A stretch of 64,000 nt of DNA. Source: an uncultured Chloroflexia bacterium (lineage in GTDB: Bacteria > Chloroflexota > Limnocylindria > Limnocylindrales > CSP1-4). Where the stretch lies: the NCBI GenBank assembly GCA_963823925.1, contig CAWGNI010000010.1, positions 279,424 through 343,423 on the forward strand, written 5' to 3'. This document shows, piece by piece, positions 1-64,000 of the stretch (position 1 is the first letter of the stretch; each line of letters begins with the position of its first letter). The notes beneath the pieces were generated by a model. The model ran no database searches, had not been told where the DNA came from, and worked only from the letters and a program-made list of their open reading frames with translations. The position numbers were made by a program, and so were the translations under genes.

Positions 1-2
1 AC

Positions 3-113
3 GGGCCGGTCCTGCGCGAGGCCGGCTACACGACCGACCTTCCCGACGAAGCACTCCTCGTCCCGGCAGGACCGACCGATCCGGAGCTCGATCCGGTCGA
101 GGTCGCCCGCTAG
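3..113 (+). CDS. 3' end of an upstream gene, probably Fe-S assembly ATPase SufC (partial)
   Basis: Open frame GPVLREAGY...EVAR ends in TAG at 111-113 directly before sufS. The LxExGY-like tail and the context suggest SufC. Confidence 0.45.
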   Translation, partial: GPVLREAGYTTDLPDEALLVPAGPTDPELDPVEVAR

Positions 114-129
114 GCGGGCAACAGGACCC

Positions 130-1387
130 ATGGCCATCGCCCCGGATCCCGTCGGCACCCTCGACCCACAGGTCGTCAAGGCCGATTTCCCGATCCTCCG
201 GCAGGAGATCAACGGGCACCCGCTCGTCTTCCTCGATTCGGCGTCGACGAGCCAGAAGCCCGCGGTGGTCATCGACGCGGTGACGACCTACTACGAGGAG
301 TACAACGCCAACGTCCATCGGGGCATCTACACGATCGGCGAGCAGGCGACCGCGGCCTACGAGAACGCCCGCGCGCGCATCGCCCGGTTCATCGGTGCGC
401 CGGACACCGGCGAAGTCATCTTCACCCGCAACGCGACCGAGGCGATCAATCTCGTCGCCTACGCCTGGGGTCGGCGCAACATCGACCGTGGCGACGCCAT
501 CGTCCTGACCGAGATGGAACACCACGCCAACCTCGTCCCGTGGCAGGTGCTCGTCCAGGAGCGCGACGGCGACCTGGAATTCATCCCGATCACCGATGAC
601 GGGATCCTCCGGCTGGATGTCCTGGAAGTCCTCCTGCGTCTCAAGCCGAAGCTGGTCGCCTTCACCCACGTCTCGAACACCCTTGGCACGATCAATCCCG
701 TCCGCGAGATGATCGAGATGGCCCACGCGGCCGGCGCGCTCGTCCTGGTCGACGGGGCCCAGGCGGTCCCGCACATGCCCGTCGACGTCCAGGCGCTCGG
801 CGCTGACTTCTACGCATTCTCCGGGCACAAGATGCTCGGCCCCATGGGTTCGGGCGTGCTCTGGGCGCGACGAGAGCTGCTCGAGGCGATGCCGCCGTTC
901 CTGACCGGCGGCGAGATGATCCGGGAGGTCCACCTTCGCCGGAGCGAGTTCAACGAGATCCCCTGGAAGTTCGAGGCGGGGACGCCAGCGGTCGGCGACG
1001 CGATCGGGCTCGGTGTGGCCGCAGACTATCTGATCGGGTCTTGGGATGGCAGCGGTGCGGGCGCACGAGCGCGACCTCGTCGCCTACGCGCTGGAGGCAT
1101 TGCCTCGCGATGTTCCCGGCATCGAGCTGTACGGCCCGCTCGACCCCGACCTGCGCGGCGGTGTCGTCCCGTTCAATCTGCCGGGGATCCATCCGCACGA
1201 CGTCGCCCAGGTCCTCGATCGATCCGGCATCGCGGTCCGGGCCGGTCATCACTGCACGATGCCGCTCCACGAACGGCTCGACCTTGCCGCGACGGCCCGG
1301 GCGAGCTTCAGCGTCTACTCGACGCGCGACGACATCGACGCCCTTGCGTCCGGTCTCAGGGAAGTCCAGCGCGTCTTCAACGGCTGA
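130..1387 (+). CDS. sufS: SufS-family cysteine desulfurase (one frameshift near 1037)
   Basis: Motifs FLDSASTSQKP, ANVHRG, MEHHAN, DGAQ, FSGHKM (PLP Lys) and EAGTP lie in ORF 130..1410. The C-terminus with VRAGHHC (catalytic Cys) and RASF is in ORF 1046..1387. Removing one G of the GGG at 1036-1038 restores the frame. Confidence 0.95.
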
Positions 1388-1462
1388 CGCCGAGGTTCAG
1401 GAAGCGCTGACGTGCAGGAACACTGACGCGTAGGTGGAAGCGCTGACGCGAAGGTGGAAGGT
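1384..1462 (+). repeat. Imperfect short tandem repeats (four CTGACG cores; two ~20-nt units)
   Basis: CTGACG occurs at 1384, 1407, 1423 and 1443. Units CTGACGCGTAGGTGGAAGCG (1423-1442) and CTGACGCGAAGGTGGAAGGT (1443-1462) are near-identical. Confidence 0.7.
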
Positions 1463-1475
1463 GCGGGTTCTGGCT

Positions 1476-1802
1476 CTAGCCGGTCGCCCGTGCGGTGCGC
1501 TGGCGGGCCGCACCCGTGGTTCGCTTCGTGCGACTGTCCCGGTGAACGACGAGCGAGGCCTTGCCATCGTTGGTCGCGACATCGATCGTGGCGTCGGACA
1601 GGAGGTCCGCGGCGCTGGCAGCCACGAGCGTCGAGAGCCGGCCGTCATCGACGACGCGGTCGCTGGCGATCGGCTTCCGGACGAACGTCAGCACCAATCG
1701 ACCGGCACGCCGGATGAACCTCGGGACCGAATCAGTCCCCAGACCCTTCTCGCGTCGGACTCGGACCAGGTGATCCCTGGCTTGTGGCGTGAATCGAAGC
1801 AT
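1476..1802 (-). CDS. Small cysteine-less HesB/IscA-like protein (108 aa)
   Basis: MLRFTPQARDHL... starts at ATG 1802 with a GGAGG Shine-Dalgarno upstream. The N-terminus and overall pattern resemble the HesB fold, but there are no Cys residues. Confidence 0.55.
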   Translation of the reverse strand: MLRFTPQARDHLVRVRREKGLGTDSVPRFIRRAGRLVLTFVRKPIASDRVVDDGRLSTLVAASAADLLSDATIDVATNDGKASLVVHRDSRTKRTTGAARQRTARATG

Positions 1803-1822
1803 CGGCAAACCTCCAACTGTCA

Positions 1823-1847
1823 CTATATAGTAGCCTACTGGCAAGTA
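1823..1847. promoter_or_regulatory. AT-rich divergent promoter region with overlapping inverted repeats (candidate MarR operator)
   Basis: CTATATAG (1823-1830), AGTAG-C-CTACT (1829-1839) and TACT-GGCA-AGTA (1836-1847) lie between the divergent HesB-like and MarR genes. Confidence 0.5.
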
Positions 1848-1890
1848 TTTGACCAGCCCCAACGTTCTGGCAGCCAAGAGGAACCTTCGC

Positions 1891-2356
1891 GTGATCGATC
1901 CGGAACTCCTGGACGTCATCGAGCGGATCGTCGTTGCCGGCGTGGCGATGACCAACGAATCGCTCGGAAGGTCGCGACCGAACCTCGAGCTCACGCTCCA
2001 GCAATGGCGGGTCATGGTCGTCCTCGGCGACGCTCCGGAGGGCCATCCCGTCGGTGAGATCTCGCAACTCATCGCAGTGACCCTGCCGGCCACCGGCCGC
2101 CAGCTCCGCCGGCTCGAGCAGCGCGGCCTGGTGACGCTCGCGCGGGACCCACACGATCGTCGCGTGACACGAGTGCGTCTGACCGAGGCCGGGATCTCCG
2201 CGCGCGAGTCGATCGTCGCTGATCGTCGGGCGATCATCGGCGAGGCCATGCGCGACATCCGGGGCCGGGGCGACCTCATCAGGCAGCTCGAACGTGATCG
2301 CGTTCGCGCTCGAGGCCGAGGACGGCAATCCCGAGACCCCGGCGAGCGGGGATTAA
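1891..2356 (+). CDS. MarR-family transcriptional regulator (probable frameshift near 2293)
   Basis: LTLQQWRVMVVL...VGEISQLIAVTLPATGRQLRRLEQRGLVTLARDPHDRRVTRVRLTEAG is a classic MarR wHTH. GTG 1891 follows an AGAGGA SD. The uncorrected ORF ends at 2394; a shifted frame ends at TAA 2356. Confidence 0.88.
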
Positions 2357-2405
2357 TCCCGACCTCGCTGGTCGGGATTGGACAATCGCGCTAGACTTCA
2401 GGCTG

Positions 2406-2804
2406 ATGGACGACCTGTACCGCGACTACATCCTCGAGCACTATCGGCGGCCCCACAACTTCGGGGTCATCGAGGATCCCGACGCGTCCTACGAAGGCGC
2501 GAATCCGTTGTGCGGCGACCGGATCACGCTGATGCTCGGGGTGAAGGACGGGGTGGTCGATCGGGTCGCGTTCACCGGCCGCGGTTGTGCGATCAGCCAG
2601 GCCAGTGCGAGCCTCCTGACGGACGAGATCAGCGGCAAGTCGATCGAGGAAGTCGCGGCCATCCGGGCGGACGATCTCCTGGACCTGCTCGGCATCGACA
2701 TCAGCCCGGCGCGTCTCAAGTGCGCCATGCTCAGCCACGACGCGCTCCAGCATGTTCTCGAGGACGTTGGCGCCACGGTTGCGCCGGCCGACGCGAACCG
2801 ATGA
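2406..2804 (+). CDS. sufU: SufU/NifU-like Fe-S assembly sulfur-transfer protein
   Basis: LYRDYILEHYRRPHNFG, NPLCGD, GRGCAISQASAS and ARLKCA carry the three conserved Cys. Confidence 0.93.
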   Translation: MDDLYRDYILEHYRRPHNFGVIEDPDASYEGANPLCGDRITLMLGVKDGVVDRVAFTGRGCAISQASASLLTDEISGKSIEEVAAIRADDLLDLLGIDISPARLKCAMLSHDALQHVLEDVGATVAPADANR

Positions 2805-2854
2805 CCCACCCGAGCCGGATCGAGCGCCGCTGCAGGTGTCGTCAGCCGGTCTGA
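2801..2854 (+). CDS. Candidate 17-aa leader peptide MTHPSRIERRCRCRQPV
   Basis: The ATG overlaps the sufU stop (ATGA), the peptide has a CRC motif, and it lies upstream of the cysteine-synthesis operon. It is not called separately in the ORF track. Confidence 0.35.
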   Translation: MTHPSRIERRCRCRQPV

Positions 2855-2898
2855 GTACCGGCCCGACATCCAGCCCCTTCCCACTGCCGAACCAATCC

Positions 2899-2930
2899 AT
2901 GAGGACGCATCCTGGGGGGAGCGTCCTCAT
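2899..2930 (+). terminator. Strong hairpin upstream of moeZ (terminator or attenuator candidate)
   Basis: Perfect 10-bp arms ATGAGGACGC (2899-2908) and GCGTCCTCAT (2921-2930), plus inner TCC/GGA pairing. There is no U-tract. Confidence 0.5.
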
Positions 2931-2983
2931 CGCCCTGGTGCCACCCGCATCAGCCCGTCGACCATCGGAGTCCACCAAGCCAC

Positions 2984-4138
2984 ATGCCGAAGTCCTACGC
3001 CGACCTCCTTCGTGAGGCCCGCGCCCAGATCAGGGAAGTCAGCCCGCAGGAGGTCGACGCCTTGCCGGTGGGCGGCGCGGCGATCATCGACGTCCGTGAG
3101 ACGTCCGAATGGGAGCAGGGCCACCTGCCCGGCGCTCGCCACATCTCGAAGTCATACATCGAACAGGAGATCGAGGGGGTCGTCCCGGACCGCGACGCAC
3201 CGGTGATCCTGTACTGTGCCGGCGGCATCCGTTCGTTGTTCGCTGCCCAGACGATGCGAGAGATGGGCTATACGGATGTCGCCTCGATGTCCGGCGGGTT
3301 CCAGTCCTGGAAGGGAGCCGGTCTCGACTTCGAGACGCCGGTCGTCCTGACCGCGGAGCAGAAGCAGCGGTACAGCCGGCATCTCCTGATCCCCGAGGTG
3401 GGAGCGGCCGGCCAGGCCAGGCTCCTCGAGTCGAAGGCACTGCTCATCGGGGCCGGCGGCCTTGGTTCCCCAGCGTCGCTCTATCTGGCCGCGGCCGGCG
3501 TCGGGACGATCGGCATCGTCGACTTCGACATCGTCGATATCAGCAACCTCCAGCGCCAGATCGTCCACACCACCGATCGGGTGGGGGAGCGCAAGGTCGA
3601 GTCAGCGAAGAAGTCGATCAACGCGTTGAACCCGGACGTCAACGTGGTCGCCCACGAGGAGATGCTGGTCGCCGGGAACGTCGATCGGATCATCGCCGGG
3701 TACGACGTCATCCTCGACGGGACGGATACCTTCGAGACCCGCTACACGCTCAACGACGCCGCCGTGGCAGCCGGGATCCCGGTCATCCACGCCAGCGTCT
3801 TCCGGTTCGAGGGCCAGCTCACGACCTTCATCCCGTATGAAGGGCCGTGCTACCGCTGCCTGTATCCGACCCCGCCGCCGCCGGAGCTCGCGCCCGGTTG
3901 TTCGGTCGCCGGTGTCCTGGGCGTCGTGCCGGGCATCCTCGGCCTGCTCCAGGCGACCGAGGCCCTCAAGGTCCTGCTCGGGATCGGCCAGACCCTCGCC
4001 GGTCGGCTGCTCCTGTTCGATGCCCTCGAGACGGAGTTCACCGAGCTCCGACTGCGCCGCGACCCGGCCTGCCCGGTCTGCTCCGACGCGGCCGTCAAGG
4101 CCCGCGCCGAGGGCCGGCCCCTGGCGATCCCGGCATGA
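2984..4138 (+). CDS. moeB: MoeB/MoeZ-like adenylyltransferase with N-terminal rhodanese domain
   Basis: Rhodanese DVRE...GHLPGA...YCAGGIRS is followed by ThiF motifs RYSRHLLIPEVG, IGAGGLGSP, SNLQRQ and the Zn motifs CYRC and CPVC. Confidence 0.93.
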   Translation: MPKSYADLLREARAQIREVSPQEVDALPVGGAAIIDVRETSEWEQGHLPGARHISKSYIEQEIEGVVPDRDAPVILYCAGGIRSLFAAQTMREMGYTDVASMSGGFQSWKGAGLDFETPVVLTAEQKQRYSRHLLIPEVGAAGQARLLESKALLIGAGGLGSPASLYLAAAGVGTIGIVDFDIVDISNLQRQIVHTTDRVGERKVESAKKSINALNPDVNVVAHEEMLVAGNVDRIIAGYDVILDGTDTFETRYTLNDAAVAAGIPVIHASVFRFEGQLTTFIPYEGPCYRCLYPTPPPPELAPGCSVAGVLGVVPGILGLLQATEALKVLLGIGQTLAGRLLLFDALETEFTELRLRRDPACPVCSDAAVKARAEGRPLAIPA

Positions 4139-4407
4139 GCACCGTCTACATCCCGTCGGTGTTGCGCGCGAATGTGGGCGGCGTGAAGTCGCTCCAGCTC
4201 GACGGCGACTCGATCCGGGCAGTCGTCACTGCGCTGGTCGCCGAGCACCCCTCGCTCGAGTCGCAGCTCCTGACCGACGACGGCGACCTGAACCGGTTCG
4301 TCAACGTCTACGTCAACGGCCAGGACGTCCGCTATCTGGCCGGTCTCGAGACGCCGGTCGCGCCGGCCGATGAGGTTCGCCTCCTGCCGGCGATGGCCGG
4401 CGGCTGA
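4135..4407 (+). CDS. Ubiquitin-like sulfur carrier (CysO/MoaD/ThiS family)
   Basis: 90 aa with FVNVYVNGQDVRYL and a C-terminal AMAGG di-glycine, lying between moeZ and cysM. Confidence 0.92.
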   Translation: MSTVYIPSVLRANVGGVKSLQLDGDSIRAVVTALVAEHPSLESQLLTDDGDLNRFVNVYVNGQDVRYLAGLETPVAPADEVRLLPAMAGG

Positions 4408-4410
4408 CCG

Positions 4411-5424
4411 ATGGCCGTCCTCCGGCGGCTCGATGACGCCGACCACGAACACGCGCACGCGCACGAGGCGGTCGCCCCGCATGGCGGACGCTACGACGAC
4501 ATCCTCCAGGCGATCGGCCACACCCCGCTCGTCGAGATCCCCCGGATGTCGCCGAACCCGGCGGTCCGGATCTTCGCCAAGCTGGAGATGCTCAACCCGA
4601 CCGGTTCGGTCAAGGACCGGGTCGCCCGATACCTGATCGAGGATCTCGAGCGGCGCGGTCTGCTCCACGACAATTCGATCATCCTGGAACCGACCTCCGG
4701 GAACACCGGGATCGCCCTGGCGATGATCGGCCGGCGGAAGGGCTATCGCGTCGCCCTGGTCATGCCCGACAACGTGACCAACGAGCGCCGTCAGATGGCC
4801 GCCCTGTTCGGCGCCGAGGTCATCGATTCGCCCGGCGCGCAGGGCTCGAACGGGGCGATCGCCCTGGCCAAGCACCTCGTCAGCAAGGACGCGCGGTTCG
4901 TCATGCCCTACCAGTACGGCAATCCCGCGAACCCGCAGGCGCACTACGAGACGACCGGGCCGGAGATCCTGGCCGACTGCCCGGAGATCGACGTCTTCGT
5001 CGCCGGCCTCGGGACCGGCGGCACGCTGATGGGCGTTTCGCGCTACCTGCGCGAGCATCGGCCGGGTGTCCGGATCGTGGCCGTCGAGCCGCTCCCCGGG
5101 GAGCTGGTCCAGGGCCTGCGCTCGCTCGACGAGGGGTTCATCCCCGAGATCCTCGATCCGTCGCTGATCGATGCGAAGTACCTCGTCTCGAACCGCGACG
5201 CCATCACGGCGCTGCGCGACCTCGTCTTCCGCGAGGGGATCTTCGCCGGTCCGTCATGTGGCGCCGTCCTCGTGGCCGCGGCCAGGGTCGCGTCGGAGAT
5301 GACCGGCGGCACGATCGTCGCCCTTCTCCCGGACGGTGGCTGGAAGTACCTGTCGGCGGGGACGTTCTCGAGCGACCTCGATGACATGGAAGAAGCGCTC
5401 GAGGGTGGCGTCAACTGGTGGTGA
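4411..5424 (+). CDS. cysM: PLP-dependent cysteine synthase (CysM type)
   Basis: IGHTPLVEI, AKLEMLNPTGSVKDR (PLP Lys), EPTSGNTGIALA, GLGTGGT and KYLS; adjacent to the CysO-like and Mec-like genes. Confidence 0.9.
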   Translation: MAVLRRLDDADHEHAHAHEAVAPHGGRYDDILQAIGHTPLVEIPRMSPNPAVRIFAKLEMLNPTGSVKDRVARYLIEDLERRGLLHDNSIILEPTSGNTGIALAMIGRRKGYRVALVMPDNVTNERRQMAALFGAEVIDSPGAQGSNGAIALAKHLVSKDARFVMPYQYGNPANPQAHYETTGPEILADCPEIDVFVAGLGTGGTLMGVSRYLREHRPGVRIVAVEPLPGELVQGLRSLDEGFIPEILDPSLIDAKYLVSNRDAITALRDLVFREGIFAGPSCGAVLVAAARVASEMTGGTIVALLPDGGWKYLSAGTFSSDLDDMEEALEGGVNWW

Positions 5425-5873
5425 CGCCGCATCCGGGGCCGACCTCCGTCGAGTTGCCCGCCCGGATCCGGGAGGCGATCGTCGCCCAGGCACGTGCCGA
5501 ATACCCCGACGAAGCGTGCGGGCTGATCATCGGTGACCGTGCGGCCGCCGTCGGCGGCGTCGCCCTTCGCTACGTGCCCACCCGGAACGAGGCGGCGTCC
5601 CCGTCGCGGTACCGGATCCATCCGGACGACCTCCTCCGTCTGACCATCGAGACCGATGACGCCGACGAGGCCTTCTGGGGGATCGTCCATTCACACACCC
5701 ACACACCAGCCCGTCCGTCGCCGACCGACATCGGCCTGGCCATCCTGTATCGCGAGCCGCTCTACTTGCTCGTCTCGTTGAGCGACGACGAGGCCGACCC
5801 GACGACCGGCGGCCCGAGTCTCCGGGCCTGGCGGATCCTTGACGGGGAGGTCTACGAGGTGGCACTGCGGTGA
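5418..5873 (+). CDS. M67/JAB (Mec-like) metallopeptidase
   Basis: YPDEACGLI and the JAMM motif HSHTHTPARPSPTD. Confidence 0.9.
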   Translation: MVTPHPGPTSVELPARIREAIVAQARAEYPDEACGLIIGDRAAAVGGVALRYVPTRNEAASPSRYRIHPDDLLRLTIETDDADEAFWGIVHSHTHTPARPSPTDIGLAILYREPLYLLVSLSDDEADPTTGGPSLRAWRILDGEVYEVALR

Positions 5874-5880
5874 TCGCCCG

Positions 5881-6288
5881 ATGACCCGACGGCAGGGGAT
5901 GCTCGGCACGCTCGCTGCCTTGGTGGCCGGCGGCGTCGCGATCCTGGCCGTGACCCTGCTCGGCTCCAGCCCAGGCCTCCTCGATGCCGTCGTCCACCCG
6001 CCGGACATCGTCCGGGCGGCACTCGTCGGCGGCTCCGTGACGCTCGCCGTCGTGCTGCTGACCCGTGGCCTTGGACGACTGGCCGCCGGCACCGATGACG
6101 TCCCTGGTCTCGTGCGCGGCGTCCGGCTGGTCTTCCTGGCCCTCGCCGCCGCGGCCGCGGCCGCGGGATGGCTGTTCGGCGTGGCGCTGCCACTGGTGGT
6201 CGCCGTCATCATCGGCGGGATCGACGTCGTCGAGACGTCCTTCCTGCTGCTCGTCGTTGCAGCAGGTCCGATCAGCCGAACGGACTGA
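5881..6288 (+). CDS. Hypothetical membrane protein (~4 TM)
   Basis: ATG 5881 opens a frame with several long hydrophobic segments and GC3-rich codons. Confidence 0.65.
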   Translation: MTRRQGMLGTLAALVAGGVAILAVTLLGSSPGLLDAVVHPPDIVRAALVGGSVTLAVVLLTRGLGRLAAGTDDVPGLVRGVRLVFLALAAAAAAAGWLFGVALPLVVAVIIGGIDVVETSFLLLVVAAGPISRTD

Positions 6289-7163
6289 TCGTTTCCCGTT
6301 CGCGGGTCGTGTCGTGGACCGGGGCCGTGACCCCGATCCCGCCTCGGACGACGAGGACGGAGCAGGGAGCGTTCAGCAGGACGTTGCGGGCGACACTGCC
6401 GACCATCAGCCGGCGCAGGCCCGGTCTGTCCTCGGGTCCCCATGACGATCAGGTTGGTCCGATGAGCGGTCGCTGCCGCGACGATCTCGCGGGCCGGATT
6501 GCCCTGTCGCGGCTCGGCGGTAGCCTCCAGGCCGGCTTCCCGCAGACGGCCGGCGACGGCTTCGCACTCTGCCGTGACCGACTCCGCCGGTGCACCCGAC
6601 TCGGCCACGCTGAGCACGGTGATCGGCAGGCCGGAGAAGAGCGGCCAGTCCATGAGCATGGACTCGGCCGACCGGGCGTGGAGGGACCGGTCGTCGGCAA
6701 GGATCAGTGGTCCGAGGTTCTCGTCGCGCGCCACCAGGACCGGGCATGGCGCCTGGTCCACGACCTCCGCGGAGACGGATCCGAGGAGCATCGTCTCCCA
6801 GCGCCCGGCACCCCGGTGGCCGACGACGATGAGGTCGGCCGGCATCTTGCGGGCCTCGTCCACGATCATGCTGGCGGCGCGGCCGTGGAGCAGGGTGGAT
6901 TCGATCGCCAGGTCGGACCGGGCGGATCGGATCTCGTGCTCGGCGCGCCGGATCGCATCCCGGTGGATCCTGACGATACCCGGCTCGGCGCCGGCGACGG
7001 CTGGGGTGGCGGCCATCGACCACGGCCCGCCGACGACTTCGGCATGGATCGGGATGACGCTGACGATCTGGACCCGGTCGCCTGCCCGCCACGGGAGCGC
7101 GGCGACCAGATCACGCGCACGATCGGCAGCGAATGAACCATCGATCGCGAGCAGGATGCGCAC
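6272..7163 (-). CDS. Tandem-domain universal stress protein (frameshift near 6421)
   Basis: MRILLAIDGS...DLIVVGHRGAGRWETMLLGSVSAEVVDQAPCPVLV, then a second domain LIVMGTRGQTG|LRRLMVGSVARNVLLNAPCSVLVV after correction. AAGGAGG SD. Confidence 0.9.
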
Positions 7164-7183
7164 CGGAAGACCCTCCTTGGGGT

Positions 7184-8080
7184 TTACAGCGTGCACCGGG
7201 CAGCGAACCGCGGGGACGTGCCCGATGGCCTGAATCGCCATGCCCTGTGGACGTCTCCAGGGCCGATCAGCCCCCTCGGGTCTCGAGTCGCCCCGATCAG
7301 CGACGAGGCTCTCGGCGTCGAGCCGAGGCCGAGTCGCGCCCCGATCCGGGCCGCCATGGTCGGTTCGAGGTAGGTCGACGCCAGGGTCGGCCAGGAGGAC
7401 TCGGCGAAGACGTCGTCCGGCGACCCGTCGAGCAGGATCGTGCCGCCGCCCATGACGACCACCCGATCGAACGTCTCGGCGACGAACCGCATGTCGTGGC
7501 TGATCGCGATGACCGTCCGACCGGCCGCGAGCAGGTCTTCGATGACGCGCTCCACGCGGGCGACGCCACGAGCGTCCTGTCCGGTGGTGGGTTCGTCCAG
7601 CACGACGACCGAGGTCGTCATGGCGAGGATCGACGCCAGTGTCAGCAGTTTCCGGCGCGAGTAGCCCAGGTCGTAGGGGTTGGTGTCACCCAGCTCGGTC
7701 AGGCCGACCGCAGCCAGGGCCGCATCGGTGGCCGTCGCGATCTCGGTGGCCGTCCGGCCGAGGATCCTTGGGCCGAACGCCACTTCCGCGCGGACCTTGC
7801 CGGCGAAGATCTGCCGGTCCGGGTTCTGGAAGACGATGCCGATCCGGGCGGCCAGCGCCGCGACCCGGCTGCTGGCGATGTCTTCGCCGTCGAGGAGGAT
7901 CCGGCCCTCGGTCGGGCGCAACAGGCCGTTGAGGTGGCGGGCCAGGGTGGACTTGCCGCTGCCGTTCTGGCCGACGATCGCGATCCCCTCGCCCGGCCCG
8001 ATGGCCAGATCGACGGCCGATAGTGCCCGGGTCCCGTCCGGGTAGACGAACCCGATTCCTTCGAGCTTGATCGCGGTCAC
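7184..8080 (-). CDS. ECF transporter ATPase (second A component)
   Basis: Walker A GQNGSGKST, FQNPDRQIF and Walker B VVVLDEPTTGQD. The true stop may be earlier, near 7270. Confidence 0.9.
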   Translation of the reverse strand: MTAIKLEGIGFVYPDGTRALSAVDLAIGPGEGIAIVGQNGSGKSTLARHLNGLLRPTEGRILLDGEDIASSRVAALAARIGIVFQNPDRQIFAGKVRAEVAFGPRILGRTATEIATATDAALAAVGLTELGDTNPYDLGYSRRKLLTLASILAMTTSVVVLDEPTTGQDARGVARVERVIEDLLAAGRTVIAISHDMRFVAETFDRVVVMGGGTILLDGSPDDVFAESSWPTLASTYLEPTMAARIGARLGLGSTPRASSLIGATRDPRGLIGPGDVHRAWRFRPSGTSPRFAARCTL

Positions 8081-8889
8081 CTGGCGCCGCCGTCCATCGC
8101 GATGAGACCGGGATCGAGCCCGCGGCTCGTCAGCGCCCGGGCCAGCCCGATCCGCGACGGCGGCTCCACCCCCCACGCATCCAGGCGTTCATCGGCGAGG
8201 ACATCGCCGGAGGGACCGTCGAGCACGATCCGTCCGCCATCGACGACCACGACCCGGTCGCACAGGCCGTCGAGCAGGTCGGTCTTGTGCTCGACGATCA
8301 GGAGGGCCGTGCCGGTCGACGCCAGTCCACGCAGCGCCGCTCCGACCAGGCGGGTGCCCTCGGGGTCGAGCTGGGCGGTGGGTTCGTCGAGGACGAGATG
8401 CGCCGGTCGCATCGCCAGCAGCGACGCGATGACGACGAGTTGGGCCTGCCCACCGGACAGCCGGCGCGGTTCGCGCTCCGCGAGACTCGTGATGCCGAGG
8501 GTCTCGAGCGCTGCCCTTGACCGGGCGACCGTCTCGCGGGCAGGCAGGCCCAGGTTCATCGGTCCGAGTGCCACCTCCTCGAAGACCGAACCCGTCACGC
8601 CGGACAGCTGGGTCGCAGGGTTCTGGAAGCCGATCCCCACCCTCGTCGCGAAGGCATGGAGTGGCTTGCCTGCCATCGACTCCCCGTCGATCCGGAGGTC
8701 GCCCGTGAGCCCCCCACCGATCGAACCCGGGGCCAGCCCGGACGCGACGAGGCAGAGGGTCGACTTGCCCGCCTCGTTGGCACCCACGACCCCGACGATC
8801 TCGCCATCGGCCAGGGTCAGGTCGATGTCATGGAGCACCGGTCGCGCGTAGCCCGCGTACCGGTACGAAACGCGTTCGAGCTGCAGCAC
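8077..8889 (-). CDS. ECF transporter ATPase (first A component)
   Basis: GANEAGKSTLC, FQNPATQLSG, LSGGQAQ and LVLDEPTAQLDP. Confidence 0.9.
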   Translation of the reverse strand: MLQLERVSYRYAGYARPVLHDIDLTLADGEIVGVVGANEAGKSTLCLVASGLAPGSIGGGLTGDLRIDGESMAGKPLHAFATRVGIGFQNPATQLSGVTGSVFEEVALGPMNLGLPARETVARSRAALETLGITSLAEREPRRLSGGQAQLVVIASLLAMRPAHLVLDEPTAQLDPEGTRLVGAALRGLASTGTALLIVEHKTDLLDGLCDRVVVVDGGRIVLDGPSGDVLADERLDAWGVEPPSRIGLARALTSRGLDPGLIAMDGGAR

Positions 8890-8897
8890 GTCGTGGC

Positions 8898-9654
8898 CTA
8901 CCCGAGTGCGCTGACGCGGATCGCGACGAGTCCCACCAGGGCCGCGACGAGGGCCCACCGGAGTCCTCGCTCCCAGCCGGTATCGGGCATCGTCCAGAGC
9001 AGATCGCGCTTCCCGGGCCGGCTGAACGCCCGGGTCTCCAGCGCCAGGCTCCGTTCCTCGACATCGGTCAGCGAGGTCAGGATGACCGGCACGACCATCG
9101 GCAGGAGGCCCCGGATCCGGGCCACGACACCGCCCTCGGTATCCATCCCGCGAGCTCGCTGGCTCTCACCGATGACCGCCGCTCGTTCGACCAGGGTGGG
9201 GACCGCCTCGATCGTCGCGACGGCCACGAATGCCGCCCGCGGAGAGACGCCGCGCCGCTCCAGGTCGAGGACGAACGCGTGCGGATCGGTGGTCAGGATG
9301 AACAACCCGATCGAGGTCGAGATGGCGAACAGGCGGACGACCGTCTGGACCGCGAAGTCCACGCCCTCGACGGTCGCGTCGAACGGTCCGATCTGGAAGA
9401 TGACCGTCGTTCCCGCCCGGGTGAAGACGCTGACGAGGACCACCGAGACCGCGATCGGCAGGGTCAGCAGGAAGGATGCGCGGACGAGGCGGCGACCGAC
9501 CCCCGCCAGCCCGGCCAGTCCCGAGCATGATCCCGATGATCACGGCCGGCCCGAGGTAGCCGCCGAGCACGAACGCCCCGACCGATGCGACGGTCGCGGC
9601 GATCGCCTTGGTCAGTGGGTTCAGCCGGTGATACGGACTCGGCGTGGCCGGCAC
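8898..9654 (-). CDS. ECF transporter transmembrane T component (frameshift near 9521)
   Basis: N-terminal YHRLNPLTK; C-terminal IGESQRARG and SLALETRAF (the two X-Arg-X motifs of EcfT). Confidence 0.88.
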
Positions 9655-9728
9655 CAGCCGTGCGATGAAGTCGGCATCAGCGGGCTCCAGATCGCCGGCC
9701 AGGACCGCCCGGGCCGGCGCCGGCGATC

Positions 9729-10586
9729 CTACGCGTCCTCCAGGCCGAGCGCCTTCTCGCCTTGCGGGAAGCGAGCCACGAACCGGCGGGAGAGGGTCTG
9801 GAGCAGGACGAAGACGATGAAGAAGGTCACGGTCTTGTCGATCGGGTCGGAGATCAAGCCCTGCTTGAGGACCGCTTCCTGGAGGTCGGAGCCGGCCTGC
9901 TGGAAGGCGGCGACGAGCAGGTCCGTCCCGGAACCGGTCACCCCGCCGAAGACCACCGCCGCGATCGGCGCCGAGATGAGCGCCGAGACGATGCCGCAGA
10001 TCAGGCCGGCGATCGCGACCCAGGCGACCCCGATGTCACGCCGGATGACGAGCAGGGCGATGAGACCGACGATCGCCGCGACGATGGCGATCGCGATGAC
10101 GTAGCCGAGGAGGATGAAGATGGGGTCGGCACCGGTGGTGTCGCCGAAGAAGGTGAACGTGCCGTCCGTGTAGAACGGCAGGAAACCGTAGTAGCCGATG
10201 CCGCCGAGGACGAGGATGACCAGCAGGGCCGCGCCGCCGACCTTGGCCCACGAAGCGTTCGGCCGACTGCGGAAGAAGCCCCACTGGGCGACGAGTCCGG
10301 AGAACAGGCCGATCCAGGCCGCCACGACGGCGAACGGTGCCGCGAAGTCGGAGTGGAACGGGGCCGGGATGACGTACGTCCAGACGAGATTCGTCAGCAC
10401 GCCGGTCACCAGCCCGGGCAGGGGCCCGGCGAGGACGCCGACCAGGATCGTCCCGATCGAATCCATGTAGATCGGGACCTTGAGGACCGACGCGACGGTC
10501 TGCCCGAGGACGATGTTGATCGCCATCGCGATCGGGATGAGAACGACGGTCCGCGTGTCGAATCTGCCCCAGCTCAAACCCATCAT
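9729..10586 (-). CDS. ECF transporter substrate-specific S component
   Basis: VLIPIAMAINIVLGQ...KVPIYMDSIGTILVGVLAGP and DPIDK; highly hydrophobic and directly upstream of ecfT/A/A'. Confidence 0.85.
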   Translation of the reverse strand: MMGLSWGRFDTRTVVLIPIAMAINIVLGQTVASVLKVPIYMDSIGTILVGVLAGPLPGLVTGVLTNLVWTYVIPAPFHSDFAAPFAVVAAWIGLFSGLVAQWGFFRSRPNASWAKVGGAALLVILVLGGIGYYGFLPFYTDGTFTFFGDTTGADPIFILLGYVIAIAIVAAIVGLIALLVIRRDIGVAWVAIAGLICGIVSALISAPIAAVVFGGVTGSGTDLLVAAFQQAGSDLQEAVLKQGLISDPIDKTVTFFIVFVLLQTLSRRFVARFPQGEKALGLEDA

Positions 10587-10644
10587 CGCGCGCTGCTCCC
10601 CTCGTCCGACGGCCCGGGTAGGGTGGGCTGGCCGTCCTCCGGCG

Positions 10645-11778
10645 TTAGCCTGACACGTCCGGGTGGTTCGCCGCCAGTCCTCCGACGCGTTCGACCAGGC
10701 GGTCGAGGAACTCGGCCACGTCCACGCTGACCGCGACATCGAGGTTCGGGTCCTTTCCGGTCAGTCGGCGACGGTCGATGACGGTCATCCCGGTGGTCAG
10801 TTCCCCGTTCGTCTCGACGTCGACGTAGACGGGTTCGGTGGTGACCAGGCTCCGGTCGAGCGTCGCGGCGACCGCCAGCGGGTCGTGGATGAACGCCCCG
10901 TAGAACCCGTCGTAGCGCGCATGGAACTCCATGTAGAAGCGCAGCGCGTCGGCGAGGAACCTGACGATCGGGTTGCTCGCGACCGAACGCGTCGCGTGCA
11001 TCGGGTCCTCGCCGTGTGCCAGGGCGATCGAATCATCGGGCGTGCTGCCCGCGCGCCGGGCGAGCCGGACGACCAGGTCGGGCAGGATACGGGCCTGCTC
11101 GGTCACGTCCAGCCCGAGCGCCAGAGGCCGTGGGATCGTCGGATCCGTTGCCCGGGCGTCGGCCCAGGCGCGGAAGACGATCCGGGCAGCCTCCGGATCG
11201 CAGTGGATGTTCCATTCGGTCGTCGGCGTCGTGTTCCCCGAAACGCCGAACGCGCCACCCATCAGCGTGTAGCCCTTGAGCAGCCGCGGCAGGGTCGGTT
11301 CGCGGAGGACGGCGATGGCCAAATTCGTCAACGGCCCGAGCGTTACCAGGGTGATCTCGCCCGGTCGGCGGCGCGCTTCGTCAAGGATGAGATCCACGGC
11401 GTGACGCTCCGAGAGGGCCTGCGAGGGAGGCGGAAGCTCGGCATATCCCATCCCCAACGGACCGTGGGTCTCCGGCGAGACCTCCAGGGCTCGGACGAGT
11501 GGGACCTCGCGGCCGATCGCGACCTCGACATCGGTCCTTCCGGCCAATCCGAGGACGGCCCGGGTGTTGACCGCCACCTGCCGGGCGTCGATGTTTCCCG
11601 ACACGCACGTGGCCGCGACGAGTTCGACGTCGGGGGAGGCGACGGCGTAGAGCAGCGCGAGGCTGTCGTCGATCCCCGTATCGACATCGACGATGAGTCG
11701 GGTCGGCCCGGTCGGCCCCGGGTCGTCCCCGGAGGAGCCGCTCGGCGCGTTCGACGACCTCGTCGGCCGACCGACCAT
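10645..11778 (-). CDS. Nucleoside hydrolase (IunH family)
   Basis: DVDTGIDD motif, TLGPLTNLA, MGGAF, EWNIHCDPEAA and HDPLAV. The start codon is uncertain (see findings). Confidence 0.92.
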   Translation of the reverse strand: MVGRPTRSSNAPSGSSGDDPGPTGPTRLIVDVDTGIDDSLALLYAVASPDVELVAATCVSGNIDARQVAVNTRAVLGLAGRTDVEVAIGREVPLVRALEVSPETHGPLGMGYAELPPPSQALSERHAVDLILDEARRRPGEITLVTLGPLTNLAIAVLREPTLPRLLKGYTLMGGAFGVSGNTTPTTEWNIHCDPEAARIVFRAWADARATDPTIPRPLALGLDVTEQARILPDLVVRLARRAGSTPDDSIALAHGEDPMHATRSVASNPIVRFLADALRFYMEFHARYDGFYGAFIHDPLAVAATLDRSLVTTEPVYVDVETNGELTTGMTVIDRRRLTGKDPNLDVAVSVDVAEFLDRLVERVGGLAANHPDVSG

Positions 11779-12259
11779 CGGTGTCGATCACGTGCGCACC
11801 GACGCTCGCCAGGAGCGGCTCGCGCCTGGCCGCCTGCGCGGCGAGGAAGGCCTCGGGCGTCTCGCCGTACGTCGGACGGTGATCGTCGCCCGACTCGAAC
11901 CGATCCGCCAGGTTGTCAGGCCGGGCATGGAGCCAGATGACGAAGACATCGGGAGCCGCCATCGCCTCGCGGCAGGCCGGCGACTCGATGACGCTCGCGG
12001 CCGCGCTGACGATGACCGGGTCCGGCGACGAGATGGCATCGATGAGCTGGGCGGCCTCGCGGGCATGCATCCCGTCGACGCCCTCCTGGGCGCGCAGTTC
12101 GCGGACGGTCCGTCCCGTCTCCGCCTCGATATCGACATCGGAGTCGCGCCATGCGATCCCGAGTCGATTGGCGAGTTTCCGACCGACCGTCGTCTTGCCG
12201 ACACCCATCAGACCGGTAAGCACGATGTGCCGCGGCAGGGCGGGATCCGAGGCGTCCAT
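11700..12259 (-). CDS. Shikimate-kinase-like P-loop kinase (no stop near the expected end)
   Basis: IVLTGLMGVGKTTVGRKLA, RDSDVDIE, LWLHA-type strand IWLHARP, HRP and IDTDGRS. The frame runs on into the hydrolase gene, so the end given here is approximate. Confidence 0.8.
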
Positions 12260-12340
12260 CGCGATAGCGTATCGGACCCGGGGCGCTGCCCTCGCGCCCG
12301 GGCTGCTGCCGCGCGACGGCCCGACCTCTACACTCGCGTC

Positions 12341-13528
12341 GTGGAAACACCGCAGCCCATCGCGCCGCCCGCCGTCATCGGTATCCTCGGTGGCGGCCAG
12401 CTGGGACGGATGCTGGCGGGTGCCGCCCGAGCGATGGGCTATCGCATCGCGATCCTCGATCCGGATCCGGAGTGTCCGGCAGCGGCGGTAGCCGATCATG
12501 TCGTCATCGGCGGCTACGCCGATGTCGACGCCGCGGACCGTCTGGCGAGCCTGAGCGACGTCGTGACCTACGAGCTGGAGCACGTCGCCGCCGAGGTGGT
12601 CGCGACGATCGAAGCCCGCGTCCCGGTCCGGCCAGGACATGGGCCGCTGGTCGTCACCCAGGATCGCCTGGCGGAGCGGCGTTTCGTGGAAGGTGCCGGG
12701 GTGGCAGTCGCGCCGTGGCGTGAGGTTCGGACGGTGGCCGAGGCGCGAGCGGCCGCAACCGATCTGGGCCTGCCGTTGCGTCTGAAACTGCCGATCGGCG
12801 GGTACGACGGTCGCGGCCAGCTCCGGATCGCGGACAGCGCGGCGCTGGATGACGCCTGGGGCCGACTCGGCCGCGAGCCAGGCGACCCACTCCTGGCAGA
12901 GCGGGAGCTCGCGTTCCTGGCCGAGCTGTCGGTCATCGTCGCCCGTGGACCGGATGGTTCGATCGCGACGTTCCCGATCACCCGGAATCACCACGACGAC
13001 GGGATCCTCGTCGAGTCGGTGGCGCCGGCCCCGGTCCCGGCCGGTGTCGCCGCCGAAGCAGCCACGATCGGCACGACGCTCGCCCTCGCGATGGACCTGT
13101 GCGGCACGCTGACGGCCGAGCTCTTCCTGCTCCAGGATGGATCGCTGGTCGTCAACGAACTCGCGCCACGGGTCCACAATTCCGGCCACTGGACCATCGA
13201 GGGTGCCCATACCTCCCAGTTCGAGCAGCACATCCGGGCGATCTGCGGATCCGGTCTCGGGTCACCGGCCGCGTCCGGTCCGGTCGCGATGGTCAACCTG
13301 CTGGGGACGGGAGCCCCACGTGACGCGCGCCTGCGCGGTGTCGCAACGGCGTTGACCGATCCCGCGGTCCATCTCCACGTCTACGACAAACGCCGGGTGT
13401 TCGAACGCCGCAAGATGGGGCATGTCACGGCCCTCGGTGCCGACCTCGAGACGGCACTGGCCTCGGCGCAGGTCGCGTTGGATGCGCTGTGGTGGGCGGA
13501 AGACGGGACGACGAAGGAGGACCGATGA
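12341..13528 (+). CDS. purK: N5-carboxyaminoimidazole ribonucleotide synthase
   Basis: [52 protein letters not shown] and RKMGH. Confidence 0.97.
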
Positions 13529-14025
13529 GCTTGACGACCCAGGCGCCGATCGTCGGCATCGTCGGTGGCAGCCGCTCCGACTTCCCGACCCTCGAGCGGG
13601 CGGTCGCCATCCTGGATGAACTCGGGGTGTCGTCGGAACTCAGCGTCGTGTCGGCCCACCGAACCCCGGATCGGTTGTTCGAGTACGCGGAGGGGGCGGC
13701 CGGTCGGGGCATCCGGGTGATCGTCGCCGGGGCCGGCGGCGCCGCGCATCTGCCCGGGATGCTCGCCGCCAAGACGGCACTCCCGGTCATCGGCGTACCC
13801 ATCCCCACCGAGCACCTCGGCGGCCTCGATTCCCTGTTGTCGATCGTCCAGATGCCGCGAGGTGTGCCCGTCGCGACGGTCGCCATCGGCAACGCGCTGA
13901 ACGCCGGCCTACTCGCGGCCGCGATCCTGGCGCTGTCCGATGACGGGCTCGCGGGTCGACTCGCCGCCTGGCGCGCCCGGCAGACCCAGGCCGTGCTGGA
14001 CGATGCGGGGACCCCGCCGGGCTGA
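13525..14025 (+). CDS. purE: N5-CAIR mutase
   Basis: [28 protein letters not shown] and [14 protein letters not shown]. Confidence 0.97.
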
Positions 14026-14030
14026 TTCGA

Positions 14031-14972
14031 TCACCCGCCGCGCACCCACGGTGTCGCTGCCCCCTGGATCCCGACATCGATCGCCCATAGCGTCGAGGTC
14101 GCGGTGATGAACAGTCGTCGACCGTCGGCGCCCCCGAACGTGCAGTTGCTGACCGTTTCGGGGAGAAGGAACCGGCCCACCTCGGCCCCGCGCGGATCGA
14201 GGACATGGATCCCGTCGCCGGCGGACGTCCAGACGTTCCCGTCGACATCGACACGGAGGCCGTCGGAAAGACCCGGATCGATCACCGCGAAGATGCGTGG
14301 AGCGGCCAGGTGTCGGCCGTCGACGACGTCGAACGCGACGATGTGGTGGTTGCCGCCGCTGATCCGCGCGGCAGACGTATCGGAGACGTAGAGGGTTCGC
14401 TCGTCGGGCGAGAAGGCCAGCCCGTTCGGATGGACGAGGACGTCGGTCGCGATCGCCAGCTCCCCGGTCCCCCGGTCCAGCCGGAAGACGAAGCAGCCAC
14501 CCAGCTCGGATTCGGCGGCGTGACCTTCCGAGTCGTCGAGGATGCCGTACGGCGGATCGGTGAACCAGACCGCCCCGTCCGATGCGACGACAAGATCGTT
14601 CGGTGAGTTGAGCCGTCGACCCTCGAATCGATCGACGATGGTCGTTCGACTCCCGTCCCGCTCGTATCGCGACACGCGCCGACGCCCGTGCTCGCAGGCG
14701 AGGATCCGACCGTCATGGTCAAGCGTATGGCCGTTGGCGAAGTCCGACGGTCGGTACAGGTCGCGAACGCCATCCGAGCCCGTCCAGCGTCGGACGACGT
14801 TGCCGCGGACGTCACTCCAGACGACCGCCCCCGCCTCAGGCAGATAGACGGGGCCTTCCGCCCAGGTGGCGCCGCCGGCCAGTCGTTCCAGTCGCGCGTC
14901 GGGCGGGACGAGCCGATCGAACCGCGGATCGCGGACGATGCGCTGCAGGGGCGGTCGATCAGTCTCAGTCAT
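14031..14972 (-). CDS. SMP-30/gluconolactonase family protein
   Basis: WAEGPVY, WSDV, LNSPNDLVV, WFTDPPYG, PNGLAFSPDE and DGLRVDVDGN. Confidence 0.93.
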   Translation of the reverse strand: MTETDRPPLQRIVRDPRFDRLVPPDARLERLAGGATWAEGPVYLPEAGAVVWSDVRGNVVRRWTGSDGVRDLYRPSDFANGHTLDHDGRILACEHGRRRVSRYERDGSRTTIVDRFEGRRLNSPNDLVVASDGAVWFTDPPYGILDDSEGHAAESELGGCFVFRLDRGTGELAIATDVLVHPNGLAFSPDERTLYVSDTSAARISGGNHHIVAFDVVDGRHLAAPRIFAVIDPGLSDGLRVDVDGNVWTSAGDGIHVLDPRGAEVGRFLLPETVSNCTFGGADGRRLFITATSTLWAIDVGIQGAATPWVRGG

Positions 14973-15033
14973 CGGGTGGCTCCTTCAGGGGCCGTGAGCA
15001 GGGCGCCCAGGCGCAGACGCTACCATCACGGCG

Positions 15034-15513
15034 ATGCCATCACTCCGTCTGCGCCGCGCCGTCCGCGCTGCCATCCTCGATGAGACCGACCGGATCCTGC
15101 TCGTCCGGTTCAGCTTCCCCGATCGCACGGTGTGGGCATGCCCCGGCGGCGGGATCGAGCCCGATGAGGCCGACGCGGACGCGATCGAGCGGGAACTCGC
15201 CGAAGAGACCGGATTGACCGGCGCGACCCTGGGTCCGTGCATCTGGCTGCGCGAGCACGTCTTCCCGATGGCCGGCGGTCACTGGGACGGCCAGACCGAA
15301 CGCTTCTACCTCATCCGGACGGCCGCCTTCGATCCGCATCCGCGATTTTCCGAGGAAGAGCTCCGCCGCGAGTACGTGACGGGGATCCGCTGGTGGACGC
15401 AGGCCGAACTGGGCGCCGCGACCGAGGCATTCGCCCCGAGGCGGCTGCCGGAGCTGATCGCGACGTTGATCAGGGACGGCGTCCCGGACCCTCCGGTGGA
15501 CGCCGGCGTCTAG
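15034..15513 (+). CDS. NUDIX hydrolase
   Basis: Nudix box PGGGIEPDEADADAIERELAEETGL. Confidence 0.9.
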   Translation: MPSLRLRRAVRAAILDETDRILLVRFSFPDRTVWACPGGGIEPDEADADAIERELAEETGLTGATLGPCIWLREHVFPMAGGHWDGQTERFYLIRTAAFDPHPRFSEEELRREYVTGIRWWTQAELGAATEAFAPRRLPELIATLIRDGVPDPPVDAGV

Positions 15514-15554
15514 CTACGAGCCGGCCGGCGTCTGGCGCCGGTGCGCTGGCGCCG

Positions 15555-16454
15555 CTACGCGTCGCCTGGCGTCCGCTCCTGGGCGCTGACCTGCACCGTC
15601 CGCTCATCGGCGCCCCGGACCAGCGTGACCGCGAACGGGAGTGCGGCACTCCCGAGTACGGCGTGCAGGTCGTCGGCGTCGGTGATCGCCCGTCCGGCCG
15701 CTTCGACGATCAGGTCGCCGGCTTCGATCCCGGCAGCAGCGGCGAGGCTGTCATCCTCGACCCCGCGGACGAGGACGCCGTCACGTTCAGGCAGCCCGAC
15801 CGAGCGACGAAGCCGGCGAGCCACGTGGGCGGGTGCGACCGCGACACCAAGGCGCGGCCGCGCCGGGGATTCGCCGCGCCCGAGGGCGTCGACCCGGGAG
15901 CGCAGGGCGGCATCCGCCGGCAGGGCGAGGTAGAAGCCCTCGCCGATCCGATTCGTGTTGACGCCGACCAGCGCACCCGCCGCGTCGAGGAGGGCCCCAC
16001 CGGATGAACCCGGGGCCAACGGAGCGGTGTGCTCGACGCTGCCATCGATCCGCCGACCGCCGGGGCCGCGGAATGCGCGGGCGACGGCCGACACCAGCCC
16101 GAACGTGACCCGTGTCCCGCCACCGCGGCTGGCACTCGCGCCAAAGACCGCGGTCCCGACGCTGAGGTCTGGATCCGCAGCCCAGCTGACCGGGCTCGCG
16201 TCGGCGGTATCGACATCGATGACCGCGAGGTCTCCATCACCATCCCAGCCGGCGACCGTCCCTCGAGCATGGCGACCGTCTGCGAACATGACGGTGACCT
16301 CGTCACCGCGCAGGTTGTGGGCGTTCGTCAACACCTTCCCGGCGGCGATGATCACGCCCGAGCCGCGCGTGCCGCGCCCGATCCCGACGATGGCTGGGCC
16401 GGTCTGCTCGGCGATGGAGGCGACGGCGGTCTGGAGTTCTTCGATGGCGCTCAT
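15555..16454 (-). CDS. Trypsin-like serine protease with C-terminal PDZ domain, no signal peptide
   Basis: GSGVI, LTNAHN (His), DLAVI (Asp) and PGSSGG (Ser); PDZ with AAAAGIEAGDLIV. Confidence 0.9.
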   Translation of the reverse strand: MSAIEELQTAVASIAEQTGPAIVGIGRGTRGSGVIIAAGKVLTNAHNLRGDEVTVMFADGRHARGTVAGWDGDGDLAVIDVDTADASPVSWAADPDLSVGTAVFGASASRGGGTRVTFGLVSAVARAFRGPGGRRIDGSVEHTAPLAPGSSGGALLDAAGALVGVNTNRIGEGFYLALPADAALRSRVDALGRGESPARPRLGVAVAPAHVARRLRRSVGLPERDGVLVRGVEDDSLAAAAGIEAGDLIVEAAGRAITDADDLHAVLGSAALPFAVTLVRGADERTVQVSAQERTPGDA

Positions 16455-16551
16455 GCAGGGTCCCCTTGCAGGTGGATAGACTTGTGACTTGCAATCTACT
16501 ACTGACACCGGCCCCGTGACAAGCGTCCAGCCGCCACCTACCATCGGCCGG

Positions 16552-17001
16552 ATGGCCGATCCCGGTGTCCCCCACGAGACATCGCCGCTCGCCGCCGCCC
16601 TGGAGCGGGTGGGAGATCGCTGGAGCCTGCTCGTCGTCGAGGCGCTCCTCGATGGTCCCCACCGGTTCAACGAACTCGGGGACCTGGTCCACGGGATCGC
16701 ACCGAACATCCTGACCGATCGCTTGCGCCGGCTGGAACGCGAGCGGATCGTGGTCGCGACCGCCTATCAGCAACGTCCCCCGCGGATGTCGTATGCGCTG
16801 ACCAGCGACGGCCGTGACCTCGCCTCGGCGCTTCGGATGCTGGCCGACTGGGGGGCGCGCCGCCTGCCGGGTCCGGATGGCGCGTCGACGGCGCCGATGC
16901 GCCATGCCCGATGCGGGACGCCACTCGAGGTGCGCTGGTACTGCCCGACCTGCGATCTGAACATCGACGGCGCCGATGCCGAGGGGGTCCGGACCGTCTG
17001 A
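16552..17001 (+). CDS. HxlR-family winged-helix regulator
   Basis: ALERVGDRWSLLVV, RFNEL, ILTDRLRRLE and YALT...L...LADWG; C-terminal C/H-rich tail. Confidence 0.92.
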   Translation: MADPGVPHETSPLAAALERVGDRWSLLVVEALLDGPHRFNELGDLVHGIAPNILTDRLRRLERERIVVATAYQQRPPRMSYALTSDGRDLASALRMLADWGARRLPGPDGASTAPMRHARCGTPLEVRWYCPTCDLNIDGADAEGVRTV

Positions 17002-17039
17002 GCGAGGTCAGGTCGCCCTGGGGATACACTCCAGAGGCG

Positions 17040-17483
17040 ATGGACGACGAGCGCTGGGAGCCAGGGATGCCCGTCCTCGACCGCCAGGCGGTCGGGCCGG
17101 CCGGGGCACGTCCCGCATCCTCGAGCCTCCCACCGAGCTTGCAGGGGCTGCCGCCCAGATCGGTGCCCGAGATGGCCCCGACCCCACTCCAGCGTCACTA
17201 CATCAACCTCAGCGTCATCGTCCTCGTCTGCGGCGCGATCGCGATCTCGGCCCTGGAACTCGGGGCGGCGGTGGGCAGCCCGCTCGTCAAGCTGTGCGTG
17301 ATCGTCGCGGCGCCGCTGCTCGTGCTCACGACTGCCGACGCCGTCCTGCGGATCTGGCGGTCAGCCTGGGCCTGGATGCCGGTCGACCGGGGCAAGGGCC
17401 TGTTCCGGTTGGCCTGGGTCGCCGTCAGCCTCGTCGGCCTTGCCGCGCTGATCGGTGCATCGATCCTGGTGATCCTGGCATGA
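17040..17483 (+). CDS. Hypothetical membrane protein (3 TM)
   Basis: Pro-rich N-terminus followed by three hydrophobic segments; preceded by a TACACT -10-like element. Confidence 0.65.
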   Translation: MDDERWEPGMPVLDRQAVGPAGARPASSSLPPSLQGLPPRSVPEMAPTPLQRHYINLSVIVLVCGAIAISALELGAAVGSPLVKLCVIVAAPLLVLTTADAVLRIWRSAWAWMPVDRGKGLFRLAWVAVSLVGLAALIGASILVILA

Positions 17484-17499
17484 CGCGCCGGCACGACTC

Positions 17500-18120
17500 G
17501 TGACCGCCGACCGGTTCGCCCGTGGCCCGGACGGTCGCTCGACCGATCTCGCGTCCGGTCGCGGCGTGCCGCCGTGGCTGGCGGCATCGCTCAACTTCTG
17601 CTCCAGGTGTGGTGCCGGGCTGACCTTCGGTGCGATCGAAGGGGAGGACCGCGAGCGTCTGGCATGCGGTTCGTGCGGGCACATCACCTACGTCAATCCG
17701 CGCCTGGTGGTGACGACCTTCCCGATCACCGAGGCGGGGGAGATCGTCCTCATCCGCCGCGGCATCGAACCGGGCAGGGGTTCCTGGGCGCAGCCGGGCG
17801 GGTTCCTCGAGATCGATGAGACGGTGCACCAGGCAGCCATCCGCGAGACCTGGGAGGAGACCGGCCTGCTGGTCGAGCCGAGCGAGATCATCGGGCTGTA
17901 CACGCGTCTCGAGGCGAGCGTGGTCACGATCGCGTTCGAGGCCAGGATCGTCGGCGGGACGGCCGGTCCGACCGTCGAGGCGACCGAGGTCAGGACCTAC
18001 GCGCCGGAGGACGTCCCGTGGGACGGGATCGCCTTCTCGACGACGATCTGGGCGCTCCGGGACTGGTTCGCCCGGCGGCGCCCGGACCTCGACCTTCCGG
18101 ATATCAGGTCAGGTCGATGA
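17500..18120 (+). CDS. NUDIX hydrolase with N-terminal zinc ribbon
   Basis: FCSRCGAGL...CGSCGHITYVNP and Nudix box PGGFLEIDETVHQAAIRETWEETGL. Confidence 0.92.
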   Translation: MTADRFARGPDGRSTDLASGRGVPPWLAASLNFCSRCGAGLTFGAIEGEDRERLACGSCGHITYVNPRLVVTTFPITEAGEIVLIRRGIEPGRGSWAQPGGFLEIDETVHQAAIRETWEETGLLVEPSEIIGLYTRLEASVVTIAFEARIVGGTAGPTVEATEVRTYAPEDVPWDGIAFSTTIWALRDWFARRRPDLDLPDIRSGR

Positions 18121-19581
18121 AGACGTTCTTCGTCTCGGTGTACAACTCCAGGGCGGCCATCCCGAGTTCGCGGCCGATCCCCGACATCTTGTAGCCACCG
18201 AACGGCGCCTCGGTATGGACCGAACTGTTCGAGTTGACGCTGATGACGCCGGCCTGCAGGGCCTTCGCCGCCCGCAGCGCCTTCCCGATATCGCGGCTCC
18301 AGATCGAGCCCGACAACCCGTACGGTGAGGCGTTCGCCAGGCGGAGCGCCTCCTCCTCCGTGTCGAACGGGATGATCGACACGACCGGACCGAAGATCTC
18401 CTCTTTCGCGATCGTCATCTCGCTCGACACGCCATCGAAGACGGTCGGCATCAGGTACGCCCCGTCGGCGAGCGCCGCATCGGTCGGCGCGTCCCCACCG
18501 ACGACGAGCGTCGCCCCTTCCTGGAGCCCGATCTCGATATAGTCCTCGGACCCGGTCGACGCTGCCTGAAACTGACCAGCGTCCCGACCTCGGTGGCATC
18601 GTCGGACGGAAGGCCGACCTTGACGTTCCGGGTCGCGGCGGCGAACAGCTCCACGACCTGTTCGTGGGCGGACCGCTCGACGAGGATCCGGCTTCGCGCA
18701 CAGCAGTCCTGACCGGCGTTGTCGAAGACCGAGTAGGGCGACTCGCGCGCGAACTTCTCGAGGTCGGCATCGGCGAAGACGATGTTCGGACTCTTGCCGC
18801 CGAGCTCGAGCGAGATCTTCTTCACGTTGCCGGCCGCCAGCCGCATGATCTCCTGACCCGTCGTCGTCTCACCGGTGAAGGCGACCTTGCCGATACCCGG
18901 ATGCGCCGCGATCGACGCGCCGGCCGAGCCGCCTGGCCCGGTCACCACGTTGAGGACCCCGGCTGGGATCCCGGCCTCCAGGGCGAGCTCACCGAGACGC
19001 AGCGCGGTCAGCGGCGAGTAGCTGGCAGGCTTGAGGATCGCGGTGTTACCGGCGGCCAGGGCAGGCGCGACTTTCCACGACGCCATCAGCAGCGGGAAGT
19101 TCCAGGGCACGATGAGGCCGACGACCCCGATCGGCTCGCGCAGGGTGAAGTCCAGCCCCGGCTTCGACACCGGGATCGTCTGCCCGAAGACCTTGTTGGC
19201 GGCGCCGGCGTAGTAGTCGAACACGAGGCTGACGCCGGTGATCTCACCGCGCGCGCCGGAGATCGGCTTGCCGATGTTGCGACTCTCCAGCTGGGAAAGC
19301 TCCTCCGTGTGCGCCTTGATCAGCGCCGCGAACTTGGCCAGCGTCCGCCCGCGTTTGCCGGCCGCCCAGCTGGCCCAGCCCTTGCGCTCGTCGAATGCGG
19401 TTCGTGCCGCGGTGACCGCCCGGTCGACCTCGGCCGGCCCGCCGAGCGGAGCCGTCGCCATGACCTTGCCGGTCGCAGGGTCGACCACGTCGAACGTCTG
19501 GCCGTCCGCCGCGTCCACCAGCTCGCCACCGATCACCATGTGGGTGGTCAGCACGTCAGTCGTCGTCGTTTCGGTCGTCAT
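18104..19581 (-). CDS. Aldehyde dehydrogenase (frameshifted near 18545-18560)
   Basis: IVPWNFP, ILKPAS, FTGETTTG, LELGGKSP and GQDCCARSR; EEIFGPV and YGLSGS lie in the downstream frame. Confidence 0.93.
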
Positions 19582-19661
19582 CGGATCGGGCCTCTCGAGG
19601 GGGATGTCTGGGCCGATGATACGTGCGATGCGGGCCCGCCGGGCGGCGGTAGCATCGGGTC

Positions 19662-20663
19662 GTGACGACCTCCATCCTCCATGCGCTCCGAGGGACCCAC
19701 GTCCGGCTGTGGATCGCGGCGATCCTGGTCGTCGCGGCCGTCGGTACGATCGGCTACGTCGCCATGGGGTGGTCGATCGGTGACGCTGCGTACATGACCG
19801 GGATCACCCTGACGACGACGGGCTATCGGGAGGTCCGCGACCTCGACGGGATCGGCCGGGCCTGGACTGTCATGCTTGGGATCGCCGGCGTCGGGATCAT
19901 CTTCGGATCGGTCGGGATCGTCACGGAAGCGTTCCTGTCCGATGCGGTCAGCGGGCGGCGGGAGGCGAAGCGCATGTCGGACACCATCGACGGGCTGACG
20001 GGCCACCTGATCCTGTGTGGCTACGGACGGGTCGGATCGACGGTCGCCCGCGAACTCGCCCACGTCGGCGAGGCCTTCGTCGTGGTCGACATCAACCCGA
20101 CCTCGCTCGAGGCGGCACGCGCCGACGGCCACCTCGTCGTCGCCGGCGACGCGACGATCGACTCGATCCTCGTCGAGGCCGGGATCGAGCGCGCTCGCGG
20201 CCTGATCACGACCATCGATTCCGATGCCAACAACGTCTACGTGACCCTCTCCGCGCGGTCGCTCAACCCGAACCTGTTCGTCGTCGCACGAGCGAACCAG
20301 GAAGGGTCGGAAGCGAAACTCACCCATGCCGGAGCGCAACGCGTCGTTTCGCCGTACACGCGTGCCGGCCGGCAGATCGCCGAGCTGGCGGTCCGTCCCG
20401 GTGTCGCCGATTTCATCGATTTCGCCCTGTCCCATGGCGAACCCGCGTTCGCGATCGAGGCGGTCGTCGTCCGACCGGGCGGGCCGCTCGATGGGCAGTC
20501 CATCGGTGCGCTGCGCGATCGCGGCATCTTCGCCCTGGCGGTGGTTCGGGGCGATCGGGACTACGAGCCGAACCCCGCGGCCGATCGCACGCTGCGCGAG
20601 GGCGAGAACGTGATCGTCTCAGGCCCGGCGGACACGCTCCGGGAACTGCGCGGGCGGGTCTAG
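19662..20663 (+). CDS. Potassium-channel/TrkA-family protein (pore plus RCK domains)
   Basis: TM helices with TLTTTGY (pore-signature variant), HLILCGYGRVG (RCK-N) and RCK-C. Confidence 0.9.
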   Translation: MTTSILHALRGTHVRLWIAAILVVAAVGTIGYVAMGWSIGDAAYMTGITLTTTGYREVRDLDGIGRAWTVMLGIAGVGIIFGSVGIVTEAFLSDAVSGRREAKRMSDTIDGLTGHLILCGYGRVGSTVARELAHVGEAFVVVDINPTSLEAARADGHLVVAGDATIDSILVEAGIERARGLITTIDSDANNVYVTLSARSLNPNLFVVARANQEGSEAKLTHAGAQRVVSPYTRAGRQIAELAVRPGVADFIDFALSHGEPAFAIEAVVVRPGGPLDGQSIGALRDRGIFALAVVRGDRDYEPNPAADRTLREGENVIVSGPADTLRELRGRV

Positions 20664-21612
20664 CCGGCGTCGGCCGGATCGATCGGATCCGCGGCGTCGA
20701 CGTCCGGGTCATCGGCCGCGGCGGTCCCGGCGATCCCGGCATCGGCATCGGCCTCGACCTCGGTCAGGACGACCCCGGCTCAGGGCGGCCGCTGCCTCCG
20801 CCTCGGCGACGGCCAGGGCCGGCGGCGGTGCCTCCGCAGCGACGATCGCGGCACCGATGATGCCCGCATCGTTGCGCAGCTCGGCGGGTACCACCGGGCA
20901 GCGCACGGTCAGTCTGGGCACGTACTTGTCGGCGCTCTTGCTGACCCCGCCGCCGAGGATGATGAGGTTCGGCCACATCAGTTGCTGGATCCGGTCCAGA
21001 TGCTCGTCGAGATCGCTCGCCCACGCCTTCCAGGACAGCCCGCGCTTGACCCGCGCCGCTGCCGCCGACCGACGTTCCGCTGTGCGACCGCGGATCTCCA
21101 TCTGGCCGAATTCGACGTTCGGAACGAGCGTGCCGTCGACGAACACGCCCGAGCCCACGCCGGTCCCGAGGGTCAGGAAGATGACCACGCCCGGCTGATC
21201 CCGGCCGACGCCGAAGCGCATCTCGGCGATCCCGGCGGCGTCGGCATCGTTGATGATCGAGATCGGCCGTGACATCAACCGTGCCATCCGCTCGACCACC
21301 GGGAAGTCGATCCAGGTCGAGTCGATGTTGGCGGCCGACTTGAGGACGCCATCGATCGTGACGCCCGGGCAGGCCGATCCCGATCGGGGTCGATTCACCC
21401 AGGCCCGCCGACTTCACCAGTCGCCTGGTCAGCCGGGCGACGGATGCGAGGACCGCCTCCGGCGTCGACGGGTTGGGTGTGGCGACGCGCAGGCGTTCGG
21501 ACCTGAGGCGCCCGGCTTCCACGTCCACCACCGCGGCCTTGATCCCGCTGCCCCCGACATCGACGCCGATCGCGATCCGTCCCGTGGCCATCTCGGGCGT
21601 TCCCTCCGTCAT
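20660..21612 (-). CDS. ppgK: Polyphosphate glucokinase (ROK family), frameshifts near 21365 and probably 20775
   Basis: IGVDVGGSGIKAAVVD, TPNPSTP, INDADAAGIAEMRFG, LTLGTGVGS, NVEFG, ILGGGVSK and LRNDAGIIGAA. The corrected tail is acidic and ends at TAG 20660. Confidence 0.85.
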
Positions 21613-21631
21613 CGATCCCTCCCGGCCCCGA

Positions 21632-22399
21632 TCAGAAATAGTTGACGCTGATCCCACCGTCCACGACCAGCGATGCGCCGTTGGTCCAACGCGACTCGTC
21701 CGAAGCCAGGTAGATCGCCATCTGGACGATCTCCTCGGGCTTCCCGAACCGACCGGTCGGGTTGCGGGCCAGGCGGAGTTGCTTGGCCGCCTCGTCCTTG
21801 AGCAGCCAATCCATCAGCAGCGGCGTCTCGACGGGGCCCGGGCAGATCGCGTTGGTCCGGATGCCGTGGGGTCCGAACTGGACGGCCAGACTCCGGGTCA
21901 GGGCCAGGACCGCCCCTTTCGAGGCGGTGTACGCGTCCTGCGGAACGCTGCAGCCGACGAGCGCGACGAAGCTCGCGATGTTGATGATCGAACCCCCACC
22001 GCCGGCGATCATCGCCGGGATGGCGTACCTGCAGCCCAGATAGACGCCTCGGACGTTGACGGCCATGACCGAATCCCAGGTCGTGACATCCGTGTCCACG
22101 ACGGAGTGATCGGCCTCGGGCATGATCCCGGCGTTGTTGTACAGGCAGTCGAGCCGCCCGTACGTGGCGAGGGCGTGATCGACCATCGCCTTGGCCTCGG
22201 CCTCCTGCGACACGTCGGCTCGGACGAGCGTGGCCTCACCGCCGGCCGCCCGGACCAGGTCCACGGTCTCGGACCCGGCTGGCTCGCTGTACTCAGCGAC
22301 CACGACCCTTGCCCCTTGTGCCGCGAACAGCTGGGCCGCCACCCGGCCCATCCCGCTGCCGCCGCCCGTGATGATCGCAACCTTGCCTTCGAGCCGCAT
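21632..22399 (-). CDS. Short-chain dehydrogenase/reductase
   Basis: TGGGSGMG, NNAGI, YTASK (YxxxK) and NAICPG. Confidence 0.93.
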   Translation of the reverse strand: MRLEGKVAIITGGGSGMGRVAAQLFAAQGARVVVAEYSEPAGSETVDLVRAAGGEATLVRADVSQEAEAKAMVDHALATYGRLDCLYNNAGIMPEADHSVVDTDVTTWDSVMAVNVRGVYLGCRYAIPAMIAGGGGSIINIASFVALVGCSVPQDAYTASKGAVLALTRSLAVQFGPHGIRTNAICPGPVETPLLMDWLLKDEAAKQLRLARNPTGRFGKPEEIVQMAIYLASDESRWTNGASLVVDGGISVNYF

Positions 22400-22541
22400 C
22401 GCACTTCCTCGTTTCGTGTGCCAGGTCGTGGCGTCAGGCTCAGAGTAGCGCTCGGCCACTCGGGGTGCCGGGTGTCCCGTCATCTTCGGTGGCCGGTACC
22501 ACGGCCGAGTACGATGGCACGCGTCAGGCAGGAGCGCTGGA

Positions 22542-23207
22542 ATGGGACCCTCGGACGCTGAGCTGATCGAGGCGGTGACCGCCGCCGATGCCGCCCGGGT
22601 GACGGAACTCGTCGCCGCGGACCCGACGCTCGCCTCGGCCCGGAACCGGGATGGCGTGTCTGCGCTGATGCTCGCCCGCTACCACGCTGATCGTGCAGTG
22701 ACCGACGCGCTGCTCGCCGCCGATCCCGACCTCGACGTCTTCGAGGCGGCCGCCCTCGGCTACCTCGATCGGCTCCGTGAGCGGCTCGACGACCCCTGGC
22801 AGGCCAGGGCCTACTCCAGCGACGGGTTCACGGCCCTGCATCTCGCGGCCTACTTCGGCAAGACGGAAGCCGCCCGGGCGCTCATCGCGGCGGGTGCCGG
22901 GGTCGACGTCTACTCCACCAACGAGATGCGGGTCCAGCCACTCCACAGTGCCGCCGCGAGCCGGAGTCATGAGGTCTGCCGGCTGCTGATCGCCTCGGGC
23001 GCCGATGTCAACGGGACCCAGCAGTACGAATTCACGCCACTCCATGCAGCCGCCCAGCATGGGGACACGGAGCTGGTCGAGCTGTTCCTGTCGGCCGGCG
23101 CCGATCCGACGGCGATGACCGACGGCGGCGCGACGCCCGCCGATATCGCCGAAGCTGCCGGCCACGTCGACCTCGCCCATCGCCTCCGCGAGGTCGGCTC
23201 GGCCTGA
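22542..23207 (+). CDS. Ankyrin-repeat protein
   Basis: Repeats DGFTALHLAAYFG, QPLHSAAA, FTPLHAAAQHGD and ATPADIA. Confidence 0.92.
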   Translation: MGPSDAELIEAVTAADAARVTELVAADPTLASARNRDGVSALMLARYHADRAVTDALLAADPDLDVFEAAALGYLDRLRERLDDPWQARAYSSDGFTALHLAAYFGKTEAARALIAAGAGVDVYSTNEMRVQPLHSAAASRSHEVCRLLIASGADVNGTQQYEFTPLHAAAQHGDTELVELFLSAGADPTAMTDGGATPADIAEAAGHVDLAHRLREVGSA

Positions 23208-23216
23208 CCGGTCGGG

Positions 23217-24626
23217 CTAGCCGCGCTCCAGGTAGCGCTCGCGCTCCCATGGATGGACGACCGAATCGAACGTCGCCTGCTCCACGCGTGCGGCATTGAG
23301 GTAGTGATCGACGACATCCTGGCCGAAGATCTCGACCGCGGCCGCTGAGCGTTCCAGTTCGGCGATCGCCTCATGGAGGGCCCGCGGCATCCGGCTGACG
23401 CCCTCGGCGACGTAGCCGTTGCCCTTGAACTCGGCATCGAGCGTCAACCCGTGCTCGATCCCGTACAGCCCGGCGCCCATCATCGCGGCATAGGTCAGGT
23501 ACGCGTTCATGTCGCCACCGGGGAACCGATCCTCGACGTGGAGCGCCGGACCGTGGCCGACCAGGCGGAACCCGGTGGTCCGGTTGTCCCGGCCCCAGAC
23601 CACATTGACCGGCGCCCACGACAGGGACGCATAACGTTTGTACGAGTTGATGAACGGGGCGATGAAGATGGCCAGTTCGCGGGACAGGTGCATCATCCCG
23701 GCCATGAACTGCTGGCCGACTTCGGAAAGGCCGTACGGACCGGCCGGCTCGCCGTCCGACGCGGGCATCAACGGCCGATCCGTGGCGATGTCCCACAGGC
23801 TCATGTGCAGATGGCCGGACGAACCCGTCCAGTGGTGGTCCGGCTTGGCCATGAAGGTGATGCCCCAGCCGTTGAGGTAGGCGATCTCCTTGGCCCCATG
23901 CTTGAACACCACGCTCCGGTCGGCCGAGGTCAGGACATGGTCGTAGCGGATGTTCACCTCGTGCTGACCGGCCGCCGCCTCGCCCTTGCTGAACTCGATC
24001 GGCACGTCCGCCGCGGTCATCTGGTTGCGGAGCAGGCGATACAGCGGCTCTGCCTTGGTGCCCTGGAGGAGGTGGTAATCCTCGTTGTAGTGTCCGAACG
24101 GGCGGGGGACCGGGTGGCCACGCTCTGCGAGGTCCTCCCAGGAATCCTTGAGCACGTAGAACTCGAACTCGGAGCCGGCCTTGAGGGCGTAGCCGGCCGC
24201 GGCCGCGCGGTCGACCTGACGCTTGAGGATGGTCCGTGGAGCGACGGGGATCTCGAGGCCGGTCTCCTCGTCGACGACATCGGCGAGGACCATCGCGGTG
24301 CCCGGGAGCCACGGCAGGATCCGCAGCTGATCCCAGATCGGCCTGGCGACCCAGTCGCCGTATCCCGTCTCCCAGTTCATCAGGGTGAACCCGTCGGGCG
24401 TGCTCATCTCCATGTCCGTGCCCAGCAGGTACGTGCAGAAGTGGGCACCGTGGGCGATGACGCCGTCGAGGAATGCCTGGCCCTGGACCCGCTTGCCGAG
24501 CAGGCGGCCCTGCATGTCGGCGAAGGCGACGACGATCGTGTCGATCTGGCCGTCGCGGACCATCTCCTCGAGTTCGATCAGGCGCGGGTGCCGCGCCCCG
24601 GGATCGTCATCGGCGTCGTCGGGCAT
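23217..24626 (-). CDS. Glutamine-synthetase-like gamma-glutamylamine ligase (GlnA4-like)
   Basis: FADMQGRLLGKR, GSEFEFY, KGEAAAGQHEVN, FMAKP, GSSGHLH, WGRDNRT and EDRFPGGD; the N-terminal pattern is typical of actinobacterial GlnA4-type enzymes. Confidence 0.88.
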   Translation of the reverse strand: MPDDADDDPGARHPRLIELEEMVRDGQIDTIVVAFADMQGRLLGKRVQGQAFLDGVIAHGAHFCTYLLGTDMEMSTPDGFTLMNWETGYGDWVARPIWDQLRILPWLPGTAMVLADVVDEETGLEIPVAPRTILKRQVDRAAAAGYALKAGSEFEFYVLKDSWEDLAERGHPVPRPFGHYNEDYHLLQGTKAEPLYRLLRNQMTAADVPIEFSKGEAAAGQHEVNIRYDHVLTSADRSVVFKHGAKEIAYLNGWGITFMAKPDHHWTGSSGHLHMSLWDIATDRPLMPASDGEPAGPYGLSEVGQQFMAGMMHLSRELAIFIAPFINSYKRYASLSWAPVNVVWGRDNRTTGFRLVGHGPALHVEDRFPGGDMNAYLTYAAMMGAGLYGIEHGLTLDAEFKGNGYVAEGVSRMPRALHEAIAELERSAAAVEIFGQDVVDHYLNAARVEQATFDSVVHPWERERYLERG

Positions 24627-24638
24627 CGATCGGCGTCG

Positions 24639-25422
24639 TCAGTACAGCATCGTCGTGCCGGTCGGGAACTCCAGCTCGAACGCGTTCGACTGGAGTGCCG
24701 CATCCGGCGCCAGGTCCACGACATCGGCCTGCCGCGTCACGGATCCGCCGATCGACTCGACGAGGCGGAGGATGACCCCGGTTGCTCGATCGACCGCGAT
24801 CGACAGGTGGAAGTCGGGACGGTCGCCGGACGACCTCGTCGTGCGCGGATGGTCGCATTCCAGCAGGACCGCTTCCCGGCCGTTGACGACAGCGGATCCG
24901 CCGATGAAGCATCGGCCGGTGGCAAGGACGTTCTGGCAGTAGCCAGCGGGATGGACGAACGTATCGACGAGCGTCTCCGCGGGCAGCGCGGTGACCGGCT
25001 CGTAGACCCGCGACGGGCCCGGGAAGTCGCGATCGGCCAAACCACGCGGCCGGTTGCGCACGGGTCGCTGGGTTCCCAGGCGATGCACCCCTGAGTACGT
25101 CCGAACGAGATCCCCGTCCGAGACCCAGACCTCGTAGTCGCCACCCCCGACCGAACCGCCTCGGCTCGTGGTCACCCGCGCCTGGCCCGGATGGCGGAGC
25201 AGCAGGTCCATCGTCGCGCGTCTCCTCACCGCGCGATCCCTGGATCAATTCGACGATCCGCATCCGGAGCGACCCGAACCGAGTCTCCGCGTCGCGCATG
25301 AAATCGAACAGCGCGGTCACGCTCGGTCGGTCCTCGGTCAGCGCGGCGACTTCGGGCAGCCGCCGACCATCCCGGACGGCGGGCACGGCCGCGGCGCGAT
25401 CCCAGAGGCGGGTTTCGGTCAT
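24639..25422 (-). CDS. Hypothetical protein, possibly LolA/MucB-like beta-rich fold (frameshift near 25225)
   Basis: MTETRLWD...FGSLRMRIVE joins ORF 24639..25229 after a one-base correction. Beta-strand pattern with VSDG and IAVDRATGVILRL; preceded by a TACAAT -10. Confidence 0.6.
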
Positions 25423-25460
25423 CGGGCGGATTGTAGCGGCCTTGCCCCGGTGGACGTGGC

Positions 25461-26863
25461 CTATCCCCCGCCGAGTCCCGGTTCGGTCATCGCGATCGGG
25501 TCGAGCAGTCGGTCGACCTCGGACGGATTCCATCCCGCGTTCGATGGCCAGTTCGCGGATCGTCCGTCCGGTCTTGAGCGCGTCCTTGGCCAGTCTGGCC
25601 GCTTCGTCGTAGCCGATCGAGGGGGCCAGCGCCGTCGCGAGCATCAGGCCCTGCTCGACGAGTCGCGGGCCTCGGTCGGTGGCGGTCAGCCCTTCGATGC
25701 AGCGCGCGCTGAAGTTGGCGGTCGCGGCGCCGAGCAACTCGATCGACTCGAGCATCGCCGCGGTCGTGACCGGGAGCATCACGTTCAGCTCGAGGAAGCT
25801 GCCCGTCTGGCCGAATCCGATCGTCGCGTCGTTGCCGATCACCCGGGCCACGACCATCGTCAGGCTCTCGACGATGACCGGGTTGACTTTGCCCGGCATG
25901 ATGCTCGAGCCCGGTTGCGTCTCCGGCAGCGCCAGCTCCCCGATCCCCGCCCGCGGACCCATCCCCATCAGGCGGACGTCCGAGGCGATCTTCCAGAGCC
26001 CGAGCGCGGTCGCCCGGATCGCGCCGTGGGCCGCGATGACGGCGTCGAGCGTCGCCTGGGCATGGAAATGGTTGTCGGTCTCACGGACGGGCAGGCCGGT
26101 GAGGTTCGAGAGACGGGCGCACGCACCCGACGCGTAGTCGGGATGGGCATTGATCCCGGTCCCGACCGCGGTCCCGCCGAGCGGGACCTCCAGCAATTCG
26201 ACCTGGGCGGCGCGGACCCGCCGGATCGCCTGGTCGAGCTGACCGGCATAGCCCTTGAACTCCTGCCCGAGACGGACCGGCGTCGCATCCTGGAGGTGGG
26301 TCCGACCGGTCTTGACGATCGGCCAGAAGGTCTCCGACTTTGCGGCGAGTGCTGCCCGCAGCCGCTCGAGGGCGGGCAGCAGCGTCTCCTCGATCGCGAC
26401 CGCGGCGGACAGCTGGAGCGCGGTCGGGATCGTGTCATTCGAGCTCTGGCACCGATTGACGTCGTCGTTCGGGTGGACCTTGCGCCCGCCACCCAGCCGG
26501 GCTCCCGCGAGATGCGCGATCACCTCGTTCATGTTGGTGTTCGTCGAGGTGCCCGAGCCGGTCTGGTAGATGTCGATCGGGAATTGGTCAGCGTGGTCGC
26601 CATCCGCCACGGAGGCTGCGGCCGCGGCGATCGCCTCGGCGACATCCGGCTCCAGGAGTCCGAGTTCCCCGTTCGTCTCCGCCGCCGCGAGCTTGACCAG
26701 GGCGAGCGCTCGAACGAATCGAGGAGGCATGCCCTGGCCGGAGATCGGGAAGTTGAGGACGGCCCGCTGCGTCGAGGCGCCGTACAAGCGCGTCGGCCGG
26801 GACCTCCATCTCGCCCATCGAGTCGCGCTCCAGGCGGGTGGCGGGCCGCGTCGTGTCGGACAT
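25461..26863 (-). CDS. fumC: Class II fumarate hydratase (frameshifts near 26786 and 25525)
   Basis: RLERDSMGEMEVP, YGASTQRA, QTGSGTSTNTNMNEV, HPNDDVN, GRTHLQDATP and the signature GSSIMPGKVNP. Confidence 0.93.
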
Positions 26864-26939
26864 GGTCAGATTGTAGGGGTCAGGGGAGGACTGTCGGCCG
26901 CGGTATCGGCGTGGCCGGAAGGCGCCTAGACTCTGCGAG

Positions 26940-27485
26940 GTGAGCAGCTCCAGCACCGCGATCATCGACTCCGAGACGTTCCGCCGGGTCATGGGCCACT
27001 TCGTGACCGGCGTGACCGTCGTGACCGCCCTGGACGGGGACCAGCCGTGCGGGATCACCGTGAACGCCCTCAGCTCCGTGTCGCTCGATCCGGCGCTGGT
27101 CATGATCGCCCTCGACCGACGGCGGTTCATGACCCCGATCGTGCGTCGAGCGGGTCGATACGCGGTGAATATCCTGTCCGAGGACCAGCAGGGGTTGTCC
27201 GACTGTTTCGCCGGCGCTCCGGTCGTGCCCGGGCGCGATGCGTTCTGCGGGGCGGTCTGGCAGCCCGGGGAGACGGGGTTGCCTCTCCTCGACGGGGCCA
27301 TCGCGACCCTCGAATGCACCGTCGTCGAGACGTTCTCCGCCGGCGACCACGACCTGTTCATCGGGCGGGTCGAGTCGCTCGCCAATGAGCACCATCACCC
27401 GATGCCGCTGCTCTACTATCGTCGCCGCTACCTTCGGATCGAGCGCTCCGCGAGCACCGAGATCGAAGGCAAGCCCGAACGCTAG
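26940..27485 (+). CDS. Flavin reductase-like protein (HpaC/RutF family)
   Basis: FRRVMGHFVTGVTVVT, GITVNALSSVSLDPALV and GDHDLFIGRV. Confidence 0.93.
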   Translation: MSSSSTAIIDSETFRRVMGHFVTGVTVVTALDGDQPCGITVNALSSVSLDPALVMIALDRRRFMTPIVRRAGRYAVNILSEDQQGLSDCFAGAPVVPGRDAFCGAVWQPGETGLPLLDGAIATLECTVVETFSAGDHDLFIGRVESLANEHHHPMPLLYYRRRYLRIERSASTEIEGKPER

Positions 27486-27505
27486 GCGCCCCGCCGGTGG
27501 CCGGG

Positions 27506-27527
27506 GCGGGTCCGCGATCGGACCCGC
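27506..27527. terminator. GC hairpin after the flavin reductase gene
   Basis: GCGGGTCCG-CGAT-CGGACCCGC is a perfect 9-bp stem with no U-tract. Confidence 0.4.
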
Positions 27528-27533
27528 AGGCCG

Positions 27534-27978
27534 ATGACGGCTGCTCGGTACACGACGACCTCCGCCGGGACGCCAGGGAGCGGTCGCTGCGCGATCGGCC
27601 ACCCGCCTGTGGTGTGCGAGCCTCGTCGTCGCCTCGGCGACGGCCGCCGCACTCAACGACGCCGGGCTCGGTGCGCCGACGTACGTGATCAGCGGCCGCT
27701 TTGCCGGTCGCGGTCCCGGGTCCGGTTCTGACGACATGGCCACCGCCCGGTTGATCGAGCGCGCCCGACTCGGCCGGCCTCTCGAGCGCGACAGGACCAT
27801 CCGCGAGGTGGCCTCCTCCGAGGAGGCGATGGCGACCCTGGCCCACGGACCGCACAGCGCCCCGCCGGAGGACATCGACCTGGCGACCCGGGTCGACAGC
27901 TTCGATTTCGCGATGGAAGTGGTTCGCGCGACGGACGGCCTGCGGCTCGAGCGTCGCGACGACCCGGGCGCGCGTTAG
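27534..27978 (+). pseudogene. 5'-truncated 2-phosphosulfolactate phosphatase (ComB)-like remnant, with a frameshift near 27577
   Basis: The joined frames read TTSAGTPG|AVAARSATRLWCASLVVASATAAAL...TYVISG...DDMATARLI...PEDIDLATRVDSFDFAMEV, which follows the C-terminal two-thirds of ComB-family proteins. The N-terminal DVxRA region is missing. Confidence 0.6.
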
Positions 27979-27987
27979 CATCGAACG

Positions 27988-28791
27988 ATGCCGAAGCTTC
28001 GGGCGAACGGACTGGATATCGGGTACGAGGTGGCGGGGGCCGGACCTCCGTTGATCGCGCTCCATGGCGCGACCATGTCCGGCCGAGAGGAGTTCGCCGC
28101 GCTGTCCCCGTCGTTCACCTCGGCCTTCACCCTCCATCTGCCGGATGCCCGCGGCCATGCGACGACGCTGTGGGACGTCTCGTCCGGCGGGTTCGAGGCA
28201 ACCCGGCTCGTCGACGATCTCGAGGCCTTCGCGGATGGGCTCGGCCTGAAGACCTTCCACCTGGTCGGCTTCTCGATGGGTGGGATGACGGCGCTTGGGT
28301 TCGCCAGCCGATCCCCCGAACGGGTCAGGACCTTGGTCGTCGCCGGTATCTCGACGGCTCGGGAGCCGCGAGCGTCGGTCGTCAAGCATCTGCTCGACCC
28401 GGAGCGGATCGAGGGAGAGGATCCCGACTGGGCGGCCCGGCTGCGCGCCCGCCACGACCCTGTCCAGGGCGCCGGGGCATGGCGACGGCTGTTACCGGCA
28501 ATCGCCGACGACGTCGCCGCGCAGCCGCTCTTCTCGGCGGCCGAGCTGCGCAGGATCGACGCTCCCGCGCTCGTCGCCAGTGGCGATCGAGACCCGTTCG
28601 CACCGGTCCCGCAGGTCGCCGAACTCGCACGGCAGGTTCGCCACGGCCGACTGCTGATCGTGCCCGGTCACGGGCACGACATCGTGTCCGGCCCAGCCAC
28701 GGAACTCGACGCGGCGCTCGCAGCCTTCTATCGTTCGACCGAGCCGATCGCCCGCCGGCGCGCCGATGTCCATCCGGAGGTCGCCCGATGA
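27988..28791 (+). CDS. Alpha/beta-fold hydrolase
   Basis: LIALHG, PDARGHA, nucleophile elbow GFSMG, GDRD and GHGH. Confidence 0.92.
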   Translation: MPKLRANGLDIGYEVAGAGPPLIALHGATMSGREEFAALSPSFTSAFTLHLPDARGHATTLWDVSSGGFEATRLVDDLEAFADGLGLKTFHLVGFSMGGMTALGFASRSPERVRTLVVAGISTAREPRASVVKHLLDPERIEGEDPDWAARLRARHDPVQGAGAWRRLLPAIADDVAAQPLFSAAELRRIDAPALVASGDRDPFAPVPQVAELARQVRHGRLLIVPGHGHDIVSGPATELDAALAAFYRSTEPIARRRADVHPEVAR

Positions 28792-29141
28792 CCACGCTGC
28801 TTGCCCTGTTCCGGCGACCCGATGGTGGTGACGACGCCCGCACCACCTTCGAGCACCGCTATGCCACCGAGCACCTGCCGCTCGTTGCGGCGACACCGGG
28901 CCTGCGGGAGACCAGGGTCCATCGGGTGAGCGAGGCCCTCGGCGGCGACACCGACCTGATCCTGGTCACCTCGATGCGGTTCGACGATCGTGCGTCACTC
29001 GATGCCGGCTTGGCGTCCGATGCCATGCGGGCCGCCGGGCGCAACCTTCGGGAGATCGCCCCGGGCCTGTCCACGCTGCTCGTGCTTGACGATGCGCCCG
29101 AATTGGATGCTGCGGCCTTGCCGTCCGTGGATACTGTCTGA
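28788..29141 (+). CDS. EthD-family protein
   Basis: LLALFRRP...FEHRYATEHLPLVAATPGLR...MRFDDRASL is the EthD/Dabb pattern. Confidence 0.85.
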   Translation: MTTLLALFRRPDGGDDARTTFEHRYATEHLPLVAATPGLRETRVHRVSEALGGDTDLILVTSMRFDDRASLDAGLASDAMRAAGRNLREIAPGLSTLLVLDDAPELDAAALPSVDTV

Positions 29142-29159
29142 ACGACAGCCGAGGACGCC

Positions 29160-30038
29160 GTGACCGAGCCCGCCCACTCGAATGACGCGATGACGACCAG
29201 GTCGCCCGATGACGGCGATCGGCCGCACCGGACCTTCGTCCAGGTCGCCACCCCGGCACCGGCGCCCGCGTCGGCCGCTCCCCGAACGACGCTGGACGGG
29301 GTCGCGCTCGTCACCATCGACCGACCCGAGGCGCTCAATGCCCTGAGCTTCGATCTTCTCGACGAGCTGGTCGCGGCGCTCGAAGCGCTCGATGCCGGCG
29401 GCGAGTGCCGCGCGATCGTCATCACCGGGGCCGGGACGCGAGCCTTCGCAGCCGGTGCGGACATCCGCGAGCTCGCCACCCAGTCGCAGGCTTCACTGAC
29501 GGCCGGGGGACGGTTCGACAGCTGGGACCGCCTCGCGGCCATCGGCCTGCCCATCATCGCCGCGGTCCGGGGCTTCGCGCTCGGCGGCGGCTGTGAGCTC
29601 GCGATGACCTGCGACATGATCGTGGCCGCCGACGACGCGAGCTTCGGCCAGCCCGAGATCCGGATCGGCGTCATGCCCGGTGCTGGCGGGACGCAGCGGC
29701 TGACCCGGGCGGTCGGCAAGGCCCGGGCCATGGACCTGGTCCTGACCGGGCGGACGATGAGTGCGACCGAGGCCGAAACCTACGGCTTGATCACCCGGGT
29801 CGTCCCGGCGGCGGCGACGGTCGATGCCGCGCTCGAGCTGGCGGGACGGATCGCGTCGATGCCGCCGCTGGCGGTCCGGGCGGCGAAGGCCGCGATCCTC
29901 GACGCGGCGGCGGGCAGCCTGGCCGATGGCCTGGCCCGCGAACGCGCCGCCTTCTTCCGGCTCTTCGATACCGACGACCAGGCCGAGGGCATGGCCGCGT
30001 TCGCCGAGAAGCGAGCACCGGTGTGGTCCGGGCGATGA
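29160..30038 (+). CDS. paaF: Enoyl-CoA hydratase (PaaF-like)
   Basis: DRPEALNALS, AFAAGADIREL, GFALGGGCELA and FGQPEIRIGVMPGAGGTQRL; lies in a paa cluster. Confidence 0.85.
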   Translation: MTEPAHSNDAMTTRSPDDGDRPHRTFVQVATPAPAPASAAPRTTLDGVALVTIDRPEALNALSFDLLDELVAALEALDAGGECRAIVITGAGTRAFAAGADIRELATQSQASLTAGGRFDSWDRLAAIGLPIIAAVRGFALGGGCELAMTCDMIVAADDASFGQPEIRIGVMPGAGGTQRLTRAVGKARAMDLVLTGRTMSATEAETYGLITRVVPAAATVDAALELAGRIASMPPLAVRAAKAAILDAAAGSLADGLARERAAFFRLFDTDDQAEGMAAFAEKRAPVWSGR

Positions 30039-30065
30039 CCACGAGCGCGCAGCGAGGAGGACGCC

Positions 30066-30857
30066 ATGGAGCGAGAGCCTGACGGCGGGAGTGATTTCGG
30101 CCCGGAGCACGAGCGAGACCTCGGCGACGAGCCGCCGCCCGTGTATCGAGACAGCGCGCCGGATTACCTCGCCCCGATCGATGCGACGTCACCCGTCAGC
30201 GGGCACTCGCCGGCGCCTGTCGCGACGACGCCCCTCGCCGAGGCACCAGAACACGACTGGACACACGCTCGAACCCTGCTCTATCCGGCCTTCCGCCCGG
30301 TCGGCACCCAGGGTCTCGACATCGCCACGATCGACCGCGAGGCCCTCGTGGGCCACGCTTCCCAGAGTCACGCCCAGCCGCTCCTCGATGAAGGCCCGGC
30401 GGGCTTGCCGGTCGTGTACACGATCGACGCCGGGGCGTACGACATCGTGGTCAACGGCGACCATCTCCTGGCGTGGGGCGTCGAGCCGGCCGAGATCCAG
30501 GATGCAGCCATGCACAACCTGGCCGCCTGGTCGGCCACGGCGCCATGGACCGACGAAGTTTCGGGCGATCGACGGTTGATCAGCTCGGACACTGGCAACG
30601 GCTGGGACGCGGCGCGGATCCTCCTGCCAGAGGTCGTCGCCCACCTCGTCGCGGAACTCGGTCCTGCCGGACGGATCCTCGTGGGTCTCCCCGAGCGCCA
30701 CCTGCTGACCGCCGGGTCCCTGGGACCGGGTGACGACGACTTCGCCGGCCTGTTTGCCGATTTCGTCCTGGAGCACTCGGGCGGTGCCGACGAGCCCATC
30801 GACCGCCGCGTGTTCGAACTGGTCGACGGCCGCCTCGTCGAGTTCGGGGGCGTTTGA
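30066..30857 (+). CDS. Hypothetical protein (possibly DUF1444-like) with acidic N-terminus
   Basis: GGAGG-type SD and GC3-biased ORF. The pattern LYPAFRP...VVYTID...AAMHNL...DAARILL...VGLPERHLL is recalled as DUF1444-like. Confidence 0.6.
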   Translation: MEREPDGGSDFGPEHERDLGDEPPPVYRDSAPDYLAPIDATSPVSGHSPAPVATTPLAEAPEHDWTHARTLLYPAFRPVGTQGLDIATIDREALVGHASQSHAQPLLDEGPAGLPVVYTIDAGAYDIVVNGDHLLAWGVEPAEIQDAAMHNLAAWSATAPWTDEVSGDRRLISSDTGNGWDAARILLPEVVAHLVAELGPAGRILVGLPERHLLTAGSLGPGDDDFAGLFADFVLEHSGGADEPIDRRVFELVDGRLVEFGGV

Positions 30858-30864
30858 GCGCTCG

Positions 30865-31677
30865 ATGGACCGTGATGGTTCGGCCGGGGCGCCGATGTCG
30901 CTTCGGTACGAGGTCGCCGACGGCGTCGCGACCATCACGCTCGACCGTCCTGCGGCGCTCAATGCCCTGACCATCCCGCTCAAGGTGGAGCTGCTCGCTG
31001 CGTTTCGCGCGGTCGCGCGGGACCGAAGCGTGCGGGCGGTCATCCTGACGGGCGCCGGTCGGGCGTTCTGCGCGGGCCAGGATCTCAAGGAACGGCTGAC
31101 GCCCGATGCGACACCGCTGGCGGTCGAGTTGCGCGAACGCTACAACCCGATCGTGTCGGCGATGCGAGCGCTCGACCAGCCGATCGTGGGCGCGATCAAC
31201 GGGGTCGCCGCCGGGGCCGGTGCGTCACTCGCCTTCGCCTGCGACGTTCGGATCGCTGCCGAGACAGCGTCGTTCTCGCTCGCGTTCGGACGGATCGGGC
31301 TCGTACCCGACAGTGGGGCGACCTGGTTCCTGCCGCGCCTCGTCGGGCAGTCCCGGGCGGCGCAGCTCGCCCTGCTCGGCGAGACCCTGAGTGCATCGGA
31401 GGCTGAGCGGATCGGGCTGGTCGCCCGGATCGTGCCCGCTGAGGAGCTGGAGGCGGCGGCACGGTCGGTCGCCACGCAGCTTGCCGGTCTCGCGCCGACC
31501 GCGCTGGCGTTGACCAAGCACGCCCTGGACCGGTCGGGGGACCTGTCGCTCGATGCGGCCCTGGAGGATGAGGCGTTCCGGCAGGGGATCGCTGGCGCGA
31601 CCGCCGATCACGCGGAAGGACTGGCGGCCTTCGTCGAGAAGCGCAGCCCCCGGTTCACCGGCGATCGAGGCCCTTGA
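30865..31677 (+). CDS. paaG: Ring-1,2-epoxyphenylacetyl-CoA isomerase-like crotonase (PaaG)
   Basis: LDRPAALNAL, AFCAGQDL, GVAAGAGASLAFACD and IGLVPDSGATWFLPRLVG (catalytic Asp in PDSG). Confidence 0.85.
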   Translation: MDRDGSAGAPMSLRYEVADGVATITLDRPAALNALTIPLKVELLAAFRAVARDRSVRAVILTGAGRAFCAGQDLKERLTPDATPLAVELRERYNPIVSAMRALDQPIVGAINGVAAGAGASLAFACDVRIAAETASFSLAFGRIGLVPDSGATWFLPRLVGQSRAAQLALLGETLSASEAERIGLVARIVPAEELEAAARSVATQLAGLAPTALALTKHALDRSGDLSLDAALEDEAFRQGIAGATADHAEGLAAFVEKRSPRFTGDRGP

Positions 31678-31707
31678 CGCCCGTCACCGTCCACCGTAGT
31701 CTCCCAG

Positions 31708-31723
31708 ACTAACGAGCGTTAGT
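31708..31723. promoter_or_regulatory. PaaR-type operator palindrome ACTAACGAGCGTTAGT
   Basis: Perfect 7-bp arms with a 2-nt spacer just upstream of the TetR gene. The core fits the CNAACGNNCGTTNG consensus described for Thermus thermophilus PaaR (recalled). Confidence 0.8.
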
Positions 31724-31739
31724 TAGGAGCCATCCAGGC

Positions 31740-32344
31740 ATGGTCGAGACCGGCCGTCGTCGCGAGATCGAGGACGCCGCGAGCACGCTGTTCCACGAGC
31801 ACGGGTACTCGGGGACGAGCGTGCGCGACATCGCCCGGGCGGTGGACATCCAGGGCGCCAGCCTGTACGCGCACGTGGCCTCGAAACAGGACGTCCTGTG
31901 GGCCATCGTCGAACGGATGGCGACCCGGTTCGAGGACGCGGCGGATGCGGTCGAAGAGGCTGACCCCGGCGCGCTCGTATTCGGGCCCGGCGTCCAGCTC
32001 ATCGGCCTCGTCCGAGCGCATGTCGGCGTCGTGACCGATGACCTCGAACGCGCCAGCGTGTTCATCCACGAGTGGCGCGCGCTGGAGATCGGATCGTCAC
32101 GACGAGATCGCCCGTCGCCGCGACGCGTACGAGCAGCGGTTCCGCGCGGCCATCGACGGTGGGGTCGACGTCGGGGGCGTTCGTCGCGGTCGACCCGACC
32201 GTGACGACGGCGTTCATCCTGACCGCGCTCAATGGTCTCGTGTCCTGGTATCGACCGGATGGGCGGTGGTCCGCGCGCGAGGTCGCGGACGCGTACGCCG
32301 ATCTGACCCTGCGGGCCGTCCAGGCGGCCGGGACCAGGCGATGA
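31740..32344 (+). CDS. TetR-family regulator, PaaR-like (frameshifts near 32086 and 32175)
   Basis: AASTLFHEHGYSGTSVRDIARAVDIQGASLYAHVASKQDVL; corrected C-terminus ...ALNGLVSWYRPDGR; directly upstream of paaA. Confidence 0.88.
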
Positions 32345-33330
32345 CGGACCCGCTCGCCCTCGAGCCCATCCTCGAACCCGCTGGACCGCGAGCCGCCCGG
32401 CCTTCGACGCCGAGCTCTCGCATGACGAGCGGTTCGGCCCTGTTCGAAGCCCATATCGCAGCCGGGTCCAAGGTGGAAGCGACCGACTGGATGCCGGACG
32501 AATACCGCACGTCGGTCCTTCGCTTCGTGGAGATGCACGCCAACAGCGAGCTGATGGGGGTCCTCCCCGAACGCGAGTGGCTGATGCGCGCACCGACCCT
32601 GCGCCGGAAGCTGGCGCTCACCGCCAAGGTCCAGGACGAGGTCGGTCATGCGCAGCTCCTCTATCGAGTCGCGGAGGACCTGGGAAAGCCGCGCGAGGCC
32701 ATGTTCGACGACCTGCTGGCCGGCCGGACCAAGTTCCACAACGTGTTCCACTATCCGACGGTCGGCTGGGCTGACGTCGGGATGATCGCCTGGCTCGTGG
32801 ACGCCGCTGCGATCGTCGCGCAGCAGGCGTTGCGCGACTCGTCATACGCGCCGTACGCGCGGACGATGCGAAAGATCTGCTGGGAGGAGTCGGTCCACAT
32901 CATGCATGGTCGCGACGTCGTCGTGACGATGGTCACCGGGACCGCGAACCAACGCGCCGCGATCCAGGATGCCCTGGAGCGCTGGTGGCAGCCGCTGATG
33001 CAGATGCACGGCCCGCGCTCGGACCGCGACAAGGACCGCGACCTCCACTGGCGGATCAAGGCGAAGACCTCCGAGGAGCTTCGCCAGGAATTCCTGACCA
33101 TCTACGTGCCCCGGATCCGCGAGCTCGGTCTCGTCATCCCGGACCCCGAGCTGCGCTATGACGAGTCGGCGGCCGAGTGGCGGTACACCGAACCGGACTG
33201 GGACGAGTTGCGCCGCGTCGTCACGAACCACGGACCGATGTCCGAGTCGCGCCTGGCCTTCCGACGACTCGTCCGCGAGGAGACCCGATGGGTTCGCGAG
33301 TCGATCCTCGGGGTCGCGGCCGCGGCGTGA
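32341..33330 (+). CDS. paaA: Phenylacetyl-CoA epoxidase catalytic subunit A
   Basis: VEATDWMPDEYR, HANSELMG, RAPTLRRK, AKVQDEVGH, WLVDAAAI and CWEESVH (diiron ExxH ligands). Confidence 0.92.
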   Translation: MTDPLALEPILEPAGPRAARPSTPSSRMTSGSALFEAHIAAGSKVEATDWMPDEYRTSVLRFVEMHANSELMGVLPEREWLMRAPTLRRKLALTAKVQDEVGHAQLLYRVAEDLGKPREAMFDDLLAGRTKFHNVFHYPTVGWADVGMIAWLVDAAAIVAQQALRDSSYAPYARTMRKICWEESVHIMHGRDVVVTMVTGTANQRAAIQDALERWWQPLMQMHGPRSDRDKDRDLHWRIKAKTSEELRQEFLTIYVPRIRELGLVIPDPELRYDESAAEWRYTEPDWDELRRVVTNHGPMSESRLAFRRLVREETRWVRESILGVAAAA

Positions 33331-33683
33331 GCGCCGAGAAGCCGGAGGTGCCCGATCCGGGTTCGGCCTCAGCAGGGCTCGAGGCGTGGGAGGTCTTCCG
33401 ACGCGAGAAGGACGGTGATCCGATGCGTCACGGCGGCAGCGTCATGGCGCCGGATGCCGAGCTCGCCGTGCATTACGCTCGCGAGATGTTCGGCCGGCGA
33501 CAGGAGAGTGTCCGGCTGTGGGTCGTCCGCCGCGGAGACGTCGTCGACCTCGATGATCCAGACCTGCTCCAGCCGCCGCTCGACCGCTCGTTCAAGAAGC
33601 CGGGCGGGTACGTGATGCGGGACAAGCTGGCGGCCGCTCGCGAGGCCGCCAGCCAGCCCAAACCCAGGGCGCGTTCGAAGTGA
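33327..33683 (+). CDS. paaB: Phenylacetyl-CoA epoxidase subunit B
   Basis: WEVFRR...HGGSVMAPDAELAVHYAREMFGRRQE...LWVV. Confidence 0.88.
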   Translation: MSAEKPEVPDPGSASAGLEAWEVFRREKDGDPMRHGGSVMAPDAELAVHYAREMFGRRQESVRLWVVRRGDVVDLDDPDLLQPPLDRSFKKPGGYVMRDKLAAAREAASQPKPRARSK

Positions 33684-34447
33684 CCGCCGCCGTCTCGCTC
33701 CCGGAGGCGGCCATCGGGGAGTTGCTCCTGTCGATGGCCGACGACGAGTTCGTCATCGGGTTCTCGGATTCCGAATGGACCGGCATCGCCCCACTGCTCG
33801 AAGAGGACGTGGCGATGAGTTCGATCGCCCAGGACGAGCTGGGCCATGCGGCCGCCCTCTACGGGTTGCTCGCCGGCCTGCTCGACACGAACGCCGATGC
33901 GATCGCCTACGACCGGGAGCCGGACGAGTACCGCCACTGTCGCCTGCTGGACCACGGCCGCGGCGACTGGGCGATGACGATCGCCCGACGGTTCCTGTAC
34001 GACACGGCCGACACGGTCCGGCTCGAGGCCGCGGCAGCCGGTTCGTGGCCGCCATTGGCCGAACTCGTGGGCAAGCTCATCCGCGAGGAGCGATACCACC
34101 GGATGCACGCCGAGGTCTGGCTCGATCGGCTGGCCCGAAGCGACGGAGAGCCGCGGGCGCGCCTCCTGGCCGCGCTCGAGGAACTGGCTCCGGACGCCGC
34201 GACGGTGTTCACTCCGCTGTCCGGAGAACCGGCACTGCTCGAGGCCGGGATCCTCGAGGGACCGTCCGCTGAGCTCGAAGGCCGCTGGCGCGCCACGATC
34301 GAACCGACCTTCGAGTCCCTCGACCTGCCGATGCCGCCCCCGGCCGATCGGATCGAACGCGGTCGACTCGACCATGGTGTGCACTTCCGAACGTTGTGGG
34401 ATGGGTTCACCTCGGTCCGCCGGGCCGATCCTGGAGCGACCTGGTGA
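33680..34447 (+). CDS. paaC: Phenylacetyl-CoA epoxidase subunit C
   Basis: SMADDEFVIG, SEWTGIAPLLEEDVAMSSIAQDELGHA and KLIREERYH. Confidence 0.92.
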   Translation: MTAAVSLPEAAIGELLLSMADDEFVIGFSDSEWTGIAPLLEEDVAMSSIAQDELGHAAALYGLLAGLLDTNADAIAYDREPDEYRHCRLLDHGRGDWAMTIARRFLYDTADTVRLEAAAAGSWPPLAELVGKLIREERYHRMHAEVWLDRLARSDGEPRARLLAALEELAPDAATVFTPLSGEPALLEAGILEGPSAELEGRWRATIEPTFESLDLPMPPPADRIERGRLDHGVHFRTLWDGFTSVRRADPGATW

Positions 34448-34991
34448 GCGAGTCGGCGACGCAGGTCGGGGTCGCCCGATCCCGCGCGGCCGGCCTCGCC
34501 CCGACGCTCGATCTGGCCGCGGTGTGGGCCGCCCTCGCCGAGGTCATGGATCCCGAGCTGCCGGTGCTGTCCGTCGTGGACCTCGGGATCGTCCACCGGG
34601 TCACGGTCGAGCCGACCGGCGGCGCGATCGACGTCGAGATCCTGCCGACCTTCGTCGGCTGCCCGGCGCTCGAGGTGATCAAGGCATCGATCGCCGACCG
34701 ACTGGGTGCGTTCGGGCGTCCGGTAGGGGTCGAGGCCACGTTCGAGATCCCCTGGACGTCGGACCGGATCACGCCTGCTGGACGCGAGGCGCTCGCCGCG
34801 GCGGGCATCGCCCCGCCCACATCCGGGGTCGACGGCGGGGGCTCCCTGATCGCGCTTGAGGCGCGCGTCGCCTGCCCGCACTGTGGTTCATGGCGGACGA
34901 CCCTTGAGAACCTGTTCGGGCCACCCAGTGCCGGACGATCCGCTACTGCGCCGAGTGCCGGCAGCCATTCGAAGCGATCAAACCGGTCTGA
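34444..34991 (+). CDS. paaD: Phenylacetyl-CoA epoxidase maturation subunit D (frameshift near 34921)
   Basis: VMDPELPVLSVVDLGIV, PTFVGCPA, WTSDRIT and CPHCGS; the corrected tail reads FGPTQCRTIRYCAECRQPFEAIK. Confidence 0.9.
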
Positions 34992-34994
34992 TCC

Positions 34995-36201
34995 GTGACC
35001 GTCGGGGTCGTCGGAGCCGGGACGATGGGGGCCGGGATCGCCCAGCTCGCGCTCGAAGCTGGACAGATCGTGGGCATCCACGACGTCGATCTCGCCGCGA
35101 TCGACCGCGGCCGGTCGCGGATCCGCTCGGGCCTCGGGCGACGGGCTCGGCGGCTCGACCTCGACGCCAGGGCGGCGGATGCCTGGGTCGATGAGCGGAT
35201 CGAGCGACTGTTCGATGCGCTGACGCTCGACGAGCTTGCCGACGCGGCTCCTGCGCTGGTCATCGAAGCCGCACTCGAGGACCTCGAGGCCAAGCGATCG
35301 ATCTTCGAGGCGCTCGATCGGACCACATCGGCAGACACGATCCTGGCGACCAACACGAGCGCCCTGTCCGTGGCCGCGATCGCCGATCGGACCGCCCGGC
35401 CGGGGCGGGTCCTCGGCCTCCATTTCTTCAATCCGGCGCCGGTCATGCCCCTGGTCGAGGTGGTGTCCGGGCCGGCGACGGACCCGACCGTCGCGGATCT
35501 GGCCGCTCGACTGGTCACGACCTGGGGCAAGGTCCCGGTGCACTGTTCGGACACACCCGGCTTCATCGTCAACCGGGTCAACCGCCCATTCACCCTCGAG
35601 GCCCTGACCATCCTGTCCTCCGGTGGCGGTTCCGTCGAGGCGATCGACCGAGCCCTCCGGTCGGCCGGCTTCCCGATGGGCCCGTTCGAGTTGATGGATC
35701 TCGTCGGTCTCGACATCAACCTGGCAGCCGCCCGGGGCCTCTTCGAGCGGACGGTCGCGTCCGGCGATCCACTCGCGAACCGGTTCCGTCCGTCCCCGAT
35801 CCAGGAGCACCTGGTCGCGACCGGCCGGCTCGGGCGCAAGTCGAGGGCCGGCTTCTACCGCTACGACGAGGCCGATCAGCTCATCGGCCCCGCGCCGGAC
35901 AGTCATCGGGGCGGATGGCGGCGCCGCACCTCGTCCCGGAGGGATCGGCGACGATGGCCGATCGCTCGCCGAGCGGATCATCCTGGCCATCGTCAACGAG
36001 GCGTATCGGGCCGTCGGGAGCGGCGTCGCATCCGCCGCCGACATCGATCTCGCGATGCGGCTCGGTGCCGGGCACCCCATCGGCCCGTTCGAGCGTGCCG
36101 CGCAGCTCGGCGGGCCTGCCGCCGTCCGGGACCGGCTCCGGGCGTACGCGAGCGAGGGCCCGCGGTTCACGCCCGCCCCAGGGCTACTCGCGGAGGGGTG
36201 A
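34995..36201 (+). CDS. paaH: 3-hydroxyacyl-CoA dehydrogenase (PaaH-like; frameshift near 35900)
   Basis: [43 protein letters not shown] and PGFIVNRV; a second C-domain [15 protein letters not shown] lies in the shifted frame. Confidence 0.85.
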
Positions 36202-36220
36202 CCCCGCTACCATCAGTCGC

Positions 36221-37453
<1,233 letters not shown>

Positions 37454-37486
37454 TCGCGACTGGTACGAGAGTTTCGGCGCGGGCGC

Positions 37487-37515
37487 TTGTCGAAACCCGT
37501 TGCCGTGCGTACGAT
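37487..37515 (+). promoter_or_regulatory. Sigma70-type promoter upstream of the iscA/erpA-like gene
   Basis: TTGTCG (37487-37492), a 17-nt spacer, and TACGAT (37510-37515). Confidence 0.6.
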
Positions 37516-37585
37516 GACCGGGCACACGGACGTCCGTCGTCCCGACGCCTGACCTCGAAGCAACCTCGCGGAGGGACCGAACCCG

Positions 37586-37966
37586 ATGATCGACCAGCAG
37601 CCCCAGGTGGTGTCCCTGACTGACGCCGCGGTCCTCAAGCTCCAGGAGCTGACCAAGGAGGAGACCAACCCGGACATCGGCCTGCGGGTCTATGTCTATT
37701 CAGGTGGTTGCTCAGGGTTCCGCTACGGGATGATGCTCGAGGACGCGCCGACCCCAGAGGACCAGGTCCTGAGCGCGAGCGGGATCAAGGTCTACGTGGA
37801 TGGCCAGAGCATCAGCCTGCTCCAGGGTTCGCAGATCGACTACGTCGACACGCTCATGGGCGCCGGCTTCACGGTCAACAACCCGAACGCCGTCGCCGCG
37901 TGCGGTTGCGGATCCAGCTTCCGGACCGCCGATGACGAGGGTGCACCCAAGGGCTGCTCGCACTGA
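37586..37966 (+). CDS. HesB/IscA/ErpA A-type Fe-S carrier
   Basis: LTDAAVLKL, SGGCSGFRYGM, GSQIDY and NPNAVAACGCGSSF. Confidence 0.95.
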   Translation: MIDQQPQVVSLTDAAVLKLQELTKEETNPDIGLRVYVYSGGCSGFRYGMMLEDAPTPEDQVLSASGIKVYVDGQSISLLQGSQIDYVDTLMGAGFTVNNPNAVAACGCGSSFRTADDEGAPKGCSH

Positions 37967-38010
37967 CCTGATCGAGCGCAGGCCGCGCGCATCGGCCGCC
38001 TGACAGGTCG

Positions 38011-38835
38011 ATGGAGATCCCGCTCTTCCCGCTGCATACGGTCCTCTGCCCCGGCATCGTGGTGCCGCTCCACATCTTCGAGGATCGCTATCGCGCGCTG
38101 ACCCGCCACTGCCTCGACACCGGCGCGCCGTTCGGGGTCGTCCTGATCCGGGACGGGCGCGAGGTGGGATCGACCGACGTCCTGACCCTTGCCGGGATCG
38201 GCGCGATGGTCGAGATCCGCGAAGCGGGCCGCTATGCGGATGGTCGCTTCGATCTGCTCGCCGCGGCGACCGGCCGGTTCAGTCTCGACGCCGTGGATCC
38301 CGGGCGAGAGCCGTACCTGGTCGCAGAGGTGACGCCCCTGGCGGACGACATCGGCGATGCGCCCCGAGCGGAGCGACTGGCGGCGACCGCCATCCGCAAG
38401 TTCGTCCGCTACCTCGAACTGATGCGGACCCGCGACGGCGAGACCAACGACACCCTGGATGTCCAGGTCGAGATCGACGGGGAGACCGGCGGCGACGGCG
38501 ATCCGCCGGCGCCGTCGGCAGGGCGCCCGGCCGACGACGATGTCGAGGTCGTGTTCGATGCCGGCCCGCGCGGCGATCTCGCCATCCCGGACGATCCGAC
38601 CGTCCTCTCCTACCTCCTGTCCGGGATCGTCCAGATCGAAGTCCCGCGACGCCAGGCCCTGCTCGAGGCGACGACGACGACGGAGCGACTCGAGGCACTC
38701 ATCGCGCTGCTCGACCGCGAGCTCGTCCTGCTCTCGGCTCGGTTGCGCCTGTTCGTCCCCGATCCCGCGGCTGGTCGGCCGGACCGGCCGGAGCTGAACC
38801 GCTCGACCCACGGCCCCTCGCCGGCTACTCGCTGA
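38011..38835 (+). CDS. LON peptidase substrate-binding-domain protein
   Basis: IPLFPLHTVLCPG, PLHIFEDRYR, FGVVLIRDGREVG and RQALLEA. Confidence 0.88.
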   Translation: MEIPLFPLHTVLCPGIVVPLHIFEDRYRALTRHCLDTGAPFGVVLIRDGREVGSTDVLTLAGIGAMVEIREAGRYADGRFDLLAAATGRFSLDAVDPGREPYLVAEVTPLADDIGDAPRAERLAATAIRKFVRYLELMRTRDGETNDTLDVQVEIDGETGGDGDPPAPSAGRPADDDVEVVFDAGPRGDLAIPDDPTVLSYLLSGIVQIEVPRRQALLEATTTTERLEALIALLDRELVLLSARLRLFVPDPAAGRPDRPELNRSTHGPSPATR

Positions 38836-39427
38836 ACCGCTCCTCCAGCCATGGGTCGGCGTCGTTGTTGTAGCCGTAGCGCTCCCAGAAGCCGAGCTGG
38901 TCGTGGTCGAGGAACTCGAGGCCCCGGATCCACTTGCTGCTCTTCCAGAAGTACTTCTTGGGGATGAGGAGGCGCAGCGGATACCCGTGCTCGAGCTCCA
39001 GTGGCTCGCCGCCGAACGTGTCGGCGAGCAGGACGTCGTCGTCATCGAGAACGGACAGCGGCACGTTCGCCGTATAGCCCTGCTCGGCATGCGAGACGAC
39101 GTGGCTGGCGGTCGCGCGGACCCCGGCCATCTCCAGGATCGTCTGGATCGCGACGCCCTCCCAGGTGGTATCGAGCTTCGTCCAGCGGGTGACGCAATGG
39201 ATGTCCGTGGCCACGGTCTTGCGCGGCAGGTCCTTGAATTGCTGCCAGGTGAGGGTGAACGGCGAGTCGACCTCGCCCCACACCCTGAAGTCCCAGGTCG
39301 CGAGGTCGGTGCGGGGAACGGATCCGTAGTGGAGGACCGGGAACTTGTCCGTCTTGTACTGGCCCGGTGGGATCCGGGTGGCGATCGCAGGATCCTGTTC
39401 CTTGGTGCCGAAGAGTCGCTCGAACAT
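38825..39427 (-). CDS. Sulfite-oxidase-like molybdopterin oxidoreductase
   Basis: RIPPGQY, FPVLHYG, DIHCVTRW, HGYPLRL, YFWKSSKW and GFWERYGY. Confidence 0.92.
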   Translation of the reverse strand: MFERLFGTKEQDPAIATRIPPGQYKTDKFPVLHYGSVPRTDLATWDFRVWGEVDSPFTLTWQQFKDLPRKTVATDIHCVTRWTKLDTTWEGVAIQTILEMAGVRATASHVVSHAEQGYTANVPLSVLDDDDVLLADTFGGEPLELEHGYPLRLLIPKKYFWKSSKWIRGLEFLDHDQLGFWERYGYNNDADPWLEERFSE

Positions 39428-39537
39428 GGGCGCGGTGACCTCGAGGCTTGGCTGACCGCGGTATCGTCTCACACGCGGATGACGGCTCCGTGACTGCCTG
39501 AGGGTCTGGCGCGACTCGGGTGGGGTACCCTTCGCGG

Positions 39538-40314
39538 GTGGTCAGCCCGGAGTCAGCGGATCGCCCGCCGCGTCTCGTCGTCGTGATGCCCGCCTACAAT
39601 GCCGCCCGGACGCTGGAGCGGACCTACGCGGACATCCCCCACAGCCTGGTCGACCGGATCATCCTCGTCGACGACGTCTCCGCCGACGAGACCGTCGGGA
39701 TCGCCGCGAAGCTCGGGCTCGACGTGATCATCCACAGCCAGAACCTCGGGTACGGCGGGAACCAGAAGACCTGCTACGACGCCGCCCTCGCCGCCGGCGC
39801 CGACATCGTGGTGATGCTCCACCCCGACTACCAGTACGACGCGACGCGGATCCCGGCGCTCATCGCGCCGATCGCGGCCGGCACGCACGATCTGATGCTC
39901 GGCAGTCGCTTCCTTGGCGACCCGCTCGCCGGCGGCATGCCCCGCTGGAAGTACGTCAGCAATCGGTTCCTGACCGGCCTCGAGAACCTGGTCTTCGGCC
40001 TGCGCCTGTCCGAATACCACACCGGCCTCCGCGCATACAGCCGGCGGTTGCTCGAGACCGTGCCCTACCACCGGAACAGCAACGACTTCGTCTTCGACCA
40101 GGAGCTCATCGCCCAGGTCGTCGCCGTCGGGATGCGCGGCCGGATCGGCGAGATCGCCGTCCCGACGCGGTACTTCGAGGAAGCCTCCTCGGTCGGGTTC
40201 CGGCGGAGCGTCGTGTACGGGCTGTCGACCCTCCGGGTGGTCGCGCGGTACGCGCTGCATCGTCTTCGGGTCCGGCGCTCGGCGAAACTGGCGGCCCGCC
40301 GCCGACCCGACTGA
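39538..40314 (+). CDS. Family 2 glycosyltransferase (DPM-synthase-like)
   Basis: VMPAYNAA, LVDDVS, NLGYGGNQK, MLHPDYQY and GSRF. Confidence 0.92.
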   Translation: MVSPESADRPPRLVVVMPAYNAARTLERTYADIPHSLVDRIILVDDVSADETVGIAAKLGLDVIIHSQNLGYGGNQKTCYDAALAAGADIVVMLHPDYQYDATRIPALIAPIAAGTHDLMLGSRFLGDPLAGGMPRWKYVSNRFLTGLENLVFGLRLSEYHTGLRAYSRRLLETVPYHRNSNDFVFDQELIAQVVAVGMRGRIGEIAVPTRYFEEASSVGFRRSVVYGLSTLRVVARYALHRLRVRRSAKLAARRRPD

Positions 40315-40316
40315 CC

Positions 40317-41303
40317 ATGCGGATCGGGCGCAACGGGCTGCTGCGTGGGGCGCTGGGGATCGCGGTCAGCGTCGTCGCGCTGTGGATCCTCGTCGGATCG
40401 GTCGACATCGCTGCCGCGATCGACGTCCTCCGGACCGCGTCGCCTGCCTGGATCGGGGTGATGCTCATCTCGGCCACGATCGACGTGGGCGCCCGGGGTG
40501 CCCGCTGGCGCGCGCTGCTCATGCCCATCGCCCGACTCCCATACCGCCGCGTCCTCGGCTACACGTACATCGGGTATCTGGCCAACAACGTCTTGCCGGC
40601 CCGGCTCGGTGAGCTGTACCGGAGCCATGCCCTGGGTGACGGTGAGGGGATCAGCCGGACGACGGTCCTCGGCACGGTCGTGGTGGAGCGGGTCGTGGAC
40701 ACGATCATGGTCGTCGCGATCGCCGCCGTCGCCGTCCTTGTCCTGAGCGTTCGGGGCGTGATGACCAGCGCCGTCCTGCTGGGTCTCGCATTCGTGACGC
40801 TCATGGTGATCGCGCTCGGCCTGGGGATGGCCGCCCACCGCCTGCCGGGTGCGGACCGGGTGGCGGCCATCGTCGCCCGCCGACCGAGGCTGCTCGAGCT
40901 GGGTCGTCGGCTGCGCGAGGGGCTGGCGGTCGCGGGCCGGCCCAGGACGGTCGGCGCCGCACTGGCCTTCAGCACGGTCGCCTGGAGTGCCTCCATCCTG
41001 ACCTTCCTGGCGGGTGGCCAGGCCGTGGGCGTCGAGTTGACCGTCGCCCAGGCCGCCCTGCTGACGAGCGGGGTCGCCCTGGTCACGATCGTGCCATCGG
41101 GTCCCGGCTATGTCGGGACCTTCGAACTCACGGTCGTGGGGATCGCGGACGGGTTCGGGATCCCGAGGGACTCGGCGTTCGCGATGGGCCTGCTCGTTCA
41201 CCTCGTGATCCTTGCGACCACGTCGATCGGTGGCGTGATCGCCCTCATCGCCGTGCGTCGTCGGCACCCGATCCCCGAGGCTCCACCGGTGACGACCGGA
41301 TGA
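40317..41303 (+). CDS. UPF0104 / lysylphosphatidylglycerol-synthase TM-domain (flippase-like) protein
   Basis: RWRALL, GYLANNVLPARLGELYR, VVVERVVD and VPSGPGYVGTFE; multi-TM. Confidence 0.9.
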   Translation: MRIGRNGLLRGALGIAVSVVALWILVGSVDIAAAIDVLRTASPAWIGVMLISATIDVGARGARWRALLMPIARLPYRRVLGYTYIGYLANNVLPARLGELYRSHALGDGEGISRTTVLGTVVVERVVDTIMVVAIAAVAVLVLSVRGVMTSAVLLGLAFVTLMVIALGLGMAAHRLPGADRVAAIVARRPRLLELGRRLREGLAVAGRPRTVGAALAFSTVAWSASILTFLAGGQAVGVELTVAQAALLTSGVALVTIVPSGPGYVGTFELTVVGIADGFGIPRDSAFAMGLLVHLVILATTSIGGVIALIAVRRRHPIPEAPPVTTG

Positions 41304-43293
41304 CGACCGAGTTCCCGCACGTCTTCGAACCGCTCACCCTGCGCCACCGGACCCTGCGCAGCCGGATCAACTTCGGTGCCCACACCGCCAACATGGCCGA
41401 GGACGGCCTGCCCGGCGACCGCCACATCGGCTACTACCGGGAACGCGCTCTCGGCGGCGCCGGGATGATCGTCGTCGAACCCGTGCCGATCCACGCCACC
41501 GGCGTCCTGACCCGCGGCAACTTCCGACACGACGATGACGCCATCATCCCGGCCTTCCGTCGGGTCATCGACGCCTGTCGTGAGGCAAACCCGGATGTCG
41601 TCATGATCCACCAGCTGTACCACGTCGGCCAGCACGGCGATGCCGACAACTCGTTCCGACCGAACTGGTCACCATCCGGCCTGCCGTCCTACCACGACGC
41701 CGACGGCAGCCATGCGATGAGCACGACCGAGATCGATGAGCTGATCGATGGGTTCGTGGCGGCCGCCGGCCGGGCGCAGGCGAGCGGGTTCGACGGGATC
41801 GAGGTCTTCGCCGCCTACCACGCGGTCGTCGACCAGTTCTGGACGCCCTGGTCGAACCGCCGGACCGACCGATGGGGCGCGACCTTCGAGGACCGGATGC
41901 GGTTCTCGAGTGAGATCCTCCGGCGCATCCGCGAGCGCTGCGGCGATGACTTCATCATCGGGCTGGCGGTGAGCGCGGATCCCGGCTCGCCGGCGATGCC
42001 GTCCATCGACGAGCTGGCCTCGATCGTCGCCTGGCACGACGAGCGGCGGTTGATGGACTACGTGACCTGCGGGACCGGTTCCTATTTCGATTTCCACCAG
42101 ATCATGCCGCCATCGCTGTACGACCAACGCCTGGGTGAGCCGTTCGCCGCCGCACTGAAGGGGGTGGTCCGCCATGCCCTCGTCCAGGCCGAGAGCCACA
42201 TCCGGACTCCCGCTGCTGCCGAGGCTGTCCTGGCGGCCGGCCACGCGGACATGGTCAGCATCGTCCGTGGCCAGATCGCAGACCCGCATCTCGTCGCCAA
42301 GGCACGGACCGGTCGCGCCGACGAGGTCAGGCCGTGCATCTCGTGCAACCAGATGTGCTGGGCCCGCCGCTCGCGCGACTACTGGATCTCGTGTCTCGTC
42401 AATCCCTCGGCCGGGCGGGAATGGGAATGGGGCGGCGACCGCTTCGAGCCGGCGCCGGATCCGCGGCGGGTCCTGGTCGTGGGCGGCGGACCCGCCGGCC
42501 TCGAGACGGCCCGGGTTGCCGCTGAGCGGGGCCACAGCGTGACGCTCCACGAACGCGACGCGGTGCTGGGTGGGCAGTTCCGATTGGCGGGTCTTCAACC
42601 ATCGCGCGGCCAGATCACCGACCTGCTGGCCTGGTACGGCCGCCGGCTCGAAGCGCTCGGCGTGGACGTCAACCTCGGTTCGTCGCTTGATGCGAGCGGG
42701 CGTGATCGAGAGCGGGCGCGGACGAGATCGTGGTGGCCACCGGATCACGCCCCCCGCTCAACGGGTTCCAGCGGTCGCTGCCGATGGTGGACCGCCTGCC
42801 GGGCGTCGATGGGCTGGATGTGTGCTCCATCCAGGCGGTGCTCGACGGAAGTGCGGTACCGGGATCCCGTGTACTCGTGCTCGACGACCTCGACGACTGG
42901 CGCGGACTCGGGACCGCGCTCTTCCTCGCCGAGCACGGACGCGCCGTGACGATCATGACCGCCGCCCCGGTCGTCGCGAGGGGCCTCTTCCACAGCGCGG
43001 CCGACGGGCCACTCCGCGCCCGATTCGCGCAAGCCGGCGGCGTGTCAGTCACGTCAGCCTGCCTGATCGAGTGGCGGACCGGCCTGGCCACGATCCGGTC
43101 CACCAGCACGGGGCAGACCCTGGACCTGGCGGCTGACACGCTCGTCATCGCCGAGACCGCCGTCGCCGAGACGGGACTCGCCGAGTCACTGACCGCGCGT
43201 GGGATCCGGTTCCACGAGGTCGGGGACTGCGTCGCGCCACGTCGGGCGAGCCTGGCCATCTACGAAGCCCGTGAACTCGCTCGGCAGCTCTGA
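41300..43293 (+). CDS. Old-yellow-enzyme/TMADH-family FMN+FAD/Fe-S oxidoreductase 1 (frameshifted near 42710)
   Basis: TIM barrel (GFDGIEVFAAYH, DQFWTPWSNRRTDRWG), Fe-S motif CISCNQMC...SCLVNP and Rossmann VVGGGPAGLE. The C-terminus continues in ORF 42730..43293. Confidence 0.9.
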
Positions 43294-43365
43294 GGTTTCC
43301 GGGCGCCGTAAGATGACACCGGGACGCCGCCGGTTGCCGGTGTGCCTCCAGCCGAGGAGATCGCG

Positions 43366-44913
43366 ATGACAGCCCAGGACCTGGAGCAGCCTGCCGCGCG
43401 GCGAGGACGGGCGGCCCGTCAGTCGGAACGTCTCGCCCGGTCGATGGAGACGCTGCCATACCTGACCCGAAAGCTGGCGCCGGTCGAGGTCATCTCGGCC
43501 GAGGGCCTCGAGCTGATCGAATACAACGCCGAAACGCTGCTCGAAGAGGTCGGGATCGAGATCGTCAACTTCCCGGAGGGGGTCGAGATCTTCCGAGGCG
43601 CCGGAGCCGACGTGACCGGTACCCGGGTCCGGTTCCCGCGCGGGATGTGCCGGTCGCTCGTCACTGCGACCGCCCCGGCCGTGTTCACCCAGCGGGCCCG
43701 CAATCCTGGTCGGAGCGTCCGGATCGGGGATCCGCACATGGTCCTGGTGCCGACCTACGGCTCACCGTTCATCCACAACCTCGACGAAGGCCGCCGCTAT
43801 GCGACCATCGAGGACTTCCGGAACTTCGTGAAGCTGACCTACACGAGCCGGACGCTCCATCACGGCGGCGGGACGCTGTGCGAGCCGGTCGACCTGCCGG
43901 TCAACAAGCGTCATCTCGATATGGTCTACAGCCACATCCGCTACTCGGACCGAGCGTTCATGGGTTCGGTGACCCACCCGAGTCGCGCCCAGGATTCGGT
44001 CGATATGGCTCGGATCGTGTTCGGCCAGGAGATCATGGAGCACGACCACGTGATCATGGGACTGGCCAACGCCAACTCCCCGATGTCGTGGGACTTCAAC
44101 ATGCTCGGGTCGGCGAAGGTCTACGCCGAGAACAACCAGATCATGCTCATCACCCCGTTCATCCTCGGCGGGGCGATGGCCCCCGTGACCGTGGCCGCCC
44201 AGGCGACCCAGACCCTCGCGGAGGCGCTTGCCGGGATGGCTTTCTGCCAGATCGTCCGGCCGGGCGCGCCCGTGATCTTCGGATCGTTCGCCTCATCGAT
44301 GTCGATGCAGACCGGCGCACCCACGTTCGGCACGCCCGAGCCACAGCTCGTCCTCTTCGTGCTGGCCGCCCTGGCTCGCCGATTGGGCGTTCCGTTCCGA
44401 AGCGGTGGCAGTTTCACCGCCTCGAAGGTGCCCGATTATCAGGCGGCATACGAAAGCGCCATCAGCTTCCTCACCACGATCCAGGCCGGCGTGAACTTCA
44501 ACCTTCATACCGCCGGCTGGCTGGAGGGCGGCCTCGCCATCGGGTACGAGAAGTTCGTCCTCGATGAGGACCAGGCCTCGATGACGAGCGCGTACATCGC
44601 GGGTGTCGACGTGACCGACAACGGCTACGCTCTGGAAGCCATGCTCGCCGGCGGGCCGGGCCAGCACTTCCTGGGTTCGCCCCACACGCTGGCCAACTTC
44701 GAGCACGCGTTCTGGCGATCCGAACTGTCGAACAACGACAGCTTCGAGCAGTGGGAGCTTGACGGCGGACTCGACGCCGCGCAGCGGGCCAACCGGCGAT
44801 GGAAGAAGCGCCTGGCCGAGTACGAGGCGCCGCCGATCGATCCCGCTCTCGACGAGGCGCTCATCGAGTGGATCGACCGACGCAAGGCGAGCTTCCCGGA
44901 CTCTGACGTCTGA
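43366..44913 (+). CDS. Trimethylamine-methyltransferase (MttB) superfamily protein, pyrrolysine-free, copy 1
   Basis: PVEVISAEGLELIE, RVRFPRG, LCEPVDLP, TPFILGGAMAPVT, TGAPTFGTPE, DYQAAYES and HTAGWLEGGL; no in-frame TAG. GAGGAG SD. Confidence 0.92.
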   Translation: MTAQDLEQPAARRGRAARQSERLARSMETLPYLTRKLAPVEVISAEGLELIEYNAETLLEEVGIEIVNFPEGVEIFRGAGADVTGTRVRFPRGMCRSLVTATAPAVFTQRARNPGRSVRIGDPHMVLVPTYGSPFIHNLDEGRRYATIEDFRNFVKLTYTSRTLHHGGGTLCEPVDLPVNKRHLDMVYSHIRYSDRAFMGSVTHPSRAQDSVDMARIVFGQEIMEHDHVIMGLANANSPMSWDFNMLGSAKVYAENNQIMLITPFILGGAMAPVTVAAQATQTLAEALAGMAFCQIVRPGAPVIFGSFASSMSMQTGAPTFGTPEPQLVLFVLAALARRLGVPFRSGGSFTASKVPDYQAAYESAISFLTTIQAGVNFNLHTAGWLEGGLAIGYEKFVLDEDQASMTSAYIAGVDVTDNGYALEAMLAGGPGQHFLGSPHTLANFEHAFWRSELSNNDSFEQWELDGGLDAAQRANRRWKKRLAEYEAPPIDPALDEALIEWIDRRKASFPDSDV

Positions 44914-44920
44914 GCACGCG

Positions 44921-46973
44921 GTGACCGTCGCAGATCCGCTCCTGCAGCCGTTCCAGCTGCGACACCTCACGCTCCGGAACCGGATCATGAGCACGAGCCA
45001 CGAGCCGGCCTACGCGGAGGACGGGAAGCCCAAGCTGCGGTACCAGCTCTATCACGAGGAGAAGGCCAAGGGCGGGATCGCCCTGTCGATGTTCGGCGGG
45101 TCGACCAACGTCGCCCCGGACTCGCCGGCGGTCTTCGGGCAGCTCTACGCGGGCGATGACGAGATCATCCCGTGGTTCCGCCAGCTCGCCGACCGGATGC
45201 ATGTCCATGGGGCCGCCACGATGATCCAGCTCACCCACATGGGCCGCCGGACCGTCTGGGATGACGGCGACTGGCTGCCGACGATCTCCGCCTCATCGAT
45301 CCGGGAGCCCGCGCATCGCAGCTTCCCGAAGGAGATGGAACCGGCCGACATCCGGCGGGTCGTCACCGCGTTCGCGGAGGCCGCCCGGCGCTGCAAGGAG
45401 GGTGGCCTCGACGGGCTGGAAGTCATCGCCTACGGACACCTGATCGACCAGTTCTGGTCACCCCTGGTCAACCATCGCGGCGACGCCTATGGAGGATCGC
45501 TGGCGAACCGGATGCGCTTCTCGATCGAGGTCCTGGAGGCCATTCGCAGGACCGTCGGGGACGAGTTCATCGTCGGGATCCGGATGACCGGTGGGGAGGA
45601 TGTCGACGGTGGATTGAGCGAAGCGGACGGTCTGGCCATCGCCACGACGCTGGCACGGACGGGCACGATCGACTTCATCAACATCATCAAGGGCTCGATC
45701 GCGACGGACGAGGCCATCTCACACGTGATCCCGGGAATGGGCACGCCGCTCGGGCCTGCGCTCGAGTTCGCCGGACGATTTCGTGAACGGGTCGACCTCC
45801 CGATCTTCCATGCGGCGCGGGTCGCCGACGTCGCGACTGCCCGGCATGCCATCAGTGAGGGCCTGCTGGACATGGTCGGGATGACCCGGGCCCACATGGC
45901 CGACCCGCACATCGTCCGCAAGCTGGAGGCGGGCGAGGCCGATCGGATCCGGCCATGCGTCGGCGCGTCGTACTGCATCAATCGGCTCTACCTCGGCCTG
46001 GACGCGTTGTGCATCCACAATCCGGCAACCGGTCGCGAGGCGACGATCGCCCACGTCACGCCGCCGGCGACGGGCCCGGTGAGGCGGGTGGTCGTCGTCG
46101 GGGCGGGTCCGGCCGGCCTCGAAGCCGCCCGGGTCGCTGCCGAGCGCGGCCACCGGGTGACCCTGCTCGAGGCGTCCGATCGAGCCGGTGGGCAGATCGT
46201 GCTCGCGGCCCGGGCAACGCCACGACGCGGGGACCTGAGTGGGATCGTCGACTGGCTCGTGTCCGAGTGTCGCCACCTCGGTGTGGACCTGCGCCTGGGA
46301 ACCTTCGCCGATCTCGAACTCGATCGCGTCGTTCGAGCCCGACGTCGTCATCATCGCCACGGGCGGCCGTCCACGGATGCCCGCGCTCTCCGAGGGTGAG
46401 GAACTCGTCGTCAGCACCTGGGACATCATCGGCGGTGAAGTCACACCATCCGCGGGTGAGGTCCTCGTGTTCGACGACCACGGCACGGAGGACGCCCTGT
46501 CATGCGTGGAGCGGATGGCGGCCGCCGGGTCATCGGTCGAGATCGTGACGCCGGACCGCCACGTCGGGCACGAAGTGACGGGGACGGCGTATCCGAGCTA
46601 CCTCGCCGCCTTCTACGCCGCGGGCGTCCGGATGACACCGGATCGTCGCCTCCGATCGGTCCGGCGAACCGATGACCGGCGACTTCGACTCGAACTGACG
46701 AGCGACTACGTCGACACCGTCGAGGAACGCGTCGTCGATCAGGTCGTGGTCGAACATGGCACGATCCCCAACGACGAGATCTACAAGGACCTGATCCCAG
46801 GCGCATCCAACGGTGGCGAACTGGATCTCGATCCGTACCTGGCGGGTCGGCCGCAGATGCGGGTCGTCAACGAGGACGGACGCTATCAGCTGTTCAGGAT
46901 CGGCGACGCCGTCGCCAGCCGGAACATCCACGCCGCGATGTACGAGGCCCGCCGGCTGGCCATGGCCCTGTAA
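44921..46973 (+). CDS. OYE-family oxidoreductase 2, StcD/DgcA-like N-methyl-amino-acid demethylase (frameshift near 46316)
   Basis: DPLLQPFQLRHLTLRNRIMSTSHEPAYAEDG, QLTHMGRRT-WDDGDWLP, CVGASYC and FRIGDAVASRNIHAA resemble (recalled) the N-methylproline demethylase StcD and dimethylglycine demethylase DgcA. Confidence 0.82.
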
Positions 46974-49240
46974 ACGGGTCTCCGGCGCGGTTCAGGCCTG
47001 GGCTGGGGATTCGGCGGCCGGTCCTCTCGCTCGATGAGATTGACAAGGTCGGCCGTGTCTCGCTTGCTCGTCTCTGGTTCGTCGGCGGGGTCGACGGGAT
47101 CGGCGAGGGTGGAGTCATCGATCCTCGTGATGGACCCACCCGCTCCGGCTCCACCGAACTCGGCATCGCCGGTCGTCCCGGCCGCGGAGCCGGCCTCGCC
47201 GCCCGGTCGCGCTTGCAGGCGTCGAAGCTCGTCGAGTGGGATGTGGCAGCTCATCATGTGCCCCGGCTCGACCTCGACGAGCGGCGGTTCGGTGACCTCG
47301 CACAGACCGCTGATCGCCCGGTGGCAGCGGGTACTGAAGACACACCCGGACGGCGGGTTGGCCGGACTGGGGATCTCGCCCTCGAGCAGGATCCGGGTCC
47401 GCTGCTCACCGTCGACGTTCGGGACAGCCGACAGGAGCGCCTCGGTGTACGGGTGGTTCGGACCCCGGAAGACGGTCTCGGAATCGCCGACCTCCATGAT
47501 CCGGCCCAGGTACATGACGGCGATCCGGTCGGCCAGGTAGCGGACGACCCCGAGATCGTGCGAGATCAGCAGGTAGCTCGTCTTGCTCTGGATCTGCAGT
47601 TCCGAGAGCAGGTTGAGGATGGCGGCCTGGACCGACACGTCGAGGGCGCTCGTCGGCTCGTCCGCCACGACGATCCGAGGATCCCCGGCGAATGCCCGGG
47701 CGATGGCGACTCGTTGCTTGAGCCCGCCGGAGAGCTGTCGAGGCTTGAGGTCGAGGTGGCGTTGGGTCAGGCGCAGGTCGGCGGCCAGCTTGTCGACCCG
47801 CTGGCTGACGGCCTTGCCCTTCAACCCGGTCAGCTTGGTCACCGACCGCTCCAGGATGTGCCGAGAGGTCCAACCGCGATTGAGGGCCGAGTCCGGGTTC
47901 TGGAAGACCATCTGGATGGAGCGCTTGTCGTCGGTCGGCCGGTCGCCCGAGCGTGGCGCCAGCGGATGCGCATCGAGCTCCACGGTCCCGCCCGCATCCG
48001 GGCTCTCGATCCCGAGGATCGTCCGGGCCATGGTGGACTTGCCCGAGCCGGACTCGCCGACGAGGCCGAGCGTCTCCCCGTCGTACAGGGTCAGGTTGAC
48101 GCCGACGAGCGCCGGGACGTCGGTCCCGCTCTGGTGGAAGGTCTTCGAGACGTTGTCCAGGGAGAGGGCCAGCTCGCCGTGGACGGTGTCGGCGCCGGTG
48201 ACCGCGGGTGGCTCGACCAGCTCATCCAGCCGATCGCGGTGGTGGCACAGCGTCCAGCGGCCCGGGGCGACCTCGACGACGGGCGGCTCCACCGTCCGAC
48301 ACAGCTCGTCGGCGAGCGGGCAGCGGTCGACGAAGACGCAGGTCGGCAAGTCCGTGCCGATCTGGGGCAGGTTGCCGGGGATCGTCGCCAGCTGGCGTTG
48401 CGACTTGCGGATCCCGCGGCGAGGGAGCGATCGCAGCAGGCCGAGCGTGTAGGGATGCTGCGGCGACTCGAAGACCGAGGCCGAGTCACCTTCCTCGACG
48501 ATCCGGCCCGCGTACATCACGCCGACGCGATCGCACAGCGTTCGGATGACGCCAAGGTTGTGGGCGATGAGCAGGACGGCGGCGTTCGTCTCCGCCTGGA
48601 GTTTCCGGACGAGATCGAGGACGCTCGCCTCGACCGTCGCGTCGAGCCCCGTGGTCGGCTCGTCCAGGACCAGCAGTTTCGGGTCCGAGGCGAGGGCGAT
48701 CGCGATCACGATCCGCTGCTGCATCCCACCCGAAAGTTGGTGCGGATACCGCTCGAACACGCCCTCCGGGTCCGCGATCTGCACCCGTTCGAGGGCCTTC
48801 ATCGCGCTGACCCGCGCGTCCTTGCCGTTCTGGCCGAGGATCGTGAACGCCTCCACGACCTGTGGGCCGACCTTGGTCGTCGGGTTGAGGGCGGCGCCCG
48901 GGTCCTGGTAGACCATCGAGGCGTGGTGGATCCGGAAGCGGCGGACCTCGTCGTCGCTCATCTTGGTGATGTCGTCGCCCGACACGAGGATCCGGCCGCC
49001 CGTGATCAGTGCGTTGCGGGGCAGGTATCGGACCGCGGCATAGGCGGTGGTCGATTTCCCACATCCGGACTCGCCGACGAGGCCATACGACTCGCCTGGG
49101 CGCACCTCGAACGAGACCCCACGCAGGACCGGGCGGGGAATGCCGCGGACGACATACGACAGTGACAGGTCGTCGACCTTGAGCGCCGCCGGCGCGTCGT
49201 TCGAGGCCGGCATCGGCGCGCTGACTGCCTCGGCCGTCAT
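46886..49240 (-). CDS. Fused double-domain peptide/nickel ABC ATPase (OppD-OppF type)
   Basis: Two NBDs (GESGCGKST and GESGSGKST; LSGGMQQR and LSGGLKQR) with oligopeptide-ABC Cys tails. The C-terminal end may be earlier than the ORF end because it overlaps the convergent gene. Confidence 0.93.
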   Translation of the reverse strand: MTAEAVSAPMPASNDAPAALKVDDLSLSYVVRGIPRPVLRGVSFEVRPGESYGLVGESGCGKSTTAYAAVRYLPRNALITGGRILVSGDDITKMSDDEVRRFRIHHASMVYQDPGAALNPTTKVGPQVVEAFTILGQNGKDARVSAMKALERVQIADPEGVFERYPHQLSGGMQQRIVIAIALASDPKLLVLDEPTTGLDATVEASVLDLVRKLQAETNAAVLLIAHNLGVIRTLCDRVGVMYAGRIVEEGDSASVFESPQHPYTLGLLRSLPRRGIRKSQRQLATIPGNLPQIGTDLPTCVFVDRCPLADELCRTVEPPVVEVAPGRWTLCHHRDRLDELVEPPAVTGADTVHGELALSLDNVSKTFHQSGTDVPALVGVNLTLYDGETLGLVGESGSGKSTMARTILGIESPDAGGTVELDAHPLAPRSGDRPTDDKRSIQMVFQNPDSALNRGWTSRHILERSVTKLTGLKGKAVSQRVDKLAADLRLTQRHLDLKPRQLSGGLKQRVAIARAFAGDPRIVVADEPTSALDVSVQAAILNLLSELQIQSKTSYLLISHDLGVVRYLADRIAVMYLGRIMEVGDSETVFRGPNHPYTEALLSAVPNVDGEQRTRILLEGEIPSPANPPSGCVFSTRCHRAISGLCEVTEPPLVEVEPGHMMSCHIPLDELRRLQARPGGEAGSAAGTTGDAEFGGAGAGGSITRIDDSTLADPVDPADEPETSKRDTADLVNLIEREDRPPNPQPRPEPRRRPVYRAMASRRASYIAAWMFRLATASPILNS

Positions 49241-50127
49241 TCGCTCATCACCGATTGGAGTGAGTCCGCGATCAGGTTGACCGCGATGACCATGCTGGCG
49301 ATGGCGAGCGCCGGGAACAGGGTCGGCCACCAGACCCCGGAGATCATGTTGTTGTATTCCTGGCTCACCGTGAGCCCCCAGTCCGGGGACGGTGGCTGGA
49401 TGCCCACGCCGAGGAACGACAGCGTGGCGACCGTGAAGATCGCGTACCCGAACCGGACGGTGAGTTCGACGACCGTCGGGCCCAGCACATTCGGGAAGAT
49501 CTCGCGCGACAGGATGAACGGGCCGGACTCCCCGCGCAGCTTGGCCGCGGTCACGTAATCGAGCTGTCGTTCGGACAGGACGGCGGAGCGGACCGTGCGA
49601 GCCACGATCGGGGTGAACAGGATGCCGACGACGCAGATGACGACGATCGGCGACGTCCCGAGGACGACCAGGGTCAGCAGCGCGACGAGGATGACGGGGA
49701 GCGCGAGGAACGCTTCGACCAGCCGGCTGATGAGGTCGTCCACGACGCCGTGGTAGTAGCCCATGATCAGCCCGAGCAGCGTTCCGGCGACGACGCCGAG
49801 GAGGGCGGCCAGCGGGGCGATGATCAGGACGTCTCGGGATCCGACCATGACCCGTGAGAGGACGTCGCGGCCGAGCCGGTCCGTGCCCATCAGGTGCTCC
49901 AGGCTCGGCGGCAACTGGCCGGTATCGAAGTAGTTGAACGGATCGTACGGGGTGATCCGCTCGCCGAGGAGGGCGGTCACGATCCAGCCGACCATGATCA
50001 CGACCCCGATGATGAACGCGGGCCGGTGGAGCAGGACGCGGATCGTCTCGCGGCGTGCCTTGGCTCGCTCCGAGGTCGGTGTGGGTGTCTGGGAGAGGAT
50101 CTCCTCCGGCGTGACCGTGACGTCCAT
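49237..50127 (-). CDS. Peptide/nickel ABC permease (OppC/DppC type)
   Basis: HLMGTDRLGRDVLSR, DYVTAAKLRGES and LSFLGVGIQPPSPDWG. Confidence 0.93.
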   Translation of the reverse strand: MDVTVTPEEILSQTPTPTSERAKARRETIRVLLHRPAFIIGVVIMVGWIVTALLGERITPYDPFNYFDTGQLPPSLEHLMGTDRLGRDVLSRVMVGSRDVLIIAPLAALLGVVAGTLLGLIMGYYHGVVDDLISRLVEAFLALPVILVALLTLVVLGTSPIVVICVVGILFTPIVARTVRSAVLSERQLDYVTAAKLRGESGPFILSREIFPNVLGPTVVELTVRFGYAIFTVATLSFLGVGIQPPSPDWGLTVSQEYNNMISGVWWPTLFPALAIASMVIAVNLIADSLQSVMSE

Positions 50128-51080
50128 CAGCGTTCCGCGTCCAGACGGATCCGTGGGTTCATCCAGGCGATGATCAGGTCAGCGCCGAGCGTCGCCAGCA
50201 TGTAGACGATGCCGATGACGATCGCTCCGGCGGTGAGCATCGGGATGTCCTTTCGCTGGGCGGCGAAGAGCATCGTCTGACCCATCCCGTTGTAGTTGAA
50301 GATCTTCTCGACGGCGATGATCCCGCCGAACAGGTAGCCGATCTGGACGGCGATGACGGCGACCGTCGGGATCAACGCGTTGCGCAGGACGTGGTGGCGC
50401 ATCATCTGGCTCGTCGTGAGCCCCTTCATCGTCGCCGTGCGAGCGTAATCGGACTGCAGCACGTCGATCGTGCCGGCCCGGGTCATCCGGGCGATATAGC
50501 CGAAGTAGACGATGGCCATCGCGGTCGCCGGCATCAGCAGGTATCGGATCTGGGTCAGGACGTCTGCGTCCGGCGGCGGCGTCGCGAGGACCGGGAGCAG
50601 GTGGAAGTGCACCCCGACGACGACGACCAGGATCGTCCCCGTGACGAACTCCGGGATCGATGACGAGGTCACGCCGAGCAACACGATCGCCCGGTCCGCG
50701 GGTCTGTCCCTTCGTCTCGCGGCAAACAGACCCGCGATGATGGCGAGCGGGATGGTGATGAGCAGTGCCAGTCCGGCGAGCTTCGCCGAACGGCCGATCG
50801 CATCCACCAGCTGGGGCAGGACGGGCTGGCTCGTGATGTACGAGTCGCCGAAGTCGAGGGTGACGATCCCGACCATCGCATCGACGTACTGGACCAGGAT
50901 CGGACGGTTGGTGCCGAGGCGCTCGTTGAGCGCATCGACACTTTCCTGTGGCGCGAACGGGCCGAGGATCGTCCGCCCGATGTCGTTGGGCAGGACATTC
51001 GCGATGATGAACACGATCGTGGCCAGCAGCCACAACGTGACGAGCGACAGGAGCAGTCGGCGCCCGACGAACCGGCCCAT
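50127..51080 (-). CDS. Peptide/nickel ABC permease (OppB/DppB type)
   Basis: LDFGDSY, SSIPEFV, RMTRAGTIDVLQSDYARTA and HVLRNALIP. Confidence 0.93.
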   Translation of the reverse strand: MGRFVGRRLLLSLVTLWLLATIVFIIANVLPNDIGRTILGPFAPQESVDALNERLGTNRPILVQYVDAMVGIVTLDFGDSYITSQPVLPQLVDAIGRSAKLAGLALLITIPLAIIAGLFAARRRDRPADRAIVLLGVTSSSIPEFVTGTILVVVVGVHFHLLPVLATPPPDADVLTQIRYLLMPATAMAIVYFGYIARMTRAGTIDVLQSDYARTATMKGLTTSQMMRHHVLRNALIPTVAVIAVQIGYLFGGIIAVEKIFNYNGMGQTMLFAAQRKDIPMLTAGAIVIGIVYMLATLGADLIIAWMNPRIRLDAER

Positions 51081-51112
51081 CGCCCTAGGTCACCCGATAC
51101 GGAGTCACGCCG

Positions 51113-51148
51113 GCACGGGGACCGTGGCACTCGCCACCGTCCCCGTGC
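51113..51148. terminator. Long intergenic hairpin between the SBP and permease genes (mRNA-stabilising or attenuating)
   Basis: GCACGGGGAC (51113-51122) pairs with GTCCCCGTGC (51139-51148), with an inner GTGGC/GCCAC stem. Confidence 0.65.
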
Positions 51149-51154
51149 GGGGCC

Positions 51155-52858
51155 TCAAGAGACCTTCGAAGCCGTATTGAAGAACGCCTGGCCCAGACCA
51201 CTGGAGTAGAACCCGGTGAACTGGTTCGAGGAACCACTGAGGAAGTTGTAGAAGTACGGCACACCGATCGGCACCTCGTCGTTGAGGATGGTTTCGATCT
51301 TGCCGCAGGCGGCCTTCTGGGCATCGACGCCGACCGACGTCTGGAATTCCTTGAAGGCGGCGTCGTATGCCGCCGATGAGTACTGGGACGAGTTCCAGAC
51401 GCCCTTCGTCGACAACGCCGAGTTCAGGTAGACGTCCGGTGTCGCCCGATGTCCATAGTCGACGATGCCGAGCTCGGCAGCGCCGGAACACGGTGGGTCG
51501 GCCGGCTCGGGCGGGCACCACTGTGCACCGTAGAACGTGTCGAGGCTCTCGACGGCGACCGTCAGGTTGATCCCGGCCGGCTCCGCCTGGCTCTTGAGGA
51601 GCGTCGCGAGGTCAGGGATCTCCAGGATCTGGCCGCAGTGCAACGTCGCCGACAGCCCCGTCGCGTTGGCGTCTGCCAGGAGTTGCTTTGCCTGATCGAT
51701 GTTCTGCGCCCGCTGGGGCACGGACGAATCGAAGTACGGGTAGACCGGAGCGATGACATGGTCATTGCCCAGATCCGCCTTGCCCTGGAACAGCTGCTGG
51801 ATGAGGGCCGGCCGGTCGAACGTGAGGGCCAGCGCCTGGCGGACCCGCTTGTCAACGAACTGTCCCGTGTCCGTGCGCATCCAGATCTGGCGATGGAGGG
51901 CCGCCTGAAGGGCGACGCTCGTGAAGTTCGGGTCGTCCAGCAGGGACTTTCCGGACAGGACATCGAACTGGATGATGGCGTCCACCTGGCCGCCCTGATA
52001 GGCGGTGACCATCGGCCCGGTGGCGTCGAAATAGATCCACTCGACCGTGTCGAGCGGTGTCTTGGCACCCCACCAGGCATCGTTCCGGGCGAACGTGGCG
52101 CCGCTGGCCTGGTTGTAGTTGACGAGCTTCCAGGCGCCGGTGCCGTTCGGGCTCCCGTCGAGGGTCGTGCCGGTCGTGTAGGCCGCCGGTGTGATGAGCG
52201 TCTGCGCATTGAAGACCGAAACGAGGTACGGGAAGTTGCCGTTCGGGTTCGCCAGGTTGAAGGTGACCGTGTTCGCGTCGGTCGCCACCGCGCCACCGCT
52301 CTCGAGCACGCCCTTCAGGCCGGAGTTGCCGGACTCGACCAGGCGCTCCATCGTGGCCACGACATCGGCCGAGGTGAAGTCCGTGCCGTCCTGCCACTTG
52401 ACGCCCTGGCGGAGATCGAAGACCCACACGCTGCCGGTGTCGTTCGGCGTCCACTTGGTGGCCAGGCCCGGAGCGAGCAGGACCAGGGGCTGACTCGGGT
52501 CCGAAGTGCACAGGAACTCGAACGACATCGCCGTGGTGCCGTATGAGCCGAGGTCCTGCATCAGGATCGGATCCAGGGGGCCCGACGGCCGCTGCGCCGC
52601 GACCCGGATCGTGCCGCCGGCGACGGGCGGAGCCGCGCTGGCGCCGGCACTGGCCCCGGTCGTCGGCGCCGCTCCGGTCGCGCTCGAGCTGCCGCAGGCG
52701 GCGATGACCGCGCTGATCGAGGCCATCGACAGGCCGACGATCGCGCCACGTTGCATGAATTCGCGGCGGCTCAATCGGCCGCGGGCGAACGACTCGACGA
52801 CGTCCAGCTGCAGCGGGGTGGTGTCCTGACGAACCTTGTCAAGCTTGGAATAGTCCAT
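51155..52858 (-). CDS. Family 5 ABC substrate-binding lipoprotein with twin-arginine signal
   Basis: LSRREFMQR Tat motif, lipobox IAAC, PGLATKW, FDLRQGVKWQDG, NGTGAWKL and RVRQALAL. Confidence 0.92.
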   Translation of the reverse strand: MDYSKLDKVRQDTTPLQLDVVESFARGRLSRREFMQRGAIVGLSMASISAVIAACGSSSATGAAPTTGASAGASAAPPVAGGTIRVAAQRPSGPLDPILMQDLGSYGTTAMSFEFLCTSDPSQPLVLLAPGLATKWTPNDTGSVWVFDLRQGVKWQDGTDFTSADVVATMERLVESGNSGLKGVLESGGAVATDANTVTFNLANPNGNFPYLVSVFNAQTLITPAAYTTGTTLDGSPNGTGAWKLVNYNQASGATFARNDAWWGAKTPLDTVEWIYFDATGPMVTAYQGGQVDAIIQFDVLSGKSLLDDPNFTSVALQAALHRQIWMRTDTGQFVDKRVRQALALTFDRPALIQQLFQGKADLGNDHVIAPVYPYFDSSVPQRAQNIDQAKQLLADANATGLSATLHCGQILEIPDLATLLKSQAEPAGINLTVAVESLDTFYGAQWCPPEPADPPCSGAAELGIVDYGHRATPDVYLNSALSTKGVWNSSQYSSAAYDAAFKEFQTSVGVDAQKAACGKIETILNDEVPIGVPYFYNFLSGSSNQFTGFYSSGLGQAFFNTASKVS

Positions 52859-53035
52859 GGGTCTGGAACCTCCGGGGCGACAAGTGGGCGGCGGGACTCA
52901 CGACCATGATCGACCGCGAGCGACAACGCGATACCGGCTCTGTGTCTCCCCAGCCGGTCCGTGAGTGTGTCGGAACCGTACCGGCCGACCTCTCGACTGT
53001 CAACGCTCGGTGACCCCAGGCGCGATACTTCGCGG

Positions 53036-54145
53036 ATGCGAATCACGGCCATCCGGATCGACCGGGCCACCCTGCCGCTGTCGCCGCCGTTCCCGGCGGC
53101 ATGGGATCCGATCCCTCGTGAGTCCTTCGCGGCCACGATCGTCCGAGTCGAGACCGATGCGGGGATCGTCGGGATCGGGTCGGGCGACACGATGGATGGC
53201 TTCGGGGCGTTCAGCCACCTGTTCCTCGGCGAGGACCCGTTGGCCATCGCCCGTCATGTCCGGGTGCTCGAGACGATCGACTTCCATGGCAGTCGCTACT
53301 GGCCGCTCGAGGTCGCCCTGTGGGACATCATCGGGCAGGTCGCCGGGTTGCCGGTGGCGACCTTGTTCGGCGGCACGCTCGACGGGATCCCGGCCTACGC
53401 ATCGTGCGGGATGTTGCTCCCGGCGGCGGCCCGCGCCGAAGCAGCGCTGCGCTTCCGGGAGGAAGGCTTCCGAGCCCTCAAGATCCGGGTCGACCCGGAA
53501 CATCTCGAGGATGGTCTCGCGGCGGTCACCGCGACGCGGGCGGCAGTCGGCGACTCGATGGCGATCATGGTCGATCTCAACCAGGGCTGGCGGATGGCCG
53601 GTGACGTGCGCCGCTCGCTGGACCCCGTCGCGGCGCGCGAGGTCGCGGCCCGGCTCGCCGACGATGGCGTGCTCTGGGTGGAGGAACCGCTGGCGGGGAC
53701 CGACCTGCGTGGCCTGGCTGCCCTGCGCGCATCGGGTCCCGGCATCCGGGTGGCGGGCGGCGAGATGACCCGGACGTTCACCGAGCTCCTGGCTGCCCTC
53801 GACGCCGACGCGTTCGACGTCCACCAGCCCGACGTCGTCCTGGCCGCCGGGATGTCGCGCGGCCGGACCATCGCCGAGCTTGCCATGGCGCGCAACCGCT
53901 GGTACTCACCGCACACCTGGACGAACGGGATCGGGCTGCTGGCCAACCTGCACGTCGCTGCCGGCGTCGGTGGTGGCCCGTTCATCGAGTACCCGTACGA
54001 CCCGCCCGGCTGGACCGCGGAGCGACGCGACTTCATGCTCGCCGAACCGATCCGCCCGGGCCCCGATGGGATCCTGCGCGTCCCGACCGCGCCAGGGCTC
54101 GGGATCGTCCTCGACGAGGCGGCGATCACCAGGTATGCGGGATGA
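53036..54145 (+). CDS. Mandelate racemase/muconate-lactonising (enolase superfamily) enzyme
   Basis: VRVETDAGIVGIG, EVALWDIIG, ALKIRV, MVDLNQG (D), WVEEP (E), AGGE (E), HQPD and YSPHTW. Confidence 0.92.
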   Translation: MRITAIRIDRATLPLSPPFPAAWDPIPRESFAATIVRVETDAGIVGIGSGDTMDGFGAFSHLFLGEDPLAIARHVRVLETIDFHGSRYWPLEVALWDIIGQVAGLPVATLFGGTLDGIPAYASCGMLLPAAARAEAALRFREEGFRALKIRVDPEHLEDGLAAVTATRAAVGDSMAIMVDLNQGWRMAGDVRRSLDPVAAREVAARLADDGVLWVEEPLAGTDLRGLAALRASGPGIRVAGGEMTRTFTELLAALDADAFDVHQPDVVLAAGMSRGRTIAELAMARNRWYSPHTWTNGIGLLANLHVAAGVGGGPFIEYPYDPPGWTAERRDFMLAEPIRPGPDGILRVPTAPGLGIVLDEAAITRYAG

Positions 54146-55656
54146 CCTCGGCACCGACGAACCCGACCGTGGACGACTGGATCGCCCGGGCGGCCGAGGT
54201 GGCGCCGCGGACCGAGCTGTTCATCGATGGGCGGTTCGTCCCGGCCGCGTCGGGCCGGACGTTCGACGACGTCGCCGGGCGGGACGGGCAACGGATCGCC
54301 ACGGTGGCCGAGGCGTCGGTCGAGGACGTCGACCTGGCCGTTCAGGCGGCCCGGCGTTCGTTCGACGACCGGCGATGGAGTGACCAGCCGCCCGCGGCGC
54401 GAAAGCGGGTCCTCCTGCGCCTGGCGGAACTCGTTCGCGAACACACGGACGAGCTCGCGCTGCTCGAGTCCCTCGACGTCGGCAAACCCATCCGCGACAC
54501 CCTGGCCGTGGACGTCCCGGGTGCCGCCACGACCTTCCAGTGGTACGCAGAGACGATCGACAAGACCTACGGCGAGGTCGGACCGACCGGTCCCGATGCG
54601 CTCTCGCTGGTGACCCGCGAGCCGATCGGTGTGGTCGCCGCGATCGTGCCCTGGAACTACCCGCTGATCATCACCGCCTGGAAGCTCGGGGCGGCGCTCG
54701 CGACGGGCAACTCGGTGGTGCTCAAACCCGCCAGCCAATCGCCGCTGACCGCGCTCCGTCTGGCGGAGCTCGCCGCCGCCGCCGGCCTGCCCGACGGCGT
54801 GCTCAACGTCGTCGCCGGTCCTGGGGCGGTCGTCGGCGACGCCCTGGCTCGACATCCAGGGGTCGACAAGATCGCGTTCACCGGGTCGACGACGGTCGGC
54901 AAGTCGCTCCTTCGGGCAGTCGGCGAGTCCGACGTCAAGGCCATCTCGCTGGAACTCGGCGGCAAGAGTCCGCAGGTGGTCCTCGCCGACGTCGGCGACC
55001 TCGACACGGCGGCTTCGGCGATCGGCTGGGGGATCTTCTACAACAGCGGCCAGACCTGCAACGCCGGCTCCCGGCTGGTCGTCCACCGCTCGGTGCGCCA
55101 GGAACTCGTCGACCGGATCGCGGCCCTCGGTCGGACGCTGGCGCCCGGGGACCCGCTCGATCCCCGGACCCGGCTCGGCTCGATCGTGGACGGCCGCCAG
55201 CTCGAGAAGATCCTCGGATACGTGGCCATCGGCCGGACGGAGGGAGCCGCGGTCCTTGCCGGCGGCGAGCGCGTGCGAGAGGAAAGCGGCGGCTACTTCG
55301 TCGGTCCGACCATCCTCGACGGCGTCAGCAATTCGATGCGGGTGGCCCGCGAGGAGATCTTCGGACCCGTCCTGACCGTGACCGAGTTCGAGGACGAGGA
55401 CGAAGCGATCGCGATCGCCAACGACACGCCGTACGGTCTCGCCGCCGGCGTCTGGACCCGCGACGTCAACCGTGCCCATCGCCTGTCGCGTCGGATCCGG
55501 GCCGGGGTCGTGTGGGTCAACACCTTCGACACTGCCGACATCACCGTCCCGTTCGGTGGCTTCAAGCAATCGGGCTTCGGGCGCGACAAGGGACTCCACG
55601 CCCTCGAGGGGTACAGCCAGCTCAAGACGACCTGGTTCGACCTGTCCGGAGGCTGA
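54142..55656 (+). CDS. Aldehyde dehydrogenase (PuuC-like)
   Basis: IVPWNYP, LKPASQS, FTGSTTVG, LELGGKSP, YNSGQTCNAGSR, EEIFGPV and GGFKQSG. Confidence 0.93.
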   Translation: MTSAPTNPTVDDWIARAAEVAPRTELFIDGRFVPAASGRTFDDVAGRDGQRIATVAEASVEDVDLAVQAARRSFDDRRWSDQPPAARKRVLLRLAELVREHTDELALLESLDVGKPIRDTLAVDVPGAATTFQWYAETIDKTYGEVGPTGPDALSLVTREPIGVVAAIVPWNYPLIITAWKLGAALATGNSVVLKPASQSPLTALRLAELAAAAGLPDGVLNVVAGPGAVVGDALARHPGVDKIAFTGSTTVGKSLLRAVGESDVKAISLELGGKSPQVVLADVGDLDTAASAIGWGIFYNSGQTCNAGSRLVVHRSVRQELVDRIAALGRTLAPGDPLDPRTRLGSIVDGRQLEKILGYVAIGRTEGAAVLAGGERVREESGGYFVGPTILDGVSNSMRVAREEIFGPVLTVTEFEDEDEAIAIANDTPYGLAAGVWTRDVNRAHRLSRRIRAGVVWVNTFDTADITVPFGGFKQSGFGRDKGLHALEGYSQLKTTWFDLSGG

Positions 55657-55757
55657 GCCGGCGGCTCCGAGCCGCGGCCCCCGGTTTGCCGTTAGCATGC
55701 TAGGCGTCGTCGACGCCCCGGATCGGGCCGTCGAGGCAACGTCGGACAGGAGTGCCT

Positions 55758-57323
55758 GTGACGGACATGGACACGGACGCGGGCCAGGGTCTTCGACGTC
55801 GCCGTTCAGGTGGACGCGAGGGTCACGCTCGGAGCGCCCTGCCCCAGCAGCGACCGTGGGCCCAGCCACGGATGCGCTATCCCCCGACCGAGCTGATCTC
55901 GGCCGATGAACTCGAGTCGATCCACCTTGGCTCGCTGCGGGTGCTGTCCGAGATCGGGATGGACTTCCTCGACCCAGAGGCCCGCGAGATCCTGCGCGGC
56001 GCCGGTGCCACCGTCGAATCGGACTCCCAGCGCGTCCGGTTCCCGCCCGCGATGGTCGACGAGATCATCAGGACCGCGCCGTCGACGTTCACGCTGCATG
56101 CCCGCAATCCGGCCCATGACGTTCGCCTCGGCGGCGACTGGATCGCGTTCGGGACCGTCGGCAGTCCGCCGAACGTGGCCGACCTGGACCGGGGACGTCG
56201 GATCGGCAACCGGGCGGACTACCAGAACCTGCTGCGGCTCTCCCAGATGCTCAACGCCGTCCACTTCATGGCGGGATACCCGGTCGAGCCGGTCGACCTG
56301 CACCACAGCGTCCGGCACCTCCATGCGACCTACGACGCCCTGACCCTGATGGACAAGGTGGTCCACGCCTACAGCCTCGGCCGCCAGCGCAATATCGACT
56401 GTCTCGAGATGGTCCGGATCGCCCGCGGCATCGACATGGACACGATCGACCGCGAGCCATCCGTGATGACCGTCGTCAACTCGAGTTCGCCGCTGCGCCT
56501 GGACACTCCGATGCTCCAGGGGATGATCGAGTTCGCGTCCCACAACCAGGTGGTCTGCATCACGCCGTTCACGCTCGCCGGCGCGATGGCCCCGGTGACC
56601 CTGGCCGGCGCACTCGCCGAGCAGAACGCCGAAGCCCTGGCCGGGATCGTCATGACCCAGGCCGTCCGACCCGGCGCGCCGGTGATCTACGGCGGCTTCA
56701 CGTCGAATGTCGACATGCAATCGGGCGCGCCAGCGTTCGGGACGCCGGAGTACATGCGGACGGCGATGATCGGCGGCCAGCTCGCCCGTCGGTACGGTGT
56801 CCCGTACCGCTCCTCGAACGTGTGTGCCGCGAATGCGCTCGATGCCCAGGCGGCGTACGAATCGGTCTTCTCCCTGTGGGGCGCGATCATGGGCGGGGTC
56901 AACCTGCTGATGCACGGCGCCGGCTGGATGGAAGGCGGACTCCACGCCAGCTACGAGAAGATGATCCTGGACGCGGAACTCCTCGAGATGGTCGAGGCCT
57001 TCCTCGAGCCGGTGATCGTCGACGCTGACACCCTCGGCTTCTCGGCGATGGAGGAGGTCGGCCCGGGGGGCCACTTCTTCGGGGCCGCGCACACCCAGGA
57101 GCGGTATCGGACGGCCTTCCACAAGCCGATGCTGAGCGACTGGCGGAACTACGAGACGTGGCAGGAGGCCGGCTCGCCCGAGCTGCCGTCCAAGGCCAAT
57201 CGGATCTGGAAGGAGCTGCTCGCGGCGTACGAACCGCCACCGATCGATCCGGCCGTCGCCGAGGAACTCGAGGCGTTCGTAGCTCGACGTGTCGCCGAGG
57301 GCGGCGTCCCGACGGACTACTGA
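55758..57323 (+). CDS. MttB-superfamily methyltransferase, pyrrolysine-free, copy 2
   Basis: LISADELESIH, RVRFP, PVEPVDL, NSSSPLRLD, TPFTLAGAMAPVT, SGAPAFGTPE, DAQAAYES and HGAGWMEGGL; no in-frame TAG. AGGAG SD before GTG 55758. Confidence 0.92.
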   Translation: MTDMDTDAGQGLRRRRSGGREGHARSALPQQRPWAQPRMRYPPTELISADELESIHLGSLRVLSEIGMDFLDPEAREILRGAGATVESDSQRVRFPPAMVDEIIRTAPSTFTLHARNPAHDVRLGGDWIAFGTVGSPPNVADLDRGRRIGNRADYQNLLRLSQMLNAVHFMAGYPVEPVDLHHSVRHLHATYDALTLMDKVVHAYSLGRQRNIDCLEMVRIARGIDMDTIDREPSVMTVVNSSSPLRLDTPMLQGMIEFASHNQVVCITPFTLAGAMAPVTLAGALAEQNAEALAGIVMTQAVRPGAPVIYGGFTSNVDMQSGAPAFGTPEYMRTAMIGGQLARRYGVPYRSSNVCAANALDAQAAYESVFSLWGAIMGGVNLLMHGAGWMEGGLHASYEKMILDAELLEMVEAFLEPVIVDADTLGFSAMEEVGPGGHFFGAAHTQERYRTAFHKPMLSDWRNYETWQEAGSPELPSKANRIWKELLAAYEPPPIDPAVAEELEAFVARRVAEGGVPTDY

Positions 57324-57362
57324 ACCCAGCCGGCCCCGCCGGCTCGAGCGAAGGGGAGCACC

Positions 57363-59816
57363 ATGAAGTCATCCGCCCAGGTCGTCGTCATCGGTGGTGG
57401 CGTCGTCGGTGCGAGCGTCCTGTATCACCTGACCAAGGCGGGCTGGACCGACGTCGTCCTGCTCGAGCGTCGTGAACTGACGGCCGGGTCGACCTGGCAT
57501 GCCGCCGGCGGGATGCACACGCTCAACGGCGATCCCAACGTGGCCAAGCTTCAGCAATACACGATCAAGTTGTACGAGGAGATCGAGCGGGTCTCCGGGC
57601 AGGATTGCTCGATCCACCTGCCCGGCGGGCTGATGCTCGCGGACACGGAGGTCCGGATGGACTTCCTGCGGATGGCCGTGGCGCGCGGCCGATATCTGGG
57701 CATGGAACTGGAGCTGATCAGCGCCAGGGAGGCGCAGGATCTCTTCCCGCTGATGGACGCCCAGTATTTCGTCGGCGCGCTGTGGGACCCGATCGAAGGA
57801 CATCTGGACCCGACCGGGGTGACGCGGGCCTATGTCAAGTGCGCCCAGTTGGCCGGCGCGGAGGTCTACCAGCAGACCCCGGTCGTCGGCTTGACCCAGC
57901 GCGCCGACGACACGTGGGACGTCCGGGTGGAGAGCGGCGACGTGATCCACGCGGAGCATGTCGTCAACGCCGGGGGCCTGTGGGCTCGCGAAGTCGGTCG
58001 GATGGTCGGTCTGGAACTGCCGATCCTGGCGATGGAGCACATGTACCTGCTCACCGACGACATGCCGGAGGTCAAGGCGTTCAATGCGAGCACCGGCAAG
58101 GAGGTGCCCGGCGTCCTCGACTTCGGCGGCGAGGTCTACCTCCGTCAAGAGGGCCAGGGGATGCTCCTCGGCACCTACGAGCAGGCGTCGGTCCCGTGGT
58201 CGCCGAAGGCGACGCCGTGGGACTTCGGCTCGCAGCTGCTGAAGCCCGACATCGACCGGATCACCCCGGAGCTCCAGGTCGCCTTCCAGCACTACCCGGC
58301 GATGGGTACGATCGGCATCCGTCGGGTCGTCAACGGACCGTTCACCTTCTCGCCGGACGGGAACCCGGTCGTCGGCCCGATCCCCGGCCTGCCTGGCTTC
58401 TGGGTCGCCTGCGGGGTGATGGCCGGCCTGTCCCAGGGTGGTGGGGTCGGGCTCGCCCTGGCCGCCTGGATGACCGCCGGCCGGGACAGCGACTCGGGTA
58501 TGGACGTGTGGGCGATGGATGTCGCTCGCTACGGCGACTACGCGACGATGGGCTACACGAACGCCAAGGTCCAGGAGAACTACCGTCGGCGCTTCCAGAT
58601 CACCTTCCCGAACGAAGAGCTGCCGGCCGGCAGGCCGCTCCACACGACCCCGATCTACGACCGATTGAGCGCTGCCAACGCCGTCTGGGGTGCGTCGTAT
58701 GGCCTCGAGCACGCCCTGTGGTTCCAGGACGCGGGCCTGCCGCCGGTGGAGGACGTCACGTTCCGGCGCTCGAACGCCTGGGACCCCGTCGCCGCGGAAG
58801 TCAAGGCCGTGCGCGAACGGGTCGGTCTCACGGAGATCTCCAACTTCGCCAAGTACCGAGTCCGTGGTCCGGCCGCAGAGGCATGGCTGTCGTCGCTCCT
58901 GACCAATCGGATGCCCAGGGTCGGCCGGATCGCGCTGACGGCGATGCTCAACGATCAGGGCCGGATCGTCGGGGAATTCACGGTGGCGCGGGCCGCTGCC
59001 GATGACTTCTTCCTGTTCGGGTCACAGGCCGCCGAGACGCATCACGGCCGCTGGTTCCGAAGTCACCTTCCGACCGACGGGTCGGTCACCTTCGAGGTCC
59101 TCGGGCTCGGCCTGGTCGGGCTGTCGGTGGCCGGACCGAAGGCTCGCGAGGTGCTCCAGGCGGTCACCGACGAGGACGTGTCCGGCGAGGCACTCCGGTT
59201 CCTCGACTTCCGCGAGCTGGATCTCGGGATGATCCCCGCGCGCGTCGGTCGGCTGTCGTACAGCGGCGACCTTGGCTACGAGTTGTGGGTGGCGCCCGAG
59301 TACCAGCGGGCCCTGTACGACCGGCTGATGACGGCGGGCGCCGCCCACGGCATCCGTCTGTTCGGGTTCCGGGCGCTGATGTCGCTCCGGCTCGAGAAGA
59401 GCTTCGGCACCTGGTTCCGTGAGTACCGGCCGATCTACACGATCCCTGAAGCCGGGATCGGCCACTACGTGAAGCTCGACCACGACTTCATCGGGCGCGA
59501 GGCCTACGAAACCCAGCTGGCCGCTGGACCGACACGCCGCCTGGTGATGCTCGTCGTCGAGCCCGACCCCGACGATCCGGCGGACGTCATCGGCGACGAG
59601 CCGATCTGGCACCGCGACCAGGTCGTCGGCTGGGTGACGTCGGGCGGCTACGGCCACTCCGCCGGGGTATCGCTGGCGCTTGGCTACGTTCCCACGGAAC
59701 TCGCCTCGCTCGAAGGCGATGGCGAGTTCGAGATCGAGATCATCGGCCGGCGGCGCCCCGCCCGCATCCAGCCACGACCCGTGGTCGATCCCGAGGGTCT
59801 GCGGATGCGCCAGTGA
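57363..59816 (+). CDS. Dimethylglycine-dehydrogenase-like FAD oxidoreductase with GcvT folate domain
   Basis: VVIGGGVVG, LTAGSTWHAAG (covalent-FAD His motif), NGPFTFSPDG, GLSQGGGVG and GcvT domains (LNDQGRI, SLRLEKSF, GDEPIW). Confidence 0.92.
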   Translation: MKSSAQVVVIGGGVVGASVLYHLTKAGWTDVVLLERRELTAGSTWHAAGGMHTLNGDPNVAKLQQYTIKLYEEIERVSGQDCSIHLPGGLMLADTEVRMDFLRMAVARGRYLGMELELISAREAQDLFPLMDAQYFVGALWDPIEGHLDPTGVTRAYVKCAQLAGAEVYQQTPVVGLTQRADDTWDVRVESGDVIHAEHVVNAGGLWAREVGRMVGLELPILAMEHMYLLTDDMPEVKAFNASTGKEVPGVLDFGGEVYLRQEGQGMLLGTYEQASVPWSPKATPWDFGSQLLKPDIDRITPELQVAFQHYPAMGTIGIRRVVNGPFTFSPDGNPVVGPIPGLPGFWVACGVMAGLSQGGGVGLALAAWMTAGRDSDSGMDVWAMDVARYGDYATMGYTNAKVQENYRRRFQITFPNEELPAGRPLHTTPIYDRLSAANAVWGASYGLEHALWFQDAGLPPVEDVTFRRSNAWDPVAAEVKAVRERVGLTEISNFAKYRVRGPAAEAWLSSLLTNRMPRVGRIALTAMLNDQGRIVGEFTVARAAADDFFLFGSQAAETHHGRWFRSHLPTDGSVTFEVLGLGLVGLSVAGPKAREVLQAVTDEDVSGEALRFLDFRELDLGMIPARVGRLSYSGDLGYELWVAPEYQRALYDRLMTAGAAHGIRLFGFRALMSLRLEKSFGTWFREYRPIYTIPEAGIGHYVKLDHDFIGREAYETQLAAGPTRRLVMLVVEPDPDDPADVIGDEPIWHRDQVVGWVTSGGYGHSAGVSLALGYVPTELASLEGDGEFEIEIIGRRRPARIQPRPVVDPEGLRMRQ

Positions 59817-62056
59817 CAGAGGTTCCCGGCGGGGACGACCGGATCGTCGTCGACGGGCGTCCGATCGCGTTCGAATCTGGGGATCCGGTCGCCATCGCCG
59901 TGCTGCGATCCGGCGATCACCCGGCCCGCGGCGGGACGCTATGCCTGGCCGGCGACTGTGGCAACTGCCTGGCGGAGGTCGATGGGATCACCTACGTCCG
60001 GACCTGCCAGGTCCAGGCCCGGCCGGGGCTCGTCGTCCGGCGCCATCCGGCGGCGGCGATGCCGGCGCTCCCCACGCTCACCGCGGCGGACGTCACCGCG
60101 AGCCCGGTCGTCCGCGCCATCGGCGTCGAGCGGGAGACCGTCGATGTCGCGGTGATCGGGGCGGGACGCGCCGGGAACGAGGCTGCCGCCCAGGCGGCGG
60201 CCGACGGTCGCCGGGTGCGGCTACTCGACGCGGGCCAGGGCGAAGAGGTCATGGGCGTCTATCCGGGCCCGATGGTCGTCGCCCGGACGCCCGGCGGCAT
60301 GCTCCACCTCGAGGCCCACGAGGTCGTCGTCGCGACCGGATCGGCGGAGATCCAACCGGTCTGTCCCGGTGATCACCTGGCGGGCCTCCTGACGGCGCGT
60401 GCGGCCGAGGCCGCCCATCGGGCGGGGGTCGACCTCGGTGTGGCGGTCGCGATCGGCACGCCGCCCGACGGCGTCCCGTGCACGGTCCTTGCCGGCCGGA
60501 TCGTCAGGTTCGAGCCAGGGTCGGACGATCCCGGCCGGGTCGGGAGCGTCGTGACGATCGACGACGCGGGCACGGAGCGTGCCGCTACCTGCGATACCGT
60601 CATCCTCGGCCTGGGTCGTGCCTCACGGGACGTCCTGGCGAGGATGGCCGACACGCGATCCGTCTCCGTCATCGGATCCGCTGCCGTCGATCACCCGCTC
60701 CCACCGCCGCCCGTCGACGGCGTCGTGTGCCGATGCATGGGCACGACCGTCGACGACCTCGACGGAGCCTGGCAGCACGGCTTCACGGAGCTCGAGCTGC
60801 TCAAGCGATCAAGCCGGGCCGGCCTCGGACCGTGCCAGGGTGGTGCCTGCCTGCCGCACGTTCGGTCCTGGATCGCCGCCAGGACGGGTGTCGTGCCCGA
60901 GCCATTCACGGCTCGACCGGCAGCCCGCCAGATCACCCTCGGCGAGGCGTCCGCCGATGCGTCGGTCGATGCCTTCCGGCGGACGCCGCTCCATGCCGAG
61001 CACCTGGCGCTCGGTGCGCGGATGGACCGGTTCGGGAACTGGTGGCGCCCGTGGCACTACGGGGACGTGGCCGCCGAGTACTGGGCGGTCCGCGAGGGTG
61101 TCTCGCTCGGCGACGTCAGCACGCTGGGCAAGCTGGTCGTGTCCGGGCCGGACGTCGTCGAACTGCTCGAGCGCCTCTATCCCTGTCACGTGGCCGACAT
61201 CAAGCCCGGTCGATCCCGCTATGCCCTGCTGCTCAACGAACGTGGACACGTGATGGATGACGGGATGATCGTGCGCGAATCCGAGGACCGCTTCGTCCTG
61301 TCATTCACGTCGGGCGGCGCGGCGAACGCCGAGATGTGGGTCCGCGACTGGATCGATACCTGGGGTCTCCGGGTCCACGTCCTCGATCGGACGATGTCGT
61401 TGGCGGCGATCAACGTCACCGGACCGCGCGCGCGCGGCCTGCTGATCCGGGCCGGCCTGGCCGATCCGCCTCGCTTCCTCGGCCACGTCCACGCCGACGT
61501 CGCCGGTGTCCCGTGTCACGTCATGCGCCTGTCGTTCACCGGCGAGGCCGCCTTCGAGCTCCACCATCCGGTCGACCGATCGGTCGAGCTCTGGCGGGCG
61601 CTCATGCGTCTTGGATCGGACCTCGGGATCCGTCCCCACGGGCTGCAGGCCCTGTTCGGTCTGCGACTCGAGAAGGGCCACGTCATCGTCGGGATGGATA
61701 CCGAACTCGACACGACGCCGCGCCGGCTGGGGATGGACTGGGCCGTCCGGATGGAGAAGCCCCGGTTCATCGGTCGCTCCGCGCTCGAACGGACCTCGAA
61801 GCTTCCCGACGAGCGGCGCTGGATGGGGTTCACCATGGATGGCGCTGCCCCCATCGAAGGCGCCCCGATCCGGGCCGACGGCGAGATCATCGGCAACGTG
61901 ACCGGCAGCTGGACCTCGCCGCTGCTCGGACGAGCGCTCGTCCTCGGATGGCAGCGTCGAACGCCGTACCGCGATCGGGTCGAGATCGACGGCCGCGAGG
62001 CGACCGTCAGCCCGACCCCGTTCTACGATCCGGAGGGCCACCGTGCGCGCGCTTGA
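59813..62056 (+). CDS. Sarcosine-oxidase-alpha-like protein (2Fe-2S, short Rossmann, BFD-like, GcvT domains), 747 aa
   Basis: CLAGDCGNC...VRTC, VAVIGAGRAG, VCRC...KRSSRAGLGPCQGGAC, RRTPLHAEH, DVSTLGK, MDDG and LRLEKGH. Confidence 0.85.
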   Translation: MTEVPGGDDRIVVDGRPIAFESGDPVAIAVLRSGDHPARGGTLCLAGDCGNCLAEVDGITYVRTCQVQARPGLVVRRHPAAAMPALPTLTAADVTASPVVRAIGVERETVDVAVIGAGRAGNEAAAQAAADGRRVRLLDAGQGEEVMGVYPGPMVVARTPGGMLHLEAHEVVVATGSAEIQPVCPGDHLAGLLTARAAEAAHRAGVDLGVAVAIGTPPDGVPCTVLAGRIVRFEPGSDDPGRVGSVVTIDDAGTERAATCDTVILGLGRASRDVLARMADTRSVSVIGSAAVDHPLPPPPVDGVVCRCMGTTVDDLDGAWQHGFTELELLKRSSRAGLGPCQGGACLPHVRSWIAARTGVVPEPFTARPAARQITLGEASADASVDAFRRTPLHAEHLALGARMDRFGNWWRPWHYGDVAAEYWAVREGVSLGDVSTLGKLVVSGPDVVELLERLYPCHVADIKPGRSRYALLLNERGHVMDDGMIVRESEDRFVLSFTSGGAANAEMWVRDWIDTWGLRVHVLDRTMSLAAINVTGPRARGLLIRAGLADPPRFLGHVHADVAGVPCHVMRLSFTGEAAFELHHPVDRSVELWRALMRLGSDLGIRPHGLQALFGLRLEKGHVIVGMDTELDTTPRRLGMDWAVRMEKPRFIGRSALERTSKLPDERRWMGFTMDGAAPIEGAPIRADGEIIGNVTGSWTSPLLGRALVLGWQRRTPYRDRVEIDGREATVSPTPFYDPEGHRARA

Positions 62057-62426
62057 ACGGCTCGTCGGTCTCCGCGTCGTGGCGGATCCCGCGGCCATCG
62101 ACGCGGCCCGCTGGCGTGGTGACGAGGTCACCGTCCTGCGGTTCGCCCCGGACGATGCGTTCGCCCTGGGGGCGTCGGGCGTCGAGGTCGACGATCCACT
62201 GGCCATCGTCGAGCACGAGGTCGGGTTCGCAGGCGCCCGGCTCTCCTCGACGGAGTTCGCCGAGATCATGGCCCACGTCGAGTGGCCGCTCCCCGCGGGC
62301 CGTCCGGCACTCGCGCAGGGCGCGATCGCCGGGGTCCCGGCGAAACTCTGGCTGGCGAACGACGGCGAGGCGATGCTCCTGGCGAACCTGGCCTACGCCG
62401 AGGAACTCGAGGGGCGGCTGCGATGA
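62043..62426 (+). CDS. Short sarcosine-oxidase-gamma-like protein
   Basis: LRFAPDDAF and AQGAIAGVPAKLW...LL...YAEEL resemble SoxG; overlaps both neighbours. Confidence 0.55.
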   Translation: MRALERLVGLRVVADPAAIDAARWRGDEVTVLRFAPDDAFALGASGVEVDDPLAIVEHEVGFAGARLSSTEFAEIMAHVEWPLPAGRPALAQGAIAGVPAKLWLANDGEAMLLANLAYAEELEGRLR

Positions 62427-63631
62427 GCGCGTTCGTCGACGACCTGCCGGCGATCCGCTGGCACGAGCCGCGGTCGAGCTATGACGTGGTCATCGTCGGC
62501 GGCGGCGGTCATGGCCTGGCGACCGCCTATTACCTCGCCACGCGCCACGGGATCACGAACGTCGCGGTCGTCGAAGCGGACTACATCGCCTCCGGCAACA
62601 CGGGCCGGAACACGACCATCATCCGGGCGAACTACGGGATCCCGGAGGCGGTCCGCTTCTACCAGCACTCGCTCGAGATGTATCAGACACTCGAGGATGA
62701 GGTCGGCGCCGCGATCCTCCACCAGACCAAGGGCATCTTCTGGGTCGCCCATACCGAGACGACCATGCGCACGGAGCGGGCGCGCTGCCTCGTCAACACG
62801 GCCTGTGGCGCGAAGACATCGATGGTCAGTCCGATCGAACTCAAGGAGCTGATCCCGGAGATCGACCTGACCGGCGGTGGTCGGTATCCGGTCCTCGGTG
62901 CGTCGCATCATGTCGAGGGCGCGACCGCGCGGCACGACCGGGTCGCCTGGGCCTACGCTGCCGGGGCATCGCAGCGGGGGGTGCATGTCATCCAGCATCG
63001 ACCGGTCACCGGGCTCATCCACGACGGCGACCGGATCGTCGGGGTCGACACCGAGGCTGGTCCGATCGCGGCCGGCCTGGTCCTGTCCGCCGTGGGTGGC
63101 CGGGTCACCCGAATGGCCGCCCATGCCGGGGTCCGTCTGCCGGTCCGGACCCATCCCCTCCACGCCTTCGTGACGAACGACTACGCCCAGGGGTTCGGAT
63201 CGATCCTCGCCAGCACGGAGCTGGCCTGCTATGTCTCGCAGACGGAGCGCGGCCAGATGCTCATCGGGGCCGAGTTCGACTCGCAGCCGTCGTATTCGCG
63301 CCAGTCGTCGTTCGCCGCACTGCGCAGCTATTCGTACAAGATCACCCGGCTCCTGCCATTCCTGCGGGACATGCGCATCCTGCGCTCGTGGGCGGGCAGT
63401 TGCGACATCTCAGCGGACTTCTCGCCGATCATGGGTGCGACCGGTGTCGATGGGTTCCTGATCACGACCGGATGGGGGACCTGGGGGTTCAAGGCGATCC
63501 CGGCCGGTGGGGAAGGGATGGCCGGCCTCATCGCCACGGGCCGGCCGCCGGACCTCATCGCCCCGTTCAGTCTCGACCGCTTCCGACGCGACCACGTGCT
63601 CGCCGACCAGGGCTCGGCGGGGACCCGCTGA
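62423..63631 (+). CDS. soxB: Sarcosine oxidase beta subunit family
   Basis: YDVVIVGGGGHGLATAYYLA, GNTGRNTTIIRANY, TARHDRVAWAYA (FMN-linked His) and GWGTWGFKAIP. Confidence 0.9.
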   Translation: MSAFVDDLPAIRWHEPRSSYDVVIVGGGGHGLATAYYLATRHGITNVAVVEADYIASGNTGRNTTIIRANYGIPEAVRFYQHSLEMYQTLEDEVGAAILHQTKGIFWVAHTETTMRTERARCLVNTACGAKTSMVSPIELKELIPEIDLTGGGRYPVLGASHHVEGATARHDRVAWAYAAGASQRGVHVIQHRPVTGLIHDGDRIVGVDTEAGPIAAGLVLSAVGGRVTRMAAHAGVRLPVRTHPLHAFVTNDYAQGFGSILASTELACYVSQTERGQMLIGAEFDSQPSYSRQSSFAALRSYSYKITRLLPFLRDMRILRSWAGSCDISADFSPIMGATGVDGFLITTGWGTWGFKAIPAGGEGMAGLIATGRPPDLIAPFSLDRFRRDHVLADQGSAGTR

Positions 63632-63876
63632 TGCTCTGGCTCCCCTGTCCGCACTGCGGCCGTCGGCCGATCGACGAGTTCACCTTCGGTGGCGAGCGCC
63701 GAGCCGTGCCGGACTGGATCACGGATCCCGACGAGCGGGACTTCGATGAGGTCTGGAACTTCGAGAACCCGGACACCGAGACCACCGAGCGCTGGTTCCA
63801 CGCCTTCGGTTGCCGGCGCTGGCTGACCGTCCGGCGCGATACCACGAGCGACACCGTCCTGGAGGTCACGACGTGA
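63631..63876 (+). CDS. soxD: Sarcosine oxidase delta subunit
   Basis: CPHCGRRPIDEF and WFHAFGCRRW (Cys3His zinc site), RDT. Confidence 0.92.
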   Translation: MLWLPCPHCGRRPIDEFTFGGERRAVPDWITDPDERDFDEVWNFENPDTETTERWFHAFGCRRWLTVRRDTTSDTVLEVTT

Positions 63877-64000
63877 CCGGTCTGGCCGACCGGCGGTTCG
63901 AGATGGTCCTGCGCAACCGCGTGCTGTTCGGGGTCGGTGCCGTCACCCGGTTGCCCGAGGTGATCATCGCGGCCGGTGGCTCGCGCGTCTTTCTCGTCAC
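63873..64000 (+). CDS. 5' part of a probable iron-containing alcohol dehydrogenase (partial)
   Basis: The GTG overlaps the soxD stop. RVLFGVGAVTRLPEVI...GSRVFLVT is the typical Fe-ADH N-terminus. Confidence 0.7.
   Translation, partial: MTGLADRRFEMVLRNRVLFGVGAVTRLPEVIIAAGGSRVFLV

Follow-up and report, generated by a model that had tools for sequence, protein, structure and literature searches.

A conserved two-cysteine leader-type ORF between sufU and the CysO-dependent cysteine-synthesis genes of Limnocylindria, a candidate Cys-tRNA sensor inside an operon

Leader peptides that couple amino-acid supply to gene expression are best known from the classical attenuators trpL, hisL, leuL and pheL, and the tnaC-tnaAB system is a case of uORF-linked Rho-dependent attenuation. 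For cysteine, leader-peptide control has to our knowledge been shown experimentally only in mycobacteria. There, polycysteine leaderless short ORFs (sORFs; Ms5788A, Rv2334A and others) serve as cysteine-responsive attenuators (Canestrari et al., bioRxiv 10.1101/834739, published in Mol Microbiol 2020), with at least two consecutive Cys codons as the criterion (10.1101/834739). The initial annotation of the locus described here named Cys-rich leader peptides that regulate mycobacterial sulfur genes as a precedent, and that precedent exists (10.1101/834739). Conditional Rho terminators with translated uORFs have additionally been described in M. tuberculosis (bioRxiv 10.1101/2022.06.01.494293).

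Here we analyze a candidate leader-peptide sORF between sufU and moeZ in a window (the whole 64 kb stretch of DNA under study) from the class Limnocylindria. The MoeZ-CysO-CysM-Mec genes that had been read from the letters downstream of the sORF are matched by NCBIfam and Pfam assignments (Table 1), and moeZ-cysO-cysM-mec is a cysteine-producing operon. Upstream of sufU lie a SufS-like gene, an ORF without assignment and a MarR-like gene, and a sigma-70-like promoter match ahead of the MarR-like gene (1802-1831) is the sole such match in 9 kb. Within positions 1-9000, a scan with Rfam covariance models returned no relevant match at E <= 10, and the number of terminator-like sites was 0. The genome carries a rho gene (610 bits, above cut-off).

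Table 1 Positions of genes and RNA elements around the sufU-moeZ junction, with the related sORF loci of family f4
Feature	Positions	Strand	Basis or detail
sufU, Fe-S assembly sulfur-transfer/scaffold protein	2406-2804	+	NCBIfam TIGR01994 SufU, 112.7 bits, above cut-off
Candidate leader-peptide sORF, MTHPSRIERRCRCRQPV followed by a stop	2801-2854	+	Translation; in-frame conservation in relatives
H1, stop-codon hairpin	2841-2867	+	5' arm GCCGGT 2845-2850, 3' arm ACCGGC 2857-2862
C-rich, G-poor spacer of rut-like composition	2863-2898	+	Includes CCCCTTCCC at 2875-2883
H2, perfect 10-bp hairpin	2899-2930	+	Arms ATGAGGACGC 2899-2908 and GCGTCCTCAT 2921-2930
H3, conserved hairpin CG-CC-CTGGTGC-loop-GCATCAG-CC-CG	2931-2957	+	Covariation, invariant flanks
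Single-stranded tail CCCGTCGAnCAyCGGAG, then variable C-rich stretch; moeZ initiation region	2954-2983	+	Alignment; GGAG 2967-2970
moeZ, rhodanese-MoeB/MoeZ	2984-4138	+	NCBIfam and Pfam matches
cysO, ThiS/CysO-like	about 4135-4407	+	NCBIfam and Pfam matches
cysM	4411-5424	+	NCBIfam and Pfam matches
mec, JAB/Mec	5418-5873	+	NCBIfam and Pfam matches
Second sORF type, family f4 (loci L215, L216, L219, L228, L231, L234, L236)	sufU-moeZ interval		

The region upstream of sufU has features of its own. Between sufS and sufU we found the unassigned ORF, of 207 aa (1434-2057), together with the MarR-like gene, which is MarR/OhrR-like (within 1849-2394). SufS models align to the SufS-like ORF (426 aa, 130-1410) only as far as residue 301, and because neither its last 125 residues nor an alternative-frame ORF at 1041-1433 match anything, the tail of this ORF suggests either a frameshift or a divergent C-terminus.

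The sORF is unannotated and comprises 17 sense codons, or an 18-codon frame when its TGA stop (2852-2854) is included. Its ATG at 2801 overlaps the end of sufU (...CGA TGA, with the TGA stop at 2802-2804) as ATGA, and its two Cys codons, TGC at 2831-2833 and TGT at 2837-2839, flank an AGG codon (2834-2836) to encode Cys-Arg-Cys, so that every part of the initial description of this ORF is borne out. For comparison, Cys accounts for 0.9% of codons in the host genome, TGT for 22% of Cys codons and AGG for 11% of Arg codons. The window copy has no clear SD-like element of its own and may rely on translational coupling to sufU. Viewed in a single sequence, the sORF is not beyond chance, because ATGA overlaps and short out-of-frame ORFs are common and the 201-nt leader of the window folds no better than its shuffles (z = -0.93); across genomes, as judged by comparative analysis, it is overwhelmingly beyond chance.

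This comparison draws on three samples. A MoeZ protein search of 24 genomes from the same genus yielded 21 loci containing the sufU-moeZ junction, and the sORF is present in all 21 of them, which were located via MoeZ alone. A DNA-pattern scan, run on one genome per species, added about 60 further loci, nearly all in the order sufU-sORF-moeZ; this pattern fixes the core sequence in advance, and we therefore also drew an unbiased class-wide sample, taking 60 upstream regions from the MoeZ matches in 300 class genomes. Within family f1, to which the window belongs, 36 sampled loci have sufU upstream, and these divide into 23 with a C-x-C sORF (spanning about 19 genera), 2 with a degenerate version and 11 with none. 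A short Cys-containing ORF conserved in relatives, which the initial annotation had recommended looking for, is thus found at 21/21 genus loci and 23/36 f1 loci. In 4 further sampled f1 loci a 1-Cys-peroxiredoxin-like gene replaces sufU upstream of moeZ. The same sample showed the sORF to be absent from families f2 (streamlined) and f3, and family f4 of the same class to carry a second sORF type at the same position.

Features expected of a translated ORF recur throughout the f1 type, for which all counts refer to 91 distinct leaders. In 81/91 leaders the sORF start and the sufU stop share [A/G]TGA, in 8 more the start abuts the stop or lies within 5 nt of it, and an SD-like 4-mer is found 7-10 nt upstream of the start in 69/91, vs. 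4/91 for a control window placed 60 nt upstream. The encoded peptides range from 10 to 66 residues and, up to the first Cys, come in 22 different lengths that all keep the frame; they end in Pro-Ala in 85/91 leaders, followed by a TGA (83/91) or TAG (8/91) stop.

The Cys codons themselves are fixed, with the first always TGC, the second always TGT, and exactly four codons from TGT to the stop in 88/91 leaders. Exactly two Cys are present in 82/91 leaders, and the other 9 have extra Cys, most but not all of them with adjacent Cys codons; such extra codons were gained in some lineages, as in GCCRC, CLGCCRC, RCACRCTC and RCRCC. The codon between the two Cys varies in the unbiased sample (AGG, GCC, GCG, ACG, ATG, ACC), as does the codon before them, and within the genus the nucleotide core CGCTGCAGGTGT is invariant, synonymous sites included. 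Because the neighboring codons vary while TGC...TGT stays, and because extra Cys recur, the Cys codons appear to be the selected feature of the f1 sORF. These patterns are best explained, as far as genome comparison can tell, by a genuine leader-type ORF that is translated and that separates sufU from the CysO-dependent genes of cysteine synthesis.

Individual loci depart from the common layout in several ways. At L164, L167, L170 and L187 (f1 genera g7 and g27), moeZ stands behind a gene with a 1-Cys peroxiredoxin signature (FSHPKDFTPVCTTE) and the sORF is missing, and genome G312 carries moeZ twice, at a spacing of 3 kb, once after a peroxiredoxin-signature gene and once after sufU and the sORF. 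The sORF stop is displaced past the 3' arm of hairpin H1 at L156 (g16) and L177 (g24), and falls late within an enlarged H1 loop at L180 (g21), so that in these three cases the ribosome would read further into or through H1. A single Cys is left in the sORFs of L177 and L188, which may be decaying copies. In several long-read MAGs, the loci of L064, G001, G007, G021 and G015 contain single-base indels—such as an extra base inside the L064 sORF, or a moeZ broken into two or three frames—that are probably assembly errors and not biology. In family f3, loci L191-L201 and L205-L210 share a conserved motif, GGAATTTCCGAC-N6-9-GTCGGTT(T)A(GA/TC)..., which lies about 30-70 nt ahead of the moeZ homologue, in the gap to a divergent membrane-protein gene; since this motif resembles an operator with an inverted repeat, fused to an AT-rich -10, a DNA-binding regulator seems to stand in place of the sORF in this family. 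Two other leads were discarded: mycobacterial matches to the DNA pattern are coding coincidences without an in-frame stop, and the possibility that the host genome holds the module twice came down to a lone extra pattern match (contig C8) within a long coding region, which we attribute to chance.

We hold with moderate confidence, on comparative grounds, that the sORF is translated and that, as a Cys-codon leader peptide, it senses Cys-tRNA on behalf of moeZ-cysO-cysM-mec. Ribosomes finishing sufU, or using the SD-like element found at the sufU end in most relatives, would start on the overlapping ATG and then read TGC-x-TGT at a fixed distance ahead of a GC hairpin with the stop in its loop. 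Scarcity of charged Cys-tRNA would make them dwell on the Cys codons, and this dwell would alter the expression of moeZ-cysO-cysM-mec; analogy to the leader peptides known for Cys and for other amino acids predicts an increase. Counting against such a sensor is the presence of just two Cys codons, which are not adjacent, and a pure Cys-tRNA sensor does not need the invariant order of TGC then TGT, the fixed C-x-C spacing in f1 or the conservation of CLQSTGRC in f4. A bolder reading, which we regard as unlikely, would make the element a Limnocylindria-specific intercistronic sensor, in which a two-Cys micro-ORF fed from sufU gates the CysO pathway without a terminator or antiterminator, and in which both the nascent peptide and the choice of codons matter. 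It could act, for example, by controlling the access of Rho to the C-rich leader, and if true, cysteine synthesis would be tied both to Cys-tRNA charging and to the translation of Fe-S assembly genes.

The sORF of family f4 bears on how much of the constraint lies in the peptide. It starts on the sufU stop and reads MSRSFxGRRVSCLQSTGRC plus 2-9 variable residues in five genera, so that the first 19 residues are of fixed length and the tail after Cys2 is not; its Cys codons are likewise TGC first and TGT last, with C-x6-C spacing. All 7 sequences, from 5 genera, share CLQSTGRC unchanged, although 6 of its 8 codons show synonymous changes, and pairwise codon differences number 126 synonymous vs. 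56 non-synonymous. The synonymous excess and the invariant CLQSTGRC prove selection at the level of translation and show that the peptide sequence itself is constrained in f4, by purifying selection on the amino acids. A conserved micro-protein and an arrest peptide are both possible identities for the f4 product.

These observations lend themselves to an explanation in which the sORF product or nascent chain matters in itself, either as a small thiol peptide in a SufU/MoeZ sulfur relay or as a TnaC-like arrest peptide that would sense a metabolite within the ribosome tunnel and halt the ribosome near the stop. In addition to the f4 conservation, such an explanation would fit the fixed C-x-C spacing and fixed Cys2-to-stop distance in f1, as well as the predominance of UGA stops followed by rut-like RNA in a genome with rho, a combination that corresponds to the TnaC layout. 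The f1 peptides, however, are free to vary at all residues except the two Cys and Pro-Ala, differ in N-terminal length from 3 to 59 residues and can be as short as 10 residues (MNRCRCSRPA), and even the Pro-Ala is accounted for by the RNA hairpin, as CCG GCC supplies its GCCGGC arm. The variable f4 tail of 2-9 residues after Cys2 is also ill-suited to an arrest at termination there. Overall, we consider a functional peptide unlikely as the main explanation.

Between the sORF and moeZ, the leaders combine conserved and variable RNA elements. The 5' arm of H1 is formed by the last sense codons of the sORF, its loop (CTGAGT) includes the TGA stop, and its outer pairs are GTC/GAC. Folding predicts H1 in all leaders, with energies of -11 to -20 kcal/mol. 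Of 71 distinct versions, nearly all have the arms GCCGGC/GCCGGC; the compensatory arms GCCGGT/ACCGGC are found in the window and in L007 (RNAalifold pair 104-114, CG:18 UA:2). From the sORF stop to the moeZ ATG, a distance of 67-183 nt (median 99 nt), the 91 leaders average 48% C and 27% G, and in C-minus-G the spacer copy of the window ranks at the 99.9th percentile when compared with 130-nt windows taken across the 64 kb.

Further downstream, H3 has invariant flanks (CGCCCTG...CAGCCCGTCGA) and is matched by a strict pattern in 68/87 leaders, with a covariation score of 0.217 vs. 0.109 in shuffles (0/500 shuffles as high) and a pair, 10-19, that is seen as GC, CG, AU, UA and GU. Each genome has one real copy of H3; other genomic matches to its pattern are as numerous as in the control and fail to fold, and we rejected the idea of a genome-wide motif. 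H3 is followed by an invariant CGGAG, and because GGAG lies 10-14 nt from the moeZ ATG in 83/87 leaders, exceeding the roughly 7 nt of the SD-like element of the sORF, translation initiation at moeZ looks deliberately atypical from its spacing. H3 and CGGAG are kept in two lineages that have no sORF (L160 and L173), and they therefore form a separable module that is not tied to the sORF. The conserved RNA elements of the leaders are H1, with its compensatory pair, and H3, with its covarying stem; H2, the hairpin found in about 7/91 leaders, is not one of them.

We found no support in silico for a terminator/antiterminator or an SD-sequestering switch. No U-tract follows H1, H2 or H3, each of which is followed by C/G-rich sequence. 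When the RNA covered by a ribosome standing on Cys1, on Cys2 or on the stop was masked in equilibrium folding, predicted SD accessibility did not shift systematically (0.29-0.31 in all states), and neither did the probability of H3 (median 0.93 in all states). Duplex and permutation tests revealed no excess complementarity or co-variation of the H1 3' arm with the SD or with the 5' or 3' arm of H3, and no signal between the H1 5' arm and the SD or between the region before the core and the tail.

One candidate helix did emerge from RNAalifold, which, on the genus alignment, pairs GCUGCAGGUG in the Cys core with CAYCGGAGY at the SD. This helix contains a mismatch and a bulge and exhibits one-sided changes only, its energy is no better than that of shuffles, its 4-5 bp of contiguous complement are what chance would give (median p about 0.8-0.97), and its rank among windows of its own leader is the median (0.40). 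We keep this predicted pairing as a possibility; if true, it would reproduce the SD-sequestration logic of mycobacteria and explain the frozen nucleotides.

For the favored Cys-tRNA sensor, the output step might be Rho-dependent termination in the C-rich, G-poor spacer, an option that we rate as possible if well short of likely and that is supported by the composition of the spacer, the strong rho match (610 bits) and the precedent of uORF-linked Rho termination. A slightly less probable option is that translation initiation at moeZ is controlled, for which the weak pairing of the Cys core with the SD predicted by RNAalifold is one route, and other mechanisms take up what remains.

The same tests bear on the idea that the sORF is translated without sensing anything, with ribosome carriage past sufU setting a fixed level of coupling, Rho polarity or mRNA stability between sufU and moeZ, and the Cys codons being incidental to RNA or codon constraints. 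That no switch could be demonstrated by folding, masking or duplex tests is consistent with this idea, and the invariance of CGCTGCAGGTGT within the genus, including at synonymous sites, fits a constraint at the RNA level. Across genera, however, the Cys codons stay while the surrounding nucleotides change, extra Cys have been gained repeatedly, and the f4 version retains two Cys with different spacing and sequence, all in a gene context of cysteine synthesis, which together make a non-sensing role decidedly improbable. More improbable still is that the conserved block is an untranslated RNA or DNA motif—a protein-binding site or an unknown riboswitch, with the ORF incidental—for although the core nucleotides are invariant within the genus, the frame is kept across 22 length classes, the start is linked to the stop of sufU and preceded by an SD-like signal, the f4 substitutions are of the synonymous kind, and no Rfam family matches at E <= 10.

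The perfect 10-bp hairpin reported by the initial annotation, here called H2, exists in the window, with a G-rich loop of 12 nt (ATCCTGGGGGGA), and the predicted fold lengthens its stem via pairing inside the loop. H2 is missing from 19/21 genus members, and in species outside the roughly 7/91 distinct leaders that have it, unrelated hairpins or none occupy its place; an H2-like GAGGACG...CGTCCTC hairpin occurs only in L014/L131, L070, L077, L088, L096 and L116. From this distribution, H2 is best classed as lineage-specific and outside the conserved core. Only one copy with this G-rich loop occurs in the genome, and we dropped the notion of a repeated mobile hairpin. The proposal that H2 works as an attenuator, with its loop alternatively pairing with CCCCTTCCC, is not supported and is the least credible of the explanations considered, for although both elements are in the window and similar G-rich-loop hairpins occur in about six other species, always 3' of C-runs, the hairpin is absent from most leaders, lacks a U-tract after it and, in the predicted fold, has its loop G's paired inside the loop, and a nearby C-run is uninformative because all leaders are C-rich.

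If the Cys-tRNA sensor is confirmed, it would widen the range of known designs for ribosome-mediated attenuation, offer a compact testable element of about 180 nt, and link Fe-S assembly to the supply of cysteine in a lineage of soil and fresh water that is abundant yet uncultured. It would also illustrate what annotation leaves out, as ORFs of 10-20 codons are missed.

Compared with the mycobacterial sORFs, the element described here is similarly an unannotated Cys-codon sORF of a high-GC bacterium, placed immediately ahead of genes for cysteine metabolism, similarly lacks a classical terminator, and would similarly sense cysteine by ribosome dwell at Cys codons. The mycobacterial sORFs are leaderless, whereas this one, by its sequence context, would start on the sufU stop (81/91), usually behind an SD-like 4-mer (69/91); and in place of a consecutive Cys tract it has two Cys codons one codon apart (six in f4). 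The RBS-sequestering duplex of mycobacteria has a possible counterpart here in the RNAalifold helix between Cys core and SD, whose energy is at shuffle level, with SD accessibility unaffected by ribosome masks, and the host belongs to a different phylum, Chloroflexota, class Limnocylindria.

As in trpL, hisL, leuL and pheL, the regulatory codons lie just upstream of a hairpin whose 5' arm is coding and whose arms enclose the stop, and the N-terminus varies while the C-terminal geometry is fixed (Cys2, four codons and the stop in 88/91). Unlike these attenuators, which sit at the transcript 5' end, the ORF is inside an operon, and it has no U-tract terminator and no demonstrable antiterminator. 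Mutually exclusive helices of the classical kind were not found, given that pairing of the H1 3' arm with H3 equals controls, H3 is unaffected by the masks, and the distance from stop to moeZ ranges over 67-183 nt.

With uORF-linked Rho attenuation, the locus shares a short translated ORF followed at once by C-rich, G-poor untranslated RNA, a fixed distance from the conserved residues to the stop, and a rho gene in the genome; the C-rich stretch after the ORF extends for the roughly 70 nt or more that such systems have (median 99 nt). Rho dependence would here be assigned by analogy, and no model so far predicts, for ribosomes stalled at the Cys codons, control in the direction that would be expected.

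Overall, we take the element to be a probable ribosome-based sensor of cysteine, known in kind but unusual in lying between genes. It would extend leader-peptide control of cysteine to another phylum and to a position ahead of the CysO/CysM/Mec pathway, within an operon and coupled to the sufU stop, with no recognizable hairpin switch and with constraints on codons and peptide beyond those of a simple starvation sensor. It differs from the known cases in being intercistronic and coupled to sufU, in lacking a terminator or antiterminator, in having spaced Cys with frozen codons, and in being followed by rut-like RNA.

Follow-up and report, generated by a model that had tools for sequence, protein, structure and literature searches.

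Two gene modules for probable cobalamin-dependent demethylation of methylated amines in a soil Limnocylindrales genome

Positions 41300-65054 carry two adjacent gene modules of a soil genome of the Limnocylindrales (Chloroflexota). We read them, with a probability of roughly 0.6, as two substrate-specific 'satellite' modules of the MtgBCD type of cobalamin-dependent methylamine demethylation, operating in an aerobic soil bacterium of the Limnocylindrales. Most likely, they import methylated amines (betaines) and remove their N-methyl groups with B12-type methyltransferases. All coordinates refer to the window, that is, the whole stretch of 64,000 nucleotides analysed, unless they are preceded by C10 (coordinates on the contig).

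Pfam and NCBIfam scans recovered all ten genes listed in an earlier note on this DNA, in the order given there (Table 1). Module A consists of OYE1-MttB1-OYE2 and, convergent with these, a Dpp-type ABC importer. Module B is a single operon of translationally coupled genes for an enolase-superfamily enzyme, an aldehyde dehydrogenase (ALDH), MttB2, a DMGDH-like protein, a sarcosine-oxidase-like complex and an iron-type alcohol dehydrogenase (Fe-ADH). The cluster extends about 1 kb past the window, as far as the end of the Fe-ADH gene, and is followed by an F420/LLM oxidoreductase and mod genes. It is kept in related Limnocylindrales MAGs. The term 'island' used previously is not appropriate in the compositional sense: at 0.65-0.72, its GC content does not differ from that of the remainder of the window, and this is therefore simply a gene cluster. 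In agreement with the earlier note, no Rieske domain occurs on this contig, and a domain search of the whole 84%-complete genome found no BCCT or OpuAC transporter.

Table 1. Genes of the two modules, with the matches on which their assignment is based
Feature	Position	Strand	Match	Assignment
OYE1	41300..43293	+	PF00724 (Oxidored_FMN), FAD/NAD Rossmann domain	Two-domain FMN/[4Fe-4S]/FAD flavoprotein
MttB1	43366..44913	+	PF06253, 695 bits	Non-Pyl MttB-superfamily methyltransferase; no internal stop
OYE2	44921..46973	+	Pfam	HpbA/StcD-like two-domain flavoprotein
Fused ATPase	46886..49330	-	Two ABC_tran, two oligo_HPY	Double-NBD ATPase, Dpp/Opp-type ABC importer
Two permeases	49237-50127, 50127-51080	-	BPD_transp_1	ABC importer
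SBP	51155..52858	-	PF00496	SBP_bac_5 solute-binding protein, candidate betaine-binding
Enolase-superfamily enzyme	53036..54145	+	MR_MLE_C, MR_MLE_N	MR-subgroup-like; opens the module B operon
ALDH	54142..55656	+	PF00171, 572 bits	NAD(P)-dependent
MttB2	55767..57323	+	PF06253, 669 bits	Divergent non-Pyl MttB-superfamily methyltransferase
DMGDH-like	57363..59816	+	DAO, FAO_M, GCV_T, GCV_T_C	Predicted FAD- and folate-dependent N-demethylase, DMGDH/SARDH family
SoxA-like	59813..62056	+	Fer2_4 and BFD Fe-S motifs, truncated Rossmann domain (Pfam)	Sarcosine-oxidase alpha-like, 747 aa
orf127	62043..62426	+	Foldseek	Short gamma subunit of sarcosine-oxidase-like complex
SoxB-like	62423..63631	+	DAO; TIGR01373, 398 bits (cut-off 529)	Sarcosine-oxidase beta-like
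SoxD	63631..63876	+	PF04267, 73.7 bits	Sarcosine-oxidase delta
Fe-ADH	63873..64000, continues to 65054 (C10:344477)	+	PF00465, ADH_Fe_C (called on the full protein from the genome)	5' end only in the window

The route is not self-contained. A corrinoid hub lies outside the window on the same contig (C10:266-274 kb), upstream of the cluster by some 47-50 kb, with genes for an IclR regulator, MtgC, DUF1638, MtgD, RACo, an MtgB-like MttB and MTHFR (Pfam: IclR, B12-binding with B12-binding_2, DUF1638, Pterin_bind, RACo and MTHFR); the corrinoid protein, methyl-corrinoid:THF methyltransferase and activase are among their products. This is the aerobic MtgBCD gene set of Ruegeria pomeroyi (PMC12478193). 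Orthologues of the hub MttB (68-86% identical) co-localise with these hub genes across four phyla. The genome contains six scattered PF06253 genes, and a single small corrinoid protein was found in it. Since about 47 kb of unrelated genes separate the hub from the modules, their co-regulation remains a supposition.

MttB1 is 67% identical to the hub MttB and its orthologues form a monophyletic clade (SH-aLRT 100) with a long stem; the gene is a duplicate, specific to this lineage, of the MtgB-like MttB in the hub. It retains MtgB residues Y97, R312 and H348, the last two of which bind the carboxylate. MttB2 is only distantly related (41% identity to the hub protein), falls in a clade deeply separate from that of MttB1, and retains R312 and H348 but not Y97. 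In Alphaproteobacteria, its homologues (49-60%) have DMGDH-like and SoxBDAG genes as neighbours. The combination of MttB2 with a DMGDH-like gene is also seen in S. meliloti and P. marina, either with Sox or lacking it, and the oxidoreductase adjoining the MttB2 homologue there is 42-44% identical to our DMGDH-like protein over its full length.

The earlier note had proposed one stepwise route, with MttB enzymes acting first and flavoenzymes later. The order of action agrees with the gene context and with the aerobic MtgBCD model (PMC12478193); the single route does not hold up. In favour of the whole 23 kb being one linear pathway for a single betaine, with all enzymes acting on one carbon skeleton, the genes are contiguous both here and in one relative (G001). 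The SBP gene is also transcribed divergently from the enolase-ALDH-MttB2 operon, and homologues of MttB2 and of this SBP occur together in a Mesorhizobium cluster. Module B, however, which is found in five relatives, adjoins a GT2-LPG synthase gene in two of them (G004 and G005), with module A located elsewhere. Moreover, OYE2, OYE1 and ALDH are each absent from some relatives (G005 and G006, for example, carry module B without ALDH), the two MttB clades are deeply separate, and five demethylating enzymes exceed the three methyls of any trimethylammonium compound. We consider a single pathway unlikely and retain the reading as two modules.

Both flavoprotein genes of module A are interrupted. 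Alignment to intact orthologues places two 1-nt insertions in OYE1 (near 42698 and 42710), breaking it into ORFs 41300-42949 and 42730-43293, and one 1-nt insertion in OYE2 (at about 46323). These are probably sequencing errors because, of 165 genes compared with a short-read relative, 26 are broken in this assembly, or about one frame break in every 6 kb of coding sequence; for the reverse control the figure is 4 of 157. It could be argued that the frameshifts are real and that the cluster is decaying, with module A non-functional in this organism: three 1-nt insertions occur in the same alignment region of two paralogues, a coincidence of position unlikely to arise by chance. This is nevertheless improbable given the error rate of the assembly, the orthologues that remain in one frame (in L001, L003, L005 and L016) and a GC3 that is still coding-like on either side of the breaks.

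The StcD/DgcA-like attribution of OYE2 made previously is backed by comparison of the intact L001 orthologue with the hpbA product of Paracoccus marcusii, a PGAP-named N-methyl-L-proline N-demethylase (52.7% identity over 99% of the length), but HpbA, StcD and DgcA are so closely related that the substrate cannot be read from 53% identity. OYE1 has orthologues on rhizobial plasmids (56-57% identity), in clusters resembling those for proline betaine and hydroxyproline betaine. In Rhizobium sp. ACO-34A, orthologues of OYE1 (56%) and OYE2 (52%) lie 11 kb apart among proline/glycine-betaine ABC transporters, P5C reductase and Hyp-catabolism-like genes. A PDB sequence search, on the other hand, scores NCR (6QKG) and FadH (1PS9) above TMADH or histamine dehydrogenase for both proteins, and the top NCBIfam model is that of the FadH/OYE family. 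Taken literally, this would make them NAD(P)H-dependent ene-reductases acting on an unsaturated acid, with their MttB neighbours coincidental. We regard this as highly improbable: the genetically validated Paracoccus HpbA, 53% identical to OYE2, has the same NCBIfam profile, and the rhizobial orthologues are placed in betaine and proline clusters.

The importer of module A is always adjacent to the MttB1 orthologues. Its fused ATPase and permeases are 54-56% and 50-56% identical, respectively, to their rhizobial homologues, and the SBP has homologues in Mesorhizobium (36-39%) whose neighbour is either a GbcA-like Rieske gene or one resembling MttB2. In M. mediterraneum, the genes on the flanks of the homologous ABC system encode a GbcA-like Rieske oxygenase, a VanB-type reductase and a homologue of OYE2. 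Because of this neighbourhood, MttB1 looks like a functional replacement of the GbcA-like Rieske demethylase.

In module B, all four subunits of a TSOX-type complex were identified, in the order alpha-gamma-beta-delta. The alpha subunit matches only positions 524-995 of model TIGR01372; as this form is kept at full length (74-77%) in G001, G004 and G005, it is not an artefact. The gamma subunit, orf127, gives no match in Pfam and NCBIfam scans, is conserved at 50-70% and has an AlphaFold model (pLDDT 90) that Foldseek matches best to the gamma chains of TSOX, 2GAG_C and 1VRQ_C (probability 1.00, TMq 0.60-0.67). The SoxB-like gene overlaps orf127 in ATGA and the SoxD start overlaps the SoxB-like stop codon; the two are the sole copies in the genome. 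The ALDH and Fe-ADH fall well below all NCBIfam equivalog cut-offs: ALDH scores 607 bits with PuuC, its best match (cut-off 850), and 516 with BADH (cut-off 669), and Fe-ADH scores 250 bits with its best match, GbsB-type choline dehydrogenase (cut-off 550). Of the 43 genera in the class, just 2 have orthologues of the enolase-superfamily enzyme, which is linked to MttB2 in five relatives. Its best PDB match is 4GGB (106 bits), and the PDB search rules it out as an HpbD orthologue.

According to the scheme that we propose, each MttB paralogue would take one methyl off a quaternary amine and load it onto Co(I)-MtgC, and MtgD would pass it to tetrahydrofolate, where an MTHFR-like enzyme would oxidise it; RACo and DUF1638 would re-reduce inactivated cobalamin. 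In module A, a betaine would enter through the Dpp-type system and lose its first methyl to MttB1 and the next, oxidatively, to the HpbA/StcD-like OYE2 and OYE1. Pyrrolidinium betaines (for example, proline betaine or hydroxyproline betaine) are the likeliest substrates, though at somewhat less than even odds. In module B, MttB2, the DMGDH-like enzyme and the alpha-gamma-beta-delta complex may strip a trimethylammonium carboxylate of three methyls, one after another. The most economical guess, with a chance a little short of even, is glycine betaine, which Fe-ADH and ALDH may make from choline; the absence from MttB2 of Y97, found in glycine-betaine-specific MtgB, counts against it, and this substrate fits the hub MttB better. 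It is scarcely credible that the MttB paralogues mainly supply methionine synthesis through the shared MtgC (a split-MetH role) since, although both MtgC and MtgD have a dual function in R. pomeroyi, the MttB genes share operons with genes for a transporter and for catabolic enzymes, namely the DMGDH-like enzyme, the TSOX-like complex, ALDH and ADH.

The cluster had been put forward as a candidate for an undescribed pathway. The principle has, however, already been shown in aerobes: R. pomeroyi demethylates glycine betaine in a cobalamin-dependent manner and then DMG and sarcosine, using MtgBCD with RamA/RACo, DUF1638 and MetF2 (Mausz et al. 2025, PMC12478193). As many as seven PF06253 paralogues were noted and presumed to act on other methylated compounds (PMC12478193). 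The Limnocylindrales cluster is a new lineage-specific variant of this type of pathway, which was reported for marine bacteria in 2025. The two share the hub component set, multiple PF06253 paralogues per genome and DMGDH and Sox genes near an MttB gene. They differ in host and habitat (here Chloroflexota, in soil), in the distance of the satellite MttB genes from the hub (about 47 kb), in the importer (Dpp-type, not BCCT or OpuA), in the Sox alpha subunit (short and Fe-S-bearing) and gene order, and in the additional enolase, ALDH and Fe-ADH genes and the OYE-type demethylases flanking MttB1.

[quoted passage not shown] Here, in contrast, the first demethylation would fall to a corrinoid-dependent MttB instead of a Rieske monooxygenase, the enolase enzyme is no orthologue of HpbD and the SBP belongs to family 5, not to the OpuAC type. 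The anaerobic quaternary amine methyltransferases MtgB, MtpB, MtcB, MtyB and MthB of D. hafniense and E. limosum (PMC13080624, PMC8604678) have the same TIM-barrel PF06253 fold without pyrrolysine and the same carboxylate-binding Arg and His, and there too several paralogues are served by one corrinoid protein. Identity to anaerobic MtgB is only 37-45%, the present context is aerobic, and the products would be demethylated further and not excreted. Finally, SoxBDAG of Corynebacterium sp. U-96 (1VRQ) and Stenotrophomonas (2GAG) has the same four subunit types and an alpha subunit with a folate (GCV_T) domain, whereas here alpha has 747 aa instead of about 965-1000, carries ferredoxin and BFD cysteine motifs and lacks most of the NAD/FAD Rossmann domain, gamma has 127 aa instead of about 190, and the gene order is permuted.

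The window corresponds to C10:279424-343423 in a metagenome-assembled genome (MAG) of 2.94 Mb in 11 contigs, 84% complete, with close relatives among soil and freshwater MAGs of Candidatus Limnocylindrales (Chloroflexota). Scans with Pfam and NCBIfam profiles recovered every gene named in the earlier note, in the order stated there, and its call of an Fe-ADH proved right. The absences reported there also hold: domain searches found no Rieske domain on contig C10 (CAWGNI010000010.1) and neither BCCT nor OpuAC domains in the entire 84%-complete genome. The term 'island', however, does not apply in the sense of a genomic island. The GC content of the cluster is that of its flanks, and no integrase or tRNA was noted. 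Orthologues of its enolase-superfamily gene are limited to 16 of 201 genomes and 2 of 43 genera sampled from the class, but all genomes sampled from the genus itself have them, along with the module B described below. An extension of the cluster into positions 1 to 39500 was rejected, since the genes in that region (Suf, MoeZ, CysM, PurE, Paa, thiolase and so on) are unrelated. The same region encodes a glutamine-synthetase-family protein with no link to the cluster; this could be a PuuA- or GmaS-type gamma-glutamyl-amine synthetase.

The cluster is best described as two modules. Module A comprises two flavoprotein genes on either side of a methyltransferase gene (OYE1-MttB1-OYE2) and a convergent Dpp-type ABC importer. 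Module B comprises the enolase-superfamily gene, an ALDH, MttB2, a DMGDH-like gene, four genes of a sarcosine-oxidase-like complex and the Fe-ADH. The earlier proposal of a single stepwise pathway was not borne out: two related MAGs (G004 and G005) carry module B without an adjoining module A. In both, module B directly follows a GT2-LPG synthase gene and module A lies elsewhere; the position of module A differs among relatives. Module B is kept in G001 and G003 to G006, with the ALDH absent from it in G005 and G006. Its genes overlap by 4 nt or are separated by at most 95 nt, which indicates one operon. Orthologues of MttB1 (81 to 91% identical) were found in Limnocylindrales loci only and always adjoin the ABC system. 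Of 16 such loci, 12 contain OYE1, and OYE2 occurs in 4 of the 15 with sequence extending downstream of MttB1. All functional assignments in the cluster are drawn from homology and gene context.

Coordinates of the features discussed. Positions without a prefix are window coordinates; C2, C4 and C10 are contigs of the same genome.
Feature	Position	Description
Cluster	41300-65054	Modules A and B
OYE1 frame breaks	~42698 and ~42710	Two single-base insertions relative to intact orthologues
OYE2 frame break	~46323	One single-base insertion relative to intact orthologues
OYE2/ABC ATPase overlap	46886-46973	Convergent ORFs, 3' ends overlapping by 88 nt
Importer binding protein (SBP)	51155-52858	
Fe-ADH	from 63873	Ends about 1 kb past the window
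Glutamine-synthetase-family protein	23217-24626 (-)	469 aa, Gln-synt_C only
Other frame breaks in the window (examples)	154-1384, 18107-19542, 24642-25440, 31740-32326	
Corrinoid hub	C10:266354-274261 (window about -13069 to -5162)	Complete MtgBCD-type set
MtgC	C10:267195-267896	B12-binding_2 and B12-binding
MtgD	C10:268699-269775	Pterin_bind methyltransferase
RACo	C10:269788-271854	RACo-type reductive activase
BADH-like ALDH adjoining the hub	C10:263442-264980	606 bits, cut-off 669
Divergent MttB-like gene and Rieske gene	C2:40427-43385	
Closest MttB2 paralogue and neighbours	C4:23089-28901	
2PGW locus (L110)	S. meliloti plasmid pB, 8171-22403	

Both OYE genes are split in this assembly. Their orthologues are unbroken in four comparison loci (L001, L003, L005 and L016) and, given the background error rate, we read the frameshifts as assembly errors. 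With the short-read relative G001 (JBBRXB01, contig 2) as reference, 26 of 165 genes unbroken there are split between frames here, and the roughly 180 kb of coding sequence compared contains 28 junctions; the reverse control showed a frame change in only 4 of 157 genes. In an assembly so rich in frame breaks, apparent pseudogenes cannot be trusted without read support. The breaks in the two paralogues (35% identical), within 42690-42715 and 46315-46330, share one alignment region, just before a DxVVxATG motif, and both OYE1 insertions lie inside a repeated GAGCGGGCG motif. A programmed +1 frameshift or quadruplet decoding was rejected, because there is no in-frame CGGN and no other shared motif, and because of the excess of breaks over the reverse control. 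Errors linked to GATC methylation were also rejected (GATC near 8 of the 28 junctions against a random expectation of 8.1). With the frameshifts read as assembly errors, their shared position remains a coincidence without explanation. Downstream, the OYE2 and ABC ATPase ORFs converge and overlap; the last 50 to 100 or so residues of the 814-aa ATPase ORF fail to align with relatives, and this 3' extension may be a further indel artefact.

The genome contains six PF06253 (MttB-family) genes and, in a profile search, only one small corrinoid protein. This is encoded on the same contig, about 47 kb upstream of the cluster and outside the window, in a locus that we call the hub, with the order IclR, MtgC, DUF1638, pterin-binding methyltransferase, RACo, MttB (g9) and MTHFR-like protein. 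The genome has the three parts that define an MtgBCD-type corrinoid methyltransferase system: the cognate corrinoid protein, the methyl-corrinoid:THF methyltransferase and the activase. The hub also has the same components as the aerobic MtgBCD system for which there is genetic evidence in Ruegeria pomeroyi (PMC12478193). The hub MttB, g9, is 67% identical to 4YYC of S. meliloti, on which we found no literature, and 45% identical to MtgB of D. hafniense. Its orthologues (68 to 86% identical) occur in Chloroflexota, Actinomycetota, Acidobacteriota and Pseudomonadota, almost always with MtgC, DUF1638, MtgD and RACo and often also with DMGDH and Sox genes. These identities and neighbourhoods identify g9 as an MtgB-like member.

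MttB1 (695 bits) and MttB2 (669 bits) cover the PF06253 profile from end to end and contain no internal stops and no in-frame amber codon, as expected for the non-pyrrolysine branch of the MttB superfamily. In a maximum-likelihood tree, the MttB1 orthologues form a single clade (SH-aLRT 100) with a long stem, nested within the aerobic MtgB-like clade; MttB2, its paralogue on contig C4 and alphaproteobacterial homologues form a separate deep clade. Glycine betaine is bound in D. hafniense MtgB by Y97, R312, H348 and F356 (PMC13080624). The first three are kept in g9 and MttB1, with F356 replaced by G as in 4YYC. Only R312 and H348 are kept in MttB2, only R312 in the C4 paralogue, and none of the four in those on contigs C7 and C2. 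From the conserved Arg and His we argue that MttB1 and MttB2 probably act on quaternary amines bearing an acidic group. Downstream of the C4 paralogue, which is the closest to MttB2 (54% identical), lie genes for an Ndh-like flavoprotein, a GMC-family oxidoreductase and an MFS transporter; these genes may form a further satellite module. The C2 gene, MttB-like but very divergent, immediately precedes a gene for the alpha subunit of a GbcA-like Rieske oxygenase, which scores 215 bits on the GbcA model and stays under its cut-off.

In module B, the DMGDH-like protein (817 aa with DAO, FAO_M, GCV_T and GCV_T_C domains) has the length, about 800 to 830 aa, and the domains of the dimethylglycine/sarcosine dehydrogenase family, to which this architecture assigns it. 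The permuted Sox genes described earlier form a full sarcosine-oxidase-like set in the order alpha-gamma-beta-delta. All four subunits of heterotetrameric sarcosine oxidase (TSOX) are present but divergent. The delta subunit (SoxD) satisfies PF04267, the beta subunit (SoxB-like) scores 398 bits against a cut-off of 529 and the alpha subunit (SoxA-like) 281 bits against 1164, with a match limited to its C-terminal half. The gamma subunit, orf127, could not be annotated by sequence and is recognised only by its fold (pLDDT 90), for which the best structural matches are the TSOX gamma chains 2GAG_C and 1VRQ_C (probability 1.00). In the 747-aa alpha subunit the folate domain is retained, as are the Fer2_4 and BFD motifs, and most of the Rossmann domain is missing; that this short form is a frameshift artefact was rejected, as a 740 to 750 aa form is kept in G001, G004 and G005.

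Homologues of MttB2 (49 to 60%) are found on replicons of Mesorhizobium, Shinella, Sinorhizobium and Rhodobacterales. That of S. meliloti neighbours a DMGDH-like protein 44% identical to the one in module B, in a cluster with a LysR regulator, a creatinase-like protein, a glycine-betaine-type ABC transporter, the enolase-superfamily protein 2PGW and an Ldh_2 gene. The Parasedimentitalea marina homologue lies among genes for SoxBDAG, LysR, a creatinase-like protein and a DMGDH-like protein (42% identical). The MttB2/DMGDH-like/Sox triad therefore recurs across phyla, and would fit a three-step demethylation of a trimethylammonium carboxylate. As the whole genome has one SoxB and one SoxD, any sarcosine derived from glycine betaine must be processed by this complex.

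HpbD (4-hydroxyproline betaine 2-epimerase/proline betaine racemase) shows that enolase-family enzymes can take part in betaine catabolism, but the module B enolase is not its orthologue: no HpbD entry is among its 60 best PDB matches, the best of which are of the MR subgroup (for example, 4GGB at 106 bits, and galactonate/talarate dehydratases). Its sequence motifs, K-x-R on strand 2 and a His/Asp pair on strands 7 and 6, also suggest an MR-subgroup enzyme. NCBIfam gave weak dehydratase matches only, and no characterised close relative was found in NCBIfam, PDB and soil-sequence homologue searches. Soil metagenomes contain thousands of homologues, the 120 best all at least 80% identical and without a functional name. 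The MR/MLE genes of analogous clusters (2PGW of S. meliloti and those of Phyllobacterium) are only 23 to 25% identical to the module B enolase. The structural-genomics protein 2PGW is itself annotated as a putative muconate cycloisomerase; its place in an MttB2-homologue cluster suggests a possible betaine-catabolism role for this orphan structure. The top NCBIfam match of the Fe-ADH is the GbsB-type choline dehydrogenase (250 bits, cut-off 550), and the ALDH scores 516 on the BADH model (cut-off 669). Both fall under the equivalog cut-offs and so outside the GbsB/GbsA-type conversion of choline to glycine betaine as defined by these models. As these are the top or near-top matches, choline oxidation is possible, and the two enzymes could together feed choline into the module B route.

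For module A, an OYE2 orthologue with an intact reading frame aligns over 99% of its length, at 52.7% identity, with a protein of Paracoccus marcusii that PGAP names HpbA (N-methyl-L-proline N-demethylase); the gene for that protein adjoins a betaine/proline/choline ABC transporter. With this full-length homology and its FMN plus FAD/NAD two-domain architecture, OYE2 is a probable HpbA/StcD/DgcA-type demethylase. Genetic work in P. denitrificans has validated HpbA (PMC3950512). OYE1 shares only 33% identity with the P. marcusii protein and belongs to a different orthologous group, 56 to 57% identical to rhizobial proteins in betaine-like clusters. Orthologues of both lie 11 kb apart in Rhizobium sp. 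ACO-34A, near proline/glycine-betaine ABC transporters, P5C reductase and a DHDPS-family/ALDH/FAD-oxidoreductase set of the kind typical for hydroxyproline catabolism.

Homologues of the whole ABC system were found on only seven rhizobial plasmids (SBP 37 to 39% identical, permeases 50 to 56%, ATPase 54 to 56%). In Mesorhizobium mediterraneum they are divergent from a GbcA-like Rieske oxygenase (376 bits, under the equivalog cut-off) and a VanB-type reductase, with an OYE2 homologue 7 kb away. In Phyllobacterium the flanking genes are two of the MR/MLE type and one for an Ldh_2 oxidoreductase. In Mesorhizobium sp. WSM1497 an MttB2 homologue, an Ldh_2 gene and a Rieske gene precede the SBP homologue. 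We infer from these neighbourhoods that the transporter subfamily probably carries an N-methylated amine and that MttB1 may fill the role of the Rieske demethylase in Limnocylindrales. To our knowledge, family-5 (Dpp/Opp-type) binding-protein importers have not been described as carriers of quaternary amines. Pyrrolidinium betaines are our best guess, and only a guess, for the module A substrates.

To the most far-reaching reading compatible with these observations we give a probability of about 0.3. MttB1, a fast-evolving duplicate of the glycine betaine methyltransferase, would take the part played in rhizobia by the GbcA/Stc2-type Rieske monooxygenase and, with the family-5 importer, would permit O2-independent, B12-dependent catabolism of plant-derived pyrrolidinium betaines (for example, stachydrine and betonicine). 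MttB2 and the MR-subgroup enolase would serve a second betaine through the Fe-S sarcosine-oxidase-like complex. In soil, betaines rank among the major osmolytes of plants and microbes, and Limnocylindrales-like sequences of the cluster are very abundant in soil metagenomes. If the functions proposed for the two modules are right, an uncultured lineage that is widespread in soil breaks down several betaines by vitamin B12 chemistry rather than with oxygenases, and the supply of cobalamin in soil would be tied to osmolyte turnover. Candidate orphan enzymes and proteins are MttB1 and MttB2 (their specificities), the family-5 betaine-binding protein, an MR-type enolase in betaine metabolism and the minimal Fe-S TSOX.

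The pathway had been put forward as a candidate for an undescribed one, but its principle has already been published for marine Alphaproteobacteria: under aerobic conditions an MttB-family enzyme removes the first methyl group with cobalamin, folate-linked flavoenzymes carry out the later demethylations, and the many PF06253 paralogues probably serve other methylated compounds (PMC12478193). MttB and MtgB genes of Limnocylindria have also been recorded in a MAG survey (PMC11264602). With the functions proposed here, the 2025 finding of MtgBCD in marine bacteria would also apply to Chloroflexota. Compared with these systems, several features appear to be new: satellite MttB modules some 47 kb from a single hub; the complete lack of BCCT and OpuAC transporters; an MR-type enolase and an Fe-ADH tightly coupled to MttB2; a minimal, permuted TSOX that bears Fe-S; and, in the place that a Rieske demethylase has in rhizobia, an MtgB duplicate that accompanies HpbA/StcD-like flavoproteins and a family-5 ABC importer.

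Follow-up and report, generated by a model that had tools for sequence, protein, structure and literature searches.

The two MttB methyltransferases encoded in the window, the 64,000-nucleotide stretch analysed here (C10:279424-343423), were found to share a contig with a complete corrinoid methyl-transfer operon, and in our estimate there is roughly a 0.8 probability that they are two of six substrate-specific "spokes" served by a single cobalamin-dependent quaternary-amine demethylation hub. Their corrinoid partner had seemed to be missing because the window edge falls 5.2 kb past the end of the hub, and the apparent paradox of corrinoid methyltransferases lacking a partner in an aerobe thus resolves as a window-edge effect. 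The host is an aerobic Limnocylindria (Chloroflexota) MAG; the O2-dependent lifestyle proposed for it from the window sequence is supported by PaaA/PaaC genes within the window and by two heme-copper oxidase subunit I genes.

Copies 1 and 2 were confirmed as full-length, pyrrolysine-free members of the MttB superfamily (PF06253). Each reading frame comprises 523 codons with no internal stop and no in-frame UAG, and each spans almost the entire 500-position Pfam MTTB profile, for which the gathering cut-off is 25 bits (Table 1). The frame of copy 1 opens upstream of the ATG at 43366 that had initially been taken as its start. The Pyl-type model TIGR02369, the only NCBIfam model matched by the MttB paralogues, gave 225 and 332 bits for the two copies, far under its cut-off of 525. 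Copy 2 was aligned with HMMER to M. barkeri MttB (7XCL, where Pyl is printed as X) as well as to 9YCE and 4YYC, and its Val357 (GTG, 56820-56822, followed by TGT) fell on the pyrrolysine of 7XCL, immediately after a one-residue deletion; when all paralogues were aligned by MAFFT with 7XCL, 4YYC, and the MtgB of D. hafniense (DhMtgB), Phe358 of copy 1 (TTC, 44413-44415) took the same column. The sequence-only reading, which had described both frames as uninterrupted and had located these two codons by eye, was therefore accurate in both respects. Copy 1 is 58-60% identical to S. meliloti 4YYC over 500 residues, and both copies are about 40% identical to DhMtgB over their full length; from these identities (58% to 4YYC for copy 1, ~40% to 2QNE/9YCE for both), a TIM-barrel fold with a C-terminal extension is predicted.

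Table 1. Features of the MttB loci (window coordinates) and of the hub operon (contig coordinates, prefixed C10).
Feature	Position	Strand	Evidence
MtgC-DUF1638-MtgD-RACo-MttB3-MetF2 hub operon, same contig as copies 1 and 2	C10:267195-274258		Pfam domains
MtgC corrinoid protein	C10:267195-267893		B12-binding_2 + B12-binding; DIHDIG (DxHxxG) and SxL...GG motifs
DUF1638 gene	in hub operon		88 bits
MtgD, methyl-THF:corrinoid methyltransferase	in hub operon		Pterin_bind; NF005719, 366 bits (cut-off 259)
RACo/RamA activase, 688 aa	in hub operon		RACo linker, middle, and C-terminal domains; N-terminal Cys cluster
MttB3 (third MttB)	in hub operon		768 bits
MetF2-like (MTHFR-like) reductase	directly after MttB3		weak score, 36 bits
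TMADH/2,4-dienoyl-CoA-reductase-family Fe-S flavoprotein, 5' of copy 1	41300..43293	+	Oxidored_FMN + FAD/NAD domains
MttB copy 1 (MttB1)	43342..44913	+	PF06253, 695 bits, profile positions 2-500
Second TMADH-family Fe-S flavoprotein, 3' of copy 1	44921..46973	+	Pfam; GTG start at 44921
Opp/Dpp-type ABC importer	46886..52858	-	Pfam ABC_tran x2 with oligo_HPY, BPD_transp_1 x2, SBP_bac_5
Importer double ATPase	46886-49330	-	ABC_tran x2, oligo_HPY
Importer permeases	49237-50127, 50127-51080	-	BPD_transp_1 x2
Importer family-5 solute-binding protein	51155-52858	-	SBP_bac_5
Enolase-superfamily (MR_MLE) protein	52961..54145	+	Pfam MR_MLE_N/C; end overlaps start of next gene
NAD(P)-dependent aldehyde dehydrogenase, PuuC/betaine-aldehyde-dehydrogenase-like	54142..55656	+	PF00171, 572 bits
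MttB copy 2 (MttB2)	55752..57323	+	PF06253, 669 bits, profile positions 4-500
Dimethylglycine/sarcosine-dehydrogenase-like flavoprotein	57363..59816	+	DAO, FAO_M, GCV_T, GCV_T_C
Sarcosine-oxidase-like cluster, three genes	59813..63876	+	Pfam
Short Fe-S-bearing SoxA-like subunit	59813-62056	+	Fer2_4, Fer2_BFD, GCV_T
SoxB-like DAO protein	62282-63631	+	DAO
SoxD	63388-63876	+	SoxD Pfam

A genome-wide search for MtgC/MttC-like and RamA-like genes, which the sequence-only reading had recommended, returned one MtgC and one RACo, both in the hub operon. The operon lies 12.2 to 5.2 kb ahead of window base 1; its end is 48.5 kb, and the start of mtgC 55.6 kb, upstream of copy 1. MtgC scores 202 bits against NF047996, under that model's exception-level cut-off of 370. 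The assembly holds a single RACo and, as judged by tblastn, a single MtgD, DUF1638, and MetF2, and the hub is the sole such module found in this 84%-complete assembly. Three B12-binding genes were matched, all outside the window; apart from MtgC, one encodes a mutase subunit and adjoins MeaB, and the other encodes a CarH-like protein next to methylmalonyl-CoA mutase. The earlier observation that corrinoid proteins, RACo/RamA, and pterin methyltransferases of the corrinoid type are all absent from the window was reproduced, since every genome match falls beyond its borders; the wording "none within 64 kb" is thus right for the window and wrong for the genome. A probable cognate corrinoid/methyl-THF module was found on the same contig, in agreement with the proposal that the acceptor is encoded in trans.

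The mechanism envisaged for this system is modelled on the characterised MttB family. Each MttB paralogue would use the conserved Arg and His of its TIM barrel to bind a betaine that carries a carboxylate, and would move one N-methyl group to the Co(I) of the common MtgC. MtgD would then take the methyl group off methyl-Co(III)-MtgC and load it onto tetrahydrofolate, and the MetF2-like reductase would oxidise methyl-THF to methylene-THF. Co(II) formed by oxidation, a matter of relevance in an aerobe, would be re-reduced by RACo/RamA, probably together with the DUF1638 protein. The tertiary-amine products would be demethylated onward by flavoproteins encoded next to each spoke, namely two TMADH-family enzymes on the copy 1 side, and a DMGDH-like enzyme with a sarcosine-oxidase-like complex on the copy 2 side.

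The two TMADH-family flavoproteins that flank copy 1 are 35% identical to each other in pairwise alignment, and match only generic FadH/OYE models in NCBIfam; the upstream one is a candidate StcD/DgcA-like N-demethylase. Both genes are frameshifted in the assembly. The upstream frame is broken near 42695-42720, where GC3 changes frame; its N-terminal part corresponds to residues 2-450 of 1PS9, the next-frame ORF (42706-43290) corresponds to about residues 475-668 of its homologues, and relatives carry the orthologous gene as one unbroken ORF of 663-667 aa. The downstream frame is broken near 46325-46340, again with a GC3 frame switch, and an intact 683-aa orthologue is present in a related locus (L014:11600-13651). 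The two breaks sit at homologous linker positions. Programmed frameshifting was considered and rejected, because one shift is -1 and the other +1, no slippery motif is common to them, and both are absent from relatives, where the genes are single ORFs; mutation or consensus error is favoured instead. Frame breaks are frequent in further genes across the assembly, and may therefore be consensus errors; two more occur near window positions 1030 and 18550. Next to the downstream flavoprotein gene, on the opposite strand, lies the importer; relatives show synteny between its solute-binding protein gene and copy 1.

These broken neighbours are what would lend weight to a different account, in which MttB3 alone uses the hub, and the two window copies lack catalytic activity, are redundant, or are in decay, for example as binding proteins or as remnants of a vanishing pathway. 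The hub's own MttB3 could indeed be the only partner of MtgC. However, neither MttB frame is broken or truncated, both proteins retain the Arg and His that bind carboxylate, and copy 1 is found at 82-91% identity, in conserved synteny and with intact flanking genes, in 16 genomes. With the frame breaks open to explanation as assembly errors, this account appears very unlikely.

Copy 2 belongs to an operon that also comprises a dimethylglycine-dehydrogenase-like gene and sarcosine-oxidase-like genes. The first of these begins 40 nt downstream of copy 2 and carries a THF-binding aminomethyltransferase domain. Upstream, the aldehyde dehydrogenase is below the NCBIfam equivalog cut-offs (PuuC, 607 bits against 850; BADH, 516 against 669), and the enolase-superfamily protein is under every NCBIfam cut-off, with its best PDB matches being of the acid-sugar type (e.g., 4GGB/4HPN). 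A proline-betaine pathway for copy 2, running through this protein as an HpbD-like enzyme, was rejected: the closest structures are galactonate and talarate dehydratases, and no hydroxyproline-betaine epimerase was named among its 13 PDB matches at E <= 1e-20.

The assembly contains six MttB genes. Copy 1 is 67% identical to MttB3 of the hub; copy 2 is 40% identical to copy 1 and 54% identical to MttB4 on contig 4. A tree was constructed whose references were limited to DhMtgB, 4YYC, and MbMttB, together with homologues from metagenomes or plasmids. Copy 1 is nested inside a clade of module-linked MttB genes, where its own clade sits on a long stem branch, and copy 2 clusters with "orphans" from alphaproteobacterial plasmids and with mtgC-adjacent genes from gammaproteobacteria; DhMtgB branches outside both copy clades. 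The orthologues of copy 1 were found only in Limnocylindrales/Chloroflexota MAGs.

Coupling of MttB1 and MttB2 to MtgC is supported indirectly, by the uniqueness of the hub, by co-occurrence, and by linkage in other genomes. RACo is present in all 16 genomes with a copy 1 orthologue. Among 151 Chloroflexota genomes, it was found in 19 of 20 that are MttB-positive versus 32 of 131 that are MttB-negative (Fisher p = 1e-9), the single exception being G098; within the class, the counts are 4/4 and 0/12. RACo also serves further corrinoid systems, and this co-occurrence is consequently not specific. About 70 of 80 related loci have MttB3-type genes, most of them with MtgC-DUF1638-MtgD-RACo within 10 kb, and the same arrangement is annotated on a Paracoccus methylovorus plasmid. 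These loci suggest that the same operon occurs in Actinomycetota, Acidobacteriota, and Steroidobacteraceae MAGs. One genome of the same genus retains the block that stretches from the hub, past copy 1, to copy 2, and genes of the copy 2 clade (45-47% identical) directly adjoin mtgC in four gammaproteobacterial loci.

The same comparisons bear on the suggestion, made in the sequence-only reading, that the two enzymes use a different acceptor or mechanism in an organism with O2-dependent pathways. In its explicit form, copies 1 and 2 would be corrinoid-independent and would pass the methyl group directly to THF or to another acceptor, such as the adjacent GCV_T proteins, by a new oxic mechanism. 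In the 16 loci orthologous to copy 1, neither a hub module nor a corrinoid gene lies less than 10 kb away, the plasmid-borne homologues of copy 2 are orphans next to THF-dependent demethylases, THF-binding GCV_T domains follow copy 2 itself, and neither copy keeps the full aromatic pair of DhMtgB. Against this, all biochemically characterised members of the superfamily methylate a corrinoid (PMC13080624, PMC8604678), the close relative of copy 1, MttB3, is embedded in a corrinoid operon, and scattered mtgB genes with a common MtgC are documented in aerobic R. pomeroyi (PMC12478193). Together with the co-occurrence of MttB and RACo, and the linkage of both clades to mtgC elsewhere, this leaves a new mechanism unneeded and unsupported, and we consider it highly improbable. 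Least credible is a carrier other than MtgC, either free cobalamin, which MttB-family enzymes methylate as cob(I)alamin in vitro (PMC13080624), or the 241-aa CarH-like protein of contig 3 (C3:208417-209139), which has both B12 domains but was rejected as a second corrinoid partner, given that it lacks DxHxxG, has its highest score, 63 bits, as a CarH-like protein, reaches only ~42 bits against the MtgC models that give 202 for the hub protein, adjoins methylmalonyl-CoA mutase, and is accompanied by no second MtgD or RACo.

If copies 1 and 2 are spokes of the hub, the question shifts to what they demethylate. The binding motif of DhMtgB consists of Y97, R312, H348, and F356, of which R312 and H348 are the carboxylate ligands (PMC13080624). 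The equivalent residues are Y, R, H, and G in copy 1, and G, R, H, and G in copy 2. In copy 1, a Trp occurs four residues ahead of the F356 position and may assume the cation-pi role. Substrate binding is thus predicted to differ from that in the sole solved betaine complex, that of DhMtgB, with copy 2 lacking both aromatic residues and copy 1 lacking one. Neither copy carries the complete motif, and sequence alone does not justify assigning either to the DhMtgB type of glycine betaine enzyme. For copy 2, glycine betaine or a close analogue is the most likely substrate; for copy 1, a carboxylate betaine is proposed.

It is tempting, though doubtful, to go further and suppose jointly that the Limnocylindria-restricted clade of copy 1 represents a specificity new to the MttB superfamily, that its cassette strips successive methyl groups from a soil betaine, and that an aerobe apparently unable to make B12 runs six methyltransferases off one hub. 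The features behind a new specificity are the long stem branch, the Phe at the Pyl position, and the conserved place between two TMADH-family genes; were it true, the three-gene cassette would use B12 chemistry for the first methyl group and flavin chemistry for those that follow. Searches of the 84%-complete assembly turned up neither a corrin-ring gene (CbiC) nor CobS, and therefore the corrinoid cofactor would have to be imported. If the system operates, betaine turnover in abundant soil and freshwater lineages would be cobalamin-dependent, with an apparently external supply, and the label "trimethylamine methyltransferase" given by annotation pipelines would misstate the substrate. Real potential for discovery lies only in the substrates of the six paralogues.

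The closest known system is that of aerobic Ruegeria pomeroyi DSS-3, for which genetics and proteomics show a common MtgC/MtgD with scattered mtgB, ramA, and DUF1638 genes (Mausz et al., PNAS 2025; PMC12478193), and the view that such MttB systems are confined to anaerobes, on which the earlier reading had leaned, is accordingly outdated. Of the features of the aerobic MtgBCD type, the MtgC motif, MtgD with a MetF paralogue, and RACo with DUF1638 are present here. Both systems combine an aerobic host, Pyl-free PF06253 methyl-donor proteins, and one common MtgC (PF02310) with a pterin-binding MtgD that precedes a MetF paralogue, with RamA and DUF1638 for reactivation, with several mtgB paralogues apart from mtgC, and with DMG and sarcosine demethylase genes nearby. 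As in R. pomeroyi, no MetH-sized B12 gene was detected (in the 84%-complete assembly), and two stand-alone S-methyl_trans loci, both split over frames, are candidates for MtgE, the homocysteine methyltransferase of a possible split methionine synthase. The systems differ in that the present host is a soil Chloroflexota (Limnocylindria) and R. pomeroyi a marine proteobacterium, that the hub genes are gathered here into a single operon but scattered there, and that there are six mtgB paralogues rather than two. Aerobic B12-dependent betaine demethylation would thereby be extended from marine Proteobacteria to soil Chloroflexota.

D. hafniense MtgB (DSY3156; PDB 2QNE, 9YCE; PMC13080624) resembles both copies in overall sequence, in the retained R312 and H348 equivalents, and in having a hydrophobic residue in place of Pyl (Leu in DhMtgB, as against Phe in copy 1 and Val in copy 2). 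It differs at F356, which is Gly in both copies, and at Y97, which is Gly in copy 2, and also in its anaerobic host and in having mtgC and mtgA adjacent. The S. meliloti "putative trimethylamine methyltransferase" 4YYC, likewise from an aerobic host, shares with copy 1 the Y/R/H + GWLEGGL active-site pattern and the same large module-linked clade; it is, however, an MttB3-type orthologue, not a member of the Limnocylindria-specific copy 1 branch, and its residue at the Pyl position is Leu where copy 1 has Phe. The organisation of spokes around a hub also recalls Eubacterium limosum, likened here by its described organisation, where the paralogues MtpB, MtcB, MtyB, and MthB, of differing quaternary-amine specificity, feed one corrinoid protein (PMC8604678, PMC12155760), with one THF methyltransferase and one RamA-type activase. 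E. limosum, in contrast, is an acetogen that lives strictly anaerobically and channels the methyl groups into the Wood-Ljungdahl pathway.

The probable corrinoid partner of the two pyrrolysine-free MttB genes, copies 1 and 2, was found a short distance beyond the window's edge. Searching the whole genome recovered only three B12-binding domains, none of them inside the window, and one match, at C10:267507 on the same contig, lies 12 kb before the first base of the window, which spans C10:279424-343423. The surrounding genes, co-directional and nearly gapless, form an operon (the hub; see table) that includes a third MttB gene, MttB3. The hub corrinoid protein scored best against MtgC models (202 bits) and contains the DIHDIG and SxL...GG motifs; the pterin-binding protein scored 366 bits against a cut-off of 259 for the methyl-THF:corrinoid methyltransferase model, and the activase carries an N-terminal ferredoxin-like Cys cluster. 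The sequence-only reading, that no corrinoid partner lies within 64 kb, holds for the window and fails for the genome, in which B12-binding MtgC/MttC-like and RamA-like genes, and with them a cognate corrinoid/methyl-THF module, are present in this operon. The apparent lack of a partner is an artefact of the window's end.

Features of the hub operon and of the MttB neighbourhoods (C10, contig coordinates; all others, window coordinates)
Feature	Location	Strand	Remarks
Corrinoid protein (MtgC), 233 aa	in C10:267195-274258		B12-binding_2 and B12-binding domains
DUF1638 protein	in C10:267195-274258		
Pterin-binding methyltransferase (MtgD)	in C10:267195-274258		
RACo/RamA-type activase, 688 aa	in C10:267195-274258		all three RACo domains
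MttB3	in C10:267195-274258		third MttB; 768 bits
MTHFR-like gene (MetF2)	in C10:267195-274258		
TMADH/2,4-dienoyl-CoA-reductase-family Fe-S flavoprotein	41300-43293		on one side of copy 1
MttB copy 1	43342-44913	+	523 codons; whole Pfam MTTB profile, 695 bits
Paralogous TMADH/2,4-dienoyl-CoA-reductase-family Fe-S flavoprotein	44921-46973		other side of copy 1
Opp/Dpp-type ABC importer	46886-52858	opposite to copy 1	
Enolase-superfamily gene	52961-54145		overlaps aldehyde dehydrogenase gene
Aldehyde dehydrogenase	54142-55656		96-nt gap, then copy 2
MttB copy 2	55752-57323	+	523 codons; whole Pfam MTTB profile, 669 bits
DAO-FAO_M-GCV_T protein, dimethylglycine/sarcosine dehydrogenase type	57363-59816		starts 40 nt after copy 2
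Sarcosine-oxidase-like cluster: SoxA-like with Fe-S domains, SoxB-like, SoxD	59813-63876		overlaps DAO-FAO_M-GCV_T gene; short alpha subunit bears 2Fe-2S (Fer2_4) and BFD-like domains; SoxB-like is a flavoprotein

The other two B12-binding matches were rejected as carriers for methyltransferases: they are a mutase subunit that adjoins MeaB, and a CarH-like protein, without DxHxxG, that adjoins methylmalonyl-CoA mutase. The latter protein (241 aa; retrieved locus L005:5415-6140, minus strand, or C3:208417-209139 of this assembly, G000) has ExHxxG in place of DxHxxG, and no DNA-binding domain was detected in it.

Both MttB copies are uninterrupted, as had been read from the sequence, with no internal stops, and are 40% identical. 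HMMER alignment to M. barkeri MttB (7XCL, in which pyrrolysine appears as X) placed Val357 of copy 2 (GTG, 56820-56822, followed by TGT) opposite pyrrolysine, with a one-residue deletion immediately before it. A joint MAFFT alignment put Phe358 of copy 1 (TTC, 44413-44415) in the same column, where Desulfitobacterium hafniense MtgB (DhMtgB) and the S. meliloti family member 4YYC have Leu; the earlier by-eye assignment of Phe to copy 1 and Val or Cys to copy 2 was correct.

Copy 1 lies 48.5 kb beyond the end of the module, and copy 2 lies 60.9 kb beyond it. Tblastn of the genome found no second MtgC, MtgD, DUF1638, RACo or MetF2, and a RACo family search gave one match, while the MttB family numbers six: MttB3, copies 1 and 2, and one each on contigs 4, 7 and 2. 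The two copies probably act by a corrinoid-dependent mechanism through this shared hub (probability about 0.8; the lines of evidence, all indirect, agree). Copy 1 and MttB3 share 67% identity, and a maximum-likelihood tree placed copy 1 in a Chloroflexota-only clade (SH-aLRT 100) with a long stem, nested in a large MttB3-type clade from Chloroflexota, Actinomycetota, Acidobacteriota and Pseudomonadota that also holds 4YYC. A search with copy 1 retrieved 80 loci. In those of MttB3 type, the gene is nearly always preceded by MtgC-DUF1638-MtgD-RACo and followed by MetF2; Paracoccus methylovorus plasmid p1 is an annotated instance. Copy 2 falls (SH-aLRT 99) with the paralogue MttB4, alphaproteobacterial plasmid genes, which are orphans adjoining sarcosine oxidase or DMGDH-type genes, and gammaproteobacterial genes, which are 45-47% identical and immediately adjoin mtgC (co-directional in two loci, divergent in two).

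Each of the 16 genomes that carry a copy-1 orthologue also encodes RACo. Across 151 evenly sampled Chloroflexota genomes, RACo occurs in 19/20 MttB-positive versus 32/131 MttB-negative genomes (Fisher p ~1e-9), and within the same class in 4/4 with MttB versus 0/12 without. One same-genus genome is collinear over the whole ~80 kb spanned by the hub, copy 1 and copy 2, and in three relatives RACo apparently lies ~60-70 kb from the copy-1 orthologue, if contigs C2, C12 and C5 hold those loci. A different acceptor or mechanism, proposed earlier, is not required.

The interest of the system rests on the paralogues' substrates. Of the DhMtgB betaine-binding motif (Y97, R312, H348, F356), R312 and H348, essential ligands of the betaine carboxylate in DhMtgB (PMC13080624), have equivalents in both copies. 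The full glycine-betaine motif is incomplete, reading Y, R, H, G in copy 1 and G, R, H, G in copy 2; a Trp lies four residues ahead of the F356 position in both copies, MttB3 and 4YYC. Copy 2 shares an operon with the DMGDH-like and sarcosine-oxidase-like genes, and the simplest reading, tentative and at slightly below even odds, would be a pathway from glycine betaine through dimethylglycine and sarcosine to glycine. The product of copy 1 would be a tertiary amine for TMADH-family demethylases of the StcD/DgcA type, which we take the adjacent flavoproteins to resemble; NCBIfam returned generic FadH/OYE matches only. The substrates of MttB5 and MttB6 probably lack a carboxylate, since the Arg/His pair is absent from both enzymes. 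In the region L008:8428-11386 (C2:40427-43385), the end of MttB6 overlaps the gene for the alpha subunit of a Rieske ring-hydroxylating oxygenase, placing corrinoid-type and O2-dependent demethylase candidates in one operon. MttB4 is followed by GMC oxidoreductase and MFS transporter genes. PaaA/PaaC and beta-oxidation-type genes lie further upstream in the window, and two heme-copper oxidase subunit I genes in the genome indicate that the organism respires oxygen. The nearest copy-1 orthologues (82-91% identity) all come from MAGs, often soil-derived, that are labelled 'Candidatus Limnocylindrales', 'Chloroflexia' or 'Chloroflexota', which assigns this genome to Limnocylindria.

No frame breaks were found in either MttB copy or any hub gene. 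The flavoprotein genes flanking copy 1 are each split over two frames, near 42695-42720 (net -1) and 46325-46340 (+1), as judged from GC3 frame switches and PDB and DNA alignments. Despite 35% identity between the proteins, the breaks occupy homologous inter-domain linker positions, in opposite directions; in three relatives the orthologous genes are unbroken, with ORFs of 663-683 aa. Further candidate junctions lie near 17508, 21368, 25214, 30853 and 32086; comparison with the same-genus genome flagged about a dozen in 90 kb of this assembly, some of them gene boundaries, and four in that relative. Pfam matches are truncated at 130-1410 and 18451-19581, the latter an aldehyde dehydrogenase ending at profile position 318 of 461. 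These junctions and truncations, together with split S-methyl_trans genes, make consensus indel errors plausible in this assembly (2.94 Mb, 11 contigs, ~69% G+C). GATC/TCGA motifs adjoin both flavoprotein breaks, a possible sign of long-read consensus errors linked to methylation.

No MetH-sized B12 gene was found in the genome. Two stand-alone homocysteine S-methyltransferase (PF02574) loci, C5:155492-156326 and C2:175878-176742, both split over frames, would, if functional, be candidates for MtgE in a split methionine synthase that uses the same MtgC and MtgD. Neither CbiC nor CobS was detected in the assembly (84% complete), and CobS was not found in a same-genus and two same-family genomes (G135, G090, G099; 94-97% complete), so cobalamin import may be needed in this lineage; three relatives further removed do have CobS. 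In this candidate auxotroph lineage, as many as six genes for B12-dependent methyltransferases occur alongside a B12-dependent mutase.

Corrinoid methyltransferase genes in Limnocylindria were already listed by a floodplain MAG survey (PMC11264602). The earlier statement that such systems come from anaerobes is out of date, because Mausz et al. described one for aerobic Ruegeria pomeroyi, in which one MtgC and one bidirectional MtgD serve two PF06253 proteins encoded elsewhere, RamA and DUF1638 act in reactivation, and MetF2 oxidises methyl-THF (PMC12478193). That paper, which does not mention Chloroflexota, also notes that in Eubacterium a single corrinoid core serves many MtgB-like paralogues (PMC12478193). 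The MtgC-DUF1638-MtgD-RACo-MttB-MetF2 operon occurs widely among soil MAGs assigned to Actinomycetota (Gaiellales, Acidimicrobiia), Acidobacteriota, Chloroflexota and Steroidobacteraceae (loci L030-L093), well past the marine groups where the aerobic system was described. The hub arrangement matches the R. pomeroyi model (PMC12478193), and the Limnocylindria system, with six spokes and its hub in one operon, is a new instance of a known corrinoid methyltransferase system.

What the first reader, a model, noticed from the sequence alone, without database searches (positions are those of the whole stretch)
59813..63876. Sarcosine-oxidase-like complex in permuted order with a short, Fe-S-bearing alpha subunit
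Seen: the order is alpha-gamma-beta-delta, all overlapping, whereas the established order is soxBDAG. Alpha is 747 aa (canonical about 960-1000) with a full ferredoxin motif (C-x4-C-x2-C...C, about 59942-60006), a BFD-like motif (CRC...PCQGGAC, about 60728-60850) and a Rossmann region cut short after the first beta-alpha-beta. Gamma is only 127 aa. Beta keeps the FMN-linking His and delta keeps its Zn site. Established: classical SoxA has no Fe-S cluster, whereas HcnAB, opine and proline dehydrogenase subunits do. Inference: a hybrid dehydrogenase-type N-demethylase that passes electrons through Fe-S centres rather than directly to O2.
Basis: partly seen in the sequence, partly recalled or inferred. 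Interest (0 to 1): 0.65.

Follow-up and report, generated by a model that had tools for sequence, protein, structure and literature searches.

The report
Iron-sulfur sarcosine-oxidase-like demethylase operon
Four overlapping genes in an uncultured Limnocylindria (Chloroflexota) genome encode a sarcosine-oxidase-like enzyme whose large subunit is unusually short and keeps two iron-sulfur binding sites that the studied enzymes lack. It probably removes the last methyl group in betaine breakdown without making hydrogen peroxide, and it belongs to a large family that I found only as database annotations.

Summary
Genes alpha (59813-62056, 747 aa), gamma (62043-62426, 127 aa), beta (62423-63631, 402 aa) and delta (63631-63876, 81 aa) overlap in that order.

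- **Alpha.** It carries Cx4Cx2Cx12C and CxCx32Cx4C. All eight Cys are invariant in 117 homologues and absent from solved SoxA structures.
- **Not a deletion artefact.** The short alpha stands in this order in 80 species-level genomes, almost all labelled Limnocylindria or Chloroflexota. It differs from longer relatives by several small deletions.
- **Other subunits.** The 127-aa protein folds like SoxG. The beta FMN-linking His, the delta Zn ligands and the alpha folate-site Asp are conserved.
- **Wider family.** The short form is a derived branch of a larger clade of 850-900 aa Fe-S-bearing alphas. I found these only as annotations ('(2Fe-2S)-binding protein', 'sarcosine oxidase subunit alpha'). 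All score below NCBI's curated SoxA/SoxB cut-offs.
- **Context.** The conserved operon is (enolase-superfamily gene)-ALDH-MttB-DMGDH-like-alpha-gamma-beta-delta-Fe-ADH. This suggests stepwise choline/betaine demethylation with this complex acting last, on sarcosine.

Electron exit through Fe-S rather than O2 rests on analogy with characterised relatives and is untested. I found no biochemical study. Verdict: a real, uncharacterised variant of a known enzyme kind, of moderate interest.

The parts
52961..54145 (+). Enolase-superfamily (MR_MLE) gene. It is the probable first gene of the operon and overlaps the ALDH gene by ATGA.
   Evidence: Pfam MR_MLE_C at 4e-49. All NCBIfam hits are far below their cut-offs. 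It lies upstream of the cluster in 20 of 80 related loci.
54142..55656 (+). NAD(P)-dependent aldehyde dehydrogenase (PuuC / betaine-aldehyde dehydrogenase-like).
   Evidence: Pfam Aldedh at 9.5e-172. NCBIfam PuuC scores 607 bits and BADH 516 bits, both below their cut-offs.
55752..57323 (+). MttB-superfamily methyltransferase. It is a candidate quaternary-amine (glycine betaine type) : corrinoid methyltransferase.
   Evidence: Pfam MTTB at 4e-201. It lies immediately upstream of the DMGDH-like gene in most of the 80 related loci. PMC12478193 gives the role of MtgB homologues in aerobes.
57363..59816 (+). Fused DAO-FAO_M-GcvT flavoprotein (dimethylglycine dehydrogenase/oxidase-like, 817 aa).
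   Evidence: Pfam DAO, FAO_M, GCV_T and GCV_T_C. Its stop overlaps the alpha start codon (GTGA).
59813..62056 (+). Alpha subunit, 747 aa. Its parts are a ferredoxin-like domain, a compact dinucleotide-fold domain, a Cys-cluster (BFD-like/A3) domain and a GcvT folate domain.
   Evidence: Pfam and NCBIfam hits. PDB sequence hits 1VRQ_A and 2GAG_A. Foldseek gives 1VRQ_A at 4e-48 and 1Y56_A at 1e-14. More than 1000 homologues of 739-768 aa were found.
59942..60007 (+). Plant-ferredoxin-type [2Fe-2S] motif C44-x4-C49-x2-C52-x12-C65.
   Evidence: Invariant in 117/117 homologues and in alignment A1, which includes an 868-aa relative. It matches the gamma-subunit motif of the dye-linked dehydrogenases. 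It is absent at the aligned positions of 1VRQ_A and 2GAG_A and in three canonical proteobacterial SoxA sequences.
60158..60229 (+). Dinucleotide-binding beta-alpha-beta: G116-x-G118-x-x-G121 ... D139.
   Evidence: Pfam Pyr_redox_2 covers residues 111-148 only. G116 and G121 are invariant; G118 and D139 are at least 90% conserved. It aligns with the Rossmann motif of 1VRQ_A (residues 127-158).
60728..60850 (+). BFD-like / Cys-cluster motif C306-x-C308-x32-C341-x4-C346.
   Evidence: Pfam Fer2_BFD at 4.5e-7, with a weaker SO_alpha_A3 hit. Invariant. It aligns with residues 413-468 of the L-proline dehydrogenase alpha chain 1Y56_A. The CxC...Cx4C type is described in PMC4575208.
60989..62029 (+). 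GcvT folate-binding domain plus C-terminal barrel. Asp483 (61259-61261) sits at the position of DMGO Asp552.
   Evidence: Pfam GCV_T at 1.5e-67 and GCV_T_C at 8e-9. The alignment to 1PJ5_A places D483 opposite D552. D482, D483 and G484 are invariant.
62043..62426 (+). Gamma subunit, 127 aa: a compact SoxG-like protein.
   Evidence: No Pfam or NCBIfam hit. The AF2 model has pLDDT 95.6. The best PDB fold matches are the TSOX gamma chains 2GAG_C and 1VRQ_C (E about 5e-4, TM 0.63-0.69). A profile search against PDB finds 2GAG_C only at E 0.14, with a shared 'LAPDE/D' segment. It lies between alpha and beta wherever the contig reaches, in all but one locus (one tblastn miss).
62423..63631 (+). Beta subunit, 402 aa: the DAO-family catalytic flavoprotein. 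It has an N-terminal GxGxxG, His171 (62933-62935) at the covalent-FMN position, and R321-x-W323.
   Evidence: Pfam DAO at 1.3e-55. 1VRQ_B at 6e-94 and 1Y56_B at 9e-40. H171 and R321 are invariant in 64 relatives.
63631..63876 (+). Delta subunit, 81 aa, with Cys6, Cys9, His57 and Cys61 (Zn-site positions).
   Evidence: Pfam SoxD at 9e-20. Alignment to 2GAG_D and 1VRQ_D. The four ligands are invariant in 61 relatives.
63873..64000 (+). Start of an iron-containing alcohol dehydrogenase gene. It runs beyond the window to the equivalent of position 65054, and its start codon overlaps the delta stop (GTGA).
   Evidence: ORF at L002 4297-5478. The best NCBIfam hit is GbsB-type choline dehydrogenase at 252 bits, below the 550-bit cut-off. 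It lies downstream of delta in 51 of 80 related loci.

Best explanation
The four genes encode one alpha-beta-gamma-delta complex. It is a compact member of an uncharacterised, Fe-S-bearing sister clade of heterotetrameric sarcosine oxidase.

**Proposed mechanism.**
1. Beta oxidises an N-methyl secondary amine at its FAD. The substrate is most likely sarcosine, the last intermediate of choline/glycine-betaine demethylation.
2. The iminium product is passed to the GcvT domain of alpha and converted with tetrahydrofolate to glycine plus 5,10-methylene-THF.
3. Electrons go from FAD to the FMN held at the alpha/beta interface (covalently, through beta His171).
4. From there they pass through the BFD-like [2Fe-2S] and the N-terminal ferredoxin-like [2Fe-2S] of alpha to an external acceptor. 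That acceptor could be the respiratory chain, ETF, cytochrome or ferredoxin; it is unidentified. In classical TSOX the electrons instead reduce O2 to H2O2 at the FMN.

**Shown here.** The subunit set, the fold of gamma, conservation of every cofactor-ligand position, the folate-site Asp, the conserved operon and its phylogenetic spread.

**Inferred.** Actual Fe-S occupancy, the electron path, the dehydrogenase rather than oxidase behaviour, and sarcosine as the substrate.
For: **Fe-S motifs.**
- Both Cys motifs are invariant in 117 homologues, while the other Cys vary.
- They remain invariant when an 868-aa relative at 46% identity is added.
- They are the two motif types assigned to [2Fe-2S] binding in opine, D-hydroxyproline and L-proline dehydrogenases. 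Of these, the opine enzyme contains FAD, FMN and [2Fe-2S] and uses dyes or cytochrome c but not O2 (PMC4575208).
- Canonical SoxA lacks the Cys.

**A separate clade.** Fe-S-bearing alphas form a 100%-supported clade separate from three canonical SoxA sequences. They fail the TIGR01372 and TIGR01373 cut-offs that a canonical control passes.

**Other cofactor positions.** The beta His, the RxW motif, the delta Zn ligands and the alpha folate Asp are all conserved. Gamma has a SoxG fold.

**Conserved operon.** MttB > DMGDH-like > alpha > gamma > beta > delta > Fe-ADH is the usual arrangement in 80 species-level genomes. That gives three successive demethylation enzymes for three methyl groups. 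The flanking ALDH and GbsB-like ADH fit choline to betaine.

**Genome content.**
- The genome has no second Sox-type complex.
- Circumstantially, catalase is found in 1 of 41 genomes of the class and KatG in 5 of 41. The window's own genome has neither.
Against: - No biochemical data exist for any member that I could find.
- Four-Cys sites can bind Zn or a single Fe instead of a cluster.
- The spacer of the second motif is 32 residues, against the 15-20 quoted for the dye-linked dehydrogenases.
- No electron-acceptor gene lies in the operon.
- The covalent-FMN His of the O2-reactive TSOX is retained, so oxidase activity is not excluded.
- The AF2 model of alpha is only moderate (pLDDT 68.6; below 50 in residues 37-51, the loop carrying C44 and C49). 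No multimer model could be made, so cluster-to-FMN distances are unknown.
- The substrate assignment rests on gene context alone. The ALDH and ADH score below the curated cut-offs, and the enolase-superfamily gene hints at other betaines.
- Catalase absence is weak evidence: the MAG is 84% complete and other peroxidases were not surveyed.
Confidence: 0.55

Rival explanations
1. It is a functionally ordinary O2-dependent sarcosine oxidase. The Cys sites would be structural (Zn or mononuclear Fe) or retained clusters that play no part in turnover, and H2O2 would be made at the FMN as in TSOX.
For: - The beta subunit is clearly closer to TSOX beta than to L-proline dehydrogenase beta (E 6e-94 against 9e-40).
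- The covalent-FMN His is invariant.
- The delta Zn site and the SoxG-like gamma are kept.
- No acceptor gene lies in the operon.
Against: - Eight Cys in two canonical cluster motifs stay strictly invariant over a wide clade, while the other Cys drift.
- The characterised enzyme with both motifs that I could read about, opine dehydrogenase, does not use O2. Canonical oxidases have lost exactly these Cys.
- Carriers of the operon mostly lack catalase and KatG.
Confidence: 0.2
2. The mechanism is the same, but the substrate is not sarcosine. It would be another N-methyl amino acid released from a different betaine, for example N-methylproline, N-methylalanine or N-methylglutamate.
For: - An enolase-superfamily gene, a kind known to include betaine epimerases (my own knowledge), heads the operon in some genomes.
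- The genome holds six MttB paralogs, so it probably uses several quaternary amines.
- The transporter next door is of the SBP_bac_5 peptide/opine type, not a classical betaine transporter.
- All four subunits score below the curated Sox cut-offs.
Against: - Three consecutive demethylation-type enzymes fit a trimethylated substrate such as glycine betaine.
- The best NCBIfam hit of the ADH is GbsB choline dehydrogenase, and the ALDH scores well on betaine-aldehyde dehydrogenase models.
- The enolase-superfamily gene is present in only a minority of the loci.
Confidence: 0.2
3. The short alpha is an assembly or binning artefact (an internal deletion) or a decaying pseudogene.
For: The genome is an 84%-complete MAG. 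In one relative (G009) the alpha gene is split by an in-frame TGA.
Against: - The same 739-768 aa length occurs in more than 1000 database proteins and in 80 independent species-level genomes.
- The shortening is spread over several separate deletions.
- The reading frame is intact, and the compact domain folds confidently.
Confidence: 0.01

Closest known systems
Heterotetrameric sarcosine oxidase (TSOX, SoxBDAG) of Corynebacterium sp. U-96/P-1 and Stenotrophomonas maltophilia (PDB 1VRQ, 2GAG)
   Same: - Four subunits: alpha, beta, gamma and delta.
- Beta is the nearest solved homologue (E 6e-94) and carries the His at the covalent-FMN position.
- Delta has the Cys3His Zn site.
- Gamma has the SoxG fold.
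- Alpha has the ferredoxin-like N-terminal domain, a dinucleotide fold, an A3/Cys-cluster-type domain and a GcvT folate domain. The whole-chain Foldseek match is 4e-48.
   Different: - Alpha is about 220 aa shorter and keeps eight Cys in two [2Fe-2S] motifs that TSOX alpha lacks.
- Gamma is 127 aa, against about 200.
- The gene order is A-G-B-D instead of B-D-A-G.
- Alpha, beta and delta score below the curated TIGR01372/01373/01374 cut-offs, and gamma has no SoxG sequence hit.
- The acceptor is probably not O2 (inferred).
Heteromeric dye-linked amine dehydrogenases: opine dehydrogenase OdhABC, D-hydroxyproline dehydrogenase, HCN synthase HcnABC, archaeal L-proline dehydrogenase PDH1 (PDB 1Y56)
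   Same: - The two [2Fe-2S] motif types (Cx4Cx2Cx11-12C and CxC...Cx4C).
- A DAO-family catalytic subunit with the RxW FMN motif.
- FMN placed between the subunits.
- As in L-proline dehydrogenase alpha, the ferredoxin-like module is fused to the N-terminus of alpha.
- 1Y56_A is matched by fold (1e-14) and 1Y56_B by sequence (9e-40).
   Different: - Those enzymes have no folate (GcvT) domain and no SoxD or SoxG partners. Their alpha has a full Pyr_redox_2-type domain.
- The second motif here has a 32-residue spacer.
- Beta here is much nearer to SoxB.
850-900 aa '(2Fe-2S)-binding protein / sarcosine oxidase subunit alpha' proteins of Chloroflexota, Gemmatimonadota and other metagenomic bacteria (uncharacterised)
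   Same: - Both Cys motifs are present in 105 of the 120 best hits. The other 15 are shorter at the N-terminus.
- They have the same partner genes, with gamma directly after alpha.
- They form the same clade in the tree.
   Different: - They are about 105 aa longer between the two motifs and have about 20 extra N-terminal residues.
- Delta may lie before alpha.
- The short form is confined almost entirely to Limnocylindria-labelled genomes.
Dimethylglycine oxidase/dehydrogenase (DMGO 1PJ5; DMGDH 4PAB, 5L46)
   Same: A DAO-type amine oxidation coupled to a GcvT folate domain with the conserved Asp. A gene of this type lies immediately upstream.
   Different: Those are single-chain fusions with one flavin and no FMN, Fe-S or Zn subunits.

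Membership tests
Heterotetrameric sarcosine oxidase (TSOX, SoxA/B/D/G) | Four co-encoded subunits alpha, beta, gamma and delta | tested here: met
   Four overlapping genes. The domains and folds of all four were identified.
Heterotetrameric sarcosine oxidase (TSOX, SoxA/B/D/G) | Alpha reaches the curated score of TIGR01372 (soxA) | tested here: not met
   281 bits against a cut-off of 1164, matching only model positions 524-995. A canonical Thalassospira control scores 1551 bits.
Heterotetrameric sarcosine oxidase (TSOX, SoxA/B/D/G) | Beta reaches the curated score of TIGR01373 (soxB) | tested here: not met
   398 bits against a cut-off of 529. The control scores 722 bits.
Heterotetrameric sarcosine oxidase (TSOX, SoxA/B/D/G) | Delta belongs to the SoxD family and has the Cys3His Zn site | tested here: met
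   Pfam SoxD scores 71 bits against a cut-off of 27. TIGR01374 scores 61 against 116.5, which is not met. C6, C9, H57 and C61 are aligned and invariant.
Heterotetrameric sarcosine oxidase (TSOX, SoxA/B/D/G) | Gamma belongs to the SoxG family | tested here: inconclusive
   There is no PF04268 hit, and a profile search against PDB gives E 0.14. However, the best fold matches are the TSOX gamma chains, at E about 5e-4.
Heterotetrameric sarcosine oxidase (TSOX, SoxA/B/D/G) | Beta His that links FMN covalently (His173 in the P-1 / S. maltophilia numbering, from my own knowledge) | tested here: met
   H171 aligns with the first His of KHDH in 1VRQ_B and is invariant in 64 relatives. The covalent bond itself cannot be tested here.
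Heterotetrameric sarcosine oxidase (TSOX, SoxA/B/D/G) | Alpha C-terminal GcvT folate domain with the catalytic Asp | tested here: met
   GCV_T at 1.5e-67. D483 lies opposite DMGO D552 and is invariant.
Heterotetrameric sarcosine oxidase (TSOX, SoxA/B/D/G) | No Fe-S centre: a Cys-less ferredoxin-like domain and A3 domain in alpha | tested here: not met
   Both four-Cys motifs are present and invariant. They are absent in 1VRQ_A, 2GAG_A and three canonical SoxA sequences.
Heterotetrameric sarcosine oxidase (TSOX, SoxA/B/D/G) | Gene order soxB-D-A-G | tested here: not met
   The order here is A-G-B-D, as it is in every related locus of the 80 that extends far enough, apart from one gamma miss. 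The canonical order is seen in the annotated Acinetobacter and Thalassospira plasmids.
Heterotetrameric sarcosine oxidase (TSOX, SoxA/B/D/G) | O2 is the electron acceptor and H2O2 the product | not testable with these tools
   This needs an enzyme assay.
Dye-linked heteromeric amine dehydrogenases (HcnABC / OdhABC / D-HypDH / L-ProDH) | Cys-x4-Cys-x2-Cys-x11-12-Cys [2Fe-2S] motif (gamma subunit or the N-terminus of alpha) | tested here: met
   C44-x4-C49-x2-C52-x12-C65. The motif definition comes from PMC4575208.
Dye-linked heteromeric amine dehydrogenases (HcnABC / OdhABC / D-HypDH / L-ProDH) | Cys-x-Cys-x15-20-Cys-x4-Cys motif in alpha | tested here: inconclusive
   The CxC...Cx4C pattern is present, but the spacer is 32 residues. 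It aligns with the Cys-cluster region of 1Y56_A.
Dye-linked heteromeric amine dehydrogenases (HcnABC / OdhABC / D-HypDH / L-ProDH) | Arg-x-Trp FMN motif in the catalytic beta subunit | tested here: met
   R321-S-W323. R321 is invariant. The motif comes from PMC4575208.
Dye-linked heteromeric amine dehydrogenases (HcnABC / OdhABC / D-HypDH / L-ProDH) | No folate-binding domain and no SoxD or SoxG partners | tested here: not met
   The GcvT domain, SoxD and a SoxG-fold subunit are all present.
Dye-linked heteromeric amine dehydrogenases (HcnABC / OdhABC / D-HypDH / L-ProDH) | Uses dyes or cytochrome c but not O2 | not testable with these tools
   This needs an enzyme assay.

The most novel reading that the evidence does not exclude
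The Fe-S-bearing SoxA-like clade is the respiratory-chain-linked 'sarcosine dehydrogenase' form of TSOX.

- The clade has about 1000 short-form proteins, plus a larger set of 850-900 aa forms. Labelled examples come from at least Chloroflexota and Gemmatimonadota.
- It would retain the electron wire FAD > FMN > [2Fe-2S] > [2Fe-2S].
- Classical oxidases would keep only Cys-less relics of that wire: the ferredoxin-like domain, the A3 domain and the unexplained NAD+ site.
- The 747-aa Limnocylindria alpha would define the minimal working version.

If so, betaine and choline demethylation in these abundant soil and freshwater bacteria yields no H2O2.
Probability: 0.4. Interest if true: 0.55.

Novelty: new variant of a known kind. 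Interest (0 to 1): 0.42.

Why it matters
- **Enzyme mechanism.** Heterotetrameric sarcosine oxidase is a textbook diflavin enzyme. Its alpha subunit carries unexplained parts: a bound NAD+ with no known role, a ferredoxin-like domain without a cluster, and a Cys-less A3 domain. A sister clade in which those parts still hold their Fe-S ligands offers a direct way to test what they were for. It also offers a way to see how an oxidase arose from a dehydrogenase.
- **Ecology.** Whether the last step of choline/betaine demethylation makes H2O2 or feeds the respiratory chain matters for organisms that mostly lack catalase. It also matters for H2O2 budgets linked to betaine turnover; sarcosine oxidases are proposed as the bacterial H2O2 source in PMC13381886.
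- **Practical use.** A compact, O2-insensitive sarcosine dehydrogenase could serve in mediator-based sarcosine or creatinine sensors.
- **Annotation.** These proteins are currently labelled inconsistently as GcvT, '(2Fe-2S)-binding protein' or sarcosine oxidase alpha.

Tried and rejected
- **Assembly deletion or pseudogene.** Rejected.
- **Gamma as an unrelated small ORF.** Sequence searches failed: no Pfam or NCBIfam hit, and a profile search against PDB gave E 0.14. Structure prediction plus Foldseek then identified the SoxG fold.
- **Representative-library search with the alpha N-terminus.** It returned mostly fragments of one compact cluster. It added little beyond showing that the short form is a narrow clade.
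- **Literature.** Five searches found no biochemical study of an Fe-S-bearing SoxA-like complex. The review by Lahham et al. 2021 is not held. I could not confirm the His173 numbering from a held paper, so it rests on my own knowledge.
- **Cluster look-up for organism names of the long clade.** It gave no names. Its phylum range therefore rests on only two labelled examples, Chloroflexota and Gemmatimonadota.
- **Structure limits.** Cluster-to-FMN distances could not be measured.
- **A canonical soxBDAG elsewhere in the genome.** None was found.
- **Acceptor genes in the operon.** None was found. ETF genes exist elsewhere, next to a DMGDH paralog.

Full report
**Anatomy**

The stretch 59813-63876 holds four overlapping genes on the + strand:

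| Gene | Coordinates | Length | Start |
|---|---|---|---|
| alpha | 59813-62056 | 747 aa | GTG |
| gamma | 62043-62426 | 127 aa | GTG |
| beta | 62423-63631 | 402 aa | ATG |
| delta | 63631-63876 | 81 aa | ATG |

- The junctions are a 14-nt overlap, ATGA and TGATG.
- The alpha start overlaps the stop of the upstream gene (GTGA). The delta stop overlaps the start of the next gene (GTGA).
- The four genes are therefore the core of a longer, translationally coupled operon.
- In full, the operon is: an enolase-superfamily gene (52961-54145), an aldehyde dehydrogenase (54142-55656), an MttB-family methyltransferase (55752-57323), a fused DAO-GcvT flavoprotein of the dimethylglycine dehydrogenase type (57363-59816), then alpha, gamma, beta and delta, and an iron-type alcohol dehydrogenase that runs past the window's end.
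- The window lies on a 398-kb contig of a 2.9-Mb, 84%-complete metagenome-assembled genome.

**Alpha**

- Pfam finds Fer2_4 (residues 11-78), only the first beta-alpha-beta of Pyr_redox_2 (111-148), Fer2_BFD (304-354, with a weaker SO_alpha_A3 hit), GCV_T (393-644) and GCV_T_C (668-739).
- The curated soxA model TIGR01372 matches only positions 524-995. It scores 281 bits against a cut-off of 1164.
- In an alignment of 117 full-length homologues, all eight motif Cys are 100% conserved. The other five Cys are conserved at 51-95%.
- The eight remain invariant when a relative of 868 aa at 46% identity is added.
- In the solved TSOX alpha chains 1VRQ_A and 2GAG_A, the aligned N-terminal segment has no Cys.
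- Three canonical proteobacterial SoxA proteins taken from annotated plasmids have neither motif.
- PMC4575208 lists these two motif types as the [2Fe-2S] ligands of the gamma and alpha subunits of the opine / D-hydroxyproline / L-proline dehydrogenase group. It reports that the opine enzyme holds FAD, FMN and [2Fe-2S] and reduces dyes, ferricyanide and cytochrome c, but not O2 or NAD(P)+. The only mismatch is the longer spacer of the second motif here (32 residues against 15-20).
- The folate site looks intact. D483 aligns with Asp552 of dimethylglycine oxidase, and D482-D483-G484 are invariant.
- The dinucleotide motif G116-x-G-x-x-G121 ... D139 is conserved.

**Why alpha is short**

- The AF2 model is of moderate quality overall (pLDDT 68.6). 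It is mostly confident for the region 105-290.
- Its best PDB matches are TSOX alpha over the whole chain (4e-48), GcvT proteins, and the alpha chain of P. horikoshii L-proline dehydrogenase (1Y56_A, 1e-14).
- Compared with the 868-aa relative, the shortening is spread over several separate deletions. They lie in the ferredoxin-like domain, in the linker after it, after the second strand of the Rossmann fold, in the second half of the nucleotide domain, and before the Cys-cluster domain.
- The distance between the two motifs is about 260 aa in 120 short proteins and about 365 aa in 105 long ones.
- This is evolutionary compaction, not an assembly fault. It is also more than 'cut after the first beta-alpha-beta'.

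**The small and catalytic subunits**

- *Gamma.* The 127-aa protein has no Pfam or NCBIfam hit. A profile of 12 orthologues finds TSOX gamma in the PDB only at E 0.14, although with a shared 'LAPDE/D' segment. Its AF2 model is very confident (pLDDT 95.6). The two best structural matches in the PDB are the TSOX gamma chains 2GAG_C and 1VRQ_C (E about 5e-4, TM 0.63-0.69), followed by GcvT-fold proteins. It is a compact SoxG.
- *Beta.* It matches TSOX beta at 6e-94 and L-proline dehydrogenase beta at 9e-40. His171 aligns with the first His of the KHDH segment. By my own knowledge this is the FMN-linking His173 of the P-1 / S. maltophilia numbering. The Arg-x-Trp FMN motif is present. Both are invariant in 64 relatives, including the three long-form loci.
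- *Delta.* It is a SoxD-family protein. Cys6, Cys9, His57 and Cys61 align with the conserved positions of 2GAG_D and are invariant in 61 relatives.

**Distribution**

- The alpha N-terminal half has more than 1000 database relatives of 739-768 aa at 61-81% identity. They are named GcvT, '(2Fe-2S)-binding protein' or 'sarcosine oxidase alpha subunit', and the labelled ones are Chloroflexota or Limnocylindrales MAGs.
- Among 301 genomes sampled across the phylum, the short form occurs in 10, all in the window's own class.
Nearly all are labelled Candidatus Limnocylindria/Limnocylindrales or Chloroflexota, and all are uncultured.
- In those 80 loci the order alpha > gamma > beta > delta holds wherever the contig extends, with one gamma miss. 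The modal arrangement is MttB > DMGDH-like > alpha > gamma > beta > delta > Fe-ADH.
- A second, larger set of 850-900 aa proteins carries both motifs in 105 of the 120 best hits. They are annotated 'sarcosine oxidase subunit alpha' or '(2Fe-2S)-binding protein'.
- Three examples of the long form were examined. A Chloroflexota genome has the order alpha-gamma-beta-delta. A Gemmatimonadota MAG has delta-alpha-gamma-beta. A third contig has alpha-gamma-beta.
- In a maximum-likelihood tree the short proteins are one clade (100). They lie inside a 100%-supported Fe-S-bearing group that is separate from the three canonical SoxA sequences used as outgroup.
- Long-form alphas score 522-554 bits on TIGR01372, and a long-form beta scores 442 on TIGR01373. 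All are below the cut-offs, whereas a canonical control scores 1551 and 722.
- The 'permutation' is a swap of the two conserved pairs A-G and B-D relative to the canonical B-D-A-G order seen in annotated plasmids. By itself it carries little meaning.

**Function**

- The conserved neighbourhood gives three successive demethylation-type enzymes.
  - An MttB-family methyltransferase. MtgB homologues demethylate glycine betaine in aerobic marine bacteria through a corrinoid protein (PMC12478193).
  - A dimethylglycine dehydrogenase-like fusion.
  - The Sox-like complex.
- The cluster is flanked by an ALDH that scores well on betaine-aldehyde dehydrogenase models, and by an Fe-ADH whose best hit is GbsB choline dehydrogenase. 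Both score below the curated cut-offs.
- The simplest reading is choline > betaine aldehyde > glycine betaine > dimethylglycine > sarcosine > glycine, with this complex doing the last step and delivering the methyl carbon to tetrahydrofolate.
- The genome has six MttB paralogs and no second Sox-type complex. It has a B12-binding protein near another MttB gene, and ETF genes next to a DMGDH paralog.
- Sarcosine is therefore likely but not proven. The enolase-superfamily gene and the peptide/opine-type ABC transporter leave room for other betaines.

**Oxidase or dehydrogenase**

- No tool here can decide this.
- The argument for a dehydrogenase is comparative. Opine dehydrogenase, the characterised relative with both cluster motifs for which I could read acceptor data, does not use O2. 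The oxidases have lost exactly those Cys. The ligands have been held invariant across a deep clade.
- A circumstantial point is that catalase occurs in 1 of 41 genomes of the class and KatG in 5 of 41. The window's genome and most sampled carriers of the operon have neither.
- Against it: the covalent-FMN His of the O2-reactive enzyme is kept, no acceptor gene lies in the operon, and four-Cys sites can hold other metals.
- I put the full model at about 0.55. That model is two [2Fe-2S] clusters carrying electrons from FMN to an external acceptor, with sarcosine as substrate.

**Novelty**

- I found no biochemical or structural study of any Fe-S-bearing SoxA-like complex in five full-text searches. 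The family is visible in databases only through generic or inconsistent names.
- An earlier first-stage note of this scan records the same architecture in another genome. It repeats the same reading and is not independent evidence.
- The finding is a real, conserved and uncharacterised variant of a known enzyme kind. The short alpha is a lineage-specific compact form of it. It is worth an expression-and-EPR experiment, but it is not a new category of system.

Noticed in passing
window 41300-46399: A second MttB paralog (43342-44913) is flanked by two OYE/FMN plus Rossmann flavoproteins (41300-42949 and 44759-46399). Both match only about the first 457 positions of the 645-position Fe-S flavoenzyme models (TIGR03997, BaiCD type). 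Their C-terminal part is either missing or in another frame.
   Followed up: no
genome contigs C10, C4, C2, C7 (outside or partly inside the window): The 2.9-Mb genome has six MttB-family paralogs. A B12-binding-domain protein at C10:267507-267848 lies about 4 kb from the paralog at C10:271950-273368. The organism looks specialised for quaternary amines.
   Followed up: partly
genome C7:102121-105876: A DMGDH-like paralog is followed directly by electron-transfer flavoprotein genes. This suggests ETF-linked demethylation elsewhere in the genome.
   Followed up: no
genome C5:269132-269869: A GcvT-like reading frame contains two in-frame TGA codons. It could be a pseudogene, a frameshift or recoding; I did not examine it.
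   Followed up: no
L026 / G009:C1:631731-632808: In one related genome the short alpha gene is split and carries an in-frame TGA. It is possibly a decaying copy or a sequencing error.
   Followed up: no
class-wide (41 genomes): Catalase (PF00199) is present in 1 of 41 genomes of the class, and KatG-type peroxidase (PF00141) in 5 of 41. The window's genome has neither, though it is only 84% complete.
   Followed up: partly
window 46886-52858 (- strand): Divergent from the operon lies an SBP_bac_5 (peptide/opine-type) ABC transporter. It has two permeases and a fused double ATPase of 814 aa. It is not a classical betaine transporter.
   Followed up: no
L074, L078, L111, L115, L116, L121: A few of the 80 related loci sit in MAGs labelled Verrucomicrobiia, Patescibacteria, Acidimicrobiia or Actinomycetota, at 64-72% identity to the window's alpha. 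These could reflect mis-binning, mislabelling or horizontal transfer.
   Followed up: no
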